Positions 1 through 64,000 of a stretch of 64,000 bases of DNA are shown here, one piece after another. The stretch comes from Ophelia neglecta (taxonomy: Eukaryota). The stretch's first letter is position 1; each line of letters opens with the position of its first letter. Both the position numbers and the translations under genes were made by a program. Where the stretch lies: the NCBI GenBank assembly GCA_965285935.1, contig OZ260661.1:96472001-96536000 (forward strand), read 5' to 3'. The notes beneath the pieces were generated by a model. The model searched no databases, was not told where the DNA came from, and saw nothing but the letters and a program-made list of their open reading frames with translations.

Positions 1-94
1 GGGTATGGTTGATCGGATTTGATCCCCTGTGTTCACTTAAGTTAAAAGGGCAGAGGGAGTTAGTGTTCTGCATGTGTTGACAAGTATCAAAATC

Positions 95-227
95 CACGTG
101 CTCGTGTTGATGCCTTAGCTCTCGTATATAGTCACGTGCAACGGGAGAGGCTGTGCCTGACGTGACGTCAGTGTAGCCATTGGTATGACCCCCCGCTGCA
201 GTGAGAAGCAGCTGGCAGACTATAAAA
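95..227 (+). promoter_or_regulatory. Proximal Pol II promoter of GTF2A1 (E-boxes, CRE, inverted CCAAT, TATA box)
   Basis: CACGTG at 95-100 and 133-138, palindromic CRE TGACGTCA at 163-170, ATTGG at 179-183 and TATAAAA at 221-227. These cluster in a CpG-rich stretch about 100-230 nt upstream of the ATG at 323. Confidence 0.65.
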
Positions 228-322
228 GCGAGCGAGGAGCACAGATCGCCGGCTTTCCCGAGCCCGCCACGACACGCAAATACGGGAGTTAATCGCCTCT
301 TAAGAGGCACCATAACATAGAG

Positions 323-3300
323 ATGGCAGGCCAAAATCAAGTGGTGAGTCTGCCTGCCGTAAATGAAAATTATAAGTGTTCAAAATATTAGCAGGTTCTT
401 GTTAATTTGGTCCATACAATGCTTCATGTACAGCCTATTGCGACTGATGGAAGTGACAAGCATAAAGCTAATGTACTGGTTGTGTTGTATTTGGTGCTCC
501 CGTTTACCAGCGTTGCGCACGAAGACCACCACTGACTGACTATACATGGATTTGGTTTTAATAGGGTAAACCCGGCCTAGGTCTGGGCCTAGTAAGATAT
601 AGTTACTTTAACAGTTTAAGAGGTTGGGGCTTGGGGGCATTGACACTTTAAAATCGATTTAGTTTTGTAAGGCTATGCGAAGAAAGACCGTATCTAAATA
701 TAATAGGAGATGAAAATGACAATGTGTAGCTTTAAATTTAAGCTGATGGATTGAATTTCATCATCGTCTCACCAAATAGTGAACACCTCAATTGTAAATT
801 ATTTGCTCATTTTAATTGTATGGCATCCTTTGTATTTTGCATCTGTTTTTAACTATGGGCTAGTAACATGCTTGTAACACAAGCTGAAACACATTGTAAT
901 AATTAATGTGGTCTAGGTACTAGCAAAGGCCATGCTTCAGGGCACAGCTTGTTTTCCTCCATGCAACTACTGAATTATGTCCGTCAAAATATGCCAGGGC
1001 ACCCATTATTTAGATTGGCGGGAATTTACTGGTTTTTCCAAAAATCTGCCTGGCCAAAAAATATGGTGTTTCAAGATAAGAAAAGCAGAACGATTTTAGT
1101 ATCAAGTGAACCATATAACACTGTATTGCAAAAGCACTGCTTTTAAGTCCAGAACGAGAGGTTGCACTAACTAAAACCTAAACCTGTTACAACTTTCTAA
1201 AGCTCTGTGAAAGTAAGAACTAGATTAGTGCTGAAGCTTCTTTGTGTTTCCACCTCACTGCGGAGGTGGATCTAACATGTGACAGGGCGCCCATTAACAG
1301 AGTGCAACAATTATACTGTATATAAAAGCTGCCAAACAGTTTATACTTGCTTTGAATGATACATAAATGATTACATAGCAAATGATAAGTAGCCCTTAAC
1401 ACACCAAGCGCATTTTAACCATTAACATGAATGAGTCCCCCCCCCCCCTCAGAGGATTCCTTCATATAAAAGCAAATGTAAAATTATCCTTTTGTGAGGC
1501 CATCCTGATATTAAGCAATACAAATTAATAATTTCCCTGTTTCTCAGGCATCTTTTAGGCATTTTACAAATTAAACAGCATTGGGATTTATTTTCAAAAC
1601 CTGTCTCAGAACAATGGTCCAGTCTATTCTTTACTGTATATTTCTCCAGCACACTTATTTGTTACCCCAACAAAGTCCGGTTGTGATACATTAAAGTTAT
1701 CTATATGCTGCCGGCTCTTACAGTAGGCAGCAGGAGGGCATGCTCTTCTAAATGCCTTGAAAAAATGTCCCATTTATTGCTAATCAGAATTTTAATCATT
1801 ATTTACAGCCAAAAATATACAATGGTGTTGTAGAAGATGTCATAAATAATGTGAGAGAATCATTCCTGGATGAAGGTGTGGATGAACAAGTATTACAGGA
1901 ACTTAAACAGGTAAGACTGAAAACTACTATATCCAATTTGTTGCTCTTCAGCATGCTCTGCATTGCATTGCATTGTGCTCTGCATTGCAACTTTCTGAAT
2001 AGTGCCAATATCCGAGTCTGCCATGATGGTCAAAATATTTAATAAATAAGCGAGCCCAGTTTGCTAACACCATTTTTATCTTAATTCCCCTCACTTTGGA
2101 ACATTACGCGTCTTTTGTTTTATAGTTATGGACGACAAAACTTCAACAATCCAAGGCTGTTGATGGCAGTTCGTCAGAACAGCAGCAGTTGTTAGGAGCC
2201 TACCAACAACAGCGTGTACTCGTACAGCATGAACAGGTCAGACAACAGCAACAGCAGCGCCAACAACAACAACAGCAACATCAGCAACAGCAGCACCAGC
2301 AAGCAGCTGCCCAGCAAGCTGCTTTGGCACAGGCACAAGCACAAGCCTCACAGGCACAAGGTACATTCATTGGTGTGATAGTCCTTAATTTTTTACCGAA
2401 CAAAAATGGATAAGCAATTGTATCTACAGCATTCATTTTTAAGCTACACCAATAAAGTTGGTTATTCTCGATCATCCAACATGGCCAAATGAACCATTTG
2501 ACCAAATTCTTCAGATTATCTTCACAAATTATGACAGGGAGCTTAGCAGGAGAAGTCTAGTCAAAACAAGGAGTATCCCCGACAAATCTTCATTATTCAT
2601 TAAAAAAGTGAGAAATACAGAGAAGATCAAAACCGGGAGGAAACTTGATATTTTTTTTGCTTGGAGTTACAACCAAAGCCACGTGACTCCCGGTGAAACT
2701 GAAAAACATAAGCGTTACCTTTAAAATATGATGCTGCTTCCCAGACCCCCCTTCCCTCAAGTCACAATAATTCATTCCTCTAGCTGTCATGAATCCCCTG
2801 TCCCAATTAAAGAAATGGAATAGCCCTTAGGTATCCACACGATTAGCCAAGTCAGTTCCAATAGATTTAAAGTCATTCATACTCAACAATAAACTGTGCA
2901 ATATGTTATATGTTTTCCAGCTCCACCAGTGCAGCCACAATTACCCGTGATAAATCCTGCTACTGGCACCTTTGAAATGGTAGGTGGTGATTTTTACATT
3001 CAATGTTGGAAATAATACCTGGGTATGTAAAAATTCAGTTTTAGTTAGTTGTCCAGTGTTCAACACATTTGATCAGAATCCTTGCTGTCTCTAGCAGTGG
3101 TTGTTTGTCTTCCACTTTCTGTAGAGCACTTATCAGTGAAACCATCATCTTCTGTAACCCAGTTATACATAGTGACTTCCGAGGGAGTGATCCCAGGCTG
3201 TCTTTACTGAGACAGCGAAGTGGGTGCACTGTACTATGGCCACCACACAACGGCCTACTATAGACGGAGGCCAACACAGTCCAAGACACTGCCATTGACA

Positions 3301-5423
3301 CCTGTGAAAGTCAGTATGTGTATAATAATAAATTTAATAAAATACACAGTTGATATGATACATCAATCTTTGCATTGCAGAGTGGTGCAGCTCAAGCGGC
3401 AACTAGGGCCCTTCCACAGAATTTATTGCAACAGCAAATAGCAGCTTTACAGGGACAACTCCAGCCAGGCCAGTCAATAGTCATAAGTAAGTGAAGCATG
3501 TAAAGCCGATGTTGACATACATGTAGCACCCGTCCTGACATACATACAATTTGTGTACATTTTCTAAATGATAAAATTCAGGAAAGGCAATTATGAAAAT
3601 GAAGTTGAGAACATGGCTAATGCTGGCCTTATTTGGCCAAACTGATTGGTTCTTTAGGTGTTAATAGTCAAAAGACTAAATCTTTTTGAATTTCAGGGAA
3701 ACTCAGTACTGTACTGGTAAAGATTGGTAACTAATCCTATACTAACATTTATGTTATTCTTATGATTGACTTCTGTCATTTTCCTTTTGACTGAAGGTGT
3801 TTTTTACTATTTCAGACCAAGGGGGCAATCAGTATGTCCTTCAGACAACCCACACAGGCCAACAGATCCTGTTACAAACTCAACCAGCCGCGCCTCAGAC
3901 AACCTTTGCTCTGGCCCAACAGTCCACATCTACCCAACAGGTACGCTTACCTCTCATTAATTATGCTCTGTGGAAAATAACAGGCATTGTGTACAAAGAA
4001 CCAGTCATATGGTTGAAAAATTGATAGGTCCCAGTTTCAACAATAATATTTTCTGCGTTGGTAGAAGTAATCAGTTTAAGTTTGTATACTACTATTAGTA
4101 GTAAAAGTGATACACTGATCCATAAAATTAGTAAAGGATGTCTCCTCTACCTTAAGAACTGTATTTTCTTTTCATAGAACTTGCTTCTAATGTACAAGCT
4201 TTGTTTTGAGTTGAAAATTTATTTTTTATTTTTTTACTTTAGCAGCAACAACAGCAGAACCCTCAAGGTTTAATACAGCTAGATGGTGCTAATGATTCCA
4301 GCTCAGATGATGATGATGATGACGATGATGATGATGATAAAGATGATGACAATGATGATGAGGAGAATGAAGCTGCGGATGATTTGGGAGAGGAAGAGGT
4401 ATTGGAAGAATTGACTAATTGGTTTTATTTGCACATATGCATTTGTTTTAAGCAATAAAAGTTGTAAAACGTGAAATTTTCATGGTACCGAATTTTTACG
4501 CAACAGCTGCATTACATTTATGAAGCAAGTTATATTTGCGGTTACTGAATAGGTCCATCTATGTTATTAATAGTGTAGTAAAATCAGCATGAGAGGAACT
4601 CCTCCGTCACTGCATCCTACTGGTTCAGTTACATAGGGCTATTGTTACTCACAAGAGCATACTGCCGAGAAATTCAATCCATCCAGTCTGTATTGTGGTC
4701 AAAAGAAAAATCAGCAACTGGCAAATGCTGGGACAACAGGCAATAAAAAGTGTGAACTGTGAAATAGCTTGGCTTGTCATTTGATGTTTATTATTATAGG
4801 AGCCTCTAAATACTGATGATGATGTCAGCGAAGAAGACCCGGCCGATGTGTTTGACACAGACAATGTGGTCGTCTGCCAGTTTGATAAGGTAATGATATT
4901 ATCTATATTGAATGTCATAACTTTATTATGTAATGATTGATTTAATTGAAATGGGCCCAACCAAAGACTGCCTATGCAGTTTCTGCTCAGACACAATGAT
5001 TACCCTATACAGGGAGAGCTGAAATCAGATGGCCATGGGCCTGGCCAATCAACTGCATTGCAGGATACATTGAGGACATTGGTCAGATGGTCTGGTAACA
5101 ACACTCAGAAATCTTCAGCGTTTATATCTAGAGGGTGGTTAACCTTACAAAACTTATAGGGCAGGTTTTATAACAGTGTTAAGTGGGCAGTGTATCTTGG
5201 TACGCCCTGATAACAACAACCGACATTCATTATCTAGTAAACTGTTTAAAGCCAGAAACACTGTATATTTGAAAGAAAAAATCAATGTTTTTCATTTTTA
5301 TTCCTGATTTTTCAGATTAATCGAGCAAAGAATAAGTGGAAATTTCACCTTAAAGACGGGATAATGAATCTCAATGGCAAAGACTATGTATTTCAGAAAG
5401 GTACAGGTGACGCTGACTGGTGA
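323..5423 (+). CDS. GTF2A1: Transcription initiation factor IIA large subunit (alpha/beta precursor), about 333 aa, 9 exons
   Basis: Exons 323-343, 1809-1910, 2126-2360, 2921-2979, 3381-3486, 3816-3940, 4243-4398, 4800-4889 and 5316-5423 are all GT-AG and phase-consistent. The N-terminus (VPKIYNGVVEDVINNVRESFLDEGVDEQVLQELKQLWTTKLQQSKAV) and C-terminus (EEEPLNTDDDVS...DNVVVCQFDKINRAKNKWKFHLKDGIMNLNGKDYVFQKGTGDADW*) match the conserved TFIIA regions. A Q-rich linker, the taspase site QLDG and an acidic tract lie between them. Confidence 0.96.
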
Positions 5424-6488
5424 TAGTCATGTCAGCCACCAACAGACACATAATCTAACTATAAGTACCATGGCTTGCCATTTGATTTTTGACATTATTC
5501 GTTTCTGCAATGTTAGATAAAAACCATATGCAATTTCTCTTTACGTGGTAATTATGGCAAAAAAATTCGGGAAGGACTTAAATACAGACTCATTTGAATG
5601 TGTTCTGCCTTATTGGCCCTTTACAAAGCAAATAATTATGAAGACCATGCCAGGAAATTGTATTGTGAGCATAAGGAAATTTAAAGTGGTAAGCTATGAC
5701 ATACTTCTGTAGGTAATACTAATTTTGACATGGCGGACATCACAACTACCGGGTATGCTCTGTGTGTGTCCAGAGCCTATTTCTCTATTCCAGTGTTTAA
5801 CACGTGGAGTATTAAATGTGTATGTGTATATGGCAGATAATGTATGTGCAGTGTGAGGCGTGGCCAACACTTGTAAATTGGTTGTGTATTTTAAGTTGTA
5901 TGTGAAGAATTTGTAAAGCATGTATGTAAATGCTGTGAAAAAGGAACTATCGTCTCCATTATATTTTAAATACATGTATATTTATTGGATATGTACAAAA
6001 GTATGATATTGAATGATATCAAATGTGCACATTTTCATTTCAATGTATTTTCTTATCTGCTTTAAATTAGCAAGCAACTGGCTTTGTTCATGATGTTGGT
6101 TCAGTAGTGGTATCTTTGTGGACACTGCAAATAAAAATACAATTGTAGAGTTGGTTCTTTGGTTTTAAGGGTAAAAGTCTATATTTATACCCAAAGAGAT
6201 TCAGATTTAGGTGGAAGAGAAAAATGTGAATAGCCCTATTATTTGATAATGTATGTCTCAAGTACGAGGTGTGTTGGTCATTGTAGTCATATGTGGATTT
6301 GTTTGTTTGTAGACATTTACTTTTGATATGACATCTTGAATGGAACTTGTATTTGAGAATATTGGGTTTGATTTATGCCTTATTCAATGATAAATTTAGA
6401 TACTGGTATACTGATACCAATTATCATATGCAGTAAGGTCCAAAATATTGGTGGGGAAAATAGCTATCAACTGAAAAATCAACCTGAG

Positions 6489-6593
6489 TAGCAACCCTGC
6501 TTTGTTCCTGCACTAGCAGCCCTGCTTTGTTTCTGCACTAGCAGCCCTGCTTTGTTTCTGCACTAGCAGCCCTACTTTTTCCTGCACTAGCAG
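6489..6593. repeat. 25-bp minisatellite, about 4 copies (CTAGCAGCCCTGCTTTGTTTCTGCA)
   Basis: Direct tandem copies with few substitutions, downstream of the GTF2A1 stop codon. Confidence 0.9.
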
Positions 6594-9500
6594 GCAACAT
6601 TGTCTATATTTACACTGCTACTCAGGAAGTGAAACATGTATTTTGGAAGAAATATATTTCTGTGTGGTGGTTCAAAAGAGCAAAAACAAGATTCTCCACA
6701 GTTTATGAAGGTAGTGGACATGTGTTAATTTCACGTTTTCACAAATTTCTTATTCCAAGTAAAATTATAGTTGTGCAGGAATTTTTCGGGTTGCAAATTC
6801 ATCTGAACTTCTCCTAGTACTTTTTACTGCTTCACATGTAATATTTATAGGCTACTGTTAAATACGTGAAATTTAAAAAGAGTGGAATGAAATCCTTGCC
6901 AACATTTTGTCCCTTGCAGTGAAATGTTGGTCAAGAAAATACGTATGCCATTTAGTTCAGTATTCAAGTCAGATGAAATTCCTTGCTGGTTTTGTTGCTT
7001 TTGTCCTGCGGCTTGTAATGCTGTTCAAGTGCTAGTGCATTATTTTTATAAAGCGATTTGTTGTCTCAACTTGTCAATGTAAAAAATATAAAGTATTTTT
7101 ATGGGCAATTTCTGCTATTATATTAAATAGATTCTACCTGTGATTTTTTCATGACCTGCCAGTTTGTCATTTAATTAGTAAATAGGCTCTCCATATAATA
7201 TTAAGTAGCATTCAGAGAACTTTGATATAAAAACTAATTTTATTTGTAAGAAAGCTTCAATATTGTGTTTAAAGTCCTATGTTCATTGGAAATAAATACC
7301 CCATTTGCAAAGTTGCATATGATTTCTATTTTGATGTTTGGAAATTAATTAATAGTCTTGACTGCTGTAAACTGTCTGGAAATTAATAACAGTAGTAGCC
7401 TTGATTGTACATATAATCATTAATTTGGATAGAATACACCTGTCAACAATCGTGGCTACTTCAGAAAAGTTTATATAAGATCTAAATAAAAGGAACATAA
7501 GGATTTTTTAAAATTTAACAGAACATATGCATGCTTGTATTAAAGTGATTACTTTCAAAGTAGTATAGCAAGTAACAAATTTCAGTGGTGTTTTGTGTCG
7601 CGTCACAGTTTTTGGCCTGCAATAAACCCAACTAAGCCAAACACATTGTGAGCAAAGACCTGTCATGTATTTTAAAAAAACCTATATAAGCTTTGGCATA
7701 CTACGTACAATGCTTTTCTGATTACATTCGTCTATTTATCCATACAGTCTTAGCTTCCACTCTGGGGCCTAGACATGAAATGCTTAACCTTTGGTTGATA
7801 TGTGATTGTATTTGGCTGCTTTGGTACACATCCTGCAAGTTCTGAATTATAACAGCTAGGCTTTCAAAACGTGTGCAGGTGGTGGTTCCAAAAAAATACC
7901 CGTGGCTAGGGAAAATAACATACCCATGATCAGGTAAATCTGGCAAAATTCAAAACTTAGTACGAAAGGTCTTTCAAAAACAACCCATTTTTATGGCTAC
8001 CTTGCCTAAAATAACCCTATTTATGTACAACAGAGAATAGGGCTGCGCCATTGGGCGTTATTTGGTTCTGAAAATAACTCTCTGAGACAACTTTAGAGTG
8101 ACTAGTCAAAAAGAGAAAGGATCGCACAGGGTTTAGCGATTTGGTAATAAAAAAAACTTAGCAAATCTCGAATTGGTCAAGCAAGTCCGCCCTGTGTAAC
8201 GTTACATCGGCTTTATTACGTAGCAGGATTAGAAATCAAAATGAGGCAATTTTTGGTAAAGAGCTGGGAGCGAGAGTTTCAATCAGAATCTAAATTTCAC
8301 AGAGTAAATGTCGTGGGCATGTAGCACTGTACATTTAGGACATTATAAAATAAACTGGTTTGTTTCATTTTGGATTCGTGTATTGTTGGGATATCGGAAG
8401 TGAGTTAGAACAGGAAAAAAGGAAACCACTCAGTACCTATTGCCAAGCGGGTTCCCCGGAAAGTGGGCTCCACTAGGGCTTCATTTGCGTTCCTTATGCC
8501 AATACAATGTTGCATAGCCATGGATATATTCACAGTGTGGCCCGTCAATTTGCAATATCAATACTTTATATTTAGTATCACCATAAGTTGAGTAACTTCT
8601 TTTCAATAAAAAAGAGCTAAAGAAAGGCATTTTCGGACCATCAATGTCGGTCATGGAATTCCACAATAACTCATATTAACAACCCATGTAAATACTTCTA
8701 ACTAATCAATTCATTAATCATTTTATTCATTTATCACCACTCATATAATCCAAGATACATATTGATTATATTTTTGCTAGTTAATATAATTATGAGACTA
8801 AAACATTCAAATCTGCTATCATATATAAGGCTCTATTAACACACATATACAACATACCACTAAAACTTTCAATACAGCACCCCTTTCAAAATCCCGGTGG
8901 GTATATTATTTATAGCATAATACAGCTTAAACTTTCATTCCAATGTATACTCACAATACATAATATGATCAAGAACCTTGATATTAAGGCACACACATAT
9001 ATGCCTTCTAGACAGTAGAGGCCTAATGAAGGCTGGCACCAAATGTCGTAAAAAAATCATTGACCTGCTTCCATGTTTGAATCAATGAACCATTGAAGAG
9101 AATTGAGAATCATTCACAATTGAACTTAATTGTCACATGGTTTTTTATCAAATCAGCGACAAACCCGAGTGAAGGTAAAACATGGGAATCACGAAATAAA
9201 TCGTAGGCCTACAGCTAATGAAATTCATGGTTGATAAAAGCTGTGAATACGAAATAAAAAAATCATTTCAATGAGATTGGTCAAAACTGTAATATTAATA
9301 GAAATTCAATATTAGCTACATCAAGAATTTATTGCCATTCATTTCTTGGGCATAGATGTATAAATGTTTTAAGAAATCCTTGGTGAAAAAAAAGATTCAA
9401 AAATAACATTCTTTAAAAGTGAAAAATATAAATAAATAACTATATAATATATACTGCGAGGTAGTTAGATTAAACATACGATATACCGCACAATAATATT

Positions 9501-10056
9501 GTAACAAATTCGCATAGTAGGTAGTTTGTATTGAAACTATTTTTATTTTTCTAAGGTTGCTCGTCTGTGTAATGGCTCAAAAATTACCATCTTTCATTTG
9601 GATCACTGAAATTATAGGCTTATCTAAATTGTTTTATTTCTAGCAAAGAGCTGCATAAGCCTAAGGACACAAAAATGACGGTATATGTATCTATTTCTTT
9701 TCATAACAAACCGAAAAGGGCCGTTAAAATTTGAGGTAGGTAGGGCCTACATGGGCATTATTTTTAATAGACCCCTATTGACATAAAATAATGTCAAACA
9801 ATGAGATTTGAATAATCTTGTGCACATCTGTCGCAGTGTAAATAATTCAAGCCACACCATACACATCCTCGCACGTTAGCATCCATTGCACGAACTAATC
9901 AACCTTTAAATGCGTTGATTCTAATGTCATTTCTGTTAATATCGGGCAGTTTAAATTCAAAGTACCGGTAGGTGGGACTAGATGATTTGATTTGAAGAGA
10001 CAGTCGTGGTATCTTTTTTTTCACCGGTCCCAATTAAATATTAGACAAATATTTGA

Positions 10057-13000
10057 TTATATATTATGGCATTGTCCATTAGCCTTGATTTGATCTTTGT
10101 CATCGGTTGGCAGCGCCTGGTAAGCGCCATTTTTCTTGTCGATGCGGAGGCCAGTCTGCTCAATGCTCCCTGTATTGTGTCCTTCCCCATCCGTGGCACG
10201 CTCAGAGTCAACCGGTAGCACTTCACATGAGTTCCCACTAGTCAAGGAATCATCCATATAAGTAAATGAAGCATCTGTGGTAGAACTGAGTAGTGTCAGC
10301 ATTGTCGACTGACTCACTTTGCGTCTGTCAAAGTCAAGATCTGAGTTGCCGCATGCATTGTACTTTCCCTGTATGGGATAATTATACTGGCTAGCACTAC
10401 GAACAGTTTTACTGACAGGCGTGTCACTCGGCCTGCGTTCGAGATCCTCGGAATTGGGCTCTTCCTGACGGCTATGGGGGCTGTCTTCCGGGAGGGGTTC
10501 GTCTTCGGGCACATTACATGGCTTTGTGTTCCCCTCCGCTTCGATCGCCATGTCATTTTTTGACTCAACCGTTGAGACTTCGACTTCTTCAAAATCGGAC
10601 ATCTTTCTGTCAACCCCTTTGTTAAATAGATCTGTCGGCGTGGTGGTGGGGGACGTGCTTGAACACTTCTTGTTCTCTGCTGAAGTCCGAGAGCTCCGAG
10701 AGTCCAAATTATGGCTAGTAACAGTGTGGTCTGTGGGCCGCTCGATGCGGTTAGTGATCAGATGTGGATTAGAATGGCGAGAATGTGACATAGACATTGG
10801 ATTACTAGTGTACATAAATGTCATGCGGTATTTTGCTGCTCTTTTCTCACACAAACCGCAACGGCTAAGCATTCCGAAAAGATCCTTTTTAAACTGTTTG
10901 GTGAACATGGCATACAGGAAAGGGTTACAACAGGAATTCAGCGGAAAGAAAAACACTAGTAAAATTTTGGATTCTGTTATATTAATTAGTTCATATCCAC
11001 AGGCAGCAGTGAGTCCAAAAAAAGCCACTGGGAACAGACACGCAAAGTCTGTGATGACCAGTACCGCCATCCTCTTGGCGATATTGACGTCATTTCTTCC
11101 GGCCCCCGTTGACTCTTTACCGTGAACCTTGTGGTACATATCTACATAGCACCACAGTATGATAAAGAAAGCCAAGGCGTTGATCAGAAGAAGGCTGATA
11201 ACATAACCGTGGTCAACCGAGTTGTTTACAGCCATTGGTAAGCAGATAGCTGTCTTGCTGTAGTTGCTGACGCCAACCAATGGGAGCATTGCCATGATTA
11301 AGGCAAATACCCAGCCGCAAACCATTATCGAAGACGCCTTAAAGTAAGTAGAAGATAGGCCTATAACATTCGATTATTTAGTTGATCAATATACATAAAT
11401 TTCATAGTATTGATTAAATATATAGATCTACTAATGTTAAAGTTCTTATAAGCATTCCTTGTGATTACTTTTTTCATTTAAACGCTGAAATAAAGACCCA
11501 CAGTTGCCATTGAGTATGACAATCATCTTTACATAGGATGTAAAGAGGCTTTTCCAATAATAAAATGTCATTAATATTTTTTTTAAAGGTAGTGAACACC
11601 CGACAGACAAAGCTAAATCATTAATCAAGGTTAGTCCATTAAATCAGTCTAAAATCATCAGGACTGAGCCACCAGGCAAAGGTTCACATTCACCAATGCC
11701 AAGTTCCCAAACAGTAAATAAACTTGTAATGAAATTAAAATAAATATATAAAAATGACAGTCTTATTACTTGCGATGAGAATCAGTCAAAAGTTATCTAT
11801 GATGTGAGTCAGAGCAAAAACAAACAAGTCAGTGGTCAGTGTAGGATGACATCTGCACTAGGAGAGTCTAAACGATGGTCTAAGCGTTGTCATGATATAG
11901 AGTAAAGATGCGCCACAACCTTACCTGTCTGAGTCTTAGCCGTTTGGTGAGATGTATGGCGTGCGAGATTGCATACCACCGTTCCATTGTAATGGCAGTG
12001 AGAGTGAAGGTGGAAAGGCACGTGCTAAAGATGGCCAAAAAGCCGGCAGCCTGACAACCTGCCTCATATTGCCAAGGTATCGCATAGGTGAAGTACACTC
12101 CGACAGTGCGCAGGTCAAAGGCAGCCAGCAGAAGAAGATACGTGCCTGCAATGGAGTTAACACACTTATTAAATTAACGTCTGCGCTTCTGAATACTTTG
12201 AGCTGCGCTGTTGGAACGATATTATCAGTTAGGCCCTACCGAACATTTCATGCTGAGTCATATTTGGATGTTGGTTTCATGAAAGCAAGAAAATCAAGAC
12301 TTTTACTTGGTAGCAAACTGTTCAGGTCTGACAGTGTTGAAAGCTCGGTAAATATTGGCATATTATTATTTTCTTATTATGTCCAATGGTGCTACATGGA
12401 AATTAAGAAAACTTTTTAGGTACACATTCAATACAAGGAAAATATAGTAAAAAAATCCATAGTATATCCTCACCCAATGTAAGGTCAGCAAACGCCAGAT
12501 TGCACATCAAAAATTTGGAAACGGTGAGTTTATATTTACTGAATACAGTAACAACCAACACCACCATGTTTCCGGTGAGAGCAGTAGCCACTACTATCCA
12601 CGCCATTGCCCTTAATGTTTCTTTTCCTGTTATAAGAACATAAAATAAACATCACTTAAATTAAGTTTGAACATCAATGACAATCATTTAAGTAGGACAT
12701 GGATAATTGAGATGATTTTATTATTACTGCAGGCAAATCACTTTATTTGATAAAGAGTCGGCAACCAAGTTATCGAAATTTATACACTTTTCTCAGGGCA
12801 GGCTGTTGGGAAATTAAAGATTGCTTTCTAGAGCTTTGCTGTAGCAATCCATCTGTCTTTCCGTTATAAACCTCTATTTAAAAATTACCTTCAATAAAAT
12901 GTGGTGAAAATTTAGCGTACAGGGCCGCGCCGATCAGTAAATTGGATTTGCCTTTAGGACAGTAGGAATTAACCAACTGGCCTGACTATACGATTTCATC

Positions 13001-16000
13001 GTTCTTCGCAGTGGAATATTTTGCTAATATGCCTCAGTATAACTTTGTGTTTGACTTCACTCAGCGAGCTACATATTAAACAGTTTAGAAAAACATGTCA
13101 ACGAGTTTGGCCGTCACTGATTTTGATTAAAAGCGGAGGCTCGGAGCCTAGCGGAGGTAAATCCCGATATTAGAACAGAGCACTAGACCTATTAAACCTG
13201 TCCCTGTCACGTTCCCGAATCCTATAATTAACCCTCCGTCCTTACCCTAGCCTTGCTGACGATTATTTGTTTCATGACACTCAGAAATACCCATGATCTC
13301 TGCTTCCGCATAGCCTCCGCGCGGCCGCGTTTAATAAATTGCATGTTTTCTCGGGTTGCTCATCTGGCAGTATGGCTTCGGCCTCCACATATACATATAC
13401 GTTAATGTTACTCAGATAGATCTGGCTGTGAAAACTATATCTCTGGAACATGTGCTGGGACGGGTCTCTCGAGTGGCGCAATAAAGAATTGGATTATACT
13501 AAACATCCTCAAATTAAACACTGATAAACACTGATAAACAGGTGTACGTGTTTGCACATTAAGTGCTTTTAAAATTTTCGCCTTCGTCCATGAAATATTT
13601 CTTAAAATATAATCCACTTCATAAAAAATCGTATCGTATTTTATCCAATTTTAATCAGCAAATCATTTGTTTATAAATTTATTCTTTGACAACTAATGTC
13701 ACAATAAAAATATTTTAGGTTATAAATCATCCTAATTCTCAATAAAACTTGGAAAATCTTTCCTAACCATTCTATTGCTGAATCTTATTATATAGTCTAT
13801 AGGCCTACACAACAAACGTGGCCAATGTCCGAAATTCTGACCGAGGCAAAAGATTTGGAGTCTGCTCGGAAATCAATTATTAGAGGTTAATTAATACATT
13901 AACCTAGAAGCCAAAGGTCATTATCATATTCCTCCTATTGGTGATATTCACATTTAAATTTGGTGTGTCTACGTTATATCTATCAGCCCGCCAAAAACGT
14001 CCGTTAAAGCTAGGTAAAACGGTAAACAATCCAACGAGCTTCCGTCAAATGACCTTTACAGTCATATTAACATTGCTATAGGCCTATCTCTCCCAGGTTT
14101 CGGAACGTCAAACTTACTGTGTCAAAAAAGTTATTTCTTTGCCATCAAGAGAAATTACGAAAGGAAGACAGAATAATTAGTACGGTCTTTTACAAGACAA
14201 GCTTAATTCGGCGTTTAGCTGGATGCGAGTTTTTTTTTCTTCAAATTAATACTTTAGACAACATATACGCCCCTGTCCTTTTTCGCAAGGGGAACATATG
14301 AACAATCCCGGCAAATTTGTTACAGTTCATTAATGACAAAGTCTATGCCCAATTGTAATATAATCGTCTAGCTGGCGAAAAACAGATACCTACACACAGA
14401 TCTATTGTCATAATGAAAAAATGTACATGTATTATGAAATATATACTAGCCCATGAGATCTTCACAGGGATTGAAGGCATCACCCTCGGGAGTACACGTC
14501 ACATTCTTCGGCCAGTCCACCACCGAACCGTTGATGCCACAATTCTCTGTTATTATATGGGTTCGATTAGTATCCAATGTGGTCTCGTCCCAAGATTCGG
14601 AAGACATCACCTTCACGTCTATTCCCCGCTGCGCAAAACGCCTCCTGGAATTAACAGGGTCCAATTCTCGATGTCCAAAACTGTCAACGTGGTCGTTTGA
14701 CCATTCTGGAATTCCTAGTCCCCACACGGGCTGAGTGCCCCAAGACCCCTGTGAGCCTCTTCGTCTCCGGGGTCTACTGGTCGTGTATGTCAGCTTGCCG
14801 TCCGATGGCATGCTGGTGGGAGTCACATACGGCTGATTATAAACCGTTAGTGGTGGGGGCAATGGGTTTGAACATTGTTGTTTGACATTTGTCTTGAATT
14901 CCTTTAATTCCTGCAATTCATTAATTTACTCAAACTGTTAGGGCTTCTTGGAAGAACCATGCACGCATTGTATTATGATAATGAATTTGAAAGCATATTT
15001 TAGTCCAGACAAGCAAATGCTTGAAAAGACTGACAGCGAAAATACAATGGGTGAAAAATCGTCTAATGAACAATTAATGTTGATGTACAAATTTAATGTG
15101 TTTACTTGAAGTCGATGTTGATACTGTATCTCTGGGAATTGGAAGGCACAGCAGTGATGGTGGTATGTGAGAGAAGCCTTCTTCATAGACGAAAATTCAT
15201 GCACAAGGGGAAAGATTTTCAGTGACCAAATATTTTCCAAAATCAGGTCGATCACTGTATCCAAGCCGGCAGTTGGGAGAGAGTTAATATGACTCTCCGA
15301 CAAATCCCTGGTTGAAAGAAAAAAAACAATGTACCTTATTCTGCATTTTAATAGACCCACAACAATCGTTTTCAGTAAGCGTGGTCTTTAGATCTACAGC
15401 TCCCCCCCCCCCCCTCCCTCCGCAAACGGGCTTTCTATTAGGCCTATGACATAATTACACCCATGGAGTATGCGTACTTATTTTAAGGATTGTAGAGTAA
15501 AGCAAATAACTAATACATGGATAAACCATTTAAGACTTACAAATAATGTAACATTTTCTTCTCCTGAAGGAAAGCAGTTGCAGATAAAGTTTTCAATGCT
15601 GGATTTTTTCCTAATTTTCTATAAACGATTAATAACCACATAAAGATTATATAGAGAAATTAAAGACATATTGACATAAATGTTACAGTGACAAATTTGC
15701 TGGGCATGACATGCTTATTTTAGATGTGCTGCGAATGCAAATGTTAGTAAGCGAGAAGTAATAATTTACAGTGGGTTAACTAGTTTTTATAGATTCAAAT
15801 ATTTGTCACTGACGGGTAACGCCAGGGAAGACACGAGTTATTCACACAAACTATTCCTTACAAGTGGCCAATCTTCATTCGATAAAACGGAGCTTCTTTT
15901 ATTTCTTCTAGATTCTTATTGTTTTCTAACACCAGCGTGCCAATATTCATGTCCACATCCAAACCGTCGAACGACTTATTATTCAACACCTTGAACTTGT

Positions 16001-19000
16001 TTCCACCTAGGTCCCTGTCATGTTGATTCAAATTATTATATTTTATCGCCCTTTAAGCAAATTTTGTAATATTTTTTTAGACCATGCACTAATGCGGGAG
16101 TGACTTTAATAAAGTAATGTTATAAAACGCTAGTAAATAATTCAAAACGTACATGCGTAGAGCATGGCTTCCTCCGATTGAAAACAGGCTCCACCCTGGA
16201 GGCGCCTTGAGGCCACAGTCTTTGATAGCCCTGTGGCGGGGATAAAAATATAACATAATTAAGAGTTGTTATAGTACTATAACAACTCTTAATTTTAAAC
16301 TAGTTTATTCGAGATTTCTGAATATGTGCCTAGAAATAATTCTTACTGGCTTTTGTTGTTATAAGTCGACAAAAACTGTTTTTGCCGTTGCGCAGACGAT
16401 GCACAAACGCAGTGCGCTAACCCCACAAAATAATTTGAGCAGTGCCATATATTTATTACATTAAATCGTTGTTTGGCAACCTGTCATAGAAATGCCAGTA
16501 GGTATTTTGTTTTAAATTTTCTCGACTAGACTATTACACATCCAGCAGTTATGGCACTATTGCATTGCAGCGCAAAATGTGTTATTATGATACATACAGC
16601 TCTTGAAGTCCAGAGAAGCTCCCCAGCGCAAAATTAGGAATGTTTTCTAATAATGGAGATCCTTGGATAGTACTGGAAAAAATAACTTATGTATCATTTA
16701 TATTTCGTAACAGTCGATCAATCTTATTGAATTGAACGATAGGGAAAAATTAACTATAATAAACAATCACAAACTAAGGTGCTTACAAGTGGGATATTTT
16801 GGTGTTTCCTGCAAACTCAAACGCACCTTGCTTGATACTTGTCAATTTGAGATTCATTTTAAACAACCTGAAATAACATTCATTGTTACATTTTATCACA
16901 TTCATGTAGAGCTATCTGCATTATGAATTTGAAAACGTTGGATGCACGGCAACATTATTAATTTAAACGTGGTAAAATGAGAGTTATGGAACTTACAGAC
17001 TCCGTATGTTTTTATATTTGATAAGTTTACTTCCTGGGCTGTACATGTGGAACTCCTCGTAGTAATAATTTTCTGCGGTGAGGTTGACTATGCCAGTTTT
17101 GAGAAAAGTCCTGAAATATTTTAACACAATTAGAATGCCTGCTCTGCACTCTGGTTTTTTACATGTCCCTACCCCATAGAGGTAAATTTTCCGTGTTTGT
17201 TGAAATAAGGTTAAAAATCGAGGGTTTGGGCCCTATTTGTGTTCGTTTTTTACTTGGAATAACATATCGGCTCTGTGGTTTATCTAAGCTTTGAAGTAAA
17301 TCTGTACTGTAAGACGACTCGTCAAGTAGCAATTCCGTTGCCCTGGCTCCCAGTCCCGCTCATCCCCGAACATAGCAAATAAACCATCTAGGTGTGGATT
17401 GAAAACGCGCAGTCGAAGCTCAGCGTCTGAGTAGGCTACGACATGTACAAGGTCATGCGAAGGTCAATCAGTCCCCCTCGATGAGAGAGATGAAGGTTCC
17501 GTATCAGGGAAAGGTGGAAACAATCTGACCTTAAAAATGAGAAAAGGGTCGTCCATCTTCAAACTTATCCTAGTCCTAGTTTATGTGTTGAATAACTGAC
17601 AAAAGTTTGATGGAACTACCTGAAAATACTGCGATACAAATGCGTGTGCAGTGATTAAGGGACATTTTCGTCTGTTTAACAACTCCTCGATCGATTTCGT
17701 GAATCATCTCCCTCAAATTTTAAGTTAATTTATTTTTTATTTCGAAAGGGAAACCCTTCCTCAAAGGCCACCTCTATATTAAAACCACCTGCTTACTAAA
17801 ACCCCGATATTACGACAATAATTTACACTATCAATGTAAAATAAGCTGTCTAAACGGACCACCTCCATTTTGCAGTGGTTTGTCTCAATTCACAGGTATC
17901 ATCGCATACTTTCATGGGTAGTTCTGCACAGAAAAGAGAATTGTGCCTCGTAATCAATTCTGATGTTTTCAGTAATATGCCACTTGGACCGAACGTTATT
18001 CCGATTATCGAACTATTTCTTCCAATATGGATTCATAAGTGTCACCTTATAATTTAGTTATTTTAATCATATTGGTGATTGATGAACTCCGTTATATATG
18101 AAACTAGCTTTCACCACTAAATTTCGTGTCACGAATTCGAAATTAAATTTTAGGACCACGGTCTGCAGAAGAGTCCCGTGAAAGTTATAATCCAAGATAC
18201 CATGTTATTAAATGCCAAAACTAGTCGGACCTCAGGAACGGTCTGTGACCTTGAAAATAGGCCACGGTCGCCCACCTAGTAAATATATTAGTTATTAGTT
18301 GTGTGGTGATATCTGAAATCACTGTGACATGATTGCTAGTACAGTCATTAACGGAATATTTTGTCCGTGACCTTCAAAATAGGCCAAGGTCATCCATCTT
18401 CAAATTCACCCAAGGCCCTGTTGTAGTTAATAACTGACATGACCACTGTTGTGCTATCTCAGATTACCGCGACAAAATCATGCTTGCGTGTACAGTGATT
18501 AACGTATCTTTTTATCTGTGATCTTTAAAAATAGGCAAAGGTCACCATCTTAGAACGCATCTAAGGCCCTGGAGTAGGGAATAACTGACATTTGTTTCGC
18601 AGTGCTTTCGCAAATAACTGCGACACGTTTGCGATTAAAGTGATTAACGGATGTTGCTGCGGAGAATAACTTTGATGAATATAGCTCAAATAATATTGTG
18701 AGTTCAACGTTTCGGACGTATGGACGTAGCAGATACAGACAGAAAAAGAAAGGATGCTCGGGTAGCACTGCAGAGTCCCAGCGTCGCTCGCGACAAGGGA
18801 CCAAATAGTAAAACGCATCAAAGACACGGCATTGCGTGACAAAGTGAATGGCAATAGGTATGCGCAACAGAAGATAGTCCATAGAAGTTAGATTTGCTTC
18901 AATTCTATTGGGCTGCAGAGTTACTACTTTGACCAAAAGCTTTTTGGAATAGAACAAAGCGCACAGGCAGTGTTTTAAAATTCACTGCCGCGGAAGACAA

Positions 19001-22000
19001 TCTCGCCAAAAGCGTCAGGTACAGATCCGGAAACTATGTACTATTAGTAGTCGGTATTCAGCTAATTTCCGCCAGAAAATGTGGCGAGTCGATGTTTCCT
19101 GCCCTTCTATGTTGTTTCGCAGCAAAACAATTCACGTTTGTGGGCAGAGGATAGCATCCAAAAAAAACAGATTGTTTTTTATTTTCATTTTTGCATACTT
19201 CGAGCACAGGTACGCGAGGCGTCTATCCCCTACTACCTATAGATAACTAAAGGTTTGCAACTTCGCTGCTGCAGGGCCCGCAACTTGTCGGTCCAAGCTG
19301 TACTTCGCGATATATTCACTCCAGCAGTGATTTTCGGCAGACAACGCCACTTTCTAGGAAATAAAAGTATCACAAAAGCAACTAATTCGAACGTGTGTTC
19401 TTTTTGGTCCATAATGAAGCTGTCCCTATTAAAAGTAATCATATCCGAGCTACCCATTTATATTTTACCGTGTCTAAGTACGGCTCAAGCCATGGGAGAC
19501 CGTCCATCTTTGTCAACAAGTCGGCGGCACCGGGCTCGACTCTGATGCGGCCGCTGATTGGTCAGACTCGTAACTTTAATATTTTTCCGAAATAAAATAC
19601 TGGTAAATAAACCACTATTTCTTTTCGATGTGTTTGCCGATTCGGAATTTGTGCGCATAAATACAAAAACATAGAATGGGTAAATATTTTATAATAAGCA
19701 TTTTATTACTGATCGCCGCGTATCATGGGATCGAACCGCCATCTTGAATGGAGACCCAACAACAACATTTTACGAACGATTCGGACATTTACCTGTTTAC
19801 TTGTCTACTAATCTCCCTATTGCAAGGTGAAACTGTGTAAATATCAATACCCCCCCCCCCCCCTGTTAGAGATCGTATCAATTGCCTGCCCCCCCCCCCC
19901 CCCCTCCACACACACACACACACAGACATTCTGTCGACCTTCGTGTAATAAGTTGGCCAAAATAGGCTTGATTGATTTGATTAGAATCAATCAAATGAAT
20001 GAATAGGTTAATTGCAAATAGCTAAGAGACATTGTTGCCCCAGTAGACAGTGAAACGTCTGAGTGAAACCTGTGACAAACATTAGGTTAACGAGATTGAC
20101 TTCAACCTAGGTCGACCAATGGGCAATAGGCTATCTATGTACTACGTGGCTGCTGTATGTGGCGGGCCTGCCTGGTTACGCTGAAGATCGATCTTGACAG
20201 GCAAGCAACTTACCATTGATATTTGGCGAAAATTACTGAACGAGTGCCAGAAATGGCTCGAAATGGTATTAAAGTGGACTAAAACACACAAAGGGTTCGC
20301 ATAGATAATCATTGTTTGGAATTTATTGGCAAACATTGTTATGGCAGCCGAGAAACACGACTTAGACGCGATATCGGTGGCCTAATACTTGGACCGACAA
20401 GTTGCTAGTGTAGCGGTGGGGTGTTAACACTGGGCGCACAGCGAAGTTGCAAACCTTTAGTTACTAGCAGTGACCCGGGGGCAACCACGGTGAAAAGGGC
20501 AGCAGTGGATTGAATGGTGGTCAATTCGAAGAGGACAGTTTTCATTTGTTACTATTATAATGCTGGGTTGAGACAAAAAAATAGAAAAGTAAGTTGGTAT
20601 AAAAAAAATTCCATCATAAATGATAGTGCCTATATATTGCCAATGTTGGGAGAGACAAAACAATAAAAGTGCAAACAGATTTGAATGAAACATACATAGC
20701 AAAGGTAGTCTTAAGTTTTATTCCAGTCATCCAGCGAACACCTCTCGAGCAGTTCATTGAAGAATTTCAGGATTCACAACAGTTTTGGTGACTGTTGTCA
20801 TGGTGTCTGATGCATAACCCTGCTTTGTGGTGTTCTCGATTTTTACTTTAATGCGTTGAAATGATTTTGTCTGTGAGAAGGCTATGTATAGTTGTCCATG
20901 TGTGAAAACAGGGTCAGGAAAGTAAATGCCTATTTCTTTGAATGTTTACCCTTGCGCCTTGTTGATCGTTATTAAATAGGCTATCCGAGCAGGGAATAGG
21001 ATGTGTTCTAGGACGATAGTCAAATTCACATCTGATGGGGCGAGTTTAATGCGGGGAATGAGAATCCTCTTCCCTGCCTGTGTGTTCGCCACAACCACTG
21101 TGCCAATTGTGTCGGCATGAAGGTGACGAACAATCTGGCGGGTCCCATTACAAAAGCCCTTTTTAATGTCAAGGCTACGAAGGAGCATTATCAATGCACC
21201 CTTCTTCAGGATCACTTTGTGCTCTGGCATTCCTGACGGAGTGAGACTGTTGAGGAATTCAACTGGGAAATTGTTCTCGTCAGGGTTGTGGGACACAATA
21301 CAGTCAATGCTCAGGTTTTTTTTTTTTTTGCTCCCTGAAAGTTGTTTGAGGATTTCTCTGTTGATGGCCAAGATGGTGTCATTTTTGGGGGTTAGTATTA
21401 TTTGTTTGGAAACATCACCCTCTAATGTTGGGTATACTGCTTGTACCAGGTCCCCCTCGCACAGGCACTCATTAGGAATGTGAATTGAGCAGTCCCCAAA
21501 CGTAGCCCTACAATAATTATATATAAATAGTAACGGTAATGTCCTTATTCCCTCACAATTGAGATAATTTTATTCACACATTTAGTTTTGAATTCCTACA
21601 TTAAATTTCTAATCATATCCCAACCGGTACAATTAAATTTCCGTACACTTTAATTTGAATCACTGCAAACAGTTTTCCTACATTTTAATATCAATAACAA
21701 TTTCTCTGCATTATTCTATCTCTCCAAATAAATCCCCGGATGGCAGCTTTGTCTAAGGTTCAGTAATGAGTCCAGAGGCGTAGGAAGGAAAATCAAAGTG
21801 AGGGGGCCAACTTTACATCAGCAGCATAAAAAGTGGGGGGGGGGGGGCAAAACATATGATGGCCCCCCACTTTTTTAAGTCGGGGGGGGGGGGGGGCGGG
21901 GGCATGCCCCCCTGACTTAAAAAAGTGGGGGGGGGGGGGGGGCATGCCACTGTACATTGATCTTTACGTGCCAAAAAAACATTGAATAAATTCAATTATC

Positions 22001-25000
22001 GGGTGTGTATTGGTTTGTAAATAACCTGCCTACAGGTAACTGTTTGATGATGGTCTAGCCAACTGAGGACAGACGCTCCTAACCACTGCTGCATTACACT
22101 GTGACCATTTTAAGAGGGGAAAAAGTAAGAGGGTCATCATTAAAAAGTGGGTGGGCCAAAACATTTGATGCCCCCCCCCCCCATTTTTTAAGCGCCCCCG
22201 TTTTATTGTCGTTTTCCCTCAAGAAGGACTCACTCATTAAAAAAATATTGACAGCCCTTTGACCCCCTGGCCATATATATTTAACCTTGCAAGGGTATCT
22301 ACAAATGGCTTAGTATTGAGCACTTTTCCCAAGAGGAGAACTCATTCATTAATCAAAAAATGACAGCCCTTTGATCACCAGTAGGCTCTGTTCTGAGGTG
22401 TTGAATATTACATTTCGAATTGGGTCATAGCTAAGACGACTGAATGATTAACTGGCACCAACCTCCCATGTTGTGTATTACTTGCCGTGTTAAAATGAAA
22501 GTAACAATGTAGCATATAAATTTGATTTGACAGGTGTCAACACTTGTAAAGGAACCTGTCATAATAGTTTATTATATCACAGCTAATTCGTCACTTTTCC
22601 TTTAGTCAACATTTGTAAAGAAACCTGTCATAATAGTTTAGTATGTCACAGCTAATTCATGACGTTTCCCGTACTTGTTGCTGTCAATGATATCCCAAAA
22701 CATCAGGCGTTTGCAATAGTTTGTTACCAACACATTACTCTGCCAATAATACCTCAATTTTTGCATATATTCTGCCAGTGCAAGGTGTCCACTGGGCATA
22801 TGTACATAAAGCCATCGCTGTCCTTATATATATACAAACAATAACACGCGTGGGAATGAAAATAGGTCGGGTCAAGCTATAAAGGAATCCAGCGCATTGA
22901 TACGAAGTCAGTGAGCCGTAGACTGGTAAAAAGTAGTACAAACTGTCTATTTTGTCAGAGGGTTTTGGTGATGTCGAAAACATTCTAATAAACAAACAAA
23001 TCGAATCGACTCATGCAGCAAGTATCCGACAATATATTACTCATCAAATCGGCCTCCTTTCCCATGAAATACACAGCTGACTGTGGCGTACGAATATTCA
23101 AAGCTGCGAGTCGTTCGTATCGAGACTGCATGGTCGGGTGTCCACCTTCCCTTCGTAGCAGTGCACACAGCTCTGTTCTCTTCGCCTGTAGCGGTGATGC
23201 GGAGAAGCTAGATGCGATAAGCATTGGCACCTGCTGCGAAGGGTAGTGTCCAACCCAACCGGATAAAATGGCGGCGATCGGCAGACGACAGAGGCGAGCG
23301 AAAAGGCAAACGCGCACGGTTCGAAGGTTTACATCGCACCGAACTGGTCCGAAATAAAAAATTCCACGATTGGAGCGGACAGAAAGGCGTCGCCAAAAGT
23401 TGGGGGCGTACCGTCCGCCAGCGGCCGAGAAAAATCGTAAACAATTGGGTAATATATAATAGATCTATAGGTAGTAGGGGATAGACGCCTCGCGTACCTG
23501 TGACTTCGAGCTGCTGTGCGTTATAGAGAAACAAGTGTTCAAGGGCATAGGCTCATTCGGTTGTAGTTAACTGCTTCCTTTCATTCGCGAAAAAGGCGCC
23601 TTCTTGACTCTTAAATTGCCAACGGTGTCCTAGCAATGCATGGAACAATGCGTTGGGCGGCTACATAATGCATATTGCTATTGTGTTGGGCTAGTTTTAA
23701 CGATTGTTTGAATATAAATAAGAAACTTCAACTTAATTGAGGAGAACGCCTCCTTTGTCTGTAGCTAAGTTTGCTAAGACTTCGAACTGTCTCATATGTT
23801 TCACATTGCGATATATATATATATAGCCCTCCATTGGCAATNNNNNNNNNNNNNNNNNNNNNNNNNNNNNNNNNNNNNNNNNNNNNNNNNNNNNNNNNNN
23901 NNNNNNNNNNNNNNNNNNNNNNNNNNNNNNNNNNNNNNNNNNNNNNNNNNNNNNNNNNNNNNNNNNNNNNNNNNNNNNNNNNNNNNNNNNCAACGGACAA
24001 AAGGGGGCTTTGCCATAAAACAGACGATGAATAGCACTTTGAAACTGGAAATGATATTTATCTATAAAAATGTACAATAAGTAAATGACAACATAAAAAC
24101 TTAACATGAAATACCCAAGCTCGTATTTATATAAAGCCTATCAATTTTTTCTATACTACCGTAGTGCTAACATGGGAATGCGCATATATACAGTTACATA
24201 GATTTGTGCCACGTTTCCTCAAGTTATGGTGGCATTCAGTAAGAATTGAGTTTTGACTTTATTATCTTTACGTCCGTAATTAATCATATTTACACGATCC
24301 AGCTTACCACGTTCAGCTTGCTTTACAAACCCATGGATTGCCGAAACTCTGTGGATTACTTAACGCACCATCTTGCTAAAAATGGTAAGCGACAGTAGCA
24401 TTGCAACTACCAAGCAGGCAAAGACACACTCGACAGGAGTTAATTAGACAAAACCATTCAGGGAAGAGAGTGATTTGTCTCAAGGTAATGGATAGAAGGC
24501 TAACACATGGGATAGATACAACTAATCTTACATCGACCTTGTGTCCAACCATATATATGGACTACATATAGGCAGGCTGATGTTTGTTTCGGATCATTTG
24601 CAGAGAAATGCTAAAACATCGGAATCTATGGGCTTAATATCAGTGTCAGTGGCTGTTTTCACTGCTTTATTATGCCCTTTTATTTATTAACTATTTATTT
24701 TTATGAGACAAATTCATGTCCCTTTGAAAATCAATTATAATACTGGTCTAAACAGCTTACACGCATGTGTCGAAACACGAGATGCAGTTTTAATACCAAA
24801 CTATAAGGCATATTAAGATGGTTAATGTAAGTTTACGCAAGTGCAAAGTGGAAAATAATTAAAATGCAAAACCTATAATGCAAAAGATATAATTCAAAAG
24901 GTATGATTGTAATGCCATCGGACTTGAGAGCGAAACATTTACTAGGTGTAGTTACTGCTGAGTGTAAACAGTCACCCGGATGTAGTATTATGACACTAAC

Positions 25001-26971
25001 GCTGTCAGTCGGTATGTAGAATATTGCAAATAAATGTTTATGTGAATTGAAAAAGATTTTCTTTTTTCATTTTTAAACTTGATGTTACTGTTATTCTATA
25101 TACTGCATTTAGCCTGTATATAGTGTTAACGAAACAAACATTTTGTTACGGAATGATCCTTTTTCAAATGCGCATCTTCTCTGCCAATTTATTTAGTTCT
25201 TGGTTGAACCAATTCAGTAAAAATCAACATACATGTACTTACAAAACCTCCTCTAGTATCAAAATAGATGTCAACCAAAACACCATATATGCACACTATG
25301 AATGCAAATAGCAAGTTTGGCATGGCAGAAAGTGTTAAAAAAAACATATAAACTATTTTGTTTCATAAAATAAACAAATAAACAGTTCTTTCCTATTTTC
25401 AGTTCTTACACTGTTTTTTAAATAACAACTTTGTGGTTTTGTAAAAGAAATGGCGCCATAAAATGCACAAAGAGGTAGAAACGTGTCACTCACAGGAAAC
25501 TAACAAACCTCCTCTGTGCATCCTTCTGCCAGGAATAAAACTTCATTGGGCATCCTTCTTCTACGTTAAACCTCCTTTGTGCACACTGACCTAAATCTTA
25601 GTTTGTTACACCGCCTTGAAATCAGGTACTTGATAAAGACCATAATTTATGGTTATAATGTTTTAACTAATATCAAATATTTTTGATCATCAGCCCAAAT
25701 TGTCAATTATGCACATCGTAGGTTTTGACATGAAAACAACATCACTTTTCTACCTCCCACTTTTTGTCCGAAATGTAGTTCTTTCAGCGCAAAATAAGGC
25801 ATAGGCCTATGTGGACTTTTTTTTTAATTAATTTTTTTTAATTCTACAGGGAAGAAACGTGTTTTGGATGTCACTCACACACGCAACACTCAAGAGTATC
25901 AACTTGTATGAACGATTTAATACGGATTTTCTCTATGGCCTTTACAGTTATTTGGTGAGAAAATGTTGTCATTTGTCTAGTGCAATCGCGCTCTTCATAG
26001 CATTTCTCCCCACGGACCAATATTCAATGCAATGGTAAAGGGGTATACATGGGTCCCCAAAATGCTGAGTATGACCGTATCAATATTTAAGAAAATGCCA
26101 CTGTCGAGGGCTGATATTTATGTTTATGTGTTGGTTCAATATTTAAGAAAATTTAAATATCATGTGTCAATATTTAAGGAGAAAAAATGTGTTTTTGCTC
26201 AATATTAAGCCCACGCTCATTTCAGTGTTGCGGGTCGAATTAAAAAAGTGTCGTGCGTCAAAATGTTAGCGAATTCTTGCGTATGTCAATGTATTTATAA
26301 CATGCGTTCAGCATAAAGCGGACGGTATATAAAGGTGTATAAATTGCGGTGTTTTATTGAAAACACATGAATAGGCGTGCAGTGTTTCTTGGCCACTCGT
26401 TTTACCAATACATACCGATAATGGTATAGTGATAGGGAGTGCACAGTGAGAGGGGACCATGTGTCATGATCAGAAACGTAAGATTATCGTTGAAAAATAA
26501 GAAATATGTGTTGAAGCGTTCCTTAATATGTACAAAATGGTCGAGCTGCTCAGATCCATAATGTACGGGCTATCTGCCCGTCTCGCATGATGAATTTGTA
26601 TTAGTAAATTTAGTCAAAGTGGGTTATAAGTTTGTTTTCACTGTAGGTACATTTTCCTATAATTGCGCCAGATATACATGCATGTATATCTGGCGCAATT
26701 ATAGGAAAATGTCGGTAAAGGAGGAAGAGCTAGGGTGAAATCACATTACTCACACATTAGTGACGTTCTCCGGAAGTCCCGCGGGTATGTCAGTTATTTG
26801 GTCACCCTGGCACATGACAATTGTTTTATCTACCTCGAAACAACAGCCGCAGCCATCACATTCCACCCAGTCAGTACGTGCGCAAACCAGATCTCCGCCG
26901 AGAGAGGACGGGTCAGCGCCCAAACACAGCCCCAACAAACACACTACCATGGCCACTTTCTTCGACCACAT
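10057..26971 (-). CDS. LGR1: Glycoprotein hormone receptor / type A leucine-rich-repeat GPCR (likely co-orthologue of TSHR/LHCGR/FSHR), about 1037 aa, 12 coding exons
   Basis: Exons (-): 26971-26754 (signal peptide and Cys-rich N-cap), 17110-16997, 16867-16787, 16672-16598, 16230-16153, 16014-15862, 15618-15541 (LRR exons with phase-2 introns), 15307-15106 (LTYHHHCCAF), 14910-14451 (hinge, FNPCEDLMG), 12626-12474, 12145-11925 (ERW) and 11337-10057 (KRMAVLVITDF, PLNSCCNPFLYA, long tail). Frames join consistently if intron 9 uses a GC donor. A splice acceptor at 26987-26986 implies an upstream 5'UTR exon. Confidence 0.93.
16257..16294. repeat. 38-bp perfect palindrome
   Basis: AATTAAGAGTTGTTATAGT|ACTATAACAACTCTTAATT, with no spacer. 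Confidence 0.95.
17749..17902. mobile_element. Degenerate Tc1/mariner-type MITE, same family as the copies at 47253 and 47713
   Basis: Shares repeated CCACCT motifs, CTGTCTAAACGGACCACCTCC and a terminal ACAGGTATCA with the 47-kb copies. Confidence 0.55.
18150..18806 (+). mobile_element. Helentron/DINE-1-like non-autonomous element with about 150-bp internal tandem units
   Basis: Three units start TGACCTTnAAAATAGGCnAnGGTC (near 18246, 18368 and 18518; a fourth related unit lies near 17526). A short GGAC/AGAC-type run near 18714-18742 is followed by a terminal stem-loop GTCCC..GTCGC-TC-GCGAC..GGGAC at 18775-18801. The family call is inferred from structure only. Confidence 0.55.
19246..20461. 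mobile_element. Nested 1.2-kb TIR element flanked by TA
   Basis: Inverted ends ACTAAAGGTTTGCAACTTCGCTG, plus a subterminal inverted block GCAACTTGTCGGTCCAAG at both ends. TA at 19244-19245 and 20462-20463. Confidence 0.75.
20464..21510 (-). mobile_element. Helitron 3' fragment: decayed Rep/Hel PIF1-helicase C-terminus, 3' hairpin and CTAG terminus
   Basis: Translation reads ILTPKND...FPVEFLNSLTPSGMPEHKVILKKGALIMLLRSLD...CNGTR...ILIPRI...TINKAQG*TFKEIGIYFPDPVFTHGQLYIAFS...KTVVNPEILQ* (final stop at 20756-20754, internal stop at 20948-20946). An imperfect GC hairpin at 20491-20473 precedes CTAG|T at 20467-20463. Confidence 0.9.
21774..21950. repeat. G-run-rich foldback / MITE-like repeat, with a partial second copy at about 22140-22200
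   Basis: Inverted arms CCCCCCACTTTTTTAAGTC ... GACTTAAAAAAGTGGGGGG surround a GGCATGCC centre, with long G tracts. Confidence 0.6.
23842..23990. other. Assembly gap (149 N) inside receptor intron 1
   Basis: Run of N characters. Confidence 1.
26649..26712. repeat. 64-bp perfect palindrome
   Basis: ACATTTTCCTATAATTGCGCCAGATATACATG|CATGTATATCTGGCGCAATTATAGGAAAATGT, with no spacer. Confidence 0.97.
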
Positions 26972-29900
26972 CCTGACCAACGCAACTGAAAAACAAAACT
27001 AATATAAATAATTACACTGGTACATTATTTTATACAATGGCTCAGCATGCGTATGCGCTTGGTGCAGTCATACATAAAAAAAAAACCTTTGAAAACCGAC
27101 ATTAGCTGGTCCACGGTAAACGATGCGACGAGAATAATATCTTATCGGGCGAGTCCCAGAGGCTCTTTTTTCTGGGGACCCGTTTACACCCACATATAAC
27201 TACACCCACATATAAGAGTGGCTTAGCACAGTAGCGGTATATGTTACATTGGCTTAATCAAATGTGTAGTTTGAAATAAATCAAGTGTATTAATTTAATA
27301 AACCGGAAGAACAAAACTATTTAAAAGGCTTTTTTCTCAGTAGGTACGTGCGCCTTTAGCCCCTGACAATCATGCCTCGAGAGATTTCTAATAAGTGGGA
27401 TATTAATATACCTAATGATATAAAATGTATATATTTAAGGGAGATCATGACAAGAGAGACTATTTTCAAGTGAATAAAAATCAGATATCTCCATTTTGTC
27501 TTATATAATGAAAATTCACTTATGATATTTTCGAATTCCAAGAAAAGAAATCCTGGATCTACTGACCTCAATATTAATGGTTAAACATTGGAAAAGGTGA
27601 CCGATGTCTACAACAACCATGCGGCAGAATACTCTAGACGAATAGTAAATTGATGTGCACACAACCAAATTGTCTACAATGAGAGTCTTGATTTCCAAAG
27701 TATCGGTATTTTGTTCTCATAATTTGTGCTCCAAATTAGAAATTAAAAATATGATAGTCGCAATTTGAAACATCACCTTTTTCAGAGTGAGGTGTTAAAA
27801 ATGGCTTGTTAATAATACTAATAATAATAAAGTTAGATATAAACTATAGGAACACTAGTATGAGTCACATATTTTGTCGTTGTTCTAAATGTGAAAGGAG
27901 AACATTTCTCAAAGGATGATCGGATGGATATCAGTATCTGAGTCAAATGATAAATAGTTTGATGGGAAGAGAAATCACAAGTTGAACAGGTGTATTTAAC
28001 ATTTCCCACCATAGGTCAATTCACATGGGTTGTAGCATGCATTGTAGACACTTATCGTAATTTTTTTGCGAGATGACCAGTCGGAATTAATATTAATGCA
28101 TGGGCAGTGGTATTATGAAAGACTAAAGCCTCCCCCAATTCTAGTGTATCTTTTTCCATTGTCCCATTTACTATTGCACTTAGGGGTTGGTAAATTACTA
28201 TATATATTGGAGAGGAGGCCGCAACTCCCTTGGGGGGGGGGGGGGGGTTAAGGAATTGTGATCCTATCAGATGAGGGTCACAAAATTCGGACATCCTCCT
28301 ATGGCAGGGTCATAAAAACCAAATCACTCAACAAAATTACTATATCATTAATAAATCTATTAAGGGAAGTACAAAAAAGGTTTTCAATTTTCAATCATCT
28401 TCATGCATTAACATTGCGAGTAACATATTTCTATTGACTTTGAAAATTTCATTGAAAATACCATTAATATTCAAACTTCAGCTGTGTCTTTAGGCCATAG
28501 TTCATATGATGTGCGGGGGGGATTTTTTCTTTTTTCGACAACAAAACTTTGAAAATCTATGGGCGAACAGTGTATTTTTTTCTAAAAAGAACGACTTAGA
28601 ATAATCAAGGAATAGCCAAAAGTACTTTGAAATTTGCTGATTCACTGCTCATTTATCTCATCCTCGTAACAATACTTTAGATATTAGTTATTGAAAAAAA
28701 TAGCCTGGTGACCCATTGGTTTTCTTTAAATTATCCAATTGTTGCCCTTATTTCAGGGCTACTCCTTTAGGGGACTGTAATAACAAATAGAAATATGTTT
28801 CTTTTAATCTCGCCAGATATCCCGGTTGATTCATATTGTTTCAGCGAGCCACACTCCTTTTCATTAAACTGCATTGAAATCTGTTACATTTGTTACTGAT
28901 AGAAGCACATAATGTGCAACATATTAACAGTGTGGCCAATGAAAAGTTTAGTAATTCAATGAAACAGTTTGTACCTACAAATGTATCATTAAGTTCGATC
29001 AAATTTATAAAACACATTTTATGATATTGGTGTGTTTTTTTCGGCGCACTCTACTACAAACCACAATACGTCTATCAAGGGTTTACTACCAACAAATGCT
29101 AAAATAATATCACAGGCTTGTTTTCCCAGGCGCCAAAGAATAATGATATTTGTTTTCATTATATTTAGAACATAAGTTGATTGCCACTTTTTCATTTCTA
29201 TGATATACGCTTCTTTTCGTCCTTTGAGTGTTTTTTTTTTTTTGCAAACAAGCGATTCCGTTGTTCTCTTAATAAATTTTCGAGGCAAATAATCCACCAA
29301 AATGTTATTAGATGTGCCTACCAAAACAAGTCCGAACAGAAAAATTTGATTTTCTTTTAATAATTTCAGTTTGTCGCTGTTTTTACATTGCAAGTGATAT
29401 TGTTCTGAACATCTATATGTTGGTGGCGAATGGTGTTAAAAACGCTCTTGAATACTAGACAAGTAACCCAGAGACATGTGTATGAGAGCAGGCTCACACA
29501 CTGCCTATGCTTTACAGCGACATGTATTGATCAGAGCAACGAGGTAGGCCGAAATGACAAGCGCAACAGATTGAACACATAACTTACAGTCATTGTTAAG
29601 GTGGCCTCAAAAAACATGGACAATAATGAGTCTGAGAATTATCCTGGCATTTTGACACGTGGAAAATAGCATGTTAATTCTGGGTGGTAACAAGTGGAGG
29701 ATTCAATGTGCGAATTTAAAATAAGCGTTTTGAAATTGGTTGTGAAGGTGGACTGCGCTTAAAAGGTGCCGGAAACTAACCTATTCTTGTGATAGAAACG
29801 AATCCGCAAGGAGCAATTACGAATCTGCGAATGTAAACTGAATTCGCAGCTAGATAAAGCTGAAGATTCAGATATATGTGAAAGCACGACTTTAAAAATT

Positions 29901-32900
29901 AAATCAGACGCAATGTGATTATCGTCTATTATAATGCAAGCATGTTTTTGAAACATTTTGGAACCTTTTTTTGAAAAATAAGGCTTTTTCGTATTCTCCC
30001 ACTACGCAAACATAATGCTGTGATGGTTAATTTAAAAATTTTATATAAACAATATTGTATTAAACTTATAAGCAGTTCATTTTAGTTGCACCATATCAGT
30101 TTTTACACTTTAAAACATTCCTATGCCAATATAGTCTGTAACATTTTCTGAATCCAAACAGGACAAGAGAGCGGTGCTCGTTCTTTATTTAGTATGTTGA
30201 GTACGGATGTGAGTATGTAGTATGTGTGTAGCAATGGAAAAGATCCAGCAGTCAAGCTTGGCAGTCGTCGAGGTAAATATTATAATAGAACCTTCCAGAT
30301 TTAATAATTCATATTAACATAAGCACATGAAAATAGTTTTTAAAACAAATACGTTAACGTTGAGAACATAATCGATTCACAAAAACTGTTTGCTTCTTTA
30401 ACGGAAGCAGTTAACATGAAAGACAATGAGATACATACACTAAGGCCGCTGATATTAACCAAAAGAGTGCACAAATATTGAGATCACTGGCCATAAATAA
30501 ACACACTGTCGTCCTTAACTATCATGGATTACCTGAACATTTAATACATCAATATGCTGTCCTATGCTTCATGCAGCAGTAATGTTTGTACGACTAAACC
30601 TGCTGAATCTATTTGCATTTGGACCCATACATTCGCTTTTTAATGCTACCAGCAAATGTATGTATTTTAAATATAAATTAGCTCTCATTGATATGGATTA
30701 TAAATACCGAAACATGGCATCAGCTTACCATCGTGAATTATAACACGGAGAAACAAGAACACGTGGTGTTATTTTGGCGAACATTTCCGACTTTACAGTT
30801 TTTACAGAAATTACAGGTATATAAAAAATGCATAGAAAGAGTGACTCAATGTCTTCTGTGTATCGCTATCTAGTATCATCTAATTTATTTATTGTTAGAA
30901 CTGTTAACTTTTTTCTTCTCCCCTTTTGACAAGAGACTGTTTGTCAATGCGTAAAATGAATAGTACCAGGTTCAAAACAAATCTCTTTCAGTAGAGGAGT
31001 AAGATAAGCTGATCATTTTTGCCTGCAAACATTGAAAACGGCTTGCCTCACTACCTGCCGACATTATTCAAGGGCAACTAGGCTGGCTGAAGTACATCAA
31101 AACTAACTTAGTAACTTTTACCATTGGTTTCCTTTCAACATAAAGACATGTAGTAACTAATCAAAACACCCGTACTAGATAAATATATGGTTAAAAACCG
31201 CATTAATAAAAAAATACTGTTTATTTACCCCCAGGCTAATGTGCTATCCATATAATGTGAATGGTGTATAACGGGACAACGGCAATATCGGCAGATTAGC
31301 CCACCACATCCTTCAGCATATAATAAAATATACTCCATAGGATCGAAACCGTTAAGCTCAGAATTTTGGTAATTTGAAATACATGTACATAATATTTATT
31401 TTCGATAATGCTTCTTATTTAAAACATGTATAGGCCTAATTTTGACAGGAGCATTGTCGTCGAAACGCACTTTAGTAATATTTTGCGCAAGAATCCGGGT
31501 CGGTTTCTGACAAAACAATGTAACTTAACTGTCTCCCTTTGCATCCATGATAAACTATACTGCACTTCGCGCAAAAATCGTCACAATTTATGTAATTCAA
31601 TGCTCTACACTGTGACATCTCCCCCCCCCCTCCCTCCACCCCCAATGAACGGGCCTATTGATGGAACTACATTTACAATGTATATGTGTGAGAATCGATT
31701 ATCAAACACAATAAATTCTTATGAAGTGTCTACATACCTTTGGAATTGTCGGGGTAACCTTGTTATTGTAGACCAAGTAGCAAACAATAAAATGAGTATT
31801 TGCGTCAAAACCGGTTCCGAAGAGGCCTATAATCCGCTGTTGCCAGTTTTTCCCTCATTCTAAGTAACTATATTATAAAGCCGTCCAATCTAGGCTCTGT
31901 CTCAGTATTTCGACATACCAGATGCCGATCATGCTGTATGGCAAGGCAGTGGATTGCATTTGCTTTATACAGTTGCAAGTGTACTCTGATTATATAGGAT
32001 GATGTAAATTAAGTATACAATATCCGGTTGGCAATTATTGGGACTTCAGCCTGCGGTCAACAAAGTGTGGGAAGCCACTGGTTGATTAATTGTCAGAAGA
32101 ATATCTAAGAGGAATATCTCAAACGTATATATAGTGATGCCTTGCTTATTTAGAAGTATTCTACATACTCGTGTATACCGTTGCCCTATAACAAAATGCC
32201 ATCTTTTTACGATCTGGGAACTGGTTAGACTGTTTTCCCAGTCTATGATGTCTAATGCACCTCCAGGCAACTTCCAGAAACGAAAGAACGACATTATCCT
32301 ATCAACAGAAAAAAGTTCCTAAACGTTGTATGTCTCAGAGAAACAGAGAATTCGCTGAATATTCACCGTATGTCTAGTAATGTACACTGGTGCATCTACA
32401 AATTTGTCTGGATCAATTATTTCAATTATTCAAGCACACAGTGTTCACGGTATTATATCTATGTCACACGTCAGCTGGTGCCATGCTTGATTACACAGTG
32501 TGACGATTAAGGTGGTAATGGGGGGGGGGGGCTAATCAGGGAGGGTTCATTTGATATCCGCGTGGCCTCATAGACAGGTCGCTCACCTTCCCATGCGTTG
32601 CCGTCCAAGTAGCAGAGGGTGGATCTTCGAAATTTTCTTAATTTTTAAAGATATCCCTGGGCCCATGGAGTCCCAAATACCTTGTATTGCATCTTAGACT
32701 TACGTGTAGGTCTACACTTCTGTCAGTGCTCGCTTCACTCAGTGTCCTTCAATCCGTCTGCTTCATTCACTTACTCTTACGTTTTTATTCAACCACAACA
32801 ATAACATATTCAACATCAGATATTTTTTCAACAAAACAAGAACAAAACCAACTTGTGATTAAACTTTGAATGAACAAACTGTTGTTATACACTATATGTT

Positions 32901-34619
32901 ATATTATACCTTAACTGTTGCCTTGGAAACAAGCATAAAAGTTGAGATCTCTACTCATGAAAAGTTGTCCCTAGGTAAAAACCCTAGCATTTCCTTTTGG
33001 ATCTGAATAAGTTTATTTTAATTTTTAATGCCAAATCTCACAGAAATATCAGAGTAACCTATATTTATATTTATGAGGCAAATTATAACACGGGCAACCT
33101 TTTTCACCTAATGTACCAGTTTGGTTTGGCAATTGTTGCTATGGCAACATGCATTCACATACTAGGGGAATACATTGAGGCAAACTATGGCCTAATCGTT
33201 CAAATTATGATACAAACAACAAAAATTGACATGGGTTATAACGAATAGCTTTGGATAAGCTTAAAACAATTAGTCACCTCAAACTCACCCCAGTTGTCAT
33301 GGTAACAAACATTTAATTTATGAAATCGTTGAAGGTTCCCGGCAGACACAACCCTCATTTTCTATGTCAGCACCCCAACCCCCAACGCCTACCCCTTCCC
33401 CTTCTCCCCCACCTACTCCCGGCCTTGGATAATAAGAGGGAAAATGTCCCAACGCACACGACCATCACAACCGGTACAGACTCTACCAGCTATTAATATA
33501 ATATCGCTTATAGTCTGCAATACTGCACCCCCTAGAGAGAATATTTACACATCCTATTTGAATAGGATTGGTATTACGGTAGCGCATGCTATTATATGTG
33601 CAATAGTATGATATAAGTTATCAGGTTACGTAATCAAGTATCAAACGGATAGTTTTGTAAAAATCAATAACATTTTAAATAATAATATGTGACCATGTTC
33701 AATCAATCTATCGATCCGCCCTCATGGATGAGTGGATAAGACAATCGCCTAGCATGCATGCGATTTTCTTCGCAATATTATTTTAGTATAGATTGCGCAG
33801 TCGTCAACTTGCTTAGAGATACTTTTTGCTCCTGAACAGAAGCCTACGGAGAGCGCTGACCACCTTAGAAATCGACGGTATCTATGCGTTACTTCCAGGT
33901 ACGGGCCTCGTTAGTTCCTGGCCCAAATTGATCGTCCGATAGGATAAGAACTTGGGGTCACAACTCATAATCCACATGCAGGGAAGAATTTACGACGGTT
34001 CAATGGGGTCTCTTCTGTGCAGTTGATACGAGCGTGTTTTTTTTGTCAATATTGACGAACCTGTTGTTGCCCCTACATCACTTCAAGTCCATCCTAAGGT
34101 AATTTACCATTATAATTTTGACTAAGACACAGTCTTGCCAGTGGCTGCCAGAGTACTGTAGTTGGCATACATGTGCATACCAGTTGGCTTGTTCAAAAAG
34201 GGTAAGTCATTGATGTTTAGTATGAGTATAAGTGGACAAAGGATTCAACCTTGTGCGACGCCCACGCAACACTTATATAACTGGGCTCTGCACCCTCTAA
34301 ATAAACTTTTTTTTTTGTTATAAAATCGAGATCGGTTCTGAACTATATTAAGTCTTAGCTATCCCAAATTTTAAACTAAAATGCGTCGATCCAAGTGATC
34401 AAAGCCCCCCATAGGTCGAGAAAAATAGTATCAGAGAGTTCTCCATTATCTATCGTTTGATACCACACATTCAAACAGACAAGTCGACGCCATGTCACTA
34501 GGAAAGCTGGGTCGGAAACCTGACTGAGTCTCGTGTAGCAAACGATAGTTAAAGAAAAATAAGCTAAACAATTCAGATGGTTATGAAAATGTTTTTTAAT
34601 GATCTTAGAAATGACAGGC

Positions 34620-35000
34620 TGTATTGGAATAGGTCAATAATTGGAAGAGTCTGAAAGATGAACAGCGTTGAGGATTGGAGACAGTTTCCACAAATCAAAG
34701 ACAACTCAATGACTTCAAGCTAGAGCACGTAGTCGGCTTTAACAGATGGCGTGACGCTGGCAATCCTCGGGATCTACCATACCTCGACGACGCACAATAC
34801 AAAAAAACTGAGTGGACAAAATACTTCATCGATCTCGTTATTTCAAAAGACGAACCCAAATATGAAAATTCCTTTTTTCAGCAGATAATTGAAGCGTAGG
34901 TTCAAGAATATGACACACTATAACTCATACAGCAAGGTTCCATCCTGAAAGAACTAATCATGGTCATTGAAGTTGAGGCACTAGCTAGACATACATTTTC
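34620..35000 (+). mobile_element. Probable decayed LINE ORF2 fragment (region between endonuclease and RT)
   Basis: Peptide FNRWRDAGNPRD...EWTKYFIDLVISKDEPKYENSFF resembles the WxxAGxPR and WxxxFxxL motifs of CR1/L2-type ORF2. Recognised from memory, not by search. Confidence 0.4.
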
Positions 35001-36321
35001 CCATGATGAGGCAAATTAGTTAAATACATTCTTTGTGTTCCACAGACCTAAGACATCTTAGGACCATTTATTCTTCGGGATTTCAAATTTATACCAATTA
35101 CCCATGCCAGACACTGGCTTCAAAATATATTATTCGCCTCTGATAAATGATACATTTTATTGTAAGTGGCCATATAAATTGCATTGTGCCCAAGATGAAA
35201 TATGACAGCTAGGGCTATCTGCAATTGGTTATTATATATGTTAATTTTCTGTTGAAAATGTGACGGTCAGCCTAACAACCCTAATTGTTTTTGAACTGAC
35301 TCTGTCGAGGTCTTTTTTAAGTATGTGGGGGCCGCAAATTATGAAGAAATATATTTCGTAGTAGCCTTGTGTTTTCGGTCACAGTAATGCCTGACATTTT
35401 ACCTCAACGGCAAACTTCAAAGCTAATTTCAAGGAGAATTATGCACAAATTTTGACTTTTGGACATAAGACAGGTCATTGGTTGACCGCTTGGTGGTAAT
35501 ATACTCGATAGTGGTTTGCATGAACACCGGTAGAAAGTAACTGAAGCGCACGTCATTGTGTTTGCATAGGGTAGTGCTGGAGAACCGCGTATTGCGTGCA
35601 AGCTAATTGGTCATTATAATGCGAATTTATAGCCAATAATAACCCAGATATTTGCATTCAAAATGATATATGTCATGATACTGAACGAATGTTTTGAATG
35701 TGGCTTTATAGAAATGTTGTTCTGCTGGTTTAACGGAAACCTAATACTCCTTCCATGCCTTTTAAATCCAAAAACTGTCGTAAGTAGTCTTCATCGTGTT
35801 CATTTCAGATAAGGGTGAATGGTAGACTGTTAGGTGGCCCACTTGGCGGTATTAACCAACATTTAAAGTGCGCTTTTTCTTCCCAGAGAAGGCATCCTTC
35901 TTTGGCACACTTCCCTGCTTTAGAACTTTTTATGGAGCATGCTTGAACATGTGCTTACATCGAAGAAAGCTCCCTTTTATTTCGACATGATTAAAAACTT
36001 TACTTTGGAGATCTTTTTCCCTTCATAAAAGCTCTCTTTCCAGGAAACTTATTGAGCAGACCTAAACATATTTAAAACCAGGAGTTACCAGTGAATTATG
36101 AATGGTACTTTCAGATGGTTGCATCTCAGTATGCATGAACTTGTAGAGCCTATGTCTTTTTCAGAACGATTCCAAGCGGACATCTAAGAAACTCTGGGAA
36201 AGCAGTGCATCTGCTCGTTTTTCCGCCTTGTGTCCAACTCTCAAAAGTTTTTTACGACTACTGCAAGTTGTGACATATTTGCTATAATTGGCGTTGTGAC
36301 AAGATGTGACTTGTGTTTTGC

Positions 36322-36570
36322 AAAATTCACTGACCCAATTTGTCACGCATTATTCAGCTGATTGCCCCGTGATGGGGTGGAAGAGGGATATTTTCTGGGC
36401 AATTTAAAAGTTCATTGACCCAAGTTGTCATGCATTAGCTGGCTTCCCCTATGATGGGGTGAAAGTGGGATATTTTCGGGACAATTTAAAAGTTCACTGC
36501 CCCAAATTGTCATGCATTAGCTGGCTTCCCCCATGATGGGGTGATCGGGATATTTCCTGGACATTTATAA
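36322..36570. repeat. About 80-bp tandem repeat, 3 diverged copies
   Basis: The unit AAAAGTTCACTGACCCAAnTTGTCATGCATTAGCTGGCTTCCCCnnTGATGGGGTG..GGGATATTTTC occurs three times. Confidence 0.85.
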
Positions 36571-39149
36571 CTGATGAAGTATGTGTTCCAGATGGCGTTT
36601 ATTTATAAAGTCTTCTTCCTGTTGACCTCTCTGACATTATACTGGGAACGCAAACGCCTGAGTTTTATGAAGCGATGTCATTCGAACGTTTCCTTTTATT
36701 TTTCTGCGATTTTTGTCGACATATGTATTCCAAATAATCTTTATATAGAATCTCGTGTGTACTGATTTAATAGGCTTCAAACAAGCATTTATCTTGTGAC
36801 TTGTGAGGACTGGAAAATCAAAACCTACACCGAATGAATTGTTTGATTGGTTTTATGACCATCTGTGATCGGTGAAAAATGTACGCCATTTAGGTAGATC
36901 TATAATGTTATTTATGGTATCTCTTGCTTTAATTATGTTTTCCATAAACTCTCTATGACTTTGGGACAATAAAGATATATATATATATATATATATATAT
37001 TCCTTGGTAATCAAAACTATACCCCCCCCCCCTCCCCTCCCCTCCACTCCAACTAAATGATAGCCTTTTCTTATATAAACAAGGAAAAACCAGGACGTCA
37101 TCAACCCATCAAGGAGAACAGTGGAATTGACGGCTTAATCATTGAAACTAAACAAAGAATTGCATTGGGAAATGCACTTCTGCTCGATTGAAATATCAAT
37201 CGAGGGAGTATAAAACCCTACAATTCGTGCAGATGGCTTATATAATGAACATCCACTGCTATCCACCTCAATTAATAATGCAACTTTCGCAAAATATGAT
37301 TTCGATGTAATCGTGATATTTAGATTCCAGTAGTTTTTTATAAAATGAATCGCGTTCTGGCAAACATGGTAATTCTGATAGTATTTTAAGAATGCTCTCG
37401 CAAGTAGGGAATTTCAGTTCATAATCGGGTTTTAGTTTACATACAGATTGCTTTCTCCCGGAGTTCTAGCCCGTGTGAATGCATGTAACTGAGATAACGC
37501 ATAATCTAATTTGTAAACACAATGTTATATACTCTGGTATAGCGCTGACTCGCATTTCGTAGCCTATAATAGAACATGCTGGCAGAATAATTCAAAACAC
37601 TTGACATGTTTTCGATAATGTAATTATAGAATATTATTTGTTTCCCCTAAATACCCGAGATAATGGTGTCAAACATTTGAGTCCAAACCTTAACAGCTAG
37701 ATTTGCCCTATATTCTGCCACTGATGGCGTAAGCTTGCATGTTTAAATCGTCACAAAAATGTTAACAATTAATGAAGAATATGCAACAAATTGTACACAC
37801 GAAGCTCTTAATGTTCACGAATTAATAAAGTTTTCACTTTATACGGTTAATAGTAGTTTTCCCTTGTTTATAAATACTTTATTATTTGAGTTAGCTCGCT
37901 GAGGTAAATAGGAACAGAAAGATAAGATAGAATGTATTAGACATGTTTAAGTTTAACTTCCTTTCAACACATAGGGTCTATATATGCGGATACTAGAGTT
38001 AAACTTGAGCGAACGAGGCTGGAACTTTTACTGGCGAGGCACGACGTTGAATTGTACCACGGGGGCCATGGCAGAGACCGGGGAAATGTCATGTTTTGAC
38101 ACAATTAAGGCACATGAGGAAGCTCTCATCATTTGTTTTATCATCGGGGACGCTTGTATGTCCACATTAGTTGATTTTACTAAAAGTTTTAGTATATCGA
38201 CGTCAATTGGGTGTGCTTATCATTATTATCAACGAGGACAATGATGCAGTGAGTGACTTTTAATTTTACAGGGACGATTGGAAATGAGATCGATCAAATT
38301 AGCTGAATTAATAGGCCCACATTATGAAAATCAAGCAGAATATATTTTAGGTTAGAGGCTGGATTTAGCTGGTGTTCAGGAAAGGAAAGCGATGGGCCAG
38401 AAGCGAGTTTAAGACCTATCAGAATAGCAGTAAATCCCCTTACTGTAGTAAATTCCTTATTGTCTGCTTATCACGAGCCAAAACGTGCGTTGTACATGGT
38501 CATCTGTCGTTATAACGGGTACTGAGTATTCATCTACTGGGAAGTGATAGGATGAAGCAAAAGTGACATTTCTGAATAACATGACTATTTTAGCATATAT
38601 TAGCCTGTATGATTGCCAAATTAGCATTTCACTTTAACGAAACGACGGAATGATTAATTTCGTTACAATTAAACCGCTTCCTCCATCCAGCGTAACTTAC
38701 AAGCCCAAGGCTATATTAGCCTGTCAGAAATAACAGACCTGTGAAAAATGTCGCTTTTTAACAAAAGGCGTACGATACCTTTTTTCGTTGCGTCCAGTGT
38801 CTCCTGCCACCCGTACAAGCCCACAGATTAACCTTCTCTGGCTTGTGGTTAAGCCTTATTCCTCATCTGTATTAATTGTTCAATTCTGAATACCGGTAGT
38901 CCACAAATCTATGGATGGCCAGGCACCTTGGAACTTCCACACGTGGACAATATATACCCTGACAAGATGACTTGATACTTAACAAGTCAATGATTTGATC
39001 ACATCTCTCATCCTGTTTCATGAGATTTGGAGCCGGCTAAGCACCACACCTAAGCGTAATGTTGTGTCACGGTTTCGAAAAGCCATATTGATAGCTTTGT
39101 CTAATATCGACAATACAGCCCTTGTCCAAAACAGTGCCCTGGTTGAGGT

Positions 39150-39930
39150 GAAATGTGATCAGTAGCACACTGGGACCCGTTGATGTGAGGAACAGACAGC
39201 CTATGGAACCCAAGTGATATCCGTGTAGTGCCTTCTGGGTTTTGTGTGTATGCAACTTTATTATTTTGCCCACGCATTATATGCTATACGCCCTTAGAGT
39301 ATATAAAAAGCAACATCCGTGATTTATGATATCTCGAGGTCGTTTCCTCACTGGGGTACACCTCGTACTGGCGCAGTTGAGGAGACACCGAGACTTAAAC
39401 GATAGAATACGCCGAGGTGGTCCTGCAAATAATGGTTTTTTCGGTGTTATTTACCATGTCTGGTACTTTTTCCAATTGTGGCGAAAGTGTGACTGTCTCA
39501 GCAGGAAGAAAAGTTAAAATAAAAGATAACAAACTTTCCGGGCAAATTTTGCCTTTTGAATAAATTCCTGGCTCCTTATTGGTGCTGATTTCACGTTGTC
39601 CGGCTACATAAAAGACAGATGTAGGTGTTCTCCATATAATGTATACTCAAAACTATGCATAAGGCAACTCCGAACTTTAAGTTTCGATTCCCATATGGAC
39701 ACACCAGGACCCTTCATCAGTAGCTATCTATTCAATCGGGCCCATGCCGAGATTTCATTCTTTTCAGCTGTGACACATTATTCAGATATAACAGCCATTG
39801 TCAAACCTGTCACAGAAGACACAAATAAAAGAGCATCGCTGGTGAACCATGATAACGGACTCAAAGACAGCCAAGAATTCTCAGGTGTATGATAGCATCA
39901 TACATAAAGTCAATGCCAATCTGAATGAGA
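39150..39930 (+). mobile_element. Probable highly decayed Ty3/Gypsy integrase remnant
   Basis: ORF 39596-39892 contains HMDTPGPF..YLF...LVNHDNGLKDSQEFS, resembling the integrase core H.D..GPF ... LVSDNGPQF.S.EF. No LTRs were found. Confidence 0.4.
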
Positions 39931-41139
39931 GACCATACGACTAGCATGACAAGGGTACATTGGTGCCGTCCAGCCGGGACAGTAGGTCCCCCGCCGGACT
40001 ACCAGCTACCATATCTAGGCATAAAAAGGGCTAGTCAATTATACCCCTACCCCCCCCCCCCCCCGTCCCAACCCCACCCCAAAAGTATTCCAAAAAGGAG
40101 GAACTATATATCTAGAAAGCTTAAGTACTTGAATTAAAAAAGGTTTTAATCTGTTGCCATTCTATTTCTAGGCAAAATGGTTCGTATTTTCAACGCATAC
40201 GAGACATGTCGGTTTAACTTTCATAACGGTTAACTCGTTTGATGCCCTATTTCAGTATGAAGATATTCTGCTATCATGTTTAAAATTTATTAAAAACATT
40301 GGCTAGAAATGTGTCTGTTAGTTAATGAGTACATATTTTTGGGAGTGCATTTTAGGCTACTCGGTTCACTTTCACTGGCAATATTTATTATCAAAGAATA
40401 CAGGTTGAAGTATAGTGAATGAAATACACGTTACAGACTCTTTTTGGGGGGTTATTTTTGACAGGACTTTATTTGTTATCGGATTTCTTAATGTTAGGAT
40501 TGTTGACTGTTCACCAAGCATTATATAAAATCTCTCTTTAGTGCAACATACAATCCAGGTTAGAAGTATCGTCTTGCAGTATATATATTAAGGTGCATCA
40601 CATGCCGACTAAAAGTTTTGGATTATGACAGATATATCTTTAACAGATGTTTTTTTTTATAAATTTTATTTCAACTTATTGCATTAAAACCAATTAGACA
40701 TCAAAACAGTCATTTTATTGCACGTGTCATCGTCACATTAAGTTTACTGTGCTGGAAATGATTAAACCATTAATTATTGAGTTTTTTTACTGTAAAGTAA
40801 AAAGTGACCACGTGATATTTATTTTACAATTTCTTTCTATCAGGAAATTTGTTTCCCGCAAAATAATAACTTAGGACTTTGGACATTTGGCCACCGATCT
40901 AAGATAAATTTGGGTAGTTTTCACTTGATACCCAAAGCATTGGGGGGAAAGCGTTCAAGGTATGTAATCTATTAAAATTAATCCATTTTGTAAAAGGCGC
41001 TTTATTGAATTGTTTTTTTAATGGAAACAAGTAGTGAAACATACATTTTACTGTTGTTAGTTAACTTGAAACGTGTTTAATCTTTATACGCTGAATGGGG
41101 TAAATTCGGTCAGTTTATTTGTAAATTCGGTCATTATTC

Positions 41140-41372
41140 ATCTTTCATTTATCGCCATTCATTATGGTTCATCGCTATTCATCGCAGTTCGTTGCCACTC
41201 ATCGTGGTTTCATTGTGTTTCATGGATATTCATCCAGGTTCATCGCTGTTCTCTATGGTTCTTTATTGTTCATAGGCGTTCACTGTGGTTCATCATGACT
41301 AGTGATGCTTTATTGACATTCATTGTGGTTAAGTATCGCTACATATACTATTGGCCGCAGTGGTTCAATATA
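41140..41372. repeat. Degenerate 10-bp tandem repeat (consensus about GTTCATCGTG)
   Basis: TCATCG/TCATTG motifs recur at 10-nt periodicity. Confidence 0.75.
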
Positions 41373-41774
41373 ATTATATGTTTTATATACGTCACTGCAT
41401 GAGTAATCTAAACGTCGCAAACTAACGAAAATTCAACTAAATATAGCATGTTTTGTAAAGTTAAAGTGAGCTGTGCGGGATACGTTTCGACACAACGTAG
41501 AATATCGCCACGTCGTTGAGTAAATACAAATCCCAAAATAACCAAATGCTATTTTCGGAAGTTAGTACCGTCAATCTGTCCAATTATTTCCAAGGGAATG
41601 GCGACACACGGAACACTATTGACTTGTAGACCAGGTAAAGCAGGTGTTGGGGAGGCACTCCTTACGTGATGATCAGGAAGCACCAAAGAATAGGTCAAGC
41701 TACCAGCCATCAAAAGATTCCCCACATGTATGACTTCTGAATAGTGTTTAACACATTTGAAATGCCCACTATAA

Positions 41775-42500
41775 GCCAATGCGCCATACAGGTGCTTTGA
41801 AAACTCGGATCATATGATTTAACCTTCAAGCAGAGGTCAAGGTCAGGCTTATGGCATGACTTTCTGTTTTTCTAGTTTTTAATATATTTGGTATGCATAT
41901 CTTGCACCAATAAGCCATACTAGGGATTTGAATTCGGATCACATGAGTTGACCTTCAAGCAGAGATTAAGGTCAAGTTCAAACCTTCATAATGTGCCTCA
42001 TGTGAAAAAGAATGAATTCTCGGCATGGGCCCGATAGATGCTATCAAGATATCCCCTGTAGGTGACTTCCTATTAGTGATCAATACATTTTAAACCTTAA
42101 ATTTAGGCTTCGAATTTAGCTGAAATAATTAATTAAATCAACTGCAATTCTCGGCAATCTTATTTTCCCACCTGGCCCATAAACTAATCGGCTGGCCCAA
42201 AAACTAATCAAGTTCCAAAAGTATCCTAACTTTGGTTCAACAGTTATTACGGCCACGAACAATGATAACCAACACACCGCAGCGGGCATCTTATTTTCCA
42301 ATCGATCTTAATATCATCTGTGTTGATGCCCACATTTGTAAAACGATCCCATGAAGTTACAAAGAAATTACACGAACCGATGTAGGAACCGGAACTCCGG
42401 TAGAACCTTTTTCGCTGGACACCGGAAGCCGGACATCGAGAGCCGGACGGACGGACGACCCGACCACATAATGCCTCCTTTGCTGATGCATAATAGAGAT
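41775..42500 (+). mobile_element. Helentron/DINE-like non-autonomous element remnant
   Basis: Duplicated ACCTTCAAGCAGAG..AAGGTCA units near 41822 and 41951, a GGAC microsatellite near 42446-42460, then ATAATGCC..GCATAAT. Confidence 0.5.
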
Positions 42501-45500
42501 TAATACGATTGTAGGGTCGTAAGTTTCACCCAATCCCCGACAAGGAAAAGGCACCTTGCATATACTTTGTAGTAAACTTAACTAAATCAGATATCGTGCG
42601 CGAACTATAAACGGATTCATCCTATATATAGTGACATCAATTTAAAACCATGTAAATGCTTAAATGCCTTTTAACTTCCTTATAGGCCTACAAGATCGAG
42701 TTCCGGACATCTGAAAAAAGTATGAATACTGTTGGCAAATGACGTCTTGTCCTACATGATCATCTAAAACTTATGGAGCAAAACAATCATGCCACATTGA
42801 TTTGGTTCCTTAAATATGATTTATGCTTTATCTCTGATTACAAACCAAGATCTCTGGAGTTCATCTTACGGGTAGACCCCTTCGCTTACCGGTTCTCTGA
42901 TTACCTTTTGCCGTAAAAACGTACTAACAGCTTTATATGCAACCTTCAGCACGTGAAATTGAACAATGAACAATCAAAGTTGGTTTCCCTTAAGTATAAA
43001 TGATGGTGCATACATAAATAGGACGCATTCATTGCATAGCAATAAATGAAAATGATTTAGAAGATTGTTCAATTTTTTCCCATTTTGGACGTTACACATG
43101 GAACCGCTAGGGAATTTACACAAGCAATGTAAAGTAATATGTAGGCCTACATATTGAGACGTTACTGTCATAGGCCTATTATAACCTATTGGCCTATAAT
43201 GTGTTTTAAAGCCCAAATTGTCTTAGCGGTGCCGCATAATGATGTTATTCAAAGTGTACTGATATTCATCACTCCTCCCAGGATTTGACAATTTGGCCCA
43301 AGCATATATCCTGTTTCCCGATTTATGTATATTTTCTATATTTGGGATGTCAGTTGTATTGGCATAGTCTATAATCAGACCAGTTTCATGGATAAATTAA
43401 ATTTGGTTCATAGGCAGAGCACCCTGCAATGGCGAGGACATGTACCTCGTGGAAGGGCTTCATTCCATTCCCATTCCATGCACAAATATTTATGAATTCT
43501 GCAGAATTCATGGAGAACATATGGTCGACCACTCATATTGTATATACCAAAACAAATTTTCTAAGAAACTAACCTACTCGGGGCACACGTCGCAGCAAAG
43601 AAACAGTACATTGTTTCATGCAAGTTTGATTAAAATCAGAAATAAATAAGCTATTTTTGTGGGGACGTGCCTATAATAAATGCTGGATCAGAACTAAGGA
43701 AGTACCGTATGTGCTAAAATAAACTTCGGGTCTATAATAAACGCTGGTCTATGAAAAACGCTGGATCTATGGGATCCACGAAATTGCTAAACGCTCGGCC
43801 TTCATTTAAGCGCCTGCGGTACGTCGGCAATGATGTCAAACAAGAGCAGTTAATTGGTTTGGTGGAATCGTATATAGGTACTAGGGACAAATAGTGGCCT
43901 TGATTAATTTTCAACTAATGTTGTATGAATATTTTTTTTTTAATATTTGGCATCTACAGTTGGTTTTAATAAACCAAATTTTCTTCCTTGGCCTATTGTT
44001 TCATTGGTTGAATACAGGACGTAGGCCTATACATATTCTGAGTATTTCTTGATATTTAACAGATAATGCCTTTTGCCGGACTGTCCGCTGCACTACAGTG
44101 ACTACCTTTAGCTGTCCTGGTCAAAATCTCCTTTACGCCGACAACATTGAAATCAGTTCTGAATGCATCCTTGAGCAGCCTAATTTAAATTCAAATCAAG
44201 GCTAGTGTACCGGGTTTACTGGCTGGAAATGAGATTTAATTGTACATCTTTAATATTTGAAATAAATAAATTACTCTAGGTCACCTCCAATGACCATCGA
44301 TTCTGATTTCGCCTTTAGCCCTAGCCTACATTATGTGAGCTGGTGCACTCTGTAGAGCGGCTCATTTACATAAAGTAAGCAAAAATGTGTTGAGCAATTA
44401 CCCAGCAATAACCCAGTCACATGACTAAGGAATACCCTTACAGGCAGTAGTTATCAATGGTTTACCAGGCACTTACTTTTCGTTATTTCCCGTACAGTGT
44501 ACGCTCCTATACTGCGTGGTTCAAACAACATATAGGCCTTATCGCAGAACACGAATTGGAGCACGCGTGCCGGGAACGCGTGATAGCATATTGCATCATG
44601 CTATTTCCACCATACATGCAGTCTACACAGAGACGCAGATGTCTGACTGGCGATTAAGTCACGAATACATAGCGCGGAAATGGGATTGCATATCAAATAT
44701 TTGCACTTCATTCTGGAGCAATAAAGGCGTAACTCCGTCGAGTATAGATCAAAGCTAGATCAAAATTATTACCCTGAAAAGAGGAAAAAATCCAAATATA
44801 GTTGTAGACAAGGCACTCAAACAATGACAACAATGACCGAGATGGGCCAGTAATTCTGTCAACGGAAAAATTCCTGATCCACTTTCGGCCGGCCTCACTA
44901 AGATGTCCCGACGGCACCACGTGATTCTTCTGGTAACGTCACGGTGATTACACGATTAGCCTCTAGTATTAAGTATTTAAGGGGCCGGGTTGAGTACAAT
45001 GCTTCTTTCAAGCACGTAGCATCAGTTTACGACTGGTAATTATGTCAGCTGAGCTACCGTAAAGTTATGCTTACTTAGAGATGATTTATTATGATCATAT
45101 CCCTCAGCATATAAGACGCTCCCCAATATTGAGGCGTTAATCTAAAACATGCCTCGTGTTTGGCAAGGATTAGTATTGTCTGCCACGCACAACATTCGGC
45201 CAGTCCTGACTTTTGGCATTTCTCTTAAAAATCGTTATTTCAAATCCTAAATTGGATGGAGTTTCGGAAAATTGGAGAGTTGAGCATTTTACTTAATTCG
45301 GTCTAATTGATGACAATATTTTGCAATCCCTGGCTACAAAGACCAAAACATGCAAAAAACACAATCACATTTAACTTAAACCAGTTAAAGTTGGGTTGAC
45401 TTAGTACCTATTTCATCGACCGAAGATTAGACCCTCCAGGTACACACTTTCCCAGGCCTGTCTCTTTGGTCAGCGACCTTTTGGTGCATGAGTATAGCTA

Positions 45501-47252
45501 AATATAGGCGCAAGTTGACATGTCCACATATATATAATATATATGAAATAAGAGGTTAATTATTCCTGGGCTTTACCTTAGTTTTGTATTTTAAAAATTT
45601 GATCTCTGTTGCTGTGTATCCTCTTCTTGATTTCAATTTACATGTATTGTGTTTTTGTCTGTATGTATATTTCTTTTTTTGCTGTTTGTGCATAAGTTAA
45701 TTGTTAACGAATAACCACGGTCATCATAATTATTGATTATTTTGCCATTGTTCGTGTTGTACTCTATGCTCCATGTAAGATTAAAAATAAATCGTAAAAA
45801 TTTAACATTTTAGGATTTAAGTCATATTCAAAACATTCATTCAGCTTCAGCTTCAAGTCATATTTTTTCTAGAAGGCAAATATCAGTCTAATTATTGGTA
45901 AATAAAACTCACACTACGATGACCCAATCGCTTGCAAGCTTTACGCGGTTCTAAAAAGCCTGTCTCACCCTAGTGTACAGCAAATCTGCCTCACCCCTCT
46001 CAGCAACTCGTAAAAAAAGGTGCCCCCCCCCCCCCCCCGTCTTGTGCGAAAAAGGACAATAAAAATTAAATACTGCCTCAGCCCCTTTTTCAGAATCAAA
46101 TATAAGTGCGTATGAATGGCATCGAATCATAGCCAAAGACTTCAAAATATAGTTATGTATATACATTTATGAGTTTGTGTTAATAATTACGTGAAACTGA
46201 TTATATTTACATTATAGTGAAAAAAAATGCCAAATACAATTATGAATTGTTCATAAAACTCGTTTTCATAGAGGCTTGGTGCCTTGTAGTAGCATTGTGT
46301 ATTTATATTAACATTATGAAATATGTTCGAATACTTTACTCAATTATTCTTAAAAGTTCAACATTGATGGATAGAAATAATAGTGGAAGATACTGGCCTT
46401 TTGAATGAATGTAGATAAACAGATCTCTTTCCTTCATAAACTGTTTCGCCAATATCAGAACTTTCTCGTGCAGGCCGAGAGGAGACACACGAGTGACACG
46501 CCTCCTTATCAACTATGGAGGGAGCACTTTGCGGAGAGAAAGACATCAAGTTCTGTTTAGCTGACCGCCTCTCGCTTGTCTCCACTTGCGCTCCCTGTTG
46601 TGCTCCAGCTTGAAGTGTGTCGGTAATGCAGTTACAATGAAGGAGGCGCGTGGTCAACCAATCAAAATATGGCATTTGTGCTTAATTACATGAACAGGAA
46701 ATTAAAAGATTCCTTCGTTTGGGCAACACGTCTAGCAGAAGCAGTTATGAGCACTTTGACACATTTTCGGTCTTGTGTATAATGTGTAAATTTAGCTCGA
46801 TTGTGTAGAGGTTTCGACCTTTATTTCTGCGACGGTCTCTCAGTATGACCTACAAGCAAGAGTCTCACCTGTGATTGAAAGGTAATTATATTCCTGCGAG
46901 ACACAAGTCTAAATAATTTTCCCGAAACCTCTGAAAAGGAACTTCTTGATGAAGAATGAAAAGTATCTAGGGCAGACTGTTAAACCTGATACAAAATATC
47001 TAAATGGACAAGTTTTGAGTAACGAGTTAGGGCGAAGCGTGGAATGTGTCAGTAAGGTTGTTAGCAAGAACCTACCCCTAACCCTGTCTCAAACCACTGA
47101 ATCTGAATTAAATTTTTTCGTATCTGTGTATCTCGTTTATTCCCTGTATGTCTATCAGATTTTTCAGTACCCTGAAATGCAGTTCTAAAGTGAATTGCAA
47201 GGCAACGTGGTGGCCAGTTTAACAGGGGATGTGCCATCATATTCTGCAATTA

Positions 47253-47420
47253 CAGTGAAAGACCACCTCTGTAATCAGACCACCTGTCTATTCAGACCAC
47301 CAATATGAGGATGTTGCTGTATACGCTCAATATTAAAAAAACCTGTCTAAACAGACCATCTCCAAAATCAGACCAGTATTCTCCAGTCCCTTTGGTGGTC
47401 TTAATTTACAGGTTTCACTG
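47253..47420. mobile_element. Tc1/mariner-type MITE
   Basis: TA|CAGTGAAA ... TTTCACTG|TA ends with internal GACCACC repeats. Confidence 0.8.
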
Positions 47421-47712
47421 TACATGTATAATTTTCTAAACTTGTCATTGTTTATTCTTATAGAACATTGACAGCAAGCCACTGTGCTTGGTGCGAAGTA
47501 GCGCTTTGCTAAAATTATCCTAAGAAGGCGTTGTGCTTTTTAATTTCCCAAACACAATTTCCATAGATGAAATACCTACACTCTCATATTACACATGTCA
47601 CATAGCTCAGAATGTAAAACTTGTTACGCCTACTATTTATTTCATTGACCCAGGCTATATATATTCATTTTTCAACAAAATTTTGTTCTAGTAAAGTGTT
47701 GTCCATTACATA

Positions 47713-47890
47713 CAGTTAAACCTGTGAATTAAGACCACCCAAGGGACAGGAAAATACTGGTCTGATTATGGAGGTGGTCTGTTTAGACAGGTTATTTTAC
47801 ATTGAAAATATGCAGTATGGTCTTCAAATAAGTAGTCTGAATTGCCAGGTGGTCTAAATATAGAGCTGGTTTTTAAGGCAGGTTTCACTG
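47713..47890. mobile_element. Tc1/mariner-type MITE, inverted relative to the 47253 copy
   Basis: TA|CAGTTAAACCTG ... CAGGTTTCACTG|TA. The interior is a reverse-complement match to 47253-47420. Confidence 0.8.
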
Positions 47891-48089
47891 TATTTATAAA
47901 TAGATCTACTCTTGTGACTCAAAAATTACAATATAAGTGTTCTATGTTTTCAGTTTCTTTATTACAAAAATTCACAAATACCACTTTCTATGAGATTCCA
48001 CAACTCTAATTTTCTCCGCAGTAAAAACCATTATTTGTCACTTTCTAAATAAATTTGTTTACCTTTAAATTTAGGTTTGATTTAGTAAT

Positions 48090-49000
48090 TGTTCCCCAAA
48101 AATGCATGTGATAACTTAAGGGCTTTCTCAATTCCATTTTTAGCGTCAAATAATTTACATACTTGTCAACATATTATCGAAAGCTGTCTATCTACACGTA
48201 AACAATACTTATTTTTTATCAAAGCTTCCTCCCTCATTCAACCCATTCAATGGAGCTATTTTGCGACCTTTCCTATTTCTCATATAAGTCTACGATCTCT
48301 GCCATTTACAGAAACGGCTCAAACAATATTGTTTGCTGATGATATTAGCATTGTATTTACTATTAAGGAAACTAATTATCTTAACACTATTAACACTATT
48401 AAAACGACCAAATATTTGATATTTCATATCCCTGATTAACTTCAAACGTATATCCACTGTAGCCTTGATGTAGCATTAGATTGAAAAAAAAAGAGCAAGT
48501 CTGTATTCTAATTTAAATTCTTAGATACCTAGGTTTTGACGAGCACCTAAATTGGCAGACAAAATCATATATATACTTTTATTCCTCCATTTGCTGAAGA
48601 GTACAATAAATATGAGAGAAAATCAAGTTATTTGGTAAACAAGTCTGAACAAATTCCACCATTACCAAATAGATCTATATATAAATCCAATAGCATTTTA
48701 TATAACTGTTGTCAACTATATAGATATATTTACTGGCGTGTCATGTGAAAATAAAAGAATATTATAATGAAAATAAATATGAAAATAAATATAAATATAA
48801 ATACGACAATGTAATTAATCGTTTTAAACTGATTTAGTTACTAGATTTAGTTAACTCCATGCGATAGACTTGCATAATTCACAGTTCTAAATGTGCATTC
48901 CTACTCAATGCCAGGCAATAATGCATTCCCTTTCAAACGCGTATACATAAAATGCCATGTATACAGTGTATAAAAACTCATTTATAGTGGTTTAATTTAA
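48090..49000 (+). mobile_element. Decayed non-LTR retrotransposon RT 3' part (CR1/L2-like)
   Basis: ILFADD (catalytic YADD equivalent) at about 48326-48343 and FDEHLNWQ at about 48535-48558, disrupted by stops. Boundaries are approximate. Confidence 0.6.
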
Positions 49001-50543
49001 TCACAGCCCACATATGGGCTACCTCACCAATATGATACAAGAAAAAGGAATCTTATTAAGCTAGAAATTAATAAAGACAAACGCTTTTTTTATGCAAAAA
49101 TATACAAAGGGAGGATGCCTTAATTGGAAAGACCAGTTTTTTTTTTCTCCGAAAATCTTCCAATCCCTCCCCCCCCCCCCCCCCCCAATTTAGCAAATAC
49201 TGCATTATTGTATTGTATATCTTTATTTACGGAAATTGATATAAAATTAAATCAATGAATCAATCAAATTCTATTGAACTGAGATATAGGGACTTTAAGT
49301 TCTACATTTCATTCAATCAAACTCTAATCGCATTCTATTATAAATGAAACAAAAGTAAACACTTTTTATGGTGTTATTTATTTTTCGAAAAACATATATA
49401 GGTCAATCACAAAACATTCTACGACTTAAAAAAGTAACAGAAGAACAAAAAACTAAAATATATCATTCTCAATTTCAATAGGTCTTATGTTTATTAAAGA
49501 TAATCAAACAACACCACTTTGTTCCGCTATGTTATATAAGATCCTGGCTGTTTTAGGAACTGGGGAAATTCCAAATATTCGTTTCCGTTGAGGTACTTAT
49601 TCAATAAATGTGATTGTGCATACATCTGGAATGAAAATACGAACACAATATTATAATTGATTAGAAATGATGAAATGTAACTCGTATAATGATCAATAAA
49701 GGTCCTTAAATATATATTGCATACAAACATATACATCCTTGTAGACAAAATACGTTGCGATTGTATCTGCGTATGGCCTAATAACTAGCGAGAATGCTGT
49801 GGTAATATGGGTTATCAAGAAAATGGATAACAAATAAAGAAGCCCCCCACCCCCACCACCCCACCCAAACCACTCACTCATTCCCACACAAACACATGAC
49901 AATTTCTTTTTTTTAAATCCCTTATGGCTATGTAATTTTGTTCGAAAGAAGGGAGGGGCTTTTGTACCTACAGCTTCATCCAAAATTCTGCTCACCAAGC
50001 TCTAGATCTAATTACTTATAATTAACGAATGCTACCGTAGCCAACTTTTACAATTACAAGTCCATAGGCTGAAACCAAAAAATATAGTTATTTTATTTGT
50101 ATTTAATATTTTAGCATACTGATATTGTGGTGTTGTATGTAACTCGAGTGTTATAACTGTTTAAATATATTACCAAACATGAGCGAAATGCATGTATATC
50201 TTACTATGGTTAATCGGTATTGTATGTGAACGTTCGTGTGCCTATGGCCCCAAATAGTCTTTTCCGTATAGCTTCAAATGGATAGGCCTATGATTAATCA
50301 TACTGTACCTTGAAATGTAGGATACCATAAGATTGTAGCGATATGTCCAGCAAACCTTTCGACAACATTTTTTATACCTTTTTGCAATGAAGTATGTACT
50401 CTGATTGGGAGGCTGAGGCGAGTAGGCGGTGTTGCATTTTTTTCCAATGTGAGAGTAGGCGAGAAACAATAAATTTATAGGTAGGCGACGGGACAGACAA
50501 TTAAGCGCCGTATAGGAGCCTCAGACCGATTTTTCATACTCTA

Positions 50544-53500
50544 TTAAAAAAAATAAGTGGAAAGGTAAACGTACCGACTCATACGGGCTATGCGATGGGT
50601 CGAGGACATGCTTGGTAAGCTGTGAGGGGGCTGCCATTCGCCTGTTGGAAAGAGTCCATCTCTGTACTCTCCAACTTCCCTATCAGGAGGGTCTGTCTGG
50701 AGGTTGTCAGTATGGGGCTCGATATTGTTGTGATTGCCTATGTTGAATATCTCAATCTCATCTTCGGATGAATGAATATCGCTGTTTCTTTCAGAAGTTC
50801 CTGGTTGGAATTCTGTTTGAATTGATTAAATTAAATTGATGATTTTCCGTTATGTTAGCTACATGTATATGAATGATCTGCTCCGGCGACTTAGTTCTGT
50901 AATTGTTTGCTCTATATACTTAAAATCAAAACGCATATCTACAGCAGTTCCCCGTTTTGATCTTGTCTTCAAGTTCAAATGGTCCGTTAAATTATCAAAA
51001 CAAAAAGTTCGCCTACAAGGATTCCGGAAGGAAATAATTTGCTAAAGGAATTCAAATGAAACTGGCGAAGTACCATCCTCTGGTAAATCATTAACATATT
51101 TCATTCCTGTTCAAAAGGGAGTACCTGTAGGAAGTACGTTTCTGTTGGTATTAGAGCAGTTGTGCTCTCTGCTATTACTCATTCTCATTGATAGGAGAGA
51201 ACTATATACGTAAAGCGGATAATCACTTGTGCACATGTTACAACGTGAACATCCTCGGTTTAGCCCTCATTTCTTCCAATAATACAGTATGAACGCATCA
51301 CCCACCTTTCTGGTTGAAGATTAATTTAGATTTGAGTTTTCTGTCATTAGCTTTCTTGTCTGTTCCGGATCCCACAAGATTTCTTTGGACAGGTATTCCA
51401 AGAACTTCAAACAGATTTTCTGAAATTTAATTAATTAATAGGCCTATCGTCTTCGACTTGTCTCGACCAACCTGACATGTCATAGCTTTACCACAAATGG
51501 CTATGCAACATCCTGCTCCCAAAAGATAAGGGCGTATGTGTCCTGCTTTTTAGTCAACTTTTTGTTTTGCTAATAATTATCTGTTTACCGTGTTCATTTG
51601 GTTAAATTAAACAGAATAATTGTGTCAACAACTCCATTTTAACATTATATATTGGGCATAGAACTTGCCGTCTTCCTTTGTGATTTTCTGGATGTCGGAA
51701 GTGTTAGTGTCCACTTCGGAATAGCATGGACAAAGCCAGCCTATAGTAGTAGTAGTAGCATTTCCTGTCTTCACCCGACTTCTGTGTTTTAAGCACTTCA
51801 AAAAAACCAAAAGTATCCATAGGCCTTGAACACAAATATTATCATTTAACCATAAACAGAAACGTTTGCGCAGATTTTAGCAGAGTGAGAGTTAAGTTAA
51901 AATTGTATAGGCCTGCTGTAAGTGGGACTACATGGGTATACCAGTCCTTGCCACTATACCTTGATAAATGAAACCATGCAAAACTGTGAAAATAAATGGT
52001 GAAAGATATTCTTAATAGATACCTTTGAGCCAGTGCAATTTTCTTTTACTGTCATGCGTACAGGCTTCGTGGCAAGTAATTTTAGATCGAAGTATCTGCA
52101 ATACATGGTCTAAATTGAATGTTCATCTTACTTATATAAATACAGAATATATATATATATACCTGTATTCACACACACAGACACACGCATGGGCGCACGT
52201 GTGTGTTTTAGCTTATTGAATATGTATATTATTACATGTGAGCCATATATGACATACTAGTATGCCTCCTATAAATATCTTAGATTTAGACCGTCGGTTT
52301 CTTTGTTTGAAATGACGTATGACAGTTTTCACTTTCCCTCTCAGTTCAAGTCTTATAGCAGATAAAGAGTCGATCTTAATGAACTTCGGTAAAACCCACG
52401 CATAATCTTTTTATTGCAAATTCCGTTATTCCAAATAAACACTTGATTCATGCTTACTTATCGCAGAAAATGATAAGTATGGAGCAGGTTGCCAGGACGA
52501 CGAGGACTACACCGACCACGATGCAGCCCACGATGGGCGCCTCTCGCCACTGGGAATTCTCCGAGGTAACGTTGTGGTGTTGCTGGGGGTCGTTCATTGA
52601 GAACGCATTTTGAGTGCGGTTCATTCTAAGCATATCTCTAGGTCTGAATTTTCTAGCATTTAACCAAATCGCAATGTCTTGTTTGGCTGAAAGGCGAATT
52701 CTAAATTATCAAGTAAAACAGACAACTATAATAGAAGCAGACATCCTTTATAATAGGCAATCTCATTATTGGTGATAAAGAGGGTAAAAAAGCATTCATT
52801 TGTCGCATTACACACACATCCAGTCCTGGAGCGAAACATGGGCTCCGCCAAAATCAATGACTAGAAAAATTAAGAACAGTCTTTCACGACGATTTAAAGG
52901 CGTGAAATAATGTAGAAACTAATGAAATCGTGCCTGGGTCGCTGATTTTGGGATCAGTCATTGTTTTAAATCGTAAAATACGTTACGCTTGTCCATTTTG
53001 CGCTGTTATATTACGAAGATTAAGAAAAAAATGTTACTGAAAAAGGGCAGCGGAACGCTATGTGTCTGTTAACTGTTTATATACAGCTCTTCTTTCCCAA
53101 AAGTGCCAGCTATCCTCATTAACAGGACCAATTTCAACCACCAAGTATAAGACTTAACATTAATCAGTCAGGTTCCGCCACTTAGGCCTATCATCAGCAG
53201 CAGCTATATAGTCTAAGTACAGGCTTACCTACACATCGGCTATTCTTTTCTGATCGAAAATCGACCAGACAAAATTCTCCTTTCTTGCATGGAAACGGGT
53301 GGCATGTATTAGGGACGATCGGACTAGATGGAATCTTGGACGAGTTGAGGAGGCTGTGATTTTCAGGTTGTTTTTTACCCTGCATGTTTTCGCAGAAGGC
53401 GCCTCTGAAACCTGGAGCACACTTACAAACAGCTGTGCCCTTGTTGGTAGACGAAGTGCCACAGCTGCCTCCATTAAGGCATGGCTTCTCCACGCAGACG

Positions 53501-56317
53501 TCCTGCATCTCACAGTGAGGTCCCATCCAGCCATGCTCGCAGATACACTTGCCTCTGGTCTGACCACGGTCTACTCGGCAGCTTCCGCGACCATTACAGT
53601 CAAATTTTTTACATGGACTTTCTTTGATTTGGCACTGACGACCGGAAAACCCCGCCTGGCATTTGCACTTGAAGGTTTTGCCGTTTGCCCTACACGTTCC
53701 TCTTTTTAGACAACGGTTCTTTTCACATGAATTATTGTGTTCCTCGCACAATGGTCCAATGAAAAAATCTTTGCATCTACAAATGAATTTTGTTGTGTTT
53801 TGGTTACTAATACACTTGCCACCATTCTTGCATGGACTACTGTCGCACAGGTCCGTCGCTTTTACATAGTCTATTGCCCTGTCCTCACACAACGGGCCTT
53901 GACACCCCGGGACACATTTACACGTGAAGAACCTTCCTAGGCGCAGGCAAGAAGCGCCATTTTTGCAGTGAGACTTGGTACAGCTGGACCCTTTTAAATC
54001 ACAGAAAGTGCCGCTATATCCTGCTTCGCAATGACATGCAAAGCTGATATTGTTCAGTGAATAACAGGACCCATGAGAACCACAAGGGGTGCTGTCACAG
54101 GGATTTGATTTTCTTTCACAATGCTTACCAGAAAACCCTTCTTGGCATTTACACATCCAGTTTTCAGGTGCAGAGATACATATTCCGCCATTATGACACC
54201 GGTTCTTTGAACAGTGATTTCCACGGGTATTTTCATCGCAGTCACTATCGGCAGGATGCTCAGGCAACTTGGGCATCGCACTTGGGCCATTCTCTCTTGC
54301 ACCGACCTCAATTTCTTCTTTCGGTATGACTGGGTGTCCAGTGGGGAAATTAATTTTCTTAATACCTAATGAATGGCCTAATTCTGTTAGGGTCTCGATT
54401 AATTTTATCTGTGTTGTTGCACGCTTTGCTGTATTTTTAATTAACATGGCACTATTTCTGGTTAAATTTCCTGCACTGATTTCCTTTGTGACTTCTTGAT
54501 TTTGTTTCTCATCGTTGTCAGATGCAAAACTAGTTTCAGTTCGTTTGATCCGCCTTAAACCTATGCCATCCGAAACGTTCTTGTTTGGGGTAATATTTGG
54601 AGTTTGCAATTGTTCCACAGTCATGCTTCCCTCAAAATTGTGTACCTCTTTGCGTTCATCTTCGATTTTTGTTTCATACGAATTTTCTCCTGTATATTTT
54701 TGACCGACGAACGATGAACTTGGTGGATTGATATCCGAAGTGTTGTGCGTTTGAGGGTTTGCAGTATCAAAGCGGCGAAATGAGACACCGTTTCCTTTTT
54801 TGACCACAGATGCAGAAAATGTATTAAGGTTTGGTCGAATAGTTTTCACATCTTTTGCGGCAAAGACACTGGCTGCGGTTATAACTGTGAAATGGAAAAA
54901 ACGCAAATAATTGATAGAATATCATAGGGCCTGATATTTCTAACTCAAAGATTATAATACCGGGGATGCCTTTCCTCTGGGCGATTTTAAGGCCCTGTTG
55001 CATACATTGTTTGTAGTTCATGGAGGCGGTAAAATTCGAACACTTGCGATCTCTTCAATTAAACCGCTCTTTCCAGATTGTAATAGATAGGCGGACGATG
55101 AAAAAGGGTTTTTTTTCTTAATCATATAGATAGCCAATTGGACCATCAGAGCGTGGCTGTCAATGAAAGTCTTGTCTAGTGACCAGAGAAGGCTTATTGC
55201 CGATGTCGTTGAAAGATATGCCTATATGCACACTGCTTCTCGCCCTCGCAGGTCTAATGACCGTCGCTGTTCTGTTTAGTCCATGAGCCAAATGAAAAAT
55301 CGGTACCAAAAGGGGCAAATTCTATAAGTAAAATTTGAAAGCTAAAGATGATACCAATGATAATAATTCAGAGTAAGAACCGAGTCTCATCTGAATGGGC
55401 AAAAAGAGCAAGCCGGTTACGCAGTTACGTCTTTCAATCCACGACTCTCAGCCGGCGCTCTAAGGTTCTTATGTGCGGAGTTATTGAGCAAAAGAAAAAG
55501 AGAACTAACAGCTGCTACCTTCGTATTTTTAGCAATACACTACTCAGCATAGAACAGCAGCCGCTCAGAAACATCGAGGACCTGAAGTGTAGTGATACAC
55601 AAAGAGATGTCCGTAAATAGCGAAGCACAGGAATGATGCGGTTGGTTGAATGTGTTCCCTTTCAACATTGATTTTAAATAGTAACTTGTATCACAAAGAT
55701 CCTGGCAAACATATTGTTTCATCGAACAAGACTCATTTTCACTGAACACCTTGGAACTGTGCTGGAATTTGTTACACATTTTGTTTTTCTCACAATGAAA
55801 GTAACATACATATATTAAAACAATTCCCTTATACCTTATATTAGGCTACGGCAAAAGAAAATAAGTGTGACAAGAAAAAATATTTGTTGTTTTTCCCTTT
55901 AGTCATGCATTACCGTGATTTGCCCAACGTGCTGCCCAATTTGTTACACTCCCCAAATCATTTAACAGTATGGCCCGGATGCATATGCTTGCAAATTGAA
56001 AGTTGATTACTATATTTATAATTATAGAAATACTTACATAGGCCAATAACGATAAACAAATGTACGCAACTCATTTTTGGAAAATAAGTAAACATAGGTC
56101 TACTGAAGCGTCGATAAATCGAGATTTCTGGTTGAAGTTCAGTTTCTTTTATATGTTGTTACAAATATTTGAAAAGAACACCATACAACAGTAATTTACT
56201 GTATCACATGGTGATAATCAGTGACGTCATTTAATGGCATAGCAACTATTTCTTGCTTTAGTGGCTTCAAGACAGCTCAAACTTACAACAGACAAAAAGA
56301 GACCCAGAAATATACAT
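50544..56317 (-). CDS. Type I transmembrane protein with 7 tandem EGF-like repeats (DLK/DNER/Notch-ligand-like, no DSL domain)
   Basis: Well-supported exons (-): 56317-56287 (MYISGSLFVC, completing the signal peptide ...FITAASVFA), 54884-53229 (about 220-aa low-complexity region with RRIKR, 7 EGF repeats and a 4-Cys partial module) and 52686-52458 (TM helix IVGCIVVGVVLVVLATCSILIIFC). Tentative cytoplasmic exons are 51781-51669 (GC donor), 51419-51306 and 50812-50544. All junctions are phase-consistent, but the 3' end is uncertain. Confidence 0.75.
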
Positions 56318-57787
56318 AGGAAGCTGCGGACAGGCGCCTCGCGTGTCTCCGTACCAGAGCTCTACACTGGATTACTGTAAATATTGAAAGATGCTATTTT
56401 TCACCTTTTCCAAAAGGAACATATAGATCTTAGTTTTAAAACAAGCTTAAACGAATTTTGATATTGCAGCACAAAATTAGGGAAGAAATATTAGATTAAG
56501 GTATTATAATAACACATGAGTGCTGACACCGGCCAGTCTCACCCCGCATGCTCTCCCTTAATTCGTTATCTCAGGAATATACCGGTATACAATAAAAGTC
56601 TTTGGCTGCTGCTATTGAACCATACCGTAGGGCCACATCCCATATCAAAGCAAAGGACATAAATTATGAAAAAAAAAATTATTTTCATATTTCACCCAAG
56701 TACAGCTATAGCTATGCCATGCATTTGGGAATGCCCCTACAAGACCCTATAAAGGATAACTGTAAAAAAAATTGATTATTGAAATACATTTTTACAATTC
56801 ACTTTTTCTCAGAATCGAATACTATAAAAGTCATTGACTGTTGCTATCGTTGTATACAATACACCCACACTTAATATCAAAACAAAAGACGTACACAAAT
56901 TCAGTTAGAATTATGATATTCATACTTTACGAAGATTATAATGTAGGCAAGAAGGTCATTCAATATATTAGTGCTCAGTCAAAAATGTAGTTTGAATTGC
57001 TCAAAACTTACACTCTGCAGTAATTTATTGATATCCGGTTAGTCAGATTAAGGCAATACTCTTTTGGGTAATGGAAGATCAGATAAACACATAATATGTA
57101 GCTTTATTAGGTTCAGGTGAATAATATACTATTAAAGGCAAACAAATTTTTTAGCACATGCTAAAAAAATTAATAAAATGTATTTCCGTCAATCATACCT
57201 GAAGTGTTTATTAATTGGTCCAGTAAACAATACTTCCTGCTTTGCCGCATGATTTCACGATTTAGGTCTTTGATAATGCCTTTTTTAAGTCACTTGTTTA
57301 TCATCATTTTGCGAACACATTTTAAGAAAGTATCCCAAGGGAGACTGATTAAAAAGAAAGACATATATTGAAATTAGTAACTTTATTCAGACAAATTATC
57401 CAGACATATGATACTGTGTCATGTTTCAGTTTGTTCATTCCATGTAGAGTTCACACATTGGCTGTTTGAAATTCTATGAACTGTTAGGAAGAAAGATGAA
57501 AGGTGCTTGTATATTTTCCTGTCTTATTCATAGATATTATAATATGTGCAGGACTAAATGTTGAGCACCATCAGGACTTGCTTAAACTGGATGTTGCAAT
57601 TAGCTCTGTTTTGTAATAGCAGTAATTAGGGGAAGAACTTTGTTGAACTTTAATCTGCAATTATAGGCTTCAATATTAAATATATCATGATATAAGGTGT
57701 GGCCATGCTTGACTTAACAAATAAAAGCCAGTTTCAGAGAAATGTGATTCATAAAAATGTGAATTTGGATAATGAAGCAGTAACTGC

Positions 57788-58004
57788 TGAAGTGTAGTCA
57801 TACAGTTTACAGTGAAGTGTAGTCATACAGTTTACAGTGAAGTGTAGTCATACAGTTTACAGTGAAGTGTATTCCTACAGTTTACAGTGAAGTACAGTTT
57901 ACAGTGAAGTGTAGTCATACAGTTTACAGTGAAGTGTATTCCTACAGTTTACAGTGAAGTGTATTCCTACAGTTTACAGTGAAGTGTATTCATACAGTTT
58001 ACAG
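57788..58004. repeat. 25-bp minisatellite, 8 full copies plus 1 deleted copy (TGAAGTGTAGTCATACAGTTTACAG)
   Basis: Tandem units of two main variants (GTCA and TTCC) plus one 17-bp unit; the array ends about 180 nt downstream of the DUF2236 stop codon. Confidence 0.95.
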
Positions 58005-58180
58005 TGTACTTATCTCAAGTAGCAAAGTTGAAAAACAAATTGATTGGCAATAGGGCTAATACATGCAAAACATTGACAAACATGAAAGCTGAGAGAAAAA
58101 ACAATTCCTTCTATGATATAGAATTGTTTTTTCTCTTAGCTGGTTGGAAGCTAGAGTATAAACAAACAAACAAATGTTTT

Positions 58181-59158
58181 TTAAGAATACTGTTTAGCTT
58201 CTAAATCTACGGTGTGCTTTTCCTTCTCATATACGGCATACATCAATTTGTTTGTGAGCCATTCAAAGCCTAAACACCAGCGTATCATAAACACTAAACA
58301 CTTATAGATCCATAGGCGCAAAGTATCAGTCCATGATAGTTTTGGGACTGGTACGCCCATACCATCAAACACAAATGCCAAAATAGCATTGAAACTATGA
58401 AGTTGGAACCCGGGTGGTATATTGATCCCATCAATATATGCATTTACCATTTTACTGAAATTATTTGGATGATTCTCTAGGCCTGGCAACAATTTCTCTT
58501 GTTCAATTTCTTTGCAAATTGCAAATGTTTCTGCATAGTTCCCTGCACAAATGTTGTATTTATCGTCAATGCCAAGCAAGTAACCAATGCCCCTCCAGAA
58601 ATGGATGTAATCTTCGAGATCAGACTTGTGGCAATGCACACCAAATCCTTTTGGATACATGACAATGGCTCCCATGAATCCACACTGTACTAATCCCATG
58701 TCATACTGTGAAATGTAAACCCTTCCAGTGTCAGCCATCTTTTTGGTCATTGCATTTCCAACAAAACGGTGCATTTTTCTCACAGTTTGAATTGATTTGA
58801 ATCCTACTCCTTCTGTATCCTCCCATATTTCATTACAAAACCAATTCATCAAATGAAGGAATGTTTGGCGATACCTGGATAGTGCTTTAGGTGGAGTGTC
58901 TGACTTTTCTGTAAAAACAAGTGGTTCCAGGAGATTAATTATGCTAAACCCTGTTGTAAGACTGCAGTGCAAGGAAAGAAACAAGGCTAAAAAGTGACTC
59001 TTGAAGAAATCCTGGCCCCTGCGGAATTTTGCTTTATCTAGCCAAGACGGAGTTTGGTAAGGTGAACTTTGACAGTCTCCTGGTTGATCAGAGCCCTTTT
59101 CAATGTCCTTGATTGTCCTTGGGAAGCGTGGACTGGCTTGAGACAATCTCCCATCCAT
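58181..59158 (-). CDS. DUF2236 / ER-bound oxygenase MpaB / rubber oxygenase (Lcp)-like protein, 325 aa, single coding exon
   Basis: Family motifs PSWLDKAKFRRGQDFF, LVFTEKSDTPPKALSRYRQT, VRKMH, ISQYDMGLVQCGFMG and YIHFWRGIGYLLGIDDKYNIC are present. An in-frame TAA lies just upstream of the ATG. A splice acceptor at 59178-59177 indicates a 5'UTR intron. Confidence 0.88.
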   Translation of the reverse strand: MDGRLSQASPRFPRTIKDIEKGSDQPGDCQSSPYQTPSWLDKAKFRRGQDFFKSHFLALFLSLHCSLTTGFSIINLLEPLVFTEKSDTPPKALSRYRQTFLHLMNWFCNEIWEDTEGVGFKSIQTVRKMHRFVGNAMTKKMADTGRVYISQYDMGLVQCGFMGAIVMYPKGFGVHCHKSDLEDYIHFWRGIGYLLGIDDKYNICAGNYAETFAICKEIEQEKLLPGLENHPNNFSKMVNAYIDGINIPPGFQLHSFNAILAFVFDGMGVPVPKLSWTDTLRLWIYKCLVFMIRWCLGFEWLTNKLMYAVYEKEKHTVDLEAKQYS

Positions 59159-61100
59159 GATTCTTTATTCTTCTGCCTGAAAAATGAATGTGACTTTAAG
59201 TAATGATGACTATATGAAACAAAGTCCATGCATAAGTGAACAAATTCTTGCTTTTGAACATATTGCCTGTTGCCCAGATTATTGTCCTTCACTTTTTCAT
59301 GCAATCCCTGTTTAGATGGGGGTAGTGTATAATCAGATCAATGTTCAATAGAATCAATAAACAAGTACTAGTAGAAAGATATCAGCAGATCAGTATACAG
59401 GTACTAGAATCATAGCCTCATTTCCTGACATCAAATACATGTACTTAAAATGTGGCAAATGATCAGGATAATGTTGACATTTGGACACACTGTGAATAAG
59501 TGTAGTGTGAACTTTAAACTGTCAGCACAATACATGATACAAAATTGCCTGGGTCACTGGGTTTAATTCACACTGTATGCAGAAATGTTATGTAAATAGA
59601 TATTTATAGTTATGAACTATGAGTGGGTTTAAAATATGAAATACCTGTTACTGTCTCATGGTCTGGGAAACACTTTCAATGAATGCATTAATTACACAGC
59701 ATACTCAGCATATATGCAATAGTAAAGCAAAGATTAGAAGATCATTCTGTAGGCCTACAGCCTTTAGCAGTCAAAGCTTGTAAATCGAAAGGTTTGGAAA
59801 TCATGTACCATATTAAGCCAATGGATTACACTGTAAGCCAGTATTTGTTGATATCAAAAATAATAAGTTAAGATTTATAATCCAGAAGCTTAAATTGAAT
59901 AGTTATTGTAAATTATACAAGAAAGGTGAATTCATGACAAAGAAATATCCACTATGTGACCATAGTATAAATAACCTAAACCACATATTGTTGGGATTGT
60001 CCCTATACTCAGTGTACTGCAGACATATGGAATGATTTTTTTTAAAGACATTCAACTTAGCACTGGAAAATACAATTGGCTATAAAGAATCAACCATTAC
60101 ATATATGTTAGTTTATTCTTAATACTTGACTGTATGGTCAACAATAGTTGAAATTTGTATCCCAGTACCTATATTTATTTGCTTTGGGAGGCAAAAGGGG
60201 TTGGTAAAATATATTTGCTCATTTAGCCAAATAATCTTTCATATTGTATCTTGATAAATGAATCATGCTGTTATTAATTTTGTTTCAGGGTGTTTCAATG
60301 TTTTTTTTATATGGCATCACAGTAAGCAGATGACCGGTTAAATCGGTAATTAAGTCACTTTCTACACTCTGACCAGCCAATGGCAGCCATTGCCCATGAC
60401 TACTTACTGTAGGATTACAAGTAATTAAATAATGTCACAGCACAAGGGTAGTGCATGAGGGAGGAAATTACAGTTAACCAGAAATAAAAAGGCCTTTTCA
60501 CGCTTAAAATGAAGTAAAATTGTAACCAGATGCATGAAGGAAATGATCACAGTTCACATGAGCCAAGAAGAAGTGCCCTTGGTGGAAGTTATTTCAACGA
60601 CATTTCCGTAAACCTACCGGTTAGGTTGCCAGAATTGCCAGGCGAGGGGACATTAACATTGAATGACCTTGAATTTGACTTTTGTCAACAACGCTGGTAT
60701 CATCCCTTATGTTGGGGACATGGGCGTACATGATAGCATGTCTGATGAAGAGATTGAGCATCAGCTTAGTATGAGGAAGACCTGGGGCCAGGTATGAGGC
60801 AGACCTGGGGCCATTACTCGGTATAAATAATGCAGTACCATTAGAATTATATCAGGGAAAAACCTTATTAGTTACCATTACCACTACTTTTTTTTCCAAA
60901 GATTATAATTACCATTACCATCACTTTGTCAAATAATTAATTACCATTACTAATTACATTGGGAAATAAATAAGATAGAGGTTACCACATACGAAATTTG
61001 TATCATGAACATTATGAATATAGGTAGTTTCAACTTAACATAACAAAAAACTTGATTTCAATCCAAATTAAATCTCTATCTAAAAGACAAATATCATAAA

Positions 61101-61329
61101 ATTAGTGATAATCGTGAAATATGTTTTTCCAGACCTGGGATCAAAACCCAGGGCCTCTCCATAACACCACCTAGCCGAGCGATGGCGAAAATAACCATTG
61201 CGCCACATCCCCATCCTACGTTTAGGTTGGGGATGTGGCGCAATAGTTTTGTTATGCTAGGTGGTGTTATTGAAATGTCATGGGTTTGATCCCAGGTCTG
61301 GGAGAACATATTTCATAATTATCACTAAT
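61101..61329. mobile_element. 229-bp foldback element with tRNA-like A/B boxes in both arms
   Basis: Inverted arms: ATTAGTGATAAT..GAAATATGTT..CCAGACCTGGGATCAAA pairs with TTTGATCCCAGGTCTGG..AACATATTTC..ATTATCACTAAT. The inner ATTGCGCCACATCCCCA pairs with TGGGGATGTGGCGCAAT. Confidence 0.7.
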
Positions 61330-63642
61330 ATCAGAAACTGGAGAATTGGATTCCCAGGATGGGTTGAACAGACACTTGTGCCAATCCCTGACTTGAGGAA
61401 AAATATCCTGCTTCAGTTTCAGTTGAATAAAAAGCCAAATAATAATAATAATAATAATGTACAAACTGATTGACAGCAGCCTTAATCAAATGCACCATGA
61501 GTAGCCCTACTATTCTGCTGTTAGAAAATTTAGGCCCATTATTCTAGATGTTACTCAAAACCAAAATATTTAAAACATGATAAGAACCTGTTATGGTCAC
61601 TGATATGGACATACATGTACCTAGGTTGACAGTCCCTAGCTGAATAACTTTGAGTTAACATTGCAATTTTCTTGTCTAATCCGCTAAGCACCTTCATTTC
61701 CGACTTTAAGATTTGTTTCACACCTCCACTGCTATGAGCATTTAGTGTCAGATTTTCAACAGCACTTAAACACCATGGTTTGGTTCAGGTACAAATGCCA
61801 TTTCAAAACAAAATGGTTTCCTCTTTAAACTGATTATGGCCAGGTGTGTTTGTTAATCTTAGACACTAACACAATTGAAAGCAATTAACATGGTCATCGT
61901 TGAGGAGAGGTGAACAAACAACAGAGACACATTGCTACCGATTTGCCTTATCCGTTGATAACTGTCGATATAACGATATCATGCTCAGGACGAGTACATA
62001 GCATGTGGACTTATTTACTGTTTACAGAGGGCGCTGTTCATCGTGACCTTCCCATTGCTGGCGTGGCTTCCACAGCTGTGGGTCCGGGCTTGTCAAAACA
62101 AAAACAATCATGTTACACTGTTTACATTGTTCGATTCTAGGCTTCAGAATATAGGTGAGTACACCGGTAAAGAATCAACATAGCAGCGTTCTAAGATCAC
62201 ATTGTTTAATAGATATTTGCAGATTTTTGCCACAGAAAGCTTAAATTTGTCCACCGAAGTAGGCCACACCTCCCACTAGTATATTTGTTTGTAAACAGTG
62301 GCACGTGTTTCAGTTTTCTCCTCTTATGTTCGTGTGAATTTCGAATGGTATGATTTATATTTATACCTCCATTTTGTTTTAATTAGTAAATGCAAGTGAA
62401 ACATAGATGTTCGGACTTCACTTTATAGCCTGCTATTTGAGTAAAAATCAGGCCTAGGGATTTTATATCATATGTCTAGGTAGATCTGTAGTTGGTACCT
62501 GAAACATACAGTTGTCGAGAAAGAACATGACATTGTGACAGGCTAAAATGGCTTTTGTTTATAATAAGGTGAAATATTGGGGGCCATTTCATAGCAACCC
62601 ATGAAAAACTGGGGGTTATATTATAGCTTTCCATCTGGGGCACACTTGTGTCCCAGCTTTCCATCAAAGAAGGGGGCTATCATACAGATTGTGAAGCATG
62701 AAAACGATACCCCTTCCAGTTGAGCATACATATACTCAATTGTGATGGCAGTCCCCCCCCCCCCCCAACAACAATCATGGGATAATTATTTGCAGATAGA
62801 TTCAAGTCAGCAGCCTGGATGACATGACATTTTTTAATATATTTCATGCATATAATGGTTACATACAAGATAACATACAAAATTTAGATTACAGCTACAT
62901 GTATATCCACTGTAATATTACATACATGATGTATGCATGTACCATATGTCAGTATTATTACTGACATAGGGTATAATATTAATGTTAACTCTGGGTCTGG
63001 TGAACATTGTTTATCACTGTTATGCCTCATCTGACCTGATATGAGTTGTTTTTTTGCCTGTTGATATAGCCGCCAGCATGCACCTTTTGCATCACCTACA
63101 CATGACCCGCATCCATGTCTTTACTCGTTCTGCAGACTTGTGAGAATATGGCCTCTATCACGCACATAATCGTGCACATATAAAAGTGGGAGTATGCTTT
63201 TAGGTACATACTAACATTAATATGCTTTTAGTTATTTATTGGGAGAAATGTATTCCAGAGGTTTTAATAAAGGTCATATATTTATGTTTTTAAACATAAT
63301 TGGTACGACTTCCAACATGTCAAAAGCAATTCAACCTTGCAGCCTGTGTATTGTCACTGCTGCCTTCTTATATGACATGCATTAAGATACATACATGTAT
63401 ATGGAGCTTTCTGTCATAATATACAAGGTACACTGGGTCGATTTGTGATTTAGTGTGCGTTTTCATTGAAGCGGAGGCGCTCTATTTTAGATAGAGCTCT
63501 AGAGCTCCTATCATATGGTTCAGTGATCATAGAGAACCATACTGGATTGTATTCATTGAACTTTGTCAGACAAGCAGAGTTACGCAACATCGGCACAATA
63601 AAGGCTTCAATGGAAACGCACACTAAATTAGTTAGAGTTTTC

Positions 63643-63734
63643 GTTCAGCTCTATTACCTCGGATAGGGCGGTGAGTCAATCTCAGCTTACGCCTCGATTG
63701 ACTCACTGCCCTATCCGAGGTAATAGGGCTGAAC
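63643..63734. repeat. Long hairpin / inverted repeat, possibly the end of a Crypton-like non-autonomous element
   Basis: GTTCAGCTCTATTACCTCGGATAGGGCGGTGAGTCAATC, a 14-nt loop, then GATTGACTCACTGCCCTATCCGAGGTAATAGGGCTGAAC; the 39-bp arms have two mismatches. Confidence 0.75.
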
Positions 63735-64000
63735 TCAAAGTTTAACCTATATATAGTAACCATTAATTAATATGCCTATGATATTTAAATTTGGCAAGTA
63801 AGTTTCTGTTGTGTTTGTCAGGTAAAATATATGAATTTGGAGAGAGTATACTGATCACAGATTCACAGAGTATACAAGTATATTTCAGAGAATTTAGTCT
63901 CAGTGTGTTGTTAATTTCATCCTCCCACACTGGTTGTATTGGTCCTGAGCCTAACTTATGCATACGGGGGAAATTATTAAAACAGTATCTCCATAGCCAT

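What the first reader, a model, noticed from the sequence alone, without database searches (positions are those of the whole stretch)
323..26971. GTF2A1 and a glycoprotein hormone receptor are tail-to-tail, the vertebrate TSHR-GTF2A1 / LHCGR-GTF2A1L pairing in an apparent invertebrate
Seen: TFIIA alpha/beta (+) and a type A LGR (-) converge, with about 4.6 kb between their stop codons and no gene in between. Established: in mammals TSHR lies convergently next to GTF2A1 (then STON2), and LHCGR next to GTF2A1L/ALF (then STON1); these are paralogous blocks from vertebrate genome duplication. Inference: the 7TM region here is split by introns, unlike mammalian receptors, so this looks like a pre-duplication invertebrate locus. 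The pairing would then be a very old microsyntenic unit, possibly kept together by shared 3' or enhancer elements. It would also support orthology of this receptor to the TSHR/LHCGR/FSHR ancestor by position.
Basis: partly seen in the sequence, partly recalled or inferred. Interest (0 to 1): 0.85.

Follow-up and report, generated by a model that had tools for sequence, protein, structure and literature searches.

The report
Ancient TFIIA–hormone receptor gene pair
In this annelid genome the general transcription factor gene GTF2A1 and a thyrotropin/gonadotropin-type hormone receptor gene lie tail to tail, as they do in vertebrates and in an acorn worm, so the pairing probably dates from the common ancestor of bilaterian animals, although many other invertebrates have lost it.

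Summary
Window 323-5423 (+) holds an intact nine-exon TFIIA alpha/beta gene, the only one in the genome. Window 26980-10057 (-) holds an intact ten-exon type A LGR. The stop codons are 4,633 bases apart, and I found no gene between them.

By phylogeny the animal is an annelid. The receptor falls in the same orthogroup as vertebrate TSHR, FSHR and LHCGR.

I tested eleven other invertebrate loci with flanks of 10 kb or less:
- Saccoglossus (hemichordate) has a TFIIA gene on the opposite strand, 300 bases past the receptor gene's 3' end.
- Capitella, Paralvinella, Priapulus, Asterias and Nematostella have other genes there.
- Three molluscs and two unnamed contigs were uninformative.

Chance juxtaposition is therefore very unlikely. 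The pair is best read as bilaterian ancestral microsynteny that has often been broken. Stonin, the third vertebrate neighbour, lies 45.5 Mb away on the same chromosome.

The assembly gap lies in receptor intron 1, and no reading frame crosses it. No RNA data exist, so UTR overlap and shared regulation remain untested. I found no paper describing the invertebrate pairing, but the supplementary microsynteny tables could not be read. The scan's earlier notes on this genome do not report the pairing.

The parts
323..5423 (+). TFIIA alpha/beta (GTF2A1 orthologue). Nine coding exons: 323-343, 1809-1910, 2126-2360, 2921-2979, 3381-3486, 3816-3940, 4243-4398, 4800-4889, 5316-5423. 333 codons. It has a Q-rich middle, a QLDG motif and an acidic stretch in exon 7, and a conserved C-terminal exon.
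   Evidence: PF03153 matches at 1815-1910, 4800-4892 and 5316-5420, and is single-copy in the genome.
5424..10056 (.). Interval of 4,633 bases between the two stop codons. It holds the presumed 3' UTRs of both genes, and no gene was detected. Two old interspersed repeats lie at about 7862-8116 and 8128-8479. The nearest poly(A)-signal hexamers lie 388 and 707 bases after the TFIIA stop and 289 to 724 bases after the receptor stop.
10057..11337 (-). Receptor last exon: TM4 to TM7, NPFLY, helix 8, and a C-terminal tail of about 250 residues.
   Evidence: LHCGR 184 bits; 7tm_1 at 4.7e-13.
11925..12145 (-). Receptor exon for TM2 and TM3, with the ERW motif.
12474..12626 (-). Receptor exon for TM1.
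14451..14910 (-). Receptor hinge exon. It ends in NVTCTPEGDAFNPCEDLMG and has a polybasic RPRRRRGS stretch. The only frame-consistent donor is GC (14450-14449).
   Evidence: It matches FSHR DVTCSPKPDAFNPCEDIMG.
15106..16867 (-). Five leucine-rich repeat exons, joined by phase-2 introns; the last exon ends in phase 0: 16867-16787, 16672-16598, 16014-15862, 15618-15541, 15307-15106. The last exon ends in ...SLTYHHHCCAFQ. My model gives about seven repeats.
   Evidence: TSHR residues 219-274 match at E 2.8e-9.
16868..26753 (-). Receptor intron 1. It contains transposon remains (a Pif1 2B helicase fragment at 20946-21371) and the assembly gap at 23842-23990.
26754..26980 (-). Receptor exon 1: signal peptide and the cysteine-rich N-terminal cap of the leucine-rich repeat domain.
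   Evidence: (Pecten residues 23-58, E 0.001).

Best explanation
Two intact, unrelated genes converge here. One is the single TFIIA large-subunit gene, the GTF2A1 orthologue. The other is the annelid orthologue of the vertebrate glycoprotein hormone receptors. By homology it is a receptor for a thyrostimulin-type cystine-knot hormone, with a leucine-rich repeat ectodomain, a hinge carrying the FNPCEDLMG motif, and a rhodopsin-type 7TM domain.

The arrangement is inherited. The same tail-to-tail pair is present in a hemichordate and in vertebrates, where it occurs twice (TSHR-GTF2A1 and LHCGR-GTF2A1L). It was therefore already present in the last common ancestor of protostomes and deuterostomes, and the vertebrate genome duplications copied it.

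I judge retention to be mostly passive or only weakly constrained. The interval is short and holds two 3' ends, so it offers few places where a break is harmless. Even so, the pair was broken independently in many lineages.

What is shown: both gene models, the type A membership, the annelid origin, and the adjacency here and in Saccoglossus. What is inferred: the ancestral age, the ligand and signalling, and the reason for retention.
For: - Gene models and distance.
- Type A identity.
- Orthogroup and annelid placement. The annelid clade has support 100/98, and the orthogroup with vertebrate, ambulacrarian and Nematostella receptors has 87/94.
- Saccoglossus: a PF03153 gene on the opposite strand starts 300 bases after the end of the receptor gene.
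- Vertebrate neighbourhoods: FSHR-LHCGR-GTF2A1L-STON1 (PMC12360902) and CEP128/GTF2A1/STON2/SEL1L around TSHR (PMC7339439).
- Chance estimate (mine): with about 20,000 genes, one named gene is the immediate neighbour of another with probability about 1e-4. Even within one linkage group of about 800 genes it is about 2.5e-3. Two independent invertebrate hits by chance would be about 1e-5 or less.
- Against strong constraint: other genes follow the receptor in Capitella, Paralvinella, Priapulus, Asterias and Nematostella. A tblastn search with the TFIIA exons found nothing in those flanks.
- The assembly is continuous between the two genes.
Against: - Only one invertebrate outside this genome shows the pair.
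- No DNA was returned for the Saccoglossus locus, so that neighbour rests on a precomputed Pfam hit to a 118-residue product.
- Flanks were limited to 10 kb. In the molluscs and in two unnamed contigs no annotated or homology-supported gene followed the receptor within 10 kb. For one search no DNA was returned, so its flank could not be searched for TFIIA. These loci say nothing either way.
- Survival in three distant lineages, and in both vertebrate duplicates, may be more than passive retention would give.
- Neither gene has transcript evidence here.
- The hinge/TM1 intron needs a non-canonical GC donor.
Confidence: 0.55

Rival explanations
1. The pair is ancestral and is held together by function. 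One version is that regulatory elements of the receptor lie within or beyond the TFIIA gene, which would then be a bystander gene in a regulatory block. Another is that the convergent 3' ends share termination or antisense control, so breaks between the genes are selected against in lineages that keep this regulation.
For: The pair survives in an annelid (this window), a hemichordate and both vertebrate duplicates. Irimia et al. 2012 (PMC3514665) attribute much deep microsynteny to cis-regulatory constraint. The gene ends are close: 300 bases in Saccoglossus and 4.6 kb between stop codons here.
Against: The pair is broken in five of the seven informative invertebrate lineages, including two annelids and genomes I know as slowly rearranging. 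The interval here holds interspersed repeats, and no conserved element could be shown. There are no expression data.
Confidence: 0.33
2. Chance: the two genes came to lie side by side independently in this annelid, in Saccoglossus and in vertebrates.
For: The two nearest named annelids lack the pair.
Against: The same two single-copy orthologues lie in the same convergent orientation, with no gene between them, in three distant lineages. My estimate of the joint chance probability is about 1e-5 or less. Stonin on the same chromosome is consistent with an old shared linkage group.
Confidence: 0.05
3. Assembly artefact: the two genes are joined wrongly in this scaffold.
For: An assembly gap lies inside the receptor gene at 23842-23990.
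Against: The gap lies in intron 1, 13.8 kb beyond the receptor's stop codon. The stretch from the TFIIA 3' exons to the receptor's last exon has no N. Independently assembled contigs of three runs tile it at even depth without joints.
Confidence: 0.02

Closest known systems
Vertebrate TSHR-GTF2A1(-STON2) and FSHR-LHCGR-GTF2A1L(-STON1) blocks
   Same: A glycoprotein hormone receptor gene directly next to a TFIIA large-subunit gene, 3' end to 3' end. The neighbourhood is from PMC12360902 and PMC7339439. The orientation is from my own knowledge.
   Different: - There is one receptor and one TFIIA gene here, as expected before the vertebrate duplications.
- Stonin is not adjacent; it lies 45.5 Mb away.
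- The 7TM region is split into three exons, whereas in vertebrates it is a single exon (my knowledge).
Saccoglossus kowalevskii FSH receptor-like gene (XP_002739238.1) with its TFIIA neighbour
   Same: The orthologous type A LGR has a PF03153 gene on the opposite strand directly after its 3' end.
   Different: The Saccoglossus receptor gene spans 104 kb, against 17 kb here. The annotated gene ends are 300 bases apart. No DNA was returned, so the interval could not be compared.
Deeply conserved metazoan microsyntenic pairs (Irimia et al. 2012, PMC3514665)
   Same: Two unrelated genes kept adjacent across phyla.
   Different: I could not check whether this pair is in their lists, because no supplementary files are held. 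The main text does not name it. This pair has been lost in many lineages.
Invertebrate LGR1-type thyrostimulin (GPA2/GPB5) receptors
   Same: Type A architecture, and membership of the protostome clade of the receptor tree.
   Different: - About seven leucine-rich repeats in my model, against nine in FSHR (my recalled FSHR sequence, not checked by a tool).
- Paralvinella shares one of the two missing repeats.
- The ligand genes were not identified here.

Membership tests
Type A LGR (glycoprotein hormone receptor) | The 7TM domain is closer to TSHR/FSHR/LHCGR than to type B (LGR4-6) or type C (RXFP1/2) receptors. | tested here: met
   LHCGR 184 bits, TSHR and FSHR 172, LGR4 62, RXFP1 50. In the trees the window's receptor sits inside the orthogroup that holds vertebrate and ambulacrarian receptors.
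Type A LGR (glycoprotein hormone receptor) | A hinge bounded by CCAF after the last leucine-rich repeat and by C-x-P-x-x-DAFNPCED(I/L)MG before TM1. | tested here: met
   HHHCCAFQ at the end of exon 6 and NVTCTPEGDAFNPCEDLMG at the end of exon 7. One search shows the same motif in most homologues checked; the pattern was not found in four of nineteen.
Type A LGR (glycoprotein hormone receptor) | A short ectodomain of about 7 to 9 leucine-rich repeats with an N-terminal cysteine cap and no LDLa module. | tested here: met
   the cap lies in exon 1 and about seven repeats in exons 2-6. No LDLa match appeared in the Pfam scans. One or two further small exons cannot be fully excluded.
Type A LGR (glycoprotein hormone receptor) | Binds a heterodimeric cystine-knot hormone and signals through G proteins. 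| not testable with these tools
   Inferred from homology only. PF00236 was not detected exon by exon. Weak PF00007 matches occur elsewhere in the genome.
TFIIA large subunit (GTF2A1) | A conserved N-terminal helical region and a C-terminal beta-barrel region of Pfam TFIIA, separated by Q-rich and acidic stretches. | tested here: met
   profile positions 1-32, 346-381 and 381-415 are matched, and the last exon scores 74.7 bits. The Q-rich exon 3 and acidic exon 7 were read directly.
Conserved bilaterian microsyntenic pair | The same two orthologues are adjacent in at least two protostome/deuterostome lineages beyond the reference. | tested here: met
   This annelid plus Saccoglossus plus vertebrates. 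The pair is absent in five other informative lineages.
Conserved bilaterian microsyntenic pair | The adjacency is maintained by shared cis-regulation. | not testable with these tools
   There are no RNA or chromatin data, and no orthologous intergenic DNA was available.
Vertebrate-type STON-GTF2A1-receptor trio | A stonin gene directly upstream of TFIIA. | tested here: not met
   The stoned-B orthologue is at C1:51.02 Mb, while the window is at C1:96.47 Mb. SEC23 lies to the left.

The most novel reading that the evidence does not exclude
The TFIIA-receptor pair is a functional unit kept since the bilaterian ancestor. In this reading receptor enhancers, or a convergent 3'-end control element, are entangled with the TFIIA gene. 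That could also explain why both copies of both genes stayed together after the vertebrate genome duplications, with the gonad-specific GTF2A1L next to the gonadotropin receptors.
Probability: 0.3. Interest if true: 0.7.

Novelty: new member of a known kind. Interest (0 to 1): 0.5.

Why it matters
- It gives positional evidence, independent of the sequence trees, that the invertebrate LGR1-type receptor and vertebrate TSHR/FSHR/LHCGR descend from one ancestral locus.
- It dates the TSHR-GTF2A1 and LHCGR-GTF2A1L neighbourhoods to before the protostome-deuterostome split.
- It offers a small, well-defined pair for asking whether deep microsynteny of convergent genes reflects regulation or slow decay. 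The many independent losses provide natural controls.
- It is one more case of a known phenomenon, not a new kind of system.

Tried and rejected
- Looked for TFIIA next to the receptor orthologue in eleven other taxa or contigs, using all 12 look-ups. Only Saccoglossus was positive. The contig of the closest relative (P0001) ends 529 bases after the gene. Pinctada, Pecten, Haliotis and two unnamed contigs showed no annotated or homology-supported gene within 10 kb.
- Ran tblastn with the window's TFIIA exons and with the stonin ORF against every fetched flank. Nothing was found.
- Searched for extra leucine-rich repeat exons in intron 1 and in the intron at 16597-16015, using a homologue profile and a splice-phase scan. 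None was convincing. I rejected a candidate at 17055-16954 because of its poor score, and because by my recalled FSHR sequence exon 1 joins exon 2 directly; the profile alignment did not confirm that join.
- Searched for RNA runs to map the 3' ends. None exist, and only three DNA runs of one sample were found. Poly(A) hexamers are too frequent in this AT-rich DNA to be decisive.
- Compared the 3' flank with the closest relative. Only coding sequence aligns, at 69%.
- Literature: seven searches found no paper on the pairing in invertebrates. Supplementary tables of Irimia 2012 and Simakov 2015 are not held.
- Looked for the ligand genes by Pfam in the genome. The result was inconclusive.
- The type C outgroups have very long branches and unstable positions in the IQ-TREE run. 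The type A/B/C assignment therefore rests mainly on the scores against solved structures.
All searches were exon by exon and by reference. I did not look into or across the N gap.


Full report
**What is in the window**

Six-frame reading and splice-site inspection give a nine-exon TFIIA alpha/beta gene on the + strand. The exons are 323-343, 1809-1910, 2126-2360, 2921-2979, 3381-3486, 3816-3940, 4243-4398, 4800-4889 and 5316-5423, in total 333 codons. Exon 2 (PKIYNGVVEDVINNVRESFLDEGVDEQVLQELKQ) matches the start of Pfam TFIIA. The penultimate and last exons match profile positions 346-415, and the last exon scores 74.7 bits. Exon 7 carries a QLDG motif followed by an acidic run. By my own knowledge this is the usual position of the Taspase-1 site of TFIIA. 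A six-frame Pfam scan of the whole 762-Mb assembly finds PF03153 only here, so this is the single GTF2A1 orthologue.

**The receptor**

On the minus strand, homologues found by protein search map by tblastn to a colinear series of exons. A profile of six homologous ectodomains, together with a scan for phase-compatible exons, located the short leucine-rich repeat exons. My model has ten coding exons and 976 codons:

| Exon | Coordinates | Content |
|---|---|---|
| 1 | 26980-26754 | signal peptide and cysteine cap |
| 2-6 | 16867-16787, 16672-16598, 16014-15862, 15618-15541, 15307-15106 | leucine-rich repeats; exons 2-5 have phase-2 introns on both sides, exon 6 ends in phase 0 |
| 7 | 14910-14451 | hinge |
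| 8 | 12626-12474 | TM1 |
| 9 | 12145-11925 | TM2-3 |
| 10 | 11337-10057 | TM4-7 and a long tail |

One junction is unusual. The only frame-consistent donor after ...NPCEDLMG is GC (14450-14449). The resulting MG-KET-LR spacing equals the MG-xxx-LR spacing of the homologues that carry the NPCED motif. Without RNA this remains a model.

**Type A, B or C**

- The TM4-7 exon scores 184 bits against LHCGR and 172 against TSHR and FSHR. It scores 62 against LGR4 and 50 against RXFP1.
- Exon 6 aligns to TSHR residues 219-274, including ...SYPSHCCAF (E 2.8e-9; LGR4 only 20 bits).
- The hinge exon ends in NVTCTPEGDAFNPCEDLMG, against FSHR DVTCSPKPDAFNPCEDIMG.
- The same genome also holds two single-exon type C receptors whose best match is RXFP1 at 248 and 231 bits. 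It also holds a second, divergent type-A-like receptor on another chromosome.

The window's gene is the one that belongs with the vertebrate receptors.

**Whose genome**

In a FastTree of 224 TM4-7 segments and an IQ-TREE of 44, the window's receptor sits in a clade with Paralvinella and Capitella. Support is 0.887 SH-like in the first tree and 100/98 in the second. This clade lies in a protostome group with the mollusc, priapulid and arthropod receptors; FastTree, but not IQ-TREE, puts the molluscs next to the annelids. That group in turn joins the ambulacrarian (Saccoglossus, Anneissia, Asterias, Diadema), vertebrate (lamprey GpH-R I, TSHR, FSHR) and Nematostella receptors. The animal is an annelid. 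Its closest sequence in the databases is only 74% identical. The type C outgroups have very long branches and unstable positions, so the class assignment rests mainly on the scores against solved structures.

**The observation itself**

The two stop codons are 4,633 bases apart (5424-10056). The interval has no Pfam match in any ORF of 50 residues or more. It has no Rfam family and no tRNA. It contains two old interspersed repeats at 70-80% identity to their copies. Contigs assembled independently from three runs of one sample tile 4800-10700 end to end, at even depth and without joints. The juxtaposition is therefore not a scaffolding artefact.

**The assembly gap**

The gap at 23842-23990 lies in the 9.9-kb first intron of the receptor, next to the transposon remains noted earlier in this scan. 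A Pif1 2B-domain fragment at 20946-21371 confirms that these are transposon remains. No real frame crosses the gap. Exon 1 ends ...GLPENVTN|V, and the next exon found begins LFKMNLKLTSIKQGAF. In FSHR the same junction reads ...RNAIE|LRFVLTKLRVIQKGAF, which is my recalled sequence and was not checked by a tool. The six-homologue profile did not confirm this join: hmmalign aligned exon 2 to a later repeat, and profile positions 54-80, one repeat, stayed unmatched between exon 1 and exon 2. I therefore expect no coding exon inside the gap, but cannot exclude one.

My model has about seven repeats against nine in FSHR. By that same recalled FSHR sequence the missing two would fall between exons 3 and 4, where there is no gap, and Paralvinella lacks one of the same repeats. 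By the profile, one of them could instead fall between exons 1 and 2, in the intron that holds the gap. I did not try to read or fill the gap. The physical link of exon 1 to the rest of the gene therefore rests on the scaffold.

**Is the pairing old?**

I looked up the genomic surroundings of receptor orthologues in other animals, with 10-kb flanks.

| Taxon | What follows the receptor's 3' end |
|---|---|
| Saccoglossus kowalevskii | PF03153 (TFIIA) gene on the opposite strand, 300 bases after the gene's annotated end |
| Capitella | Kunitz, trypsin and trefoil genes |
| Paralvinella | a LIM gene |
| Priapulus | MINDY4 |
| Asterias | an unidentified 1,245-residue gene, 6 kb away |
| Nematostella | Tctex-1 |
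| Pinctada, Pecten, Haliotis, two unnamed contigs | no annotated or homology-supported gene within 10 kb |
| Closest relative (P0001) | contig ends 529 bases after the gene |

The window's TFIIA exons find nothing by tblastn in any of the fetched flanks.

The vertebrate neighbourhoods are documented. One is FSHR-LHCGR-GTF2A1L-STON1 (PMC12360902). The other is the CEP128/GTF2A1/STON2/SEL1L region around TSHR (PMC7339439). That both vertebrate pairs are convergent is from my own knowledge of the human map.

A named gene is the immediate neighbour of another by chance about once in 10,000 genomes of this gene number. Within a single ancestral linkage group the figure is a few times in a thousand. 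Two independent invertebrate occurrences in the same orientation are therefore not credible as chance. The simplest reading is one ancestral pair, present in the protostome-deuterostome ancestor. It was copied by the vertebrate duplications and broken independently in many lineages, including other annelids. Nematostella lacks the pair, so nothing supports an age older than Bilateria.

**Stonin**

The only mu-homology matches on this chromosome are far away. One is a single 1,035-residue ORF at C1:51.02 Mb with a C-terminal mu-homology domain. Its relatives are named stoned-B throughout molluscs and arthropods. It lies on the same 149-Mb chromosome, 45.5 Mb from the window. The vertebrate trio is thus only a pair here.

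**Why it stayed together**

This could not be tested. No RNA run exists for the organism. Poly(A) hexamers are too common in this AT-rich DNA to place the 3' ends. No orthologous intergenic DNA was available, since the Saccoglossus locus came without DNA and the closest relative's contig ends 529 bases after the stop.

Survival in three distant lineages and in both vertebrate duplicates argues for some constraint, of the kind Irimia et al. proposed for deep microsynteny (PMC3514665). Against this, the pair is broken in five of seven informative invertebrates, among them genomes I know as conservative. I put passive or weakly constrained retention at about 0.55 and functional constraint at about 0.33. 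Chance gets 0.05 and artefact 0.02.

**Novelty**

Seven full-text searches found no paper that mentions TFIIA/GTF2A1 beside an invertebrate glycoprotein hormone receptor. Roch and Sherwood 2014 analysed synteny of the ligands only. The pair may still sit unnoticed in supplementary microsynteny tables that I could not read. It is a new example of a known kind of thing. It is useful to receptor evolutionists as positional support for orthology, and as a compact test case for the causes of deep microsynteny.

The gap's letters were neither filled nor sought elsewhere.

Noticed in passing
G000:C1:51017775-51020882 (L013:3276-6383, minus strand): The stoned-B/stonin orthologue is a single 1,035-residue ORF with a C-terminal mu-homology domain. 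It lies on the same chromosome as the window, 45.5 Mb away.
   Followed up: yes
G000:C9:74346742-74348388 (L002:208-1854, minus strand): A second, divergent type-A-like LGR (TSHR 93 bits against LGR4 58). In the trees it falls outside the glycoprotein hormone receptor orthogroup, with an unnamed clade of about 40 database proteins.
   Followed up: partly
G000:C7:83285939-83287570 (L003) and G000:C5:68608191-68610656 (L004): Two type C (relaxin-receptor-like) LGRs, each with leucine-rich repeats and part or all of the 7TM domain in one large ORF. The best solved-structure match is RXFP1, at 248 and 231 bits.
   Followed up: partly
window 14451-14910, minus strand: The receptor hinge carries a polybasic RPRRRRGS stretch that looks like a furin-type site, which by my knowledge recalls the cleaved hinge of TSHR. 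The intron after this exon needs a GC donor at 14450-14449.
   Followed up: no
G000:C1:96463060-96463994 (L015:1060-1994, minus strand): SEC23 N-terminal exons (Sec23/24 zinc finger and trunk domain) lie about 8.3 kb to the left of the TFIIA start codon.
   Followed up: partly
window 53194-54906, minus strand: A 570-residue ORF that encodes many EGF repeats of the teneurin/Delta-Jagged kind (Pfam EGF, 117 bits).
   Followed up: no
window 7862-8116 and 8128-8479: Two old interspersed repeats, 70-80% identical to dozens of copies genome-wide, lie in the TFIIA-receptor interval.
   Followed up: partly
L010:1-13766 (Priapulus caudatus KQ715420.1): Two receptor gene models lie in tandem (795 and 614 residues, same strand, 1 kb apart). 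They may be a tandem duplicate or one gene split by annotation.
   Followed up: no
G000:C2:93384173-93453996, C1:111078271-111078576 and C1:114849659-114849889: Weak Cys_knot (PF00007) matches, including a cluster of three on C2. They are candidates for GPB5/bursicon-type ligand genes. Hormone_6 (GPA2) was not detected exon by exon.
   Followed up: no
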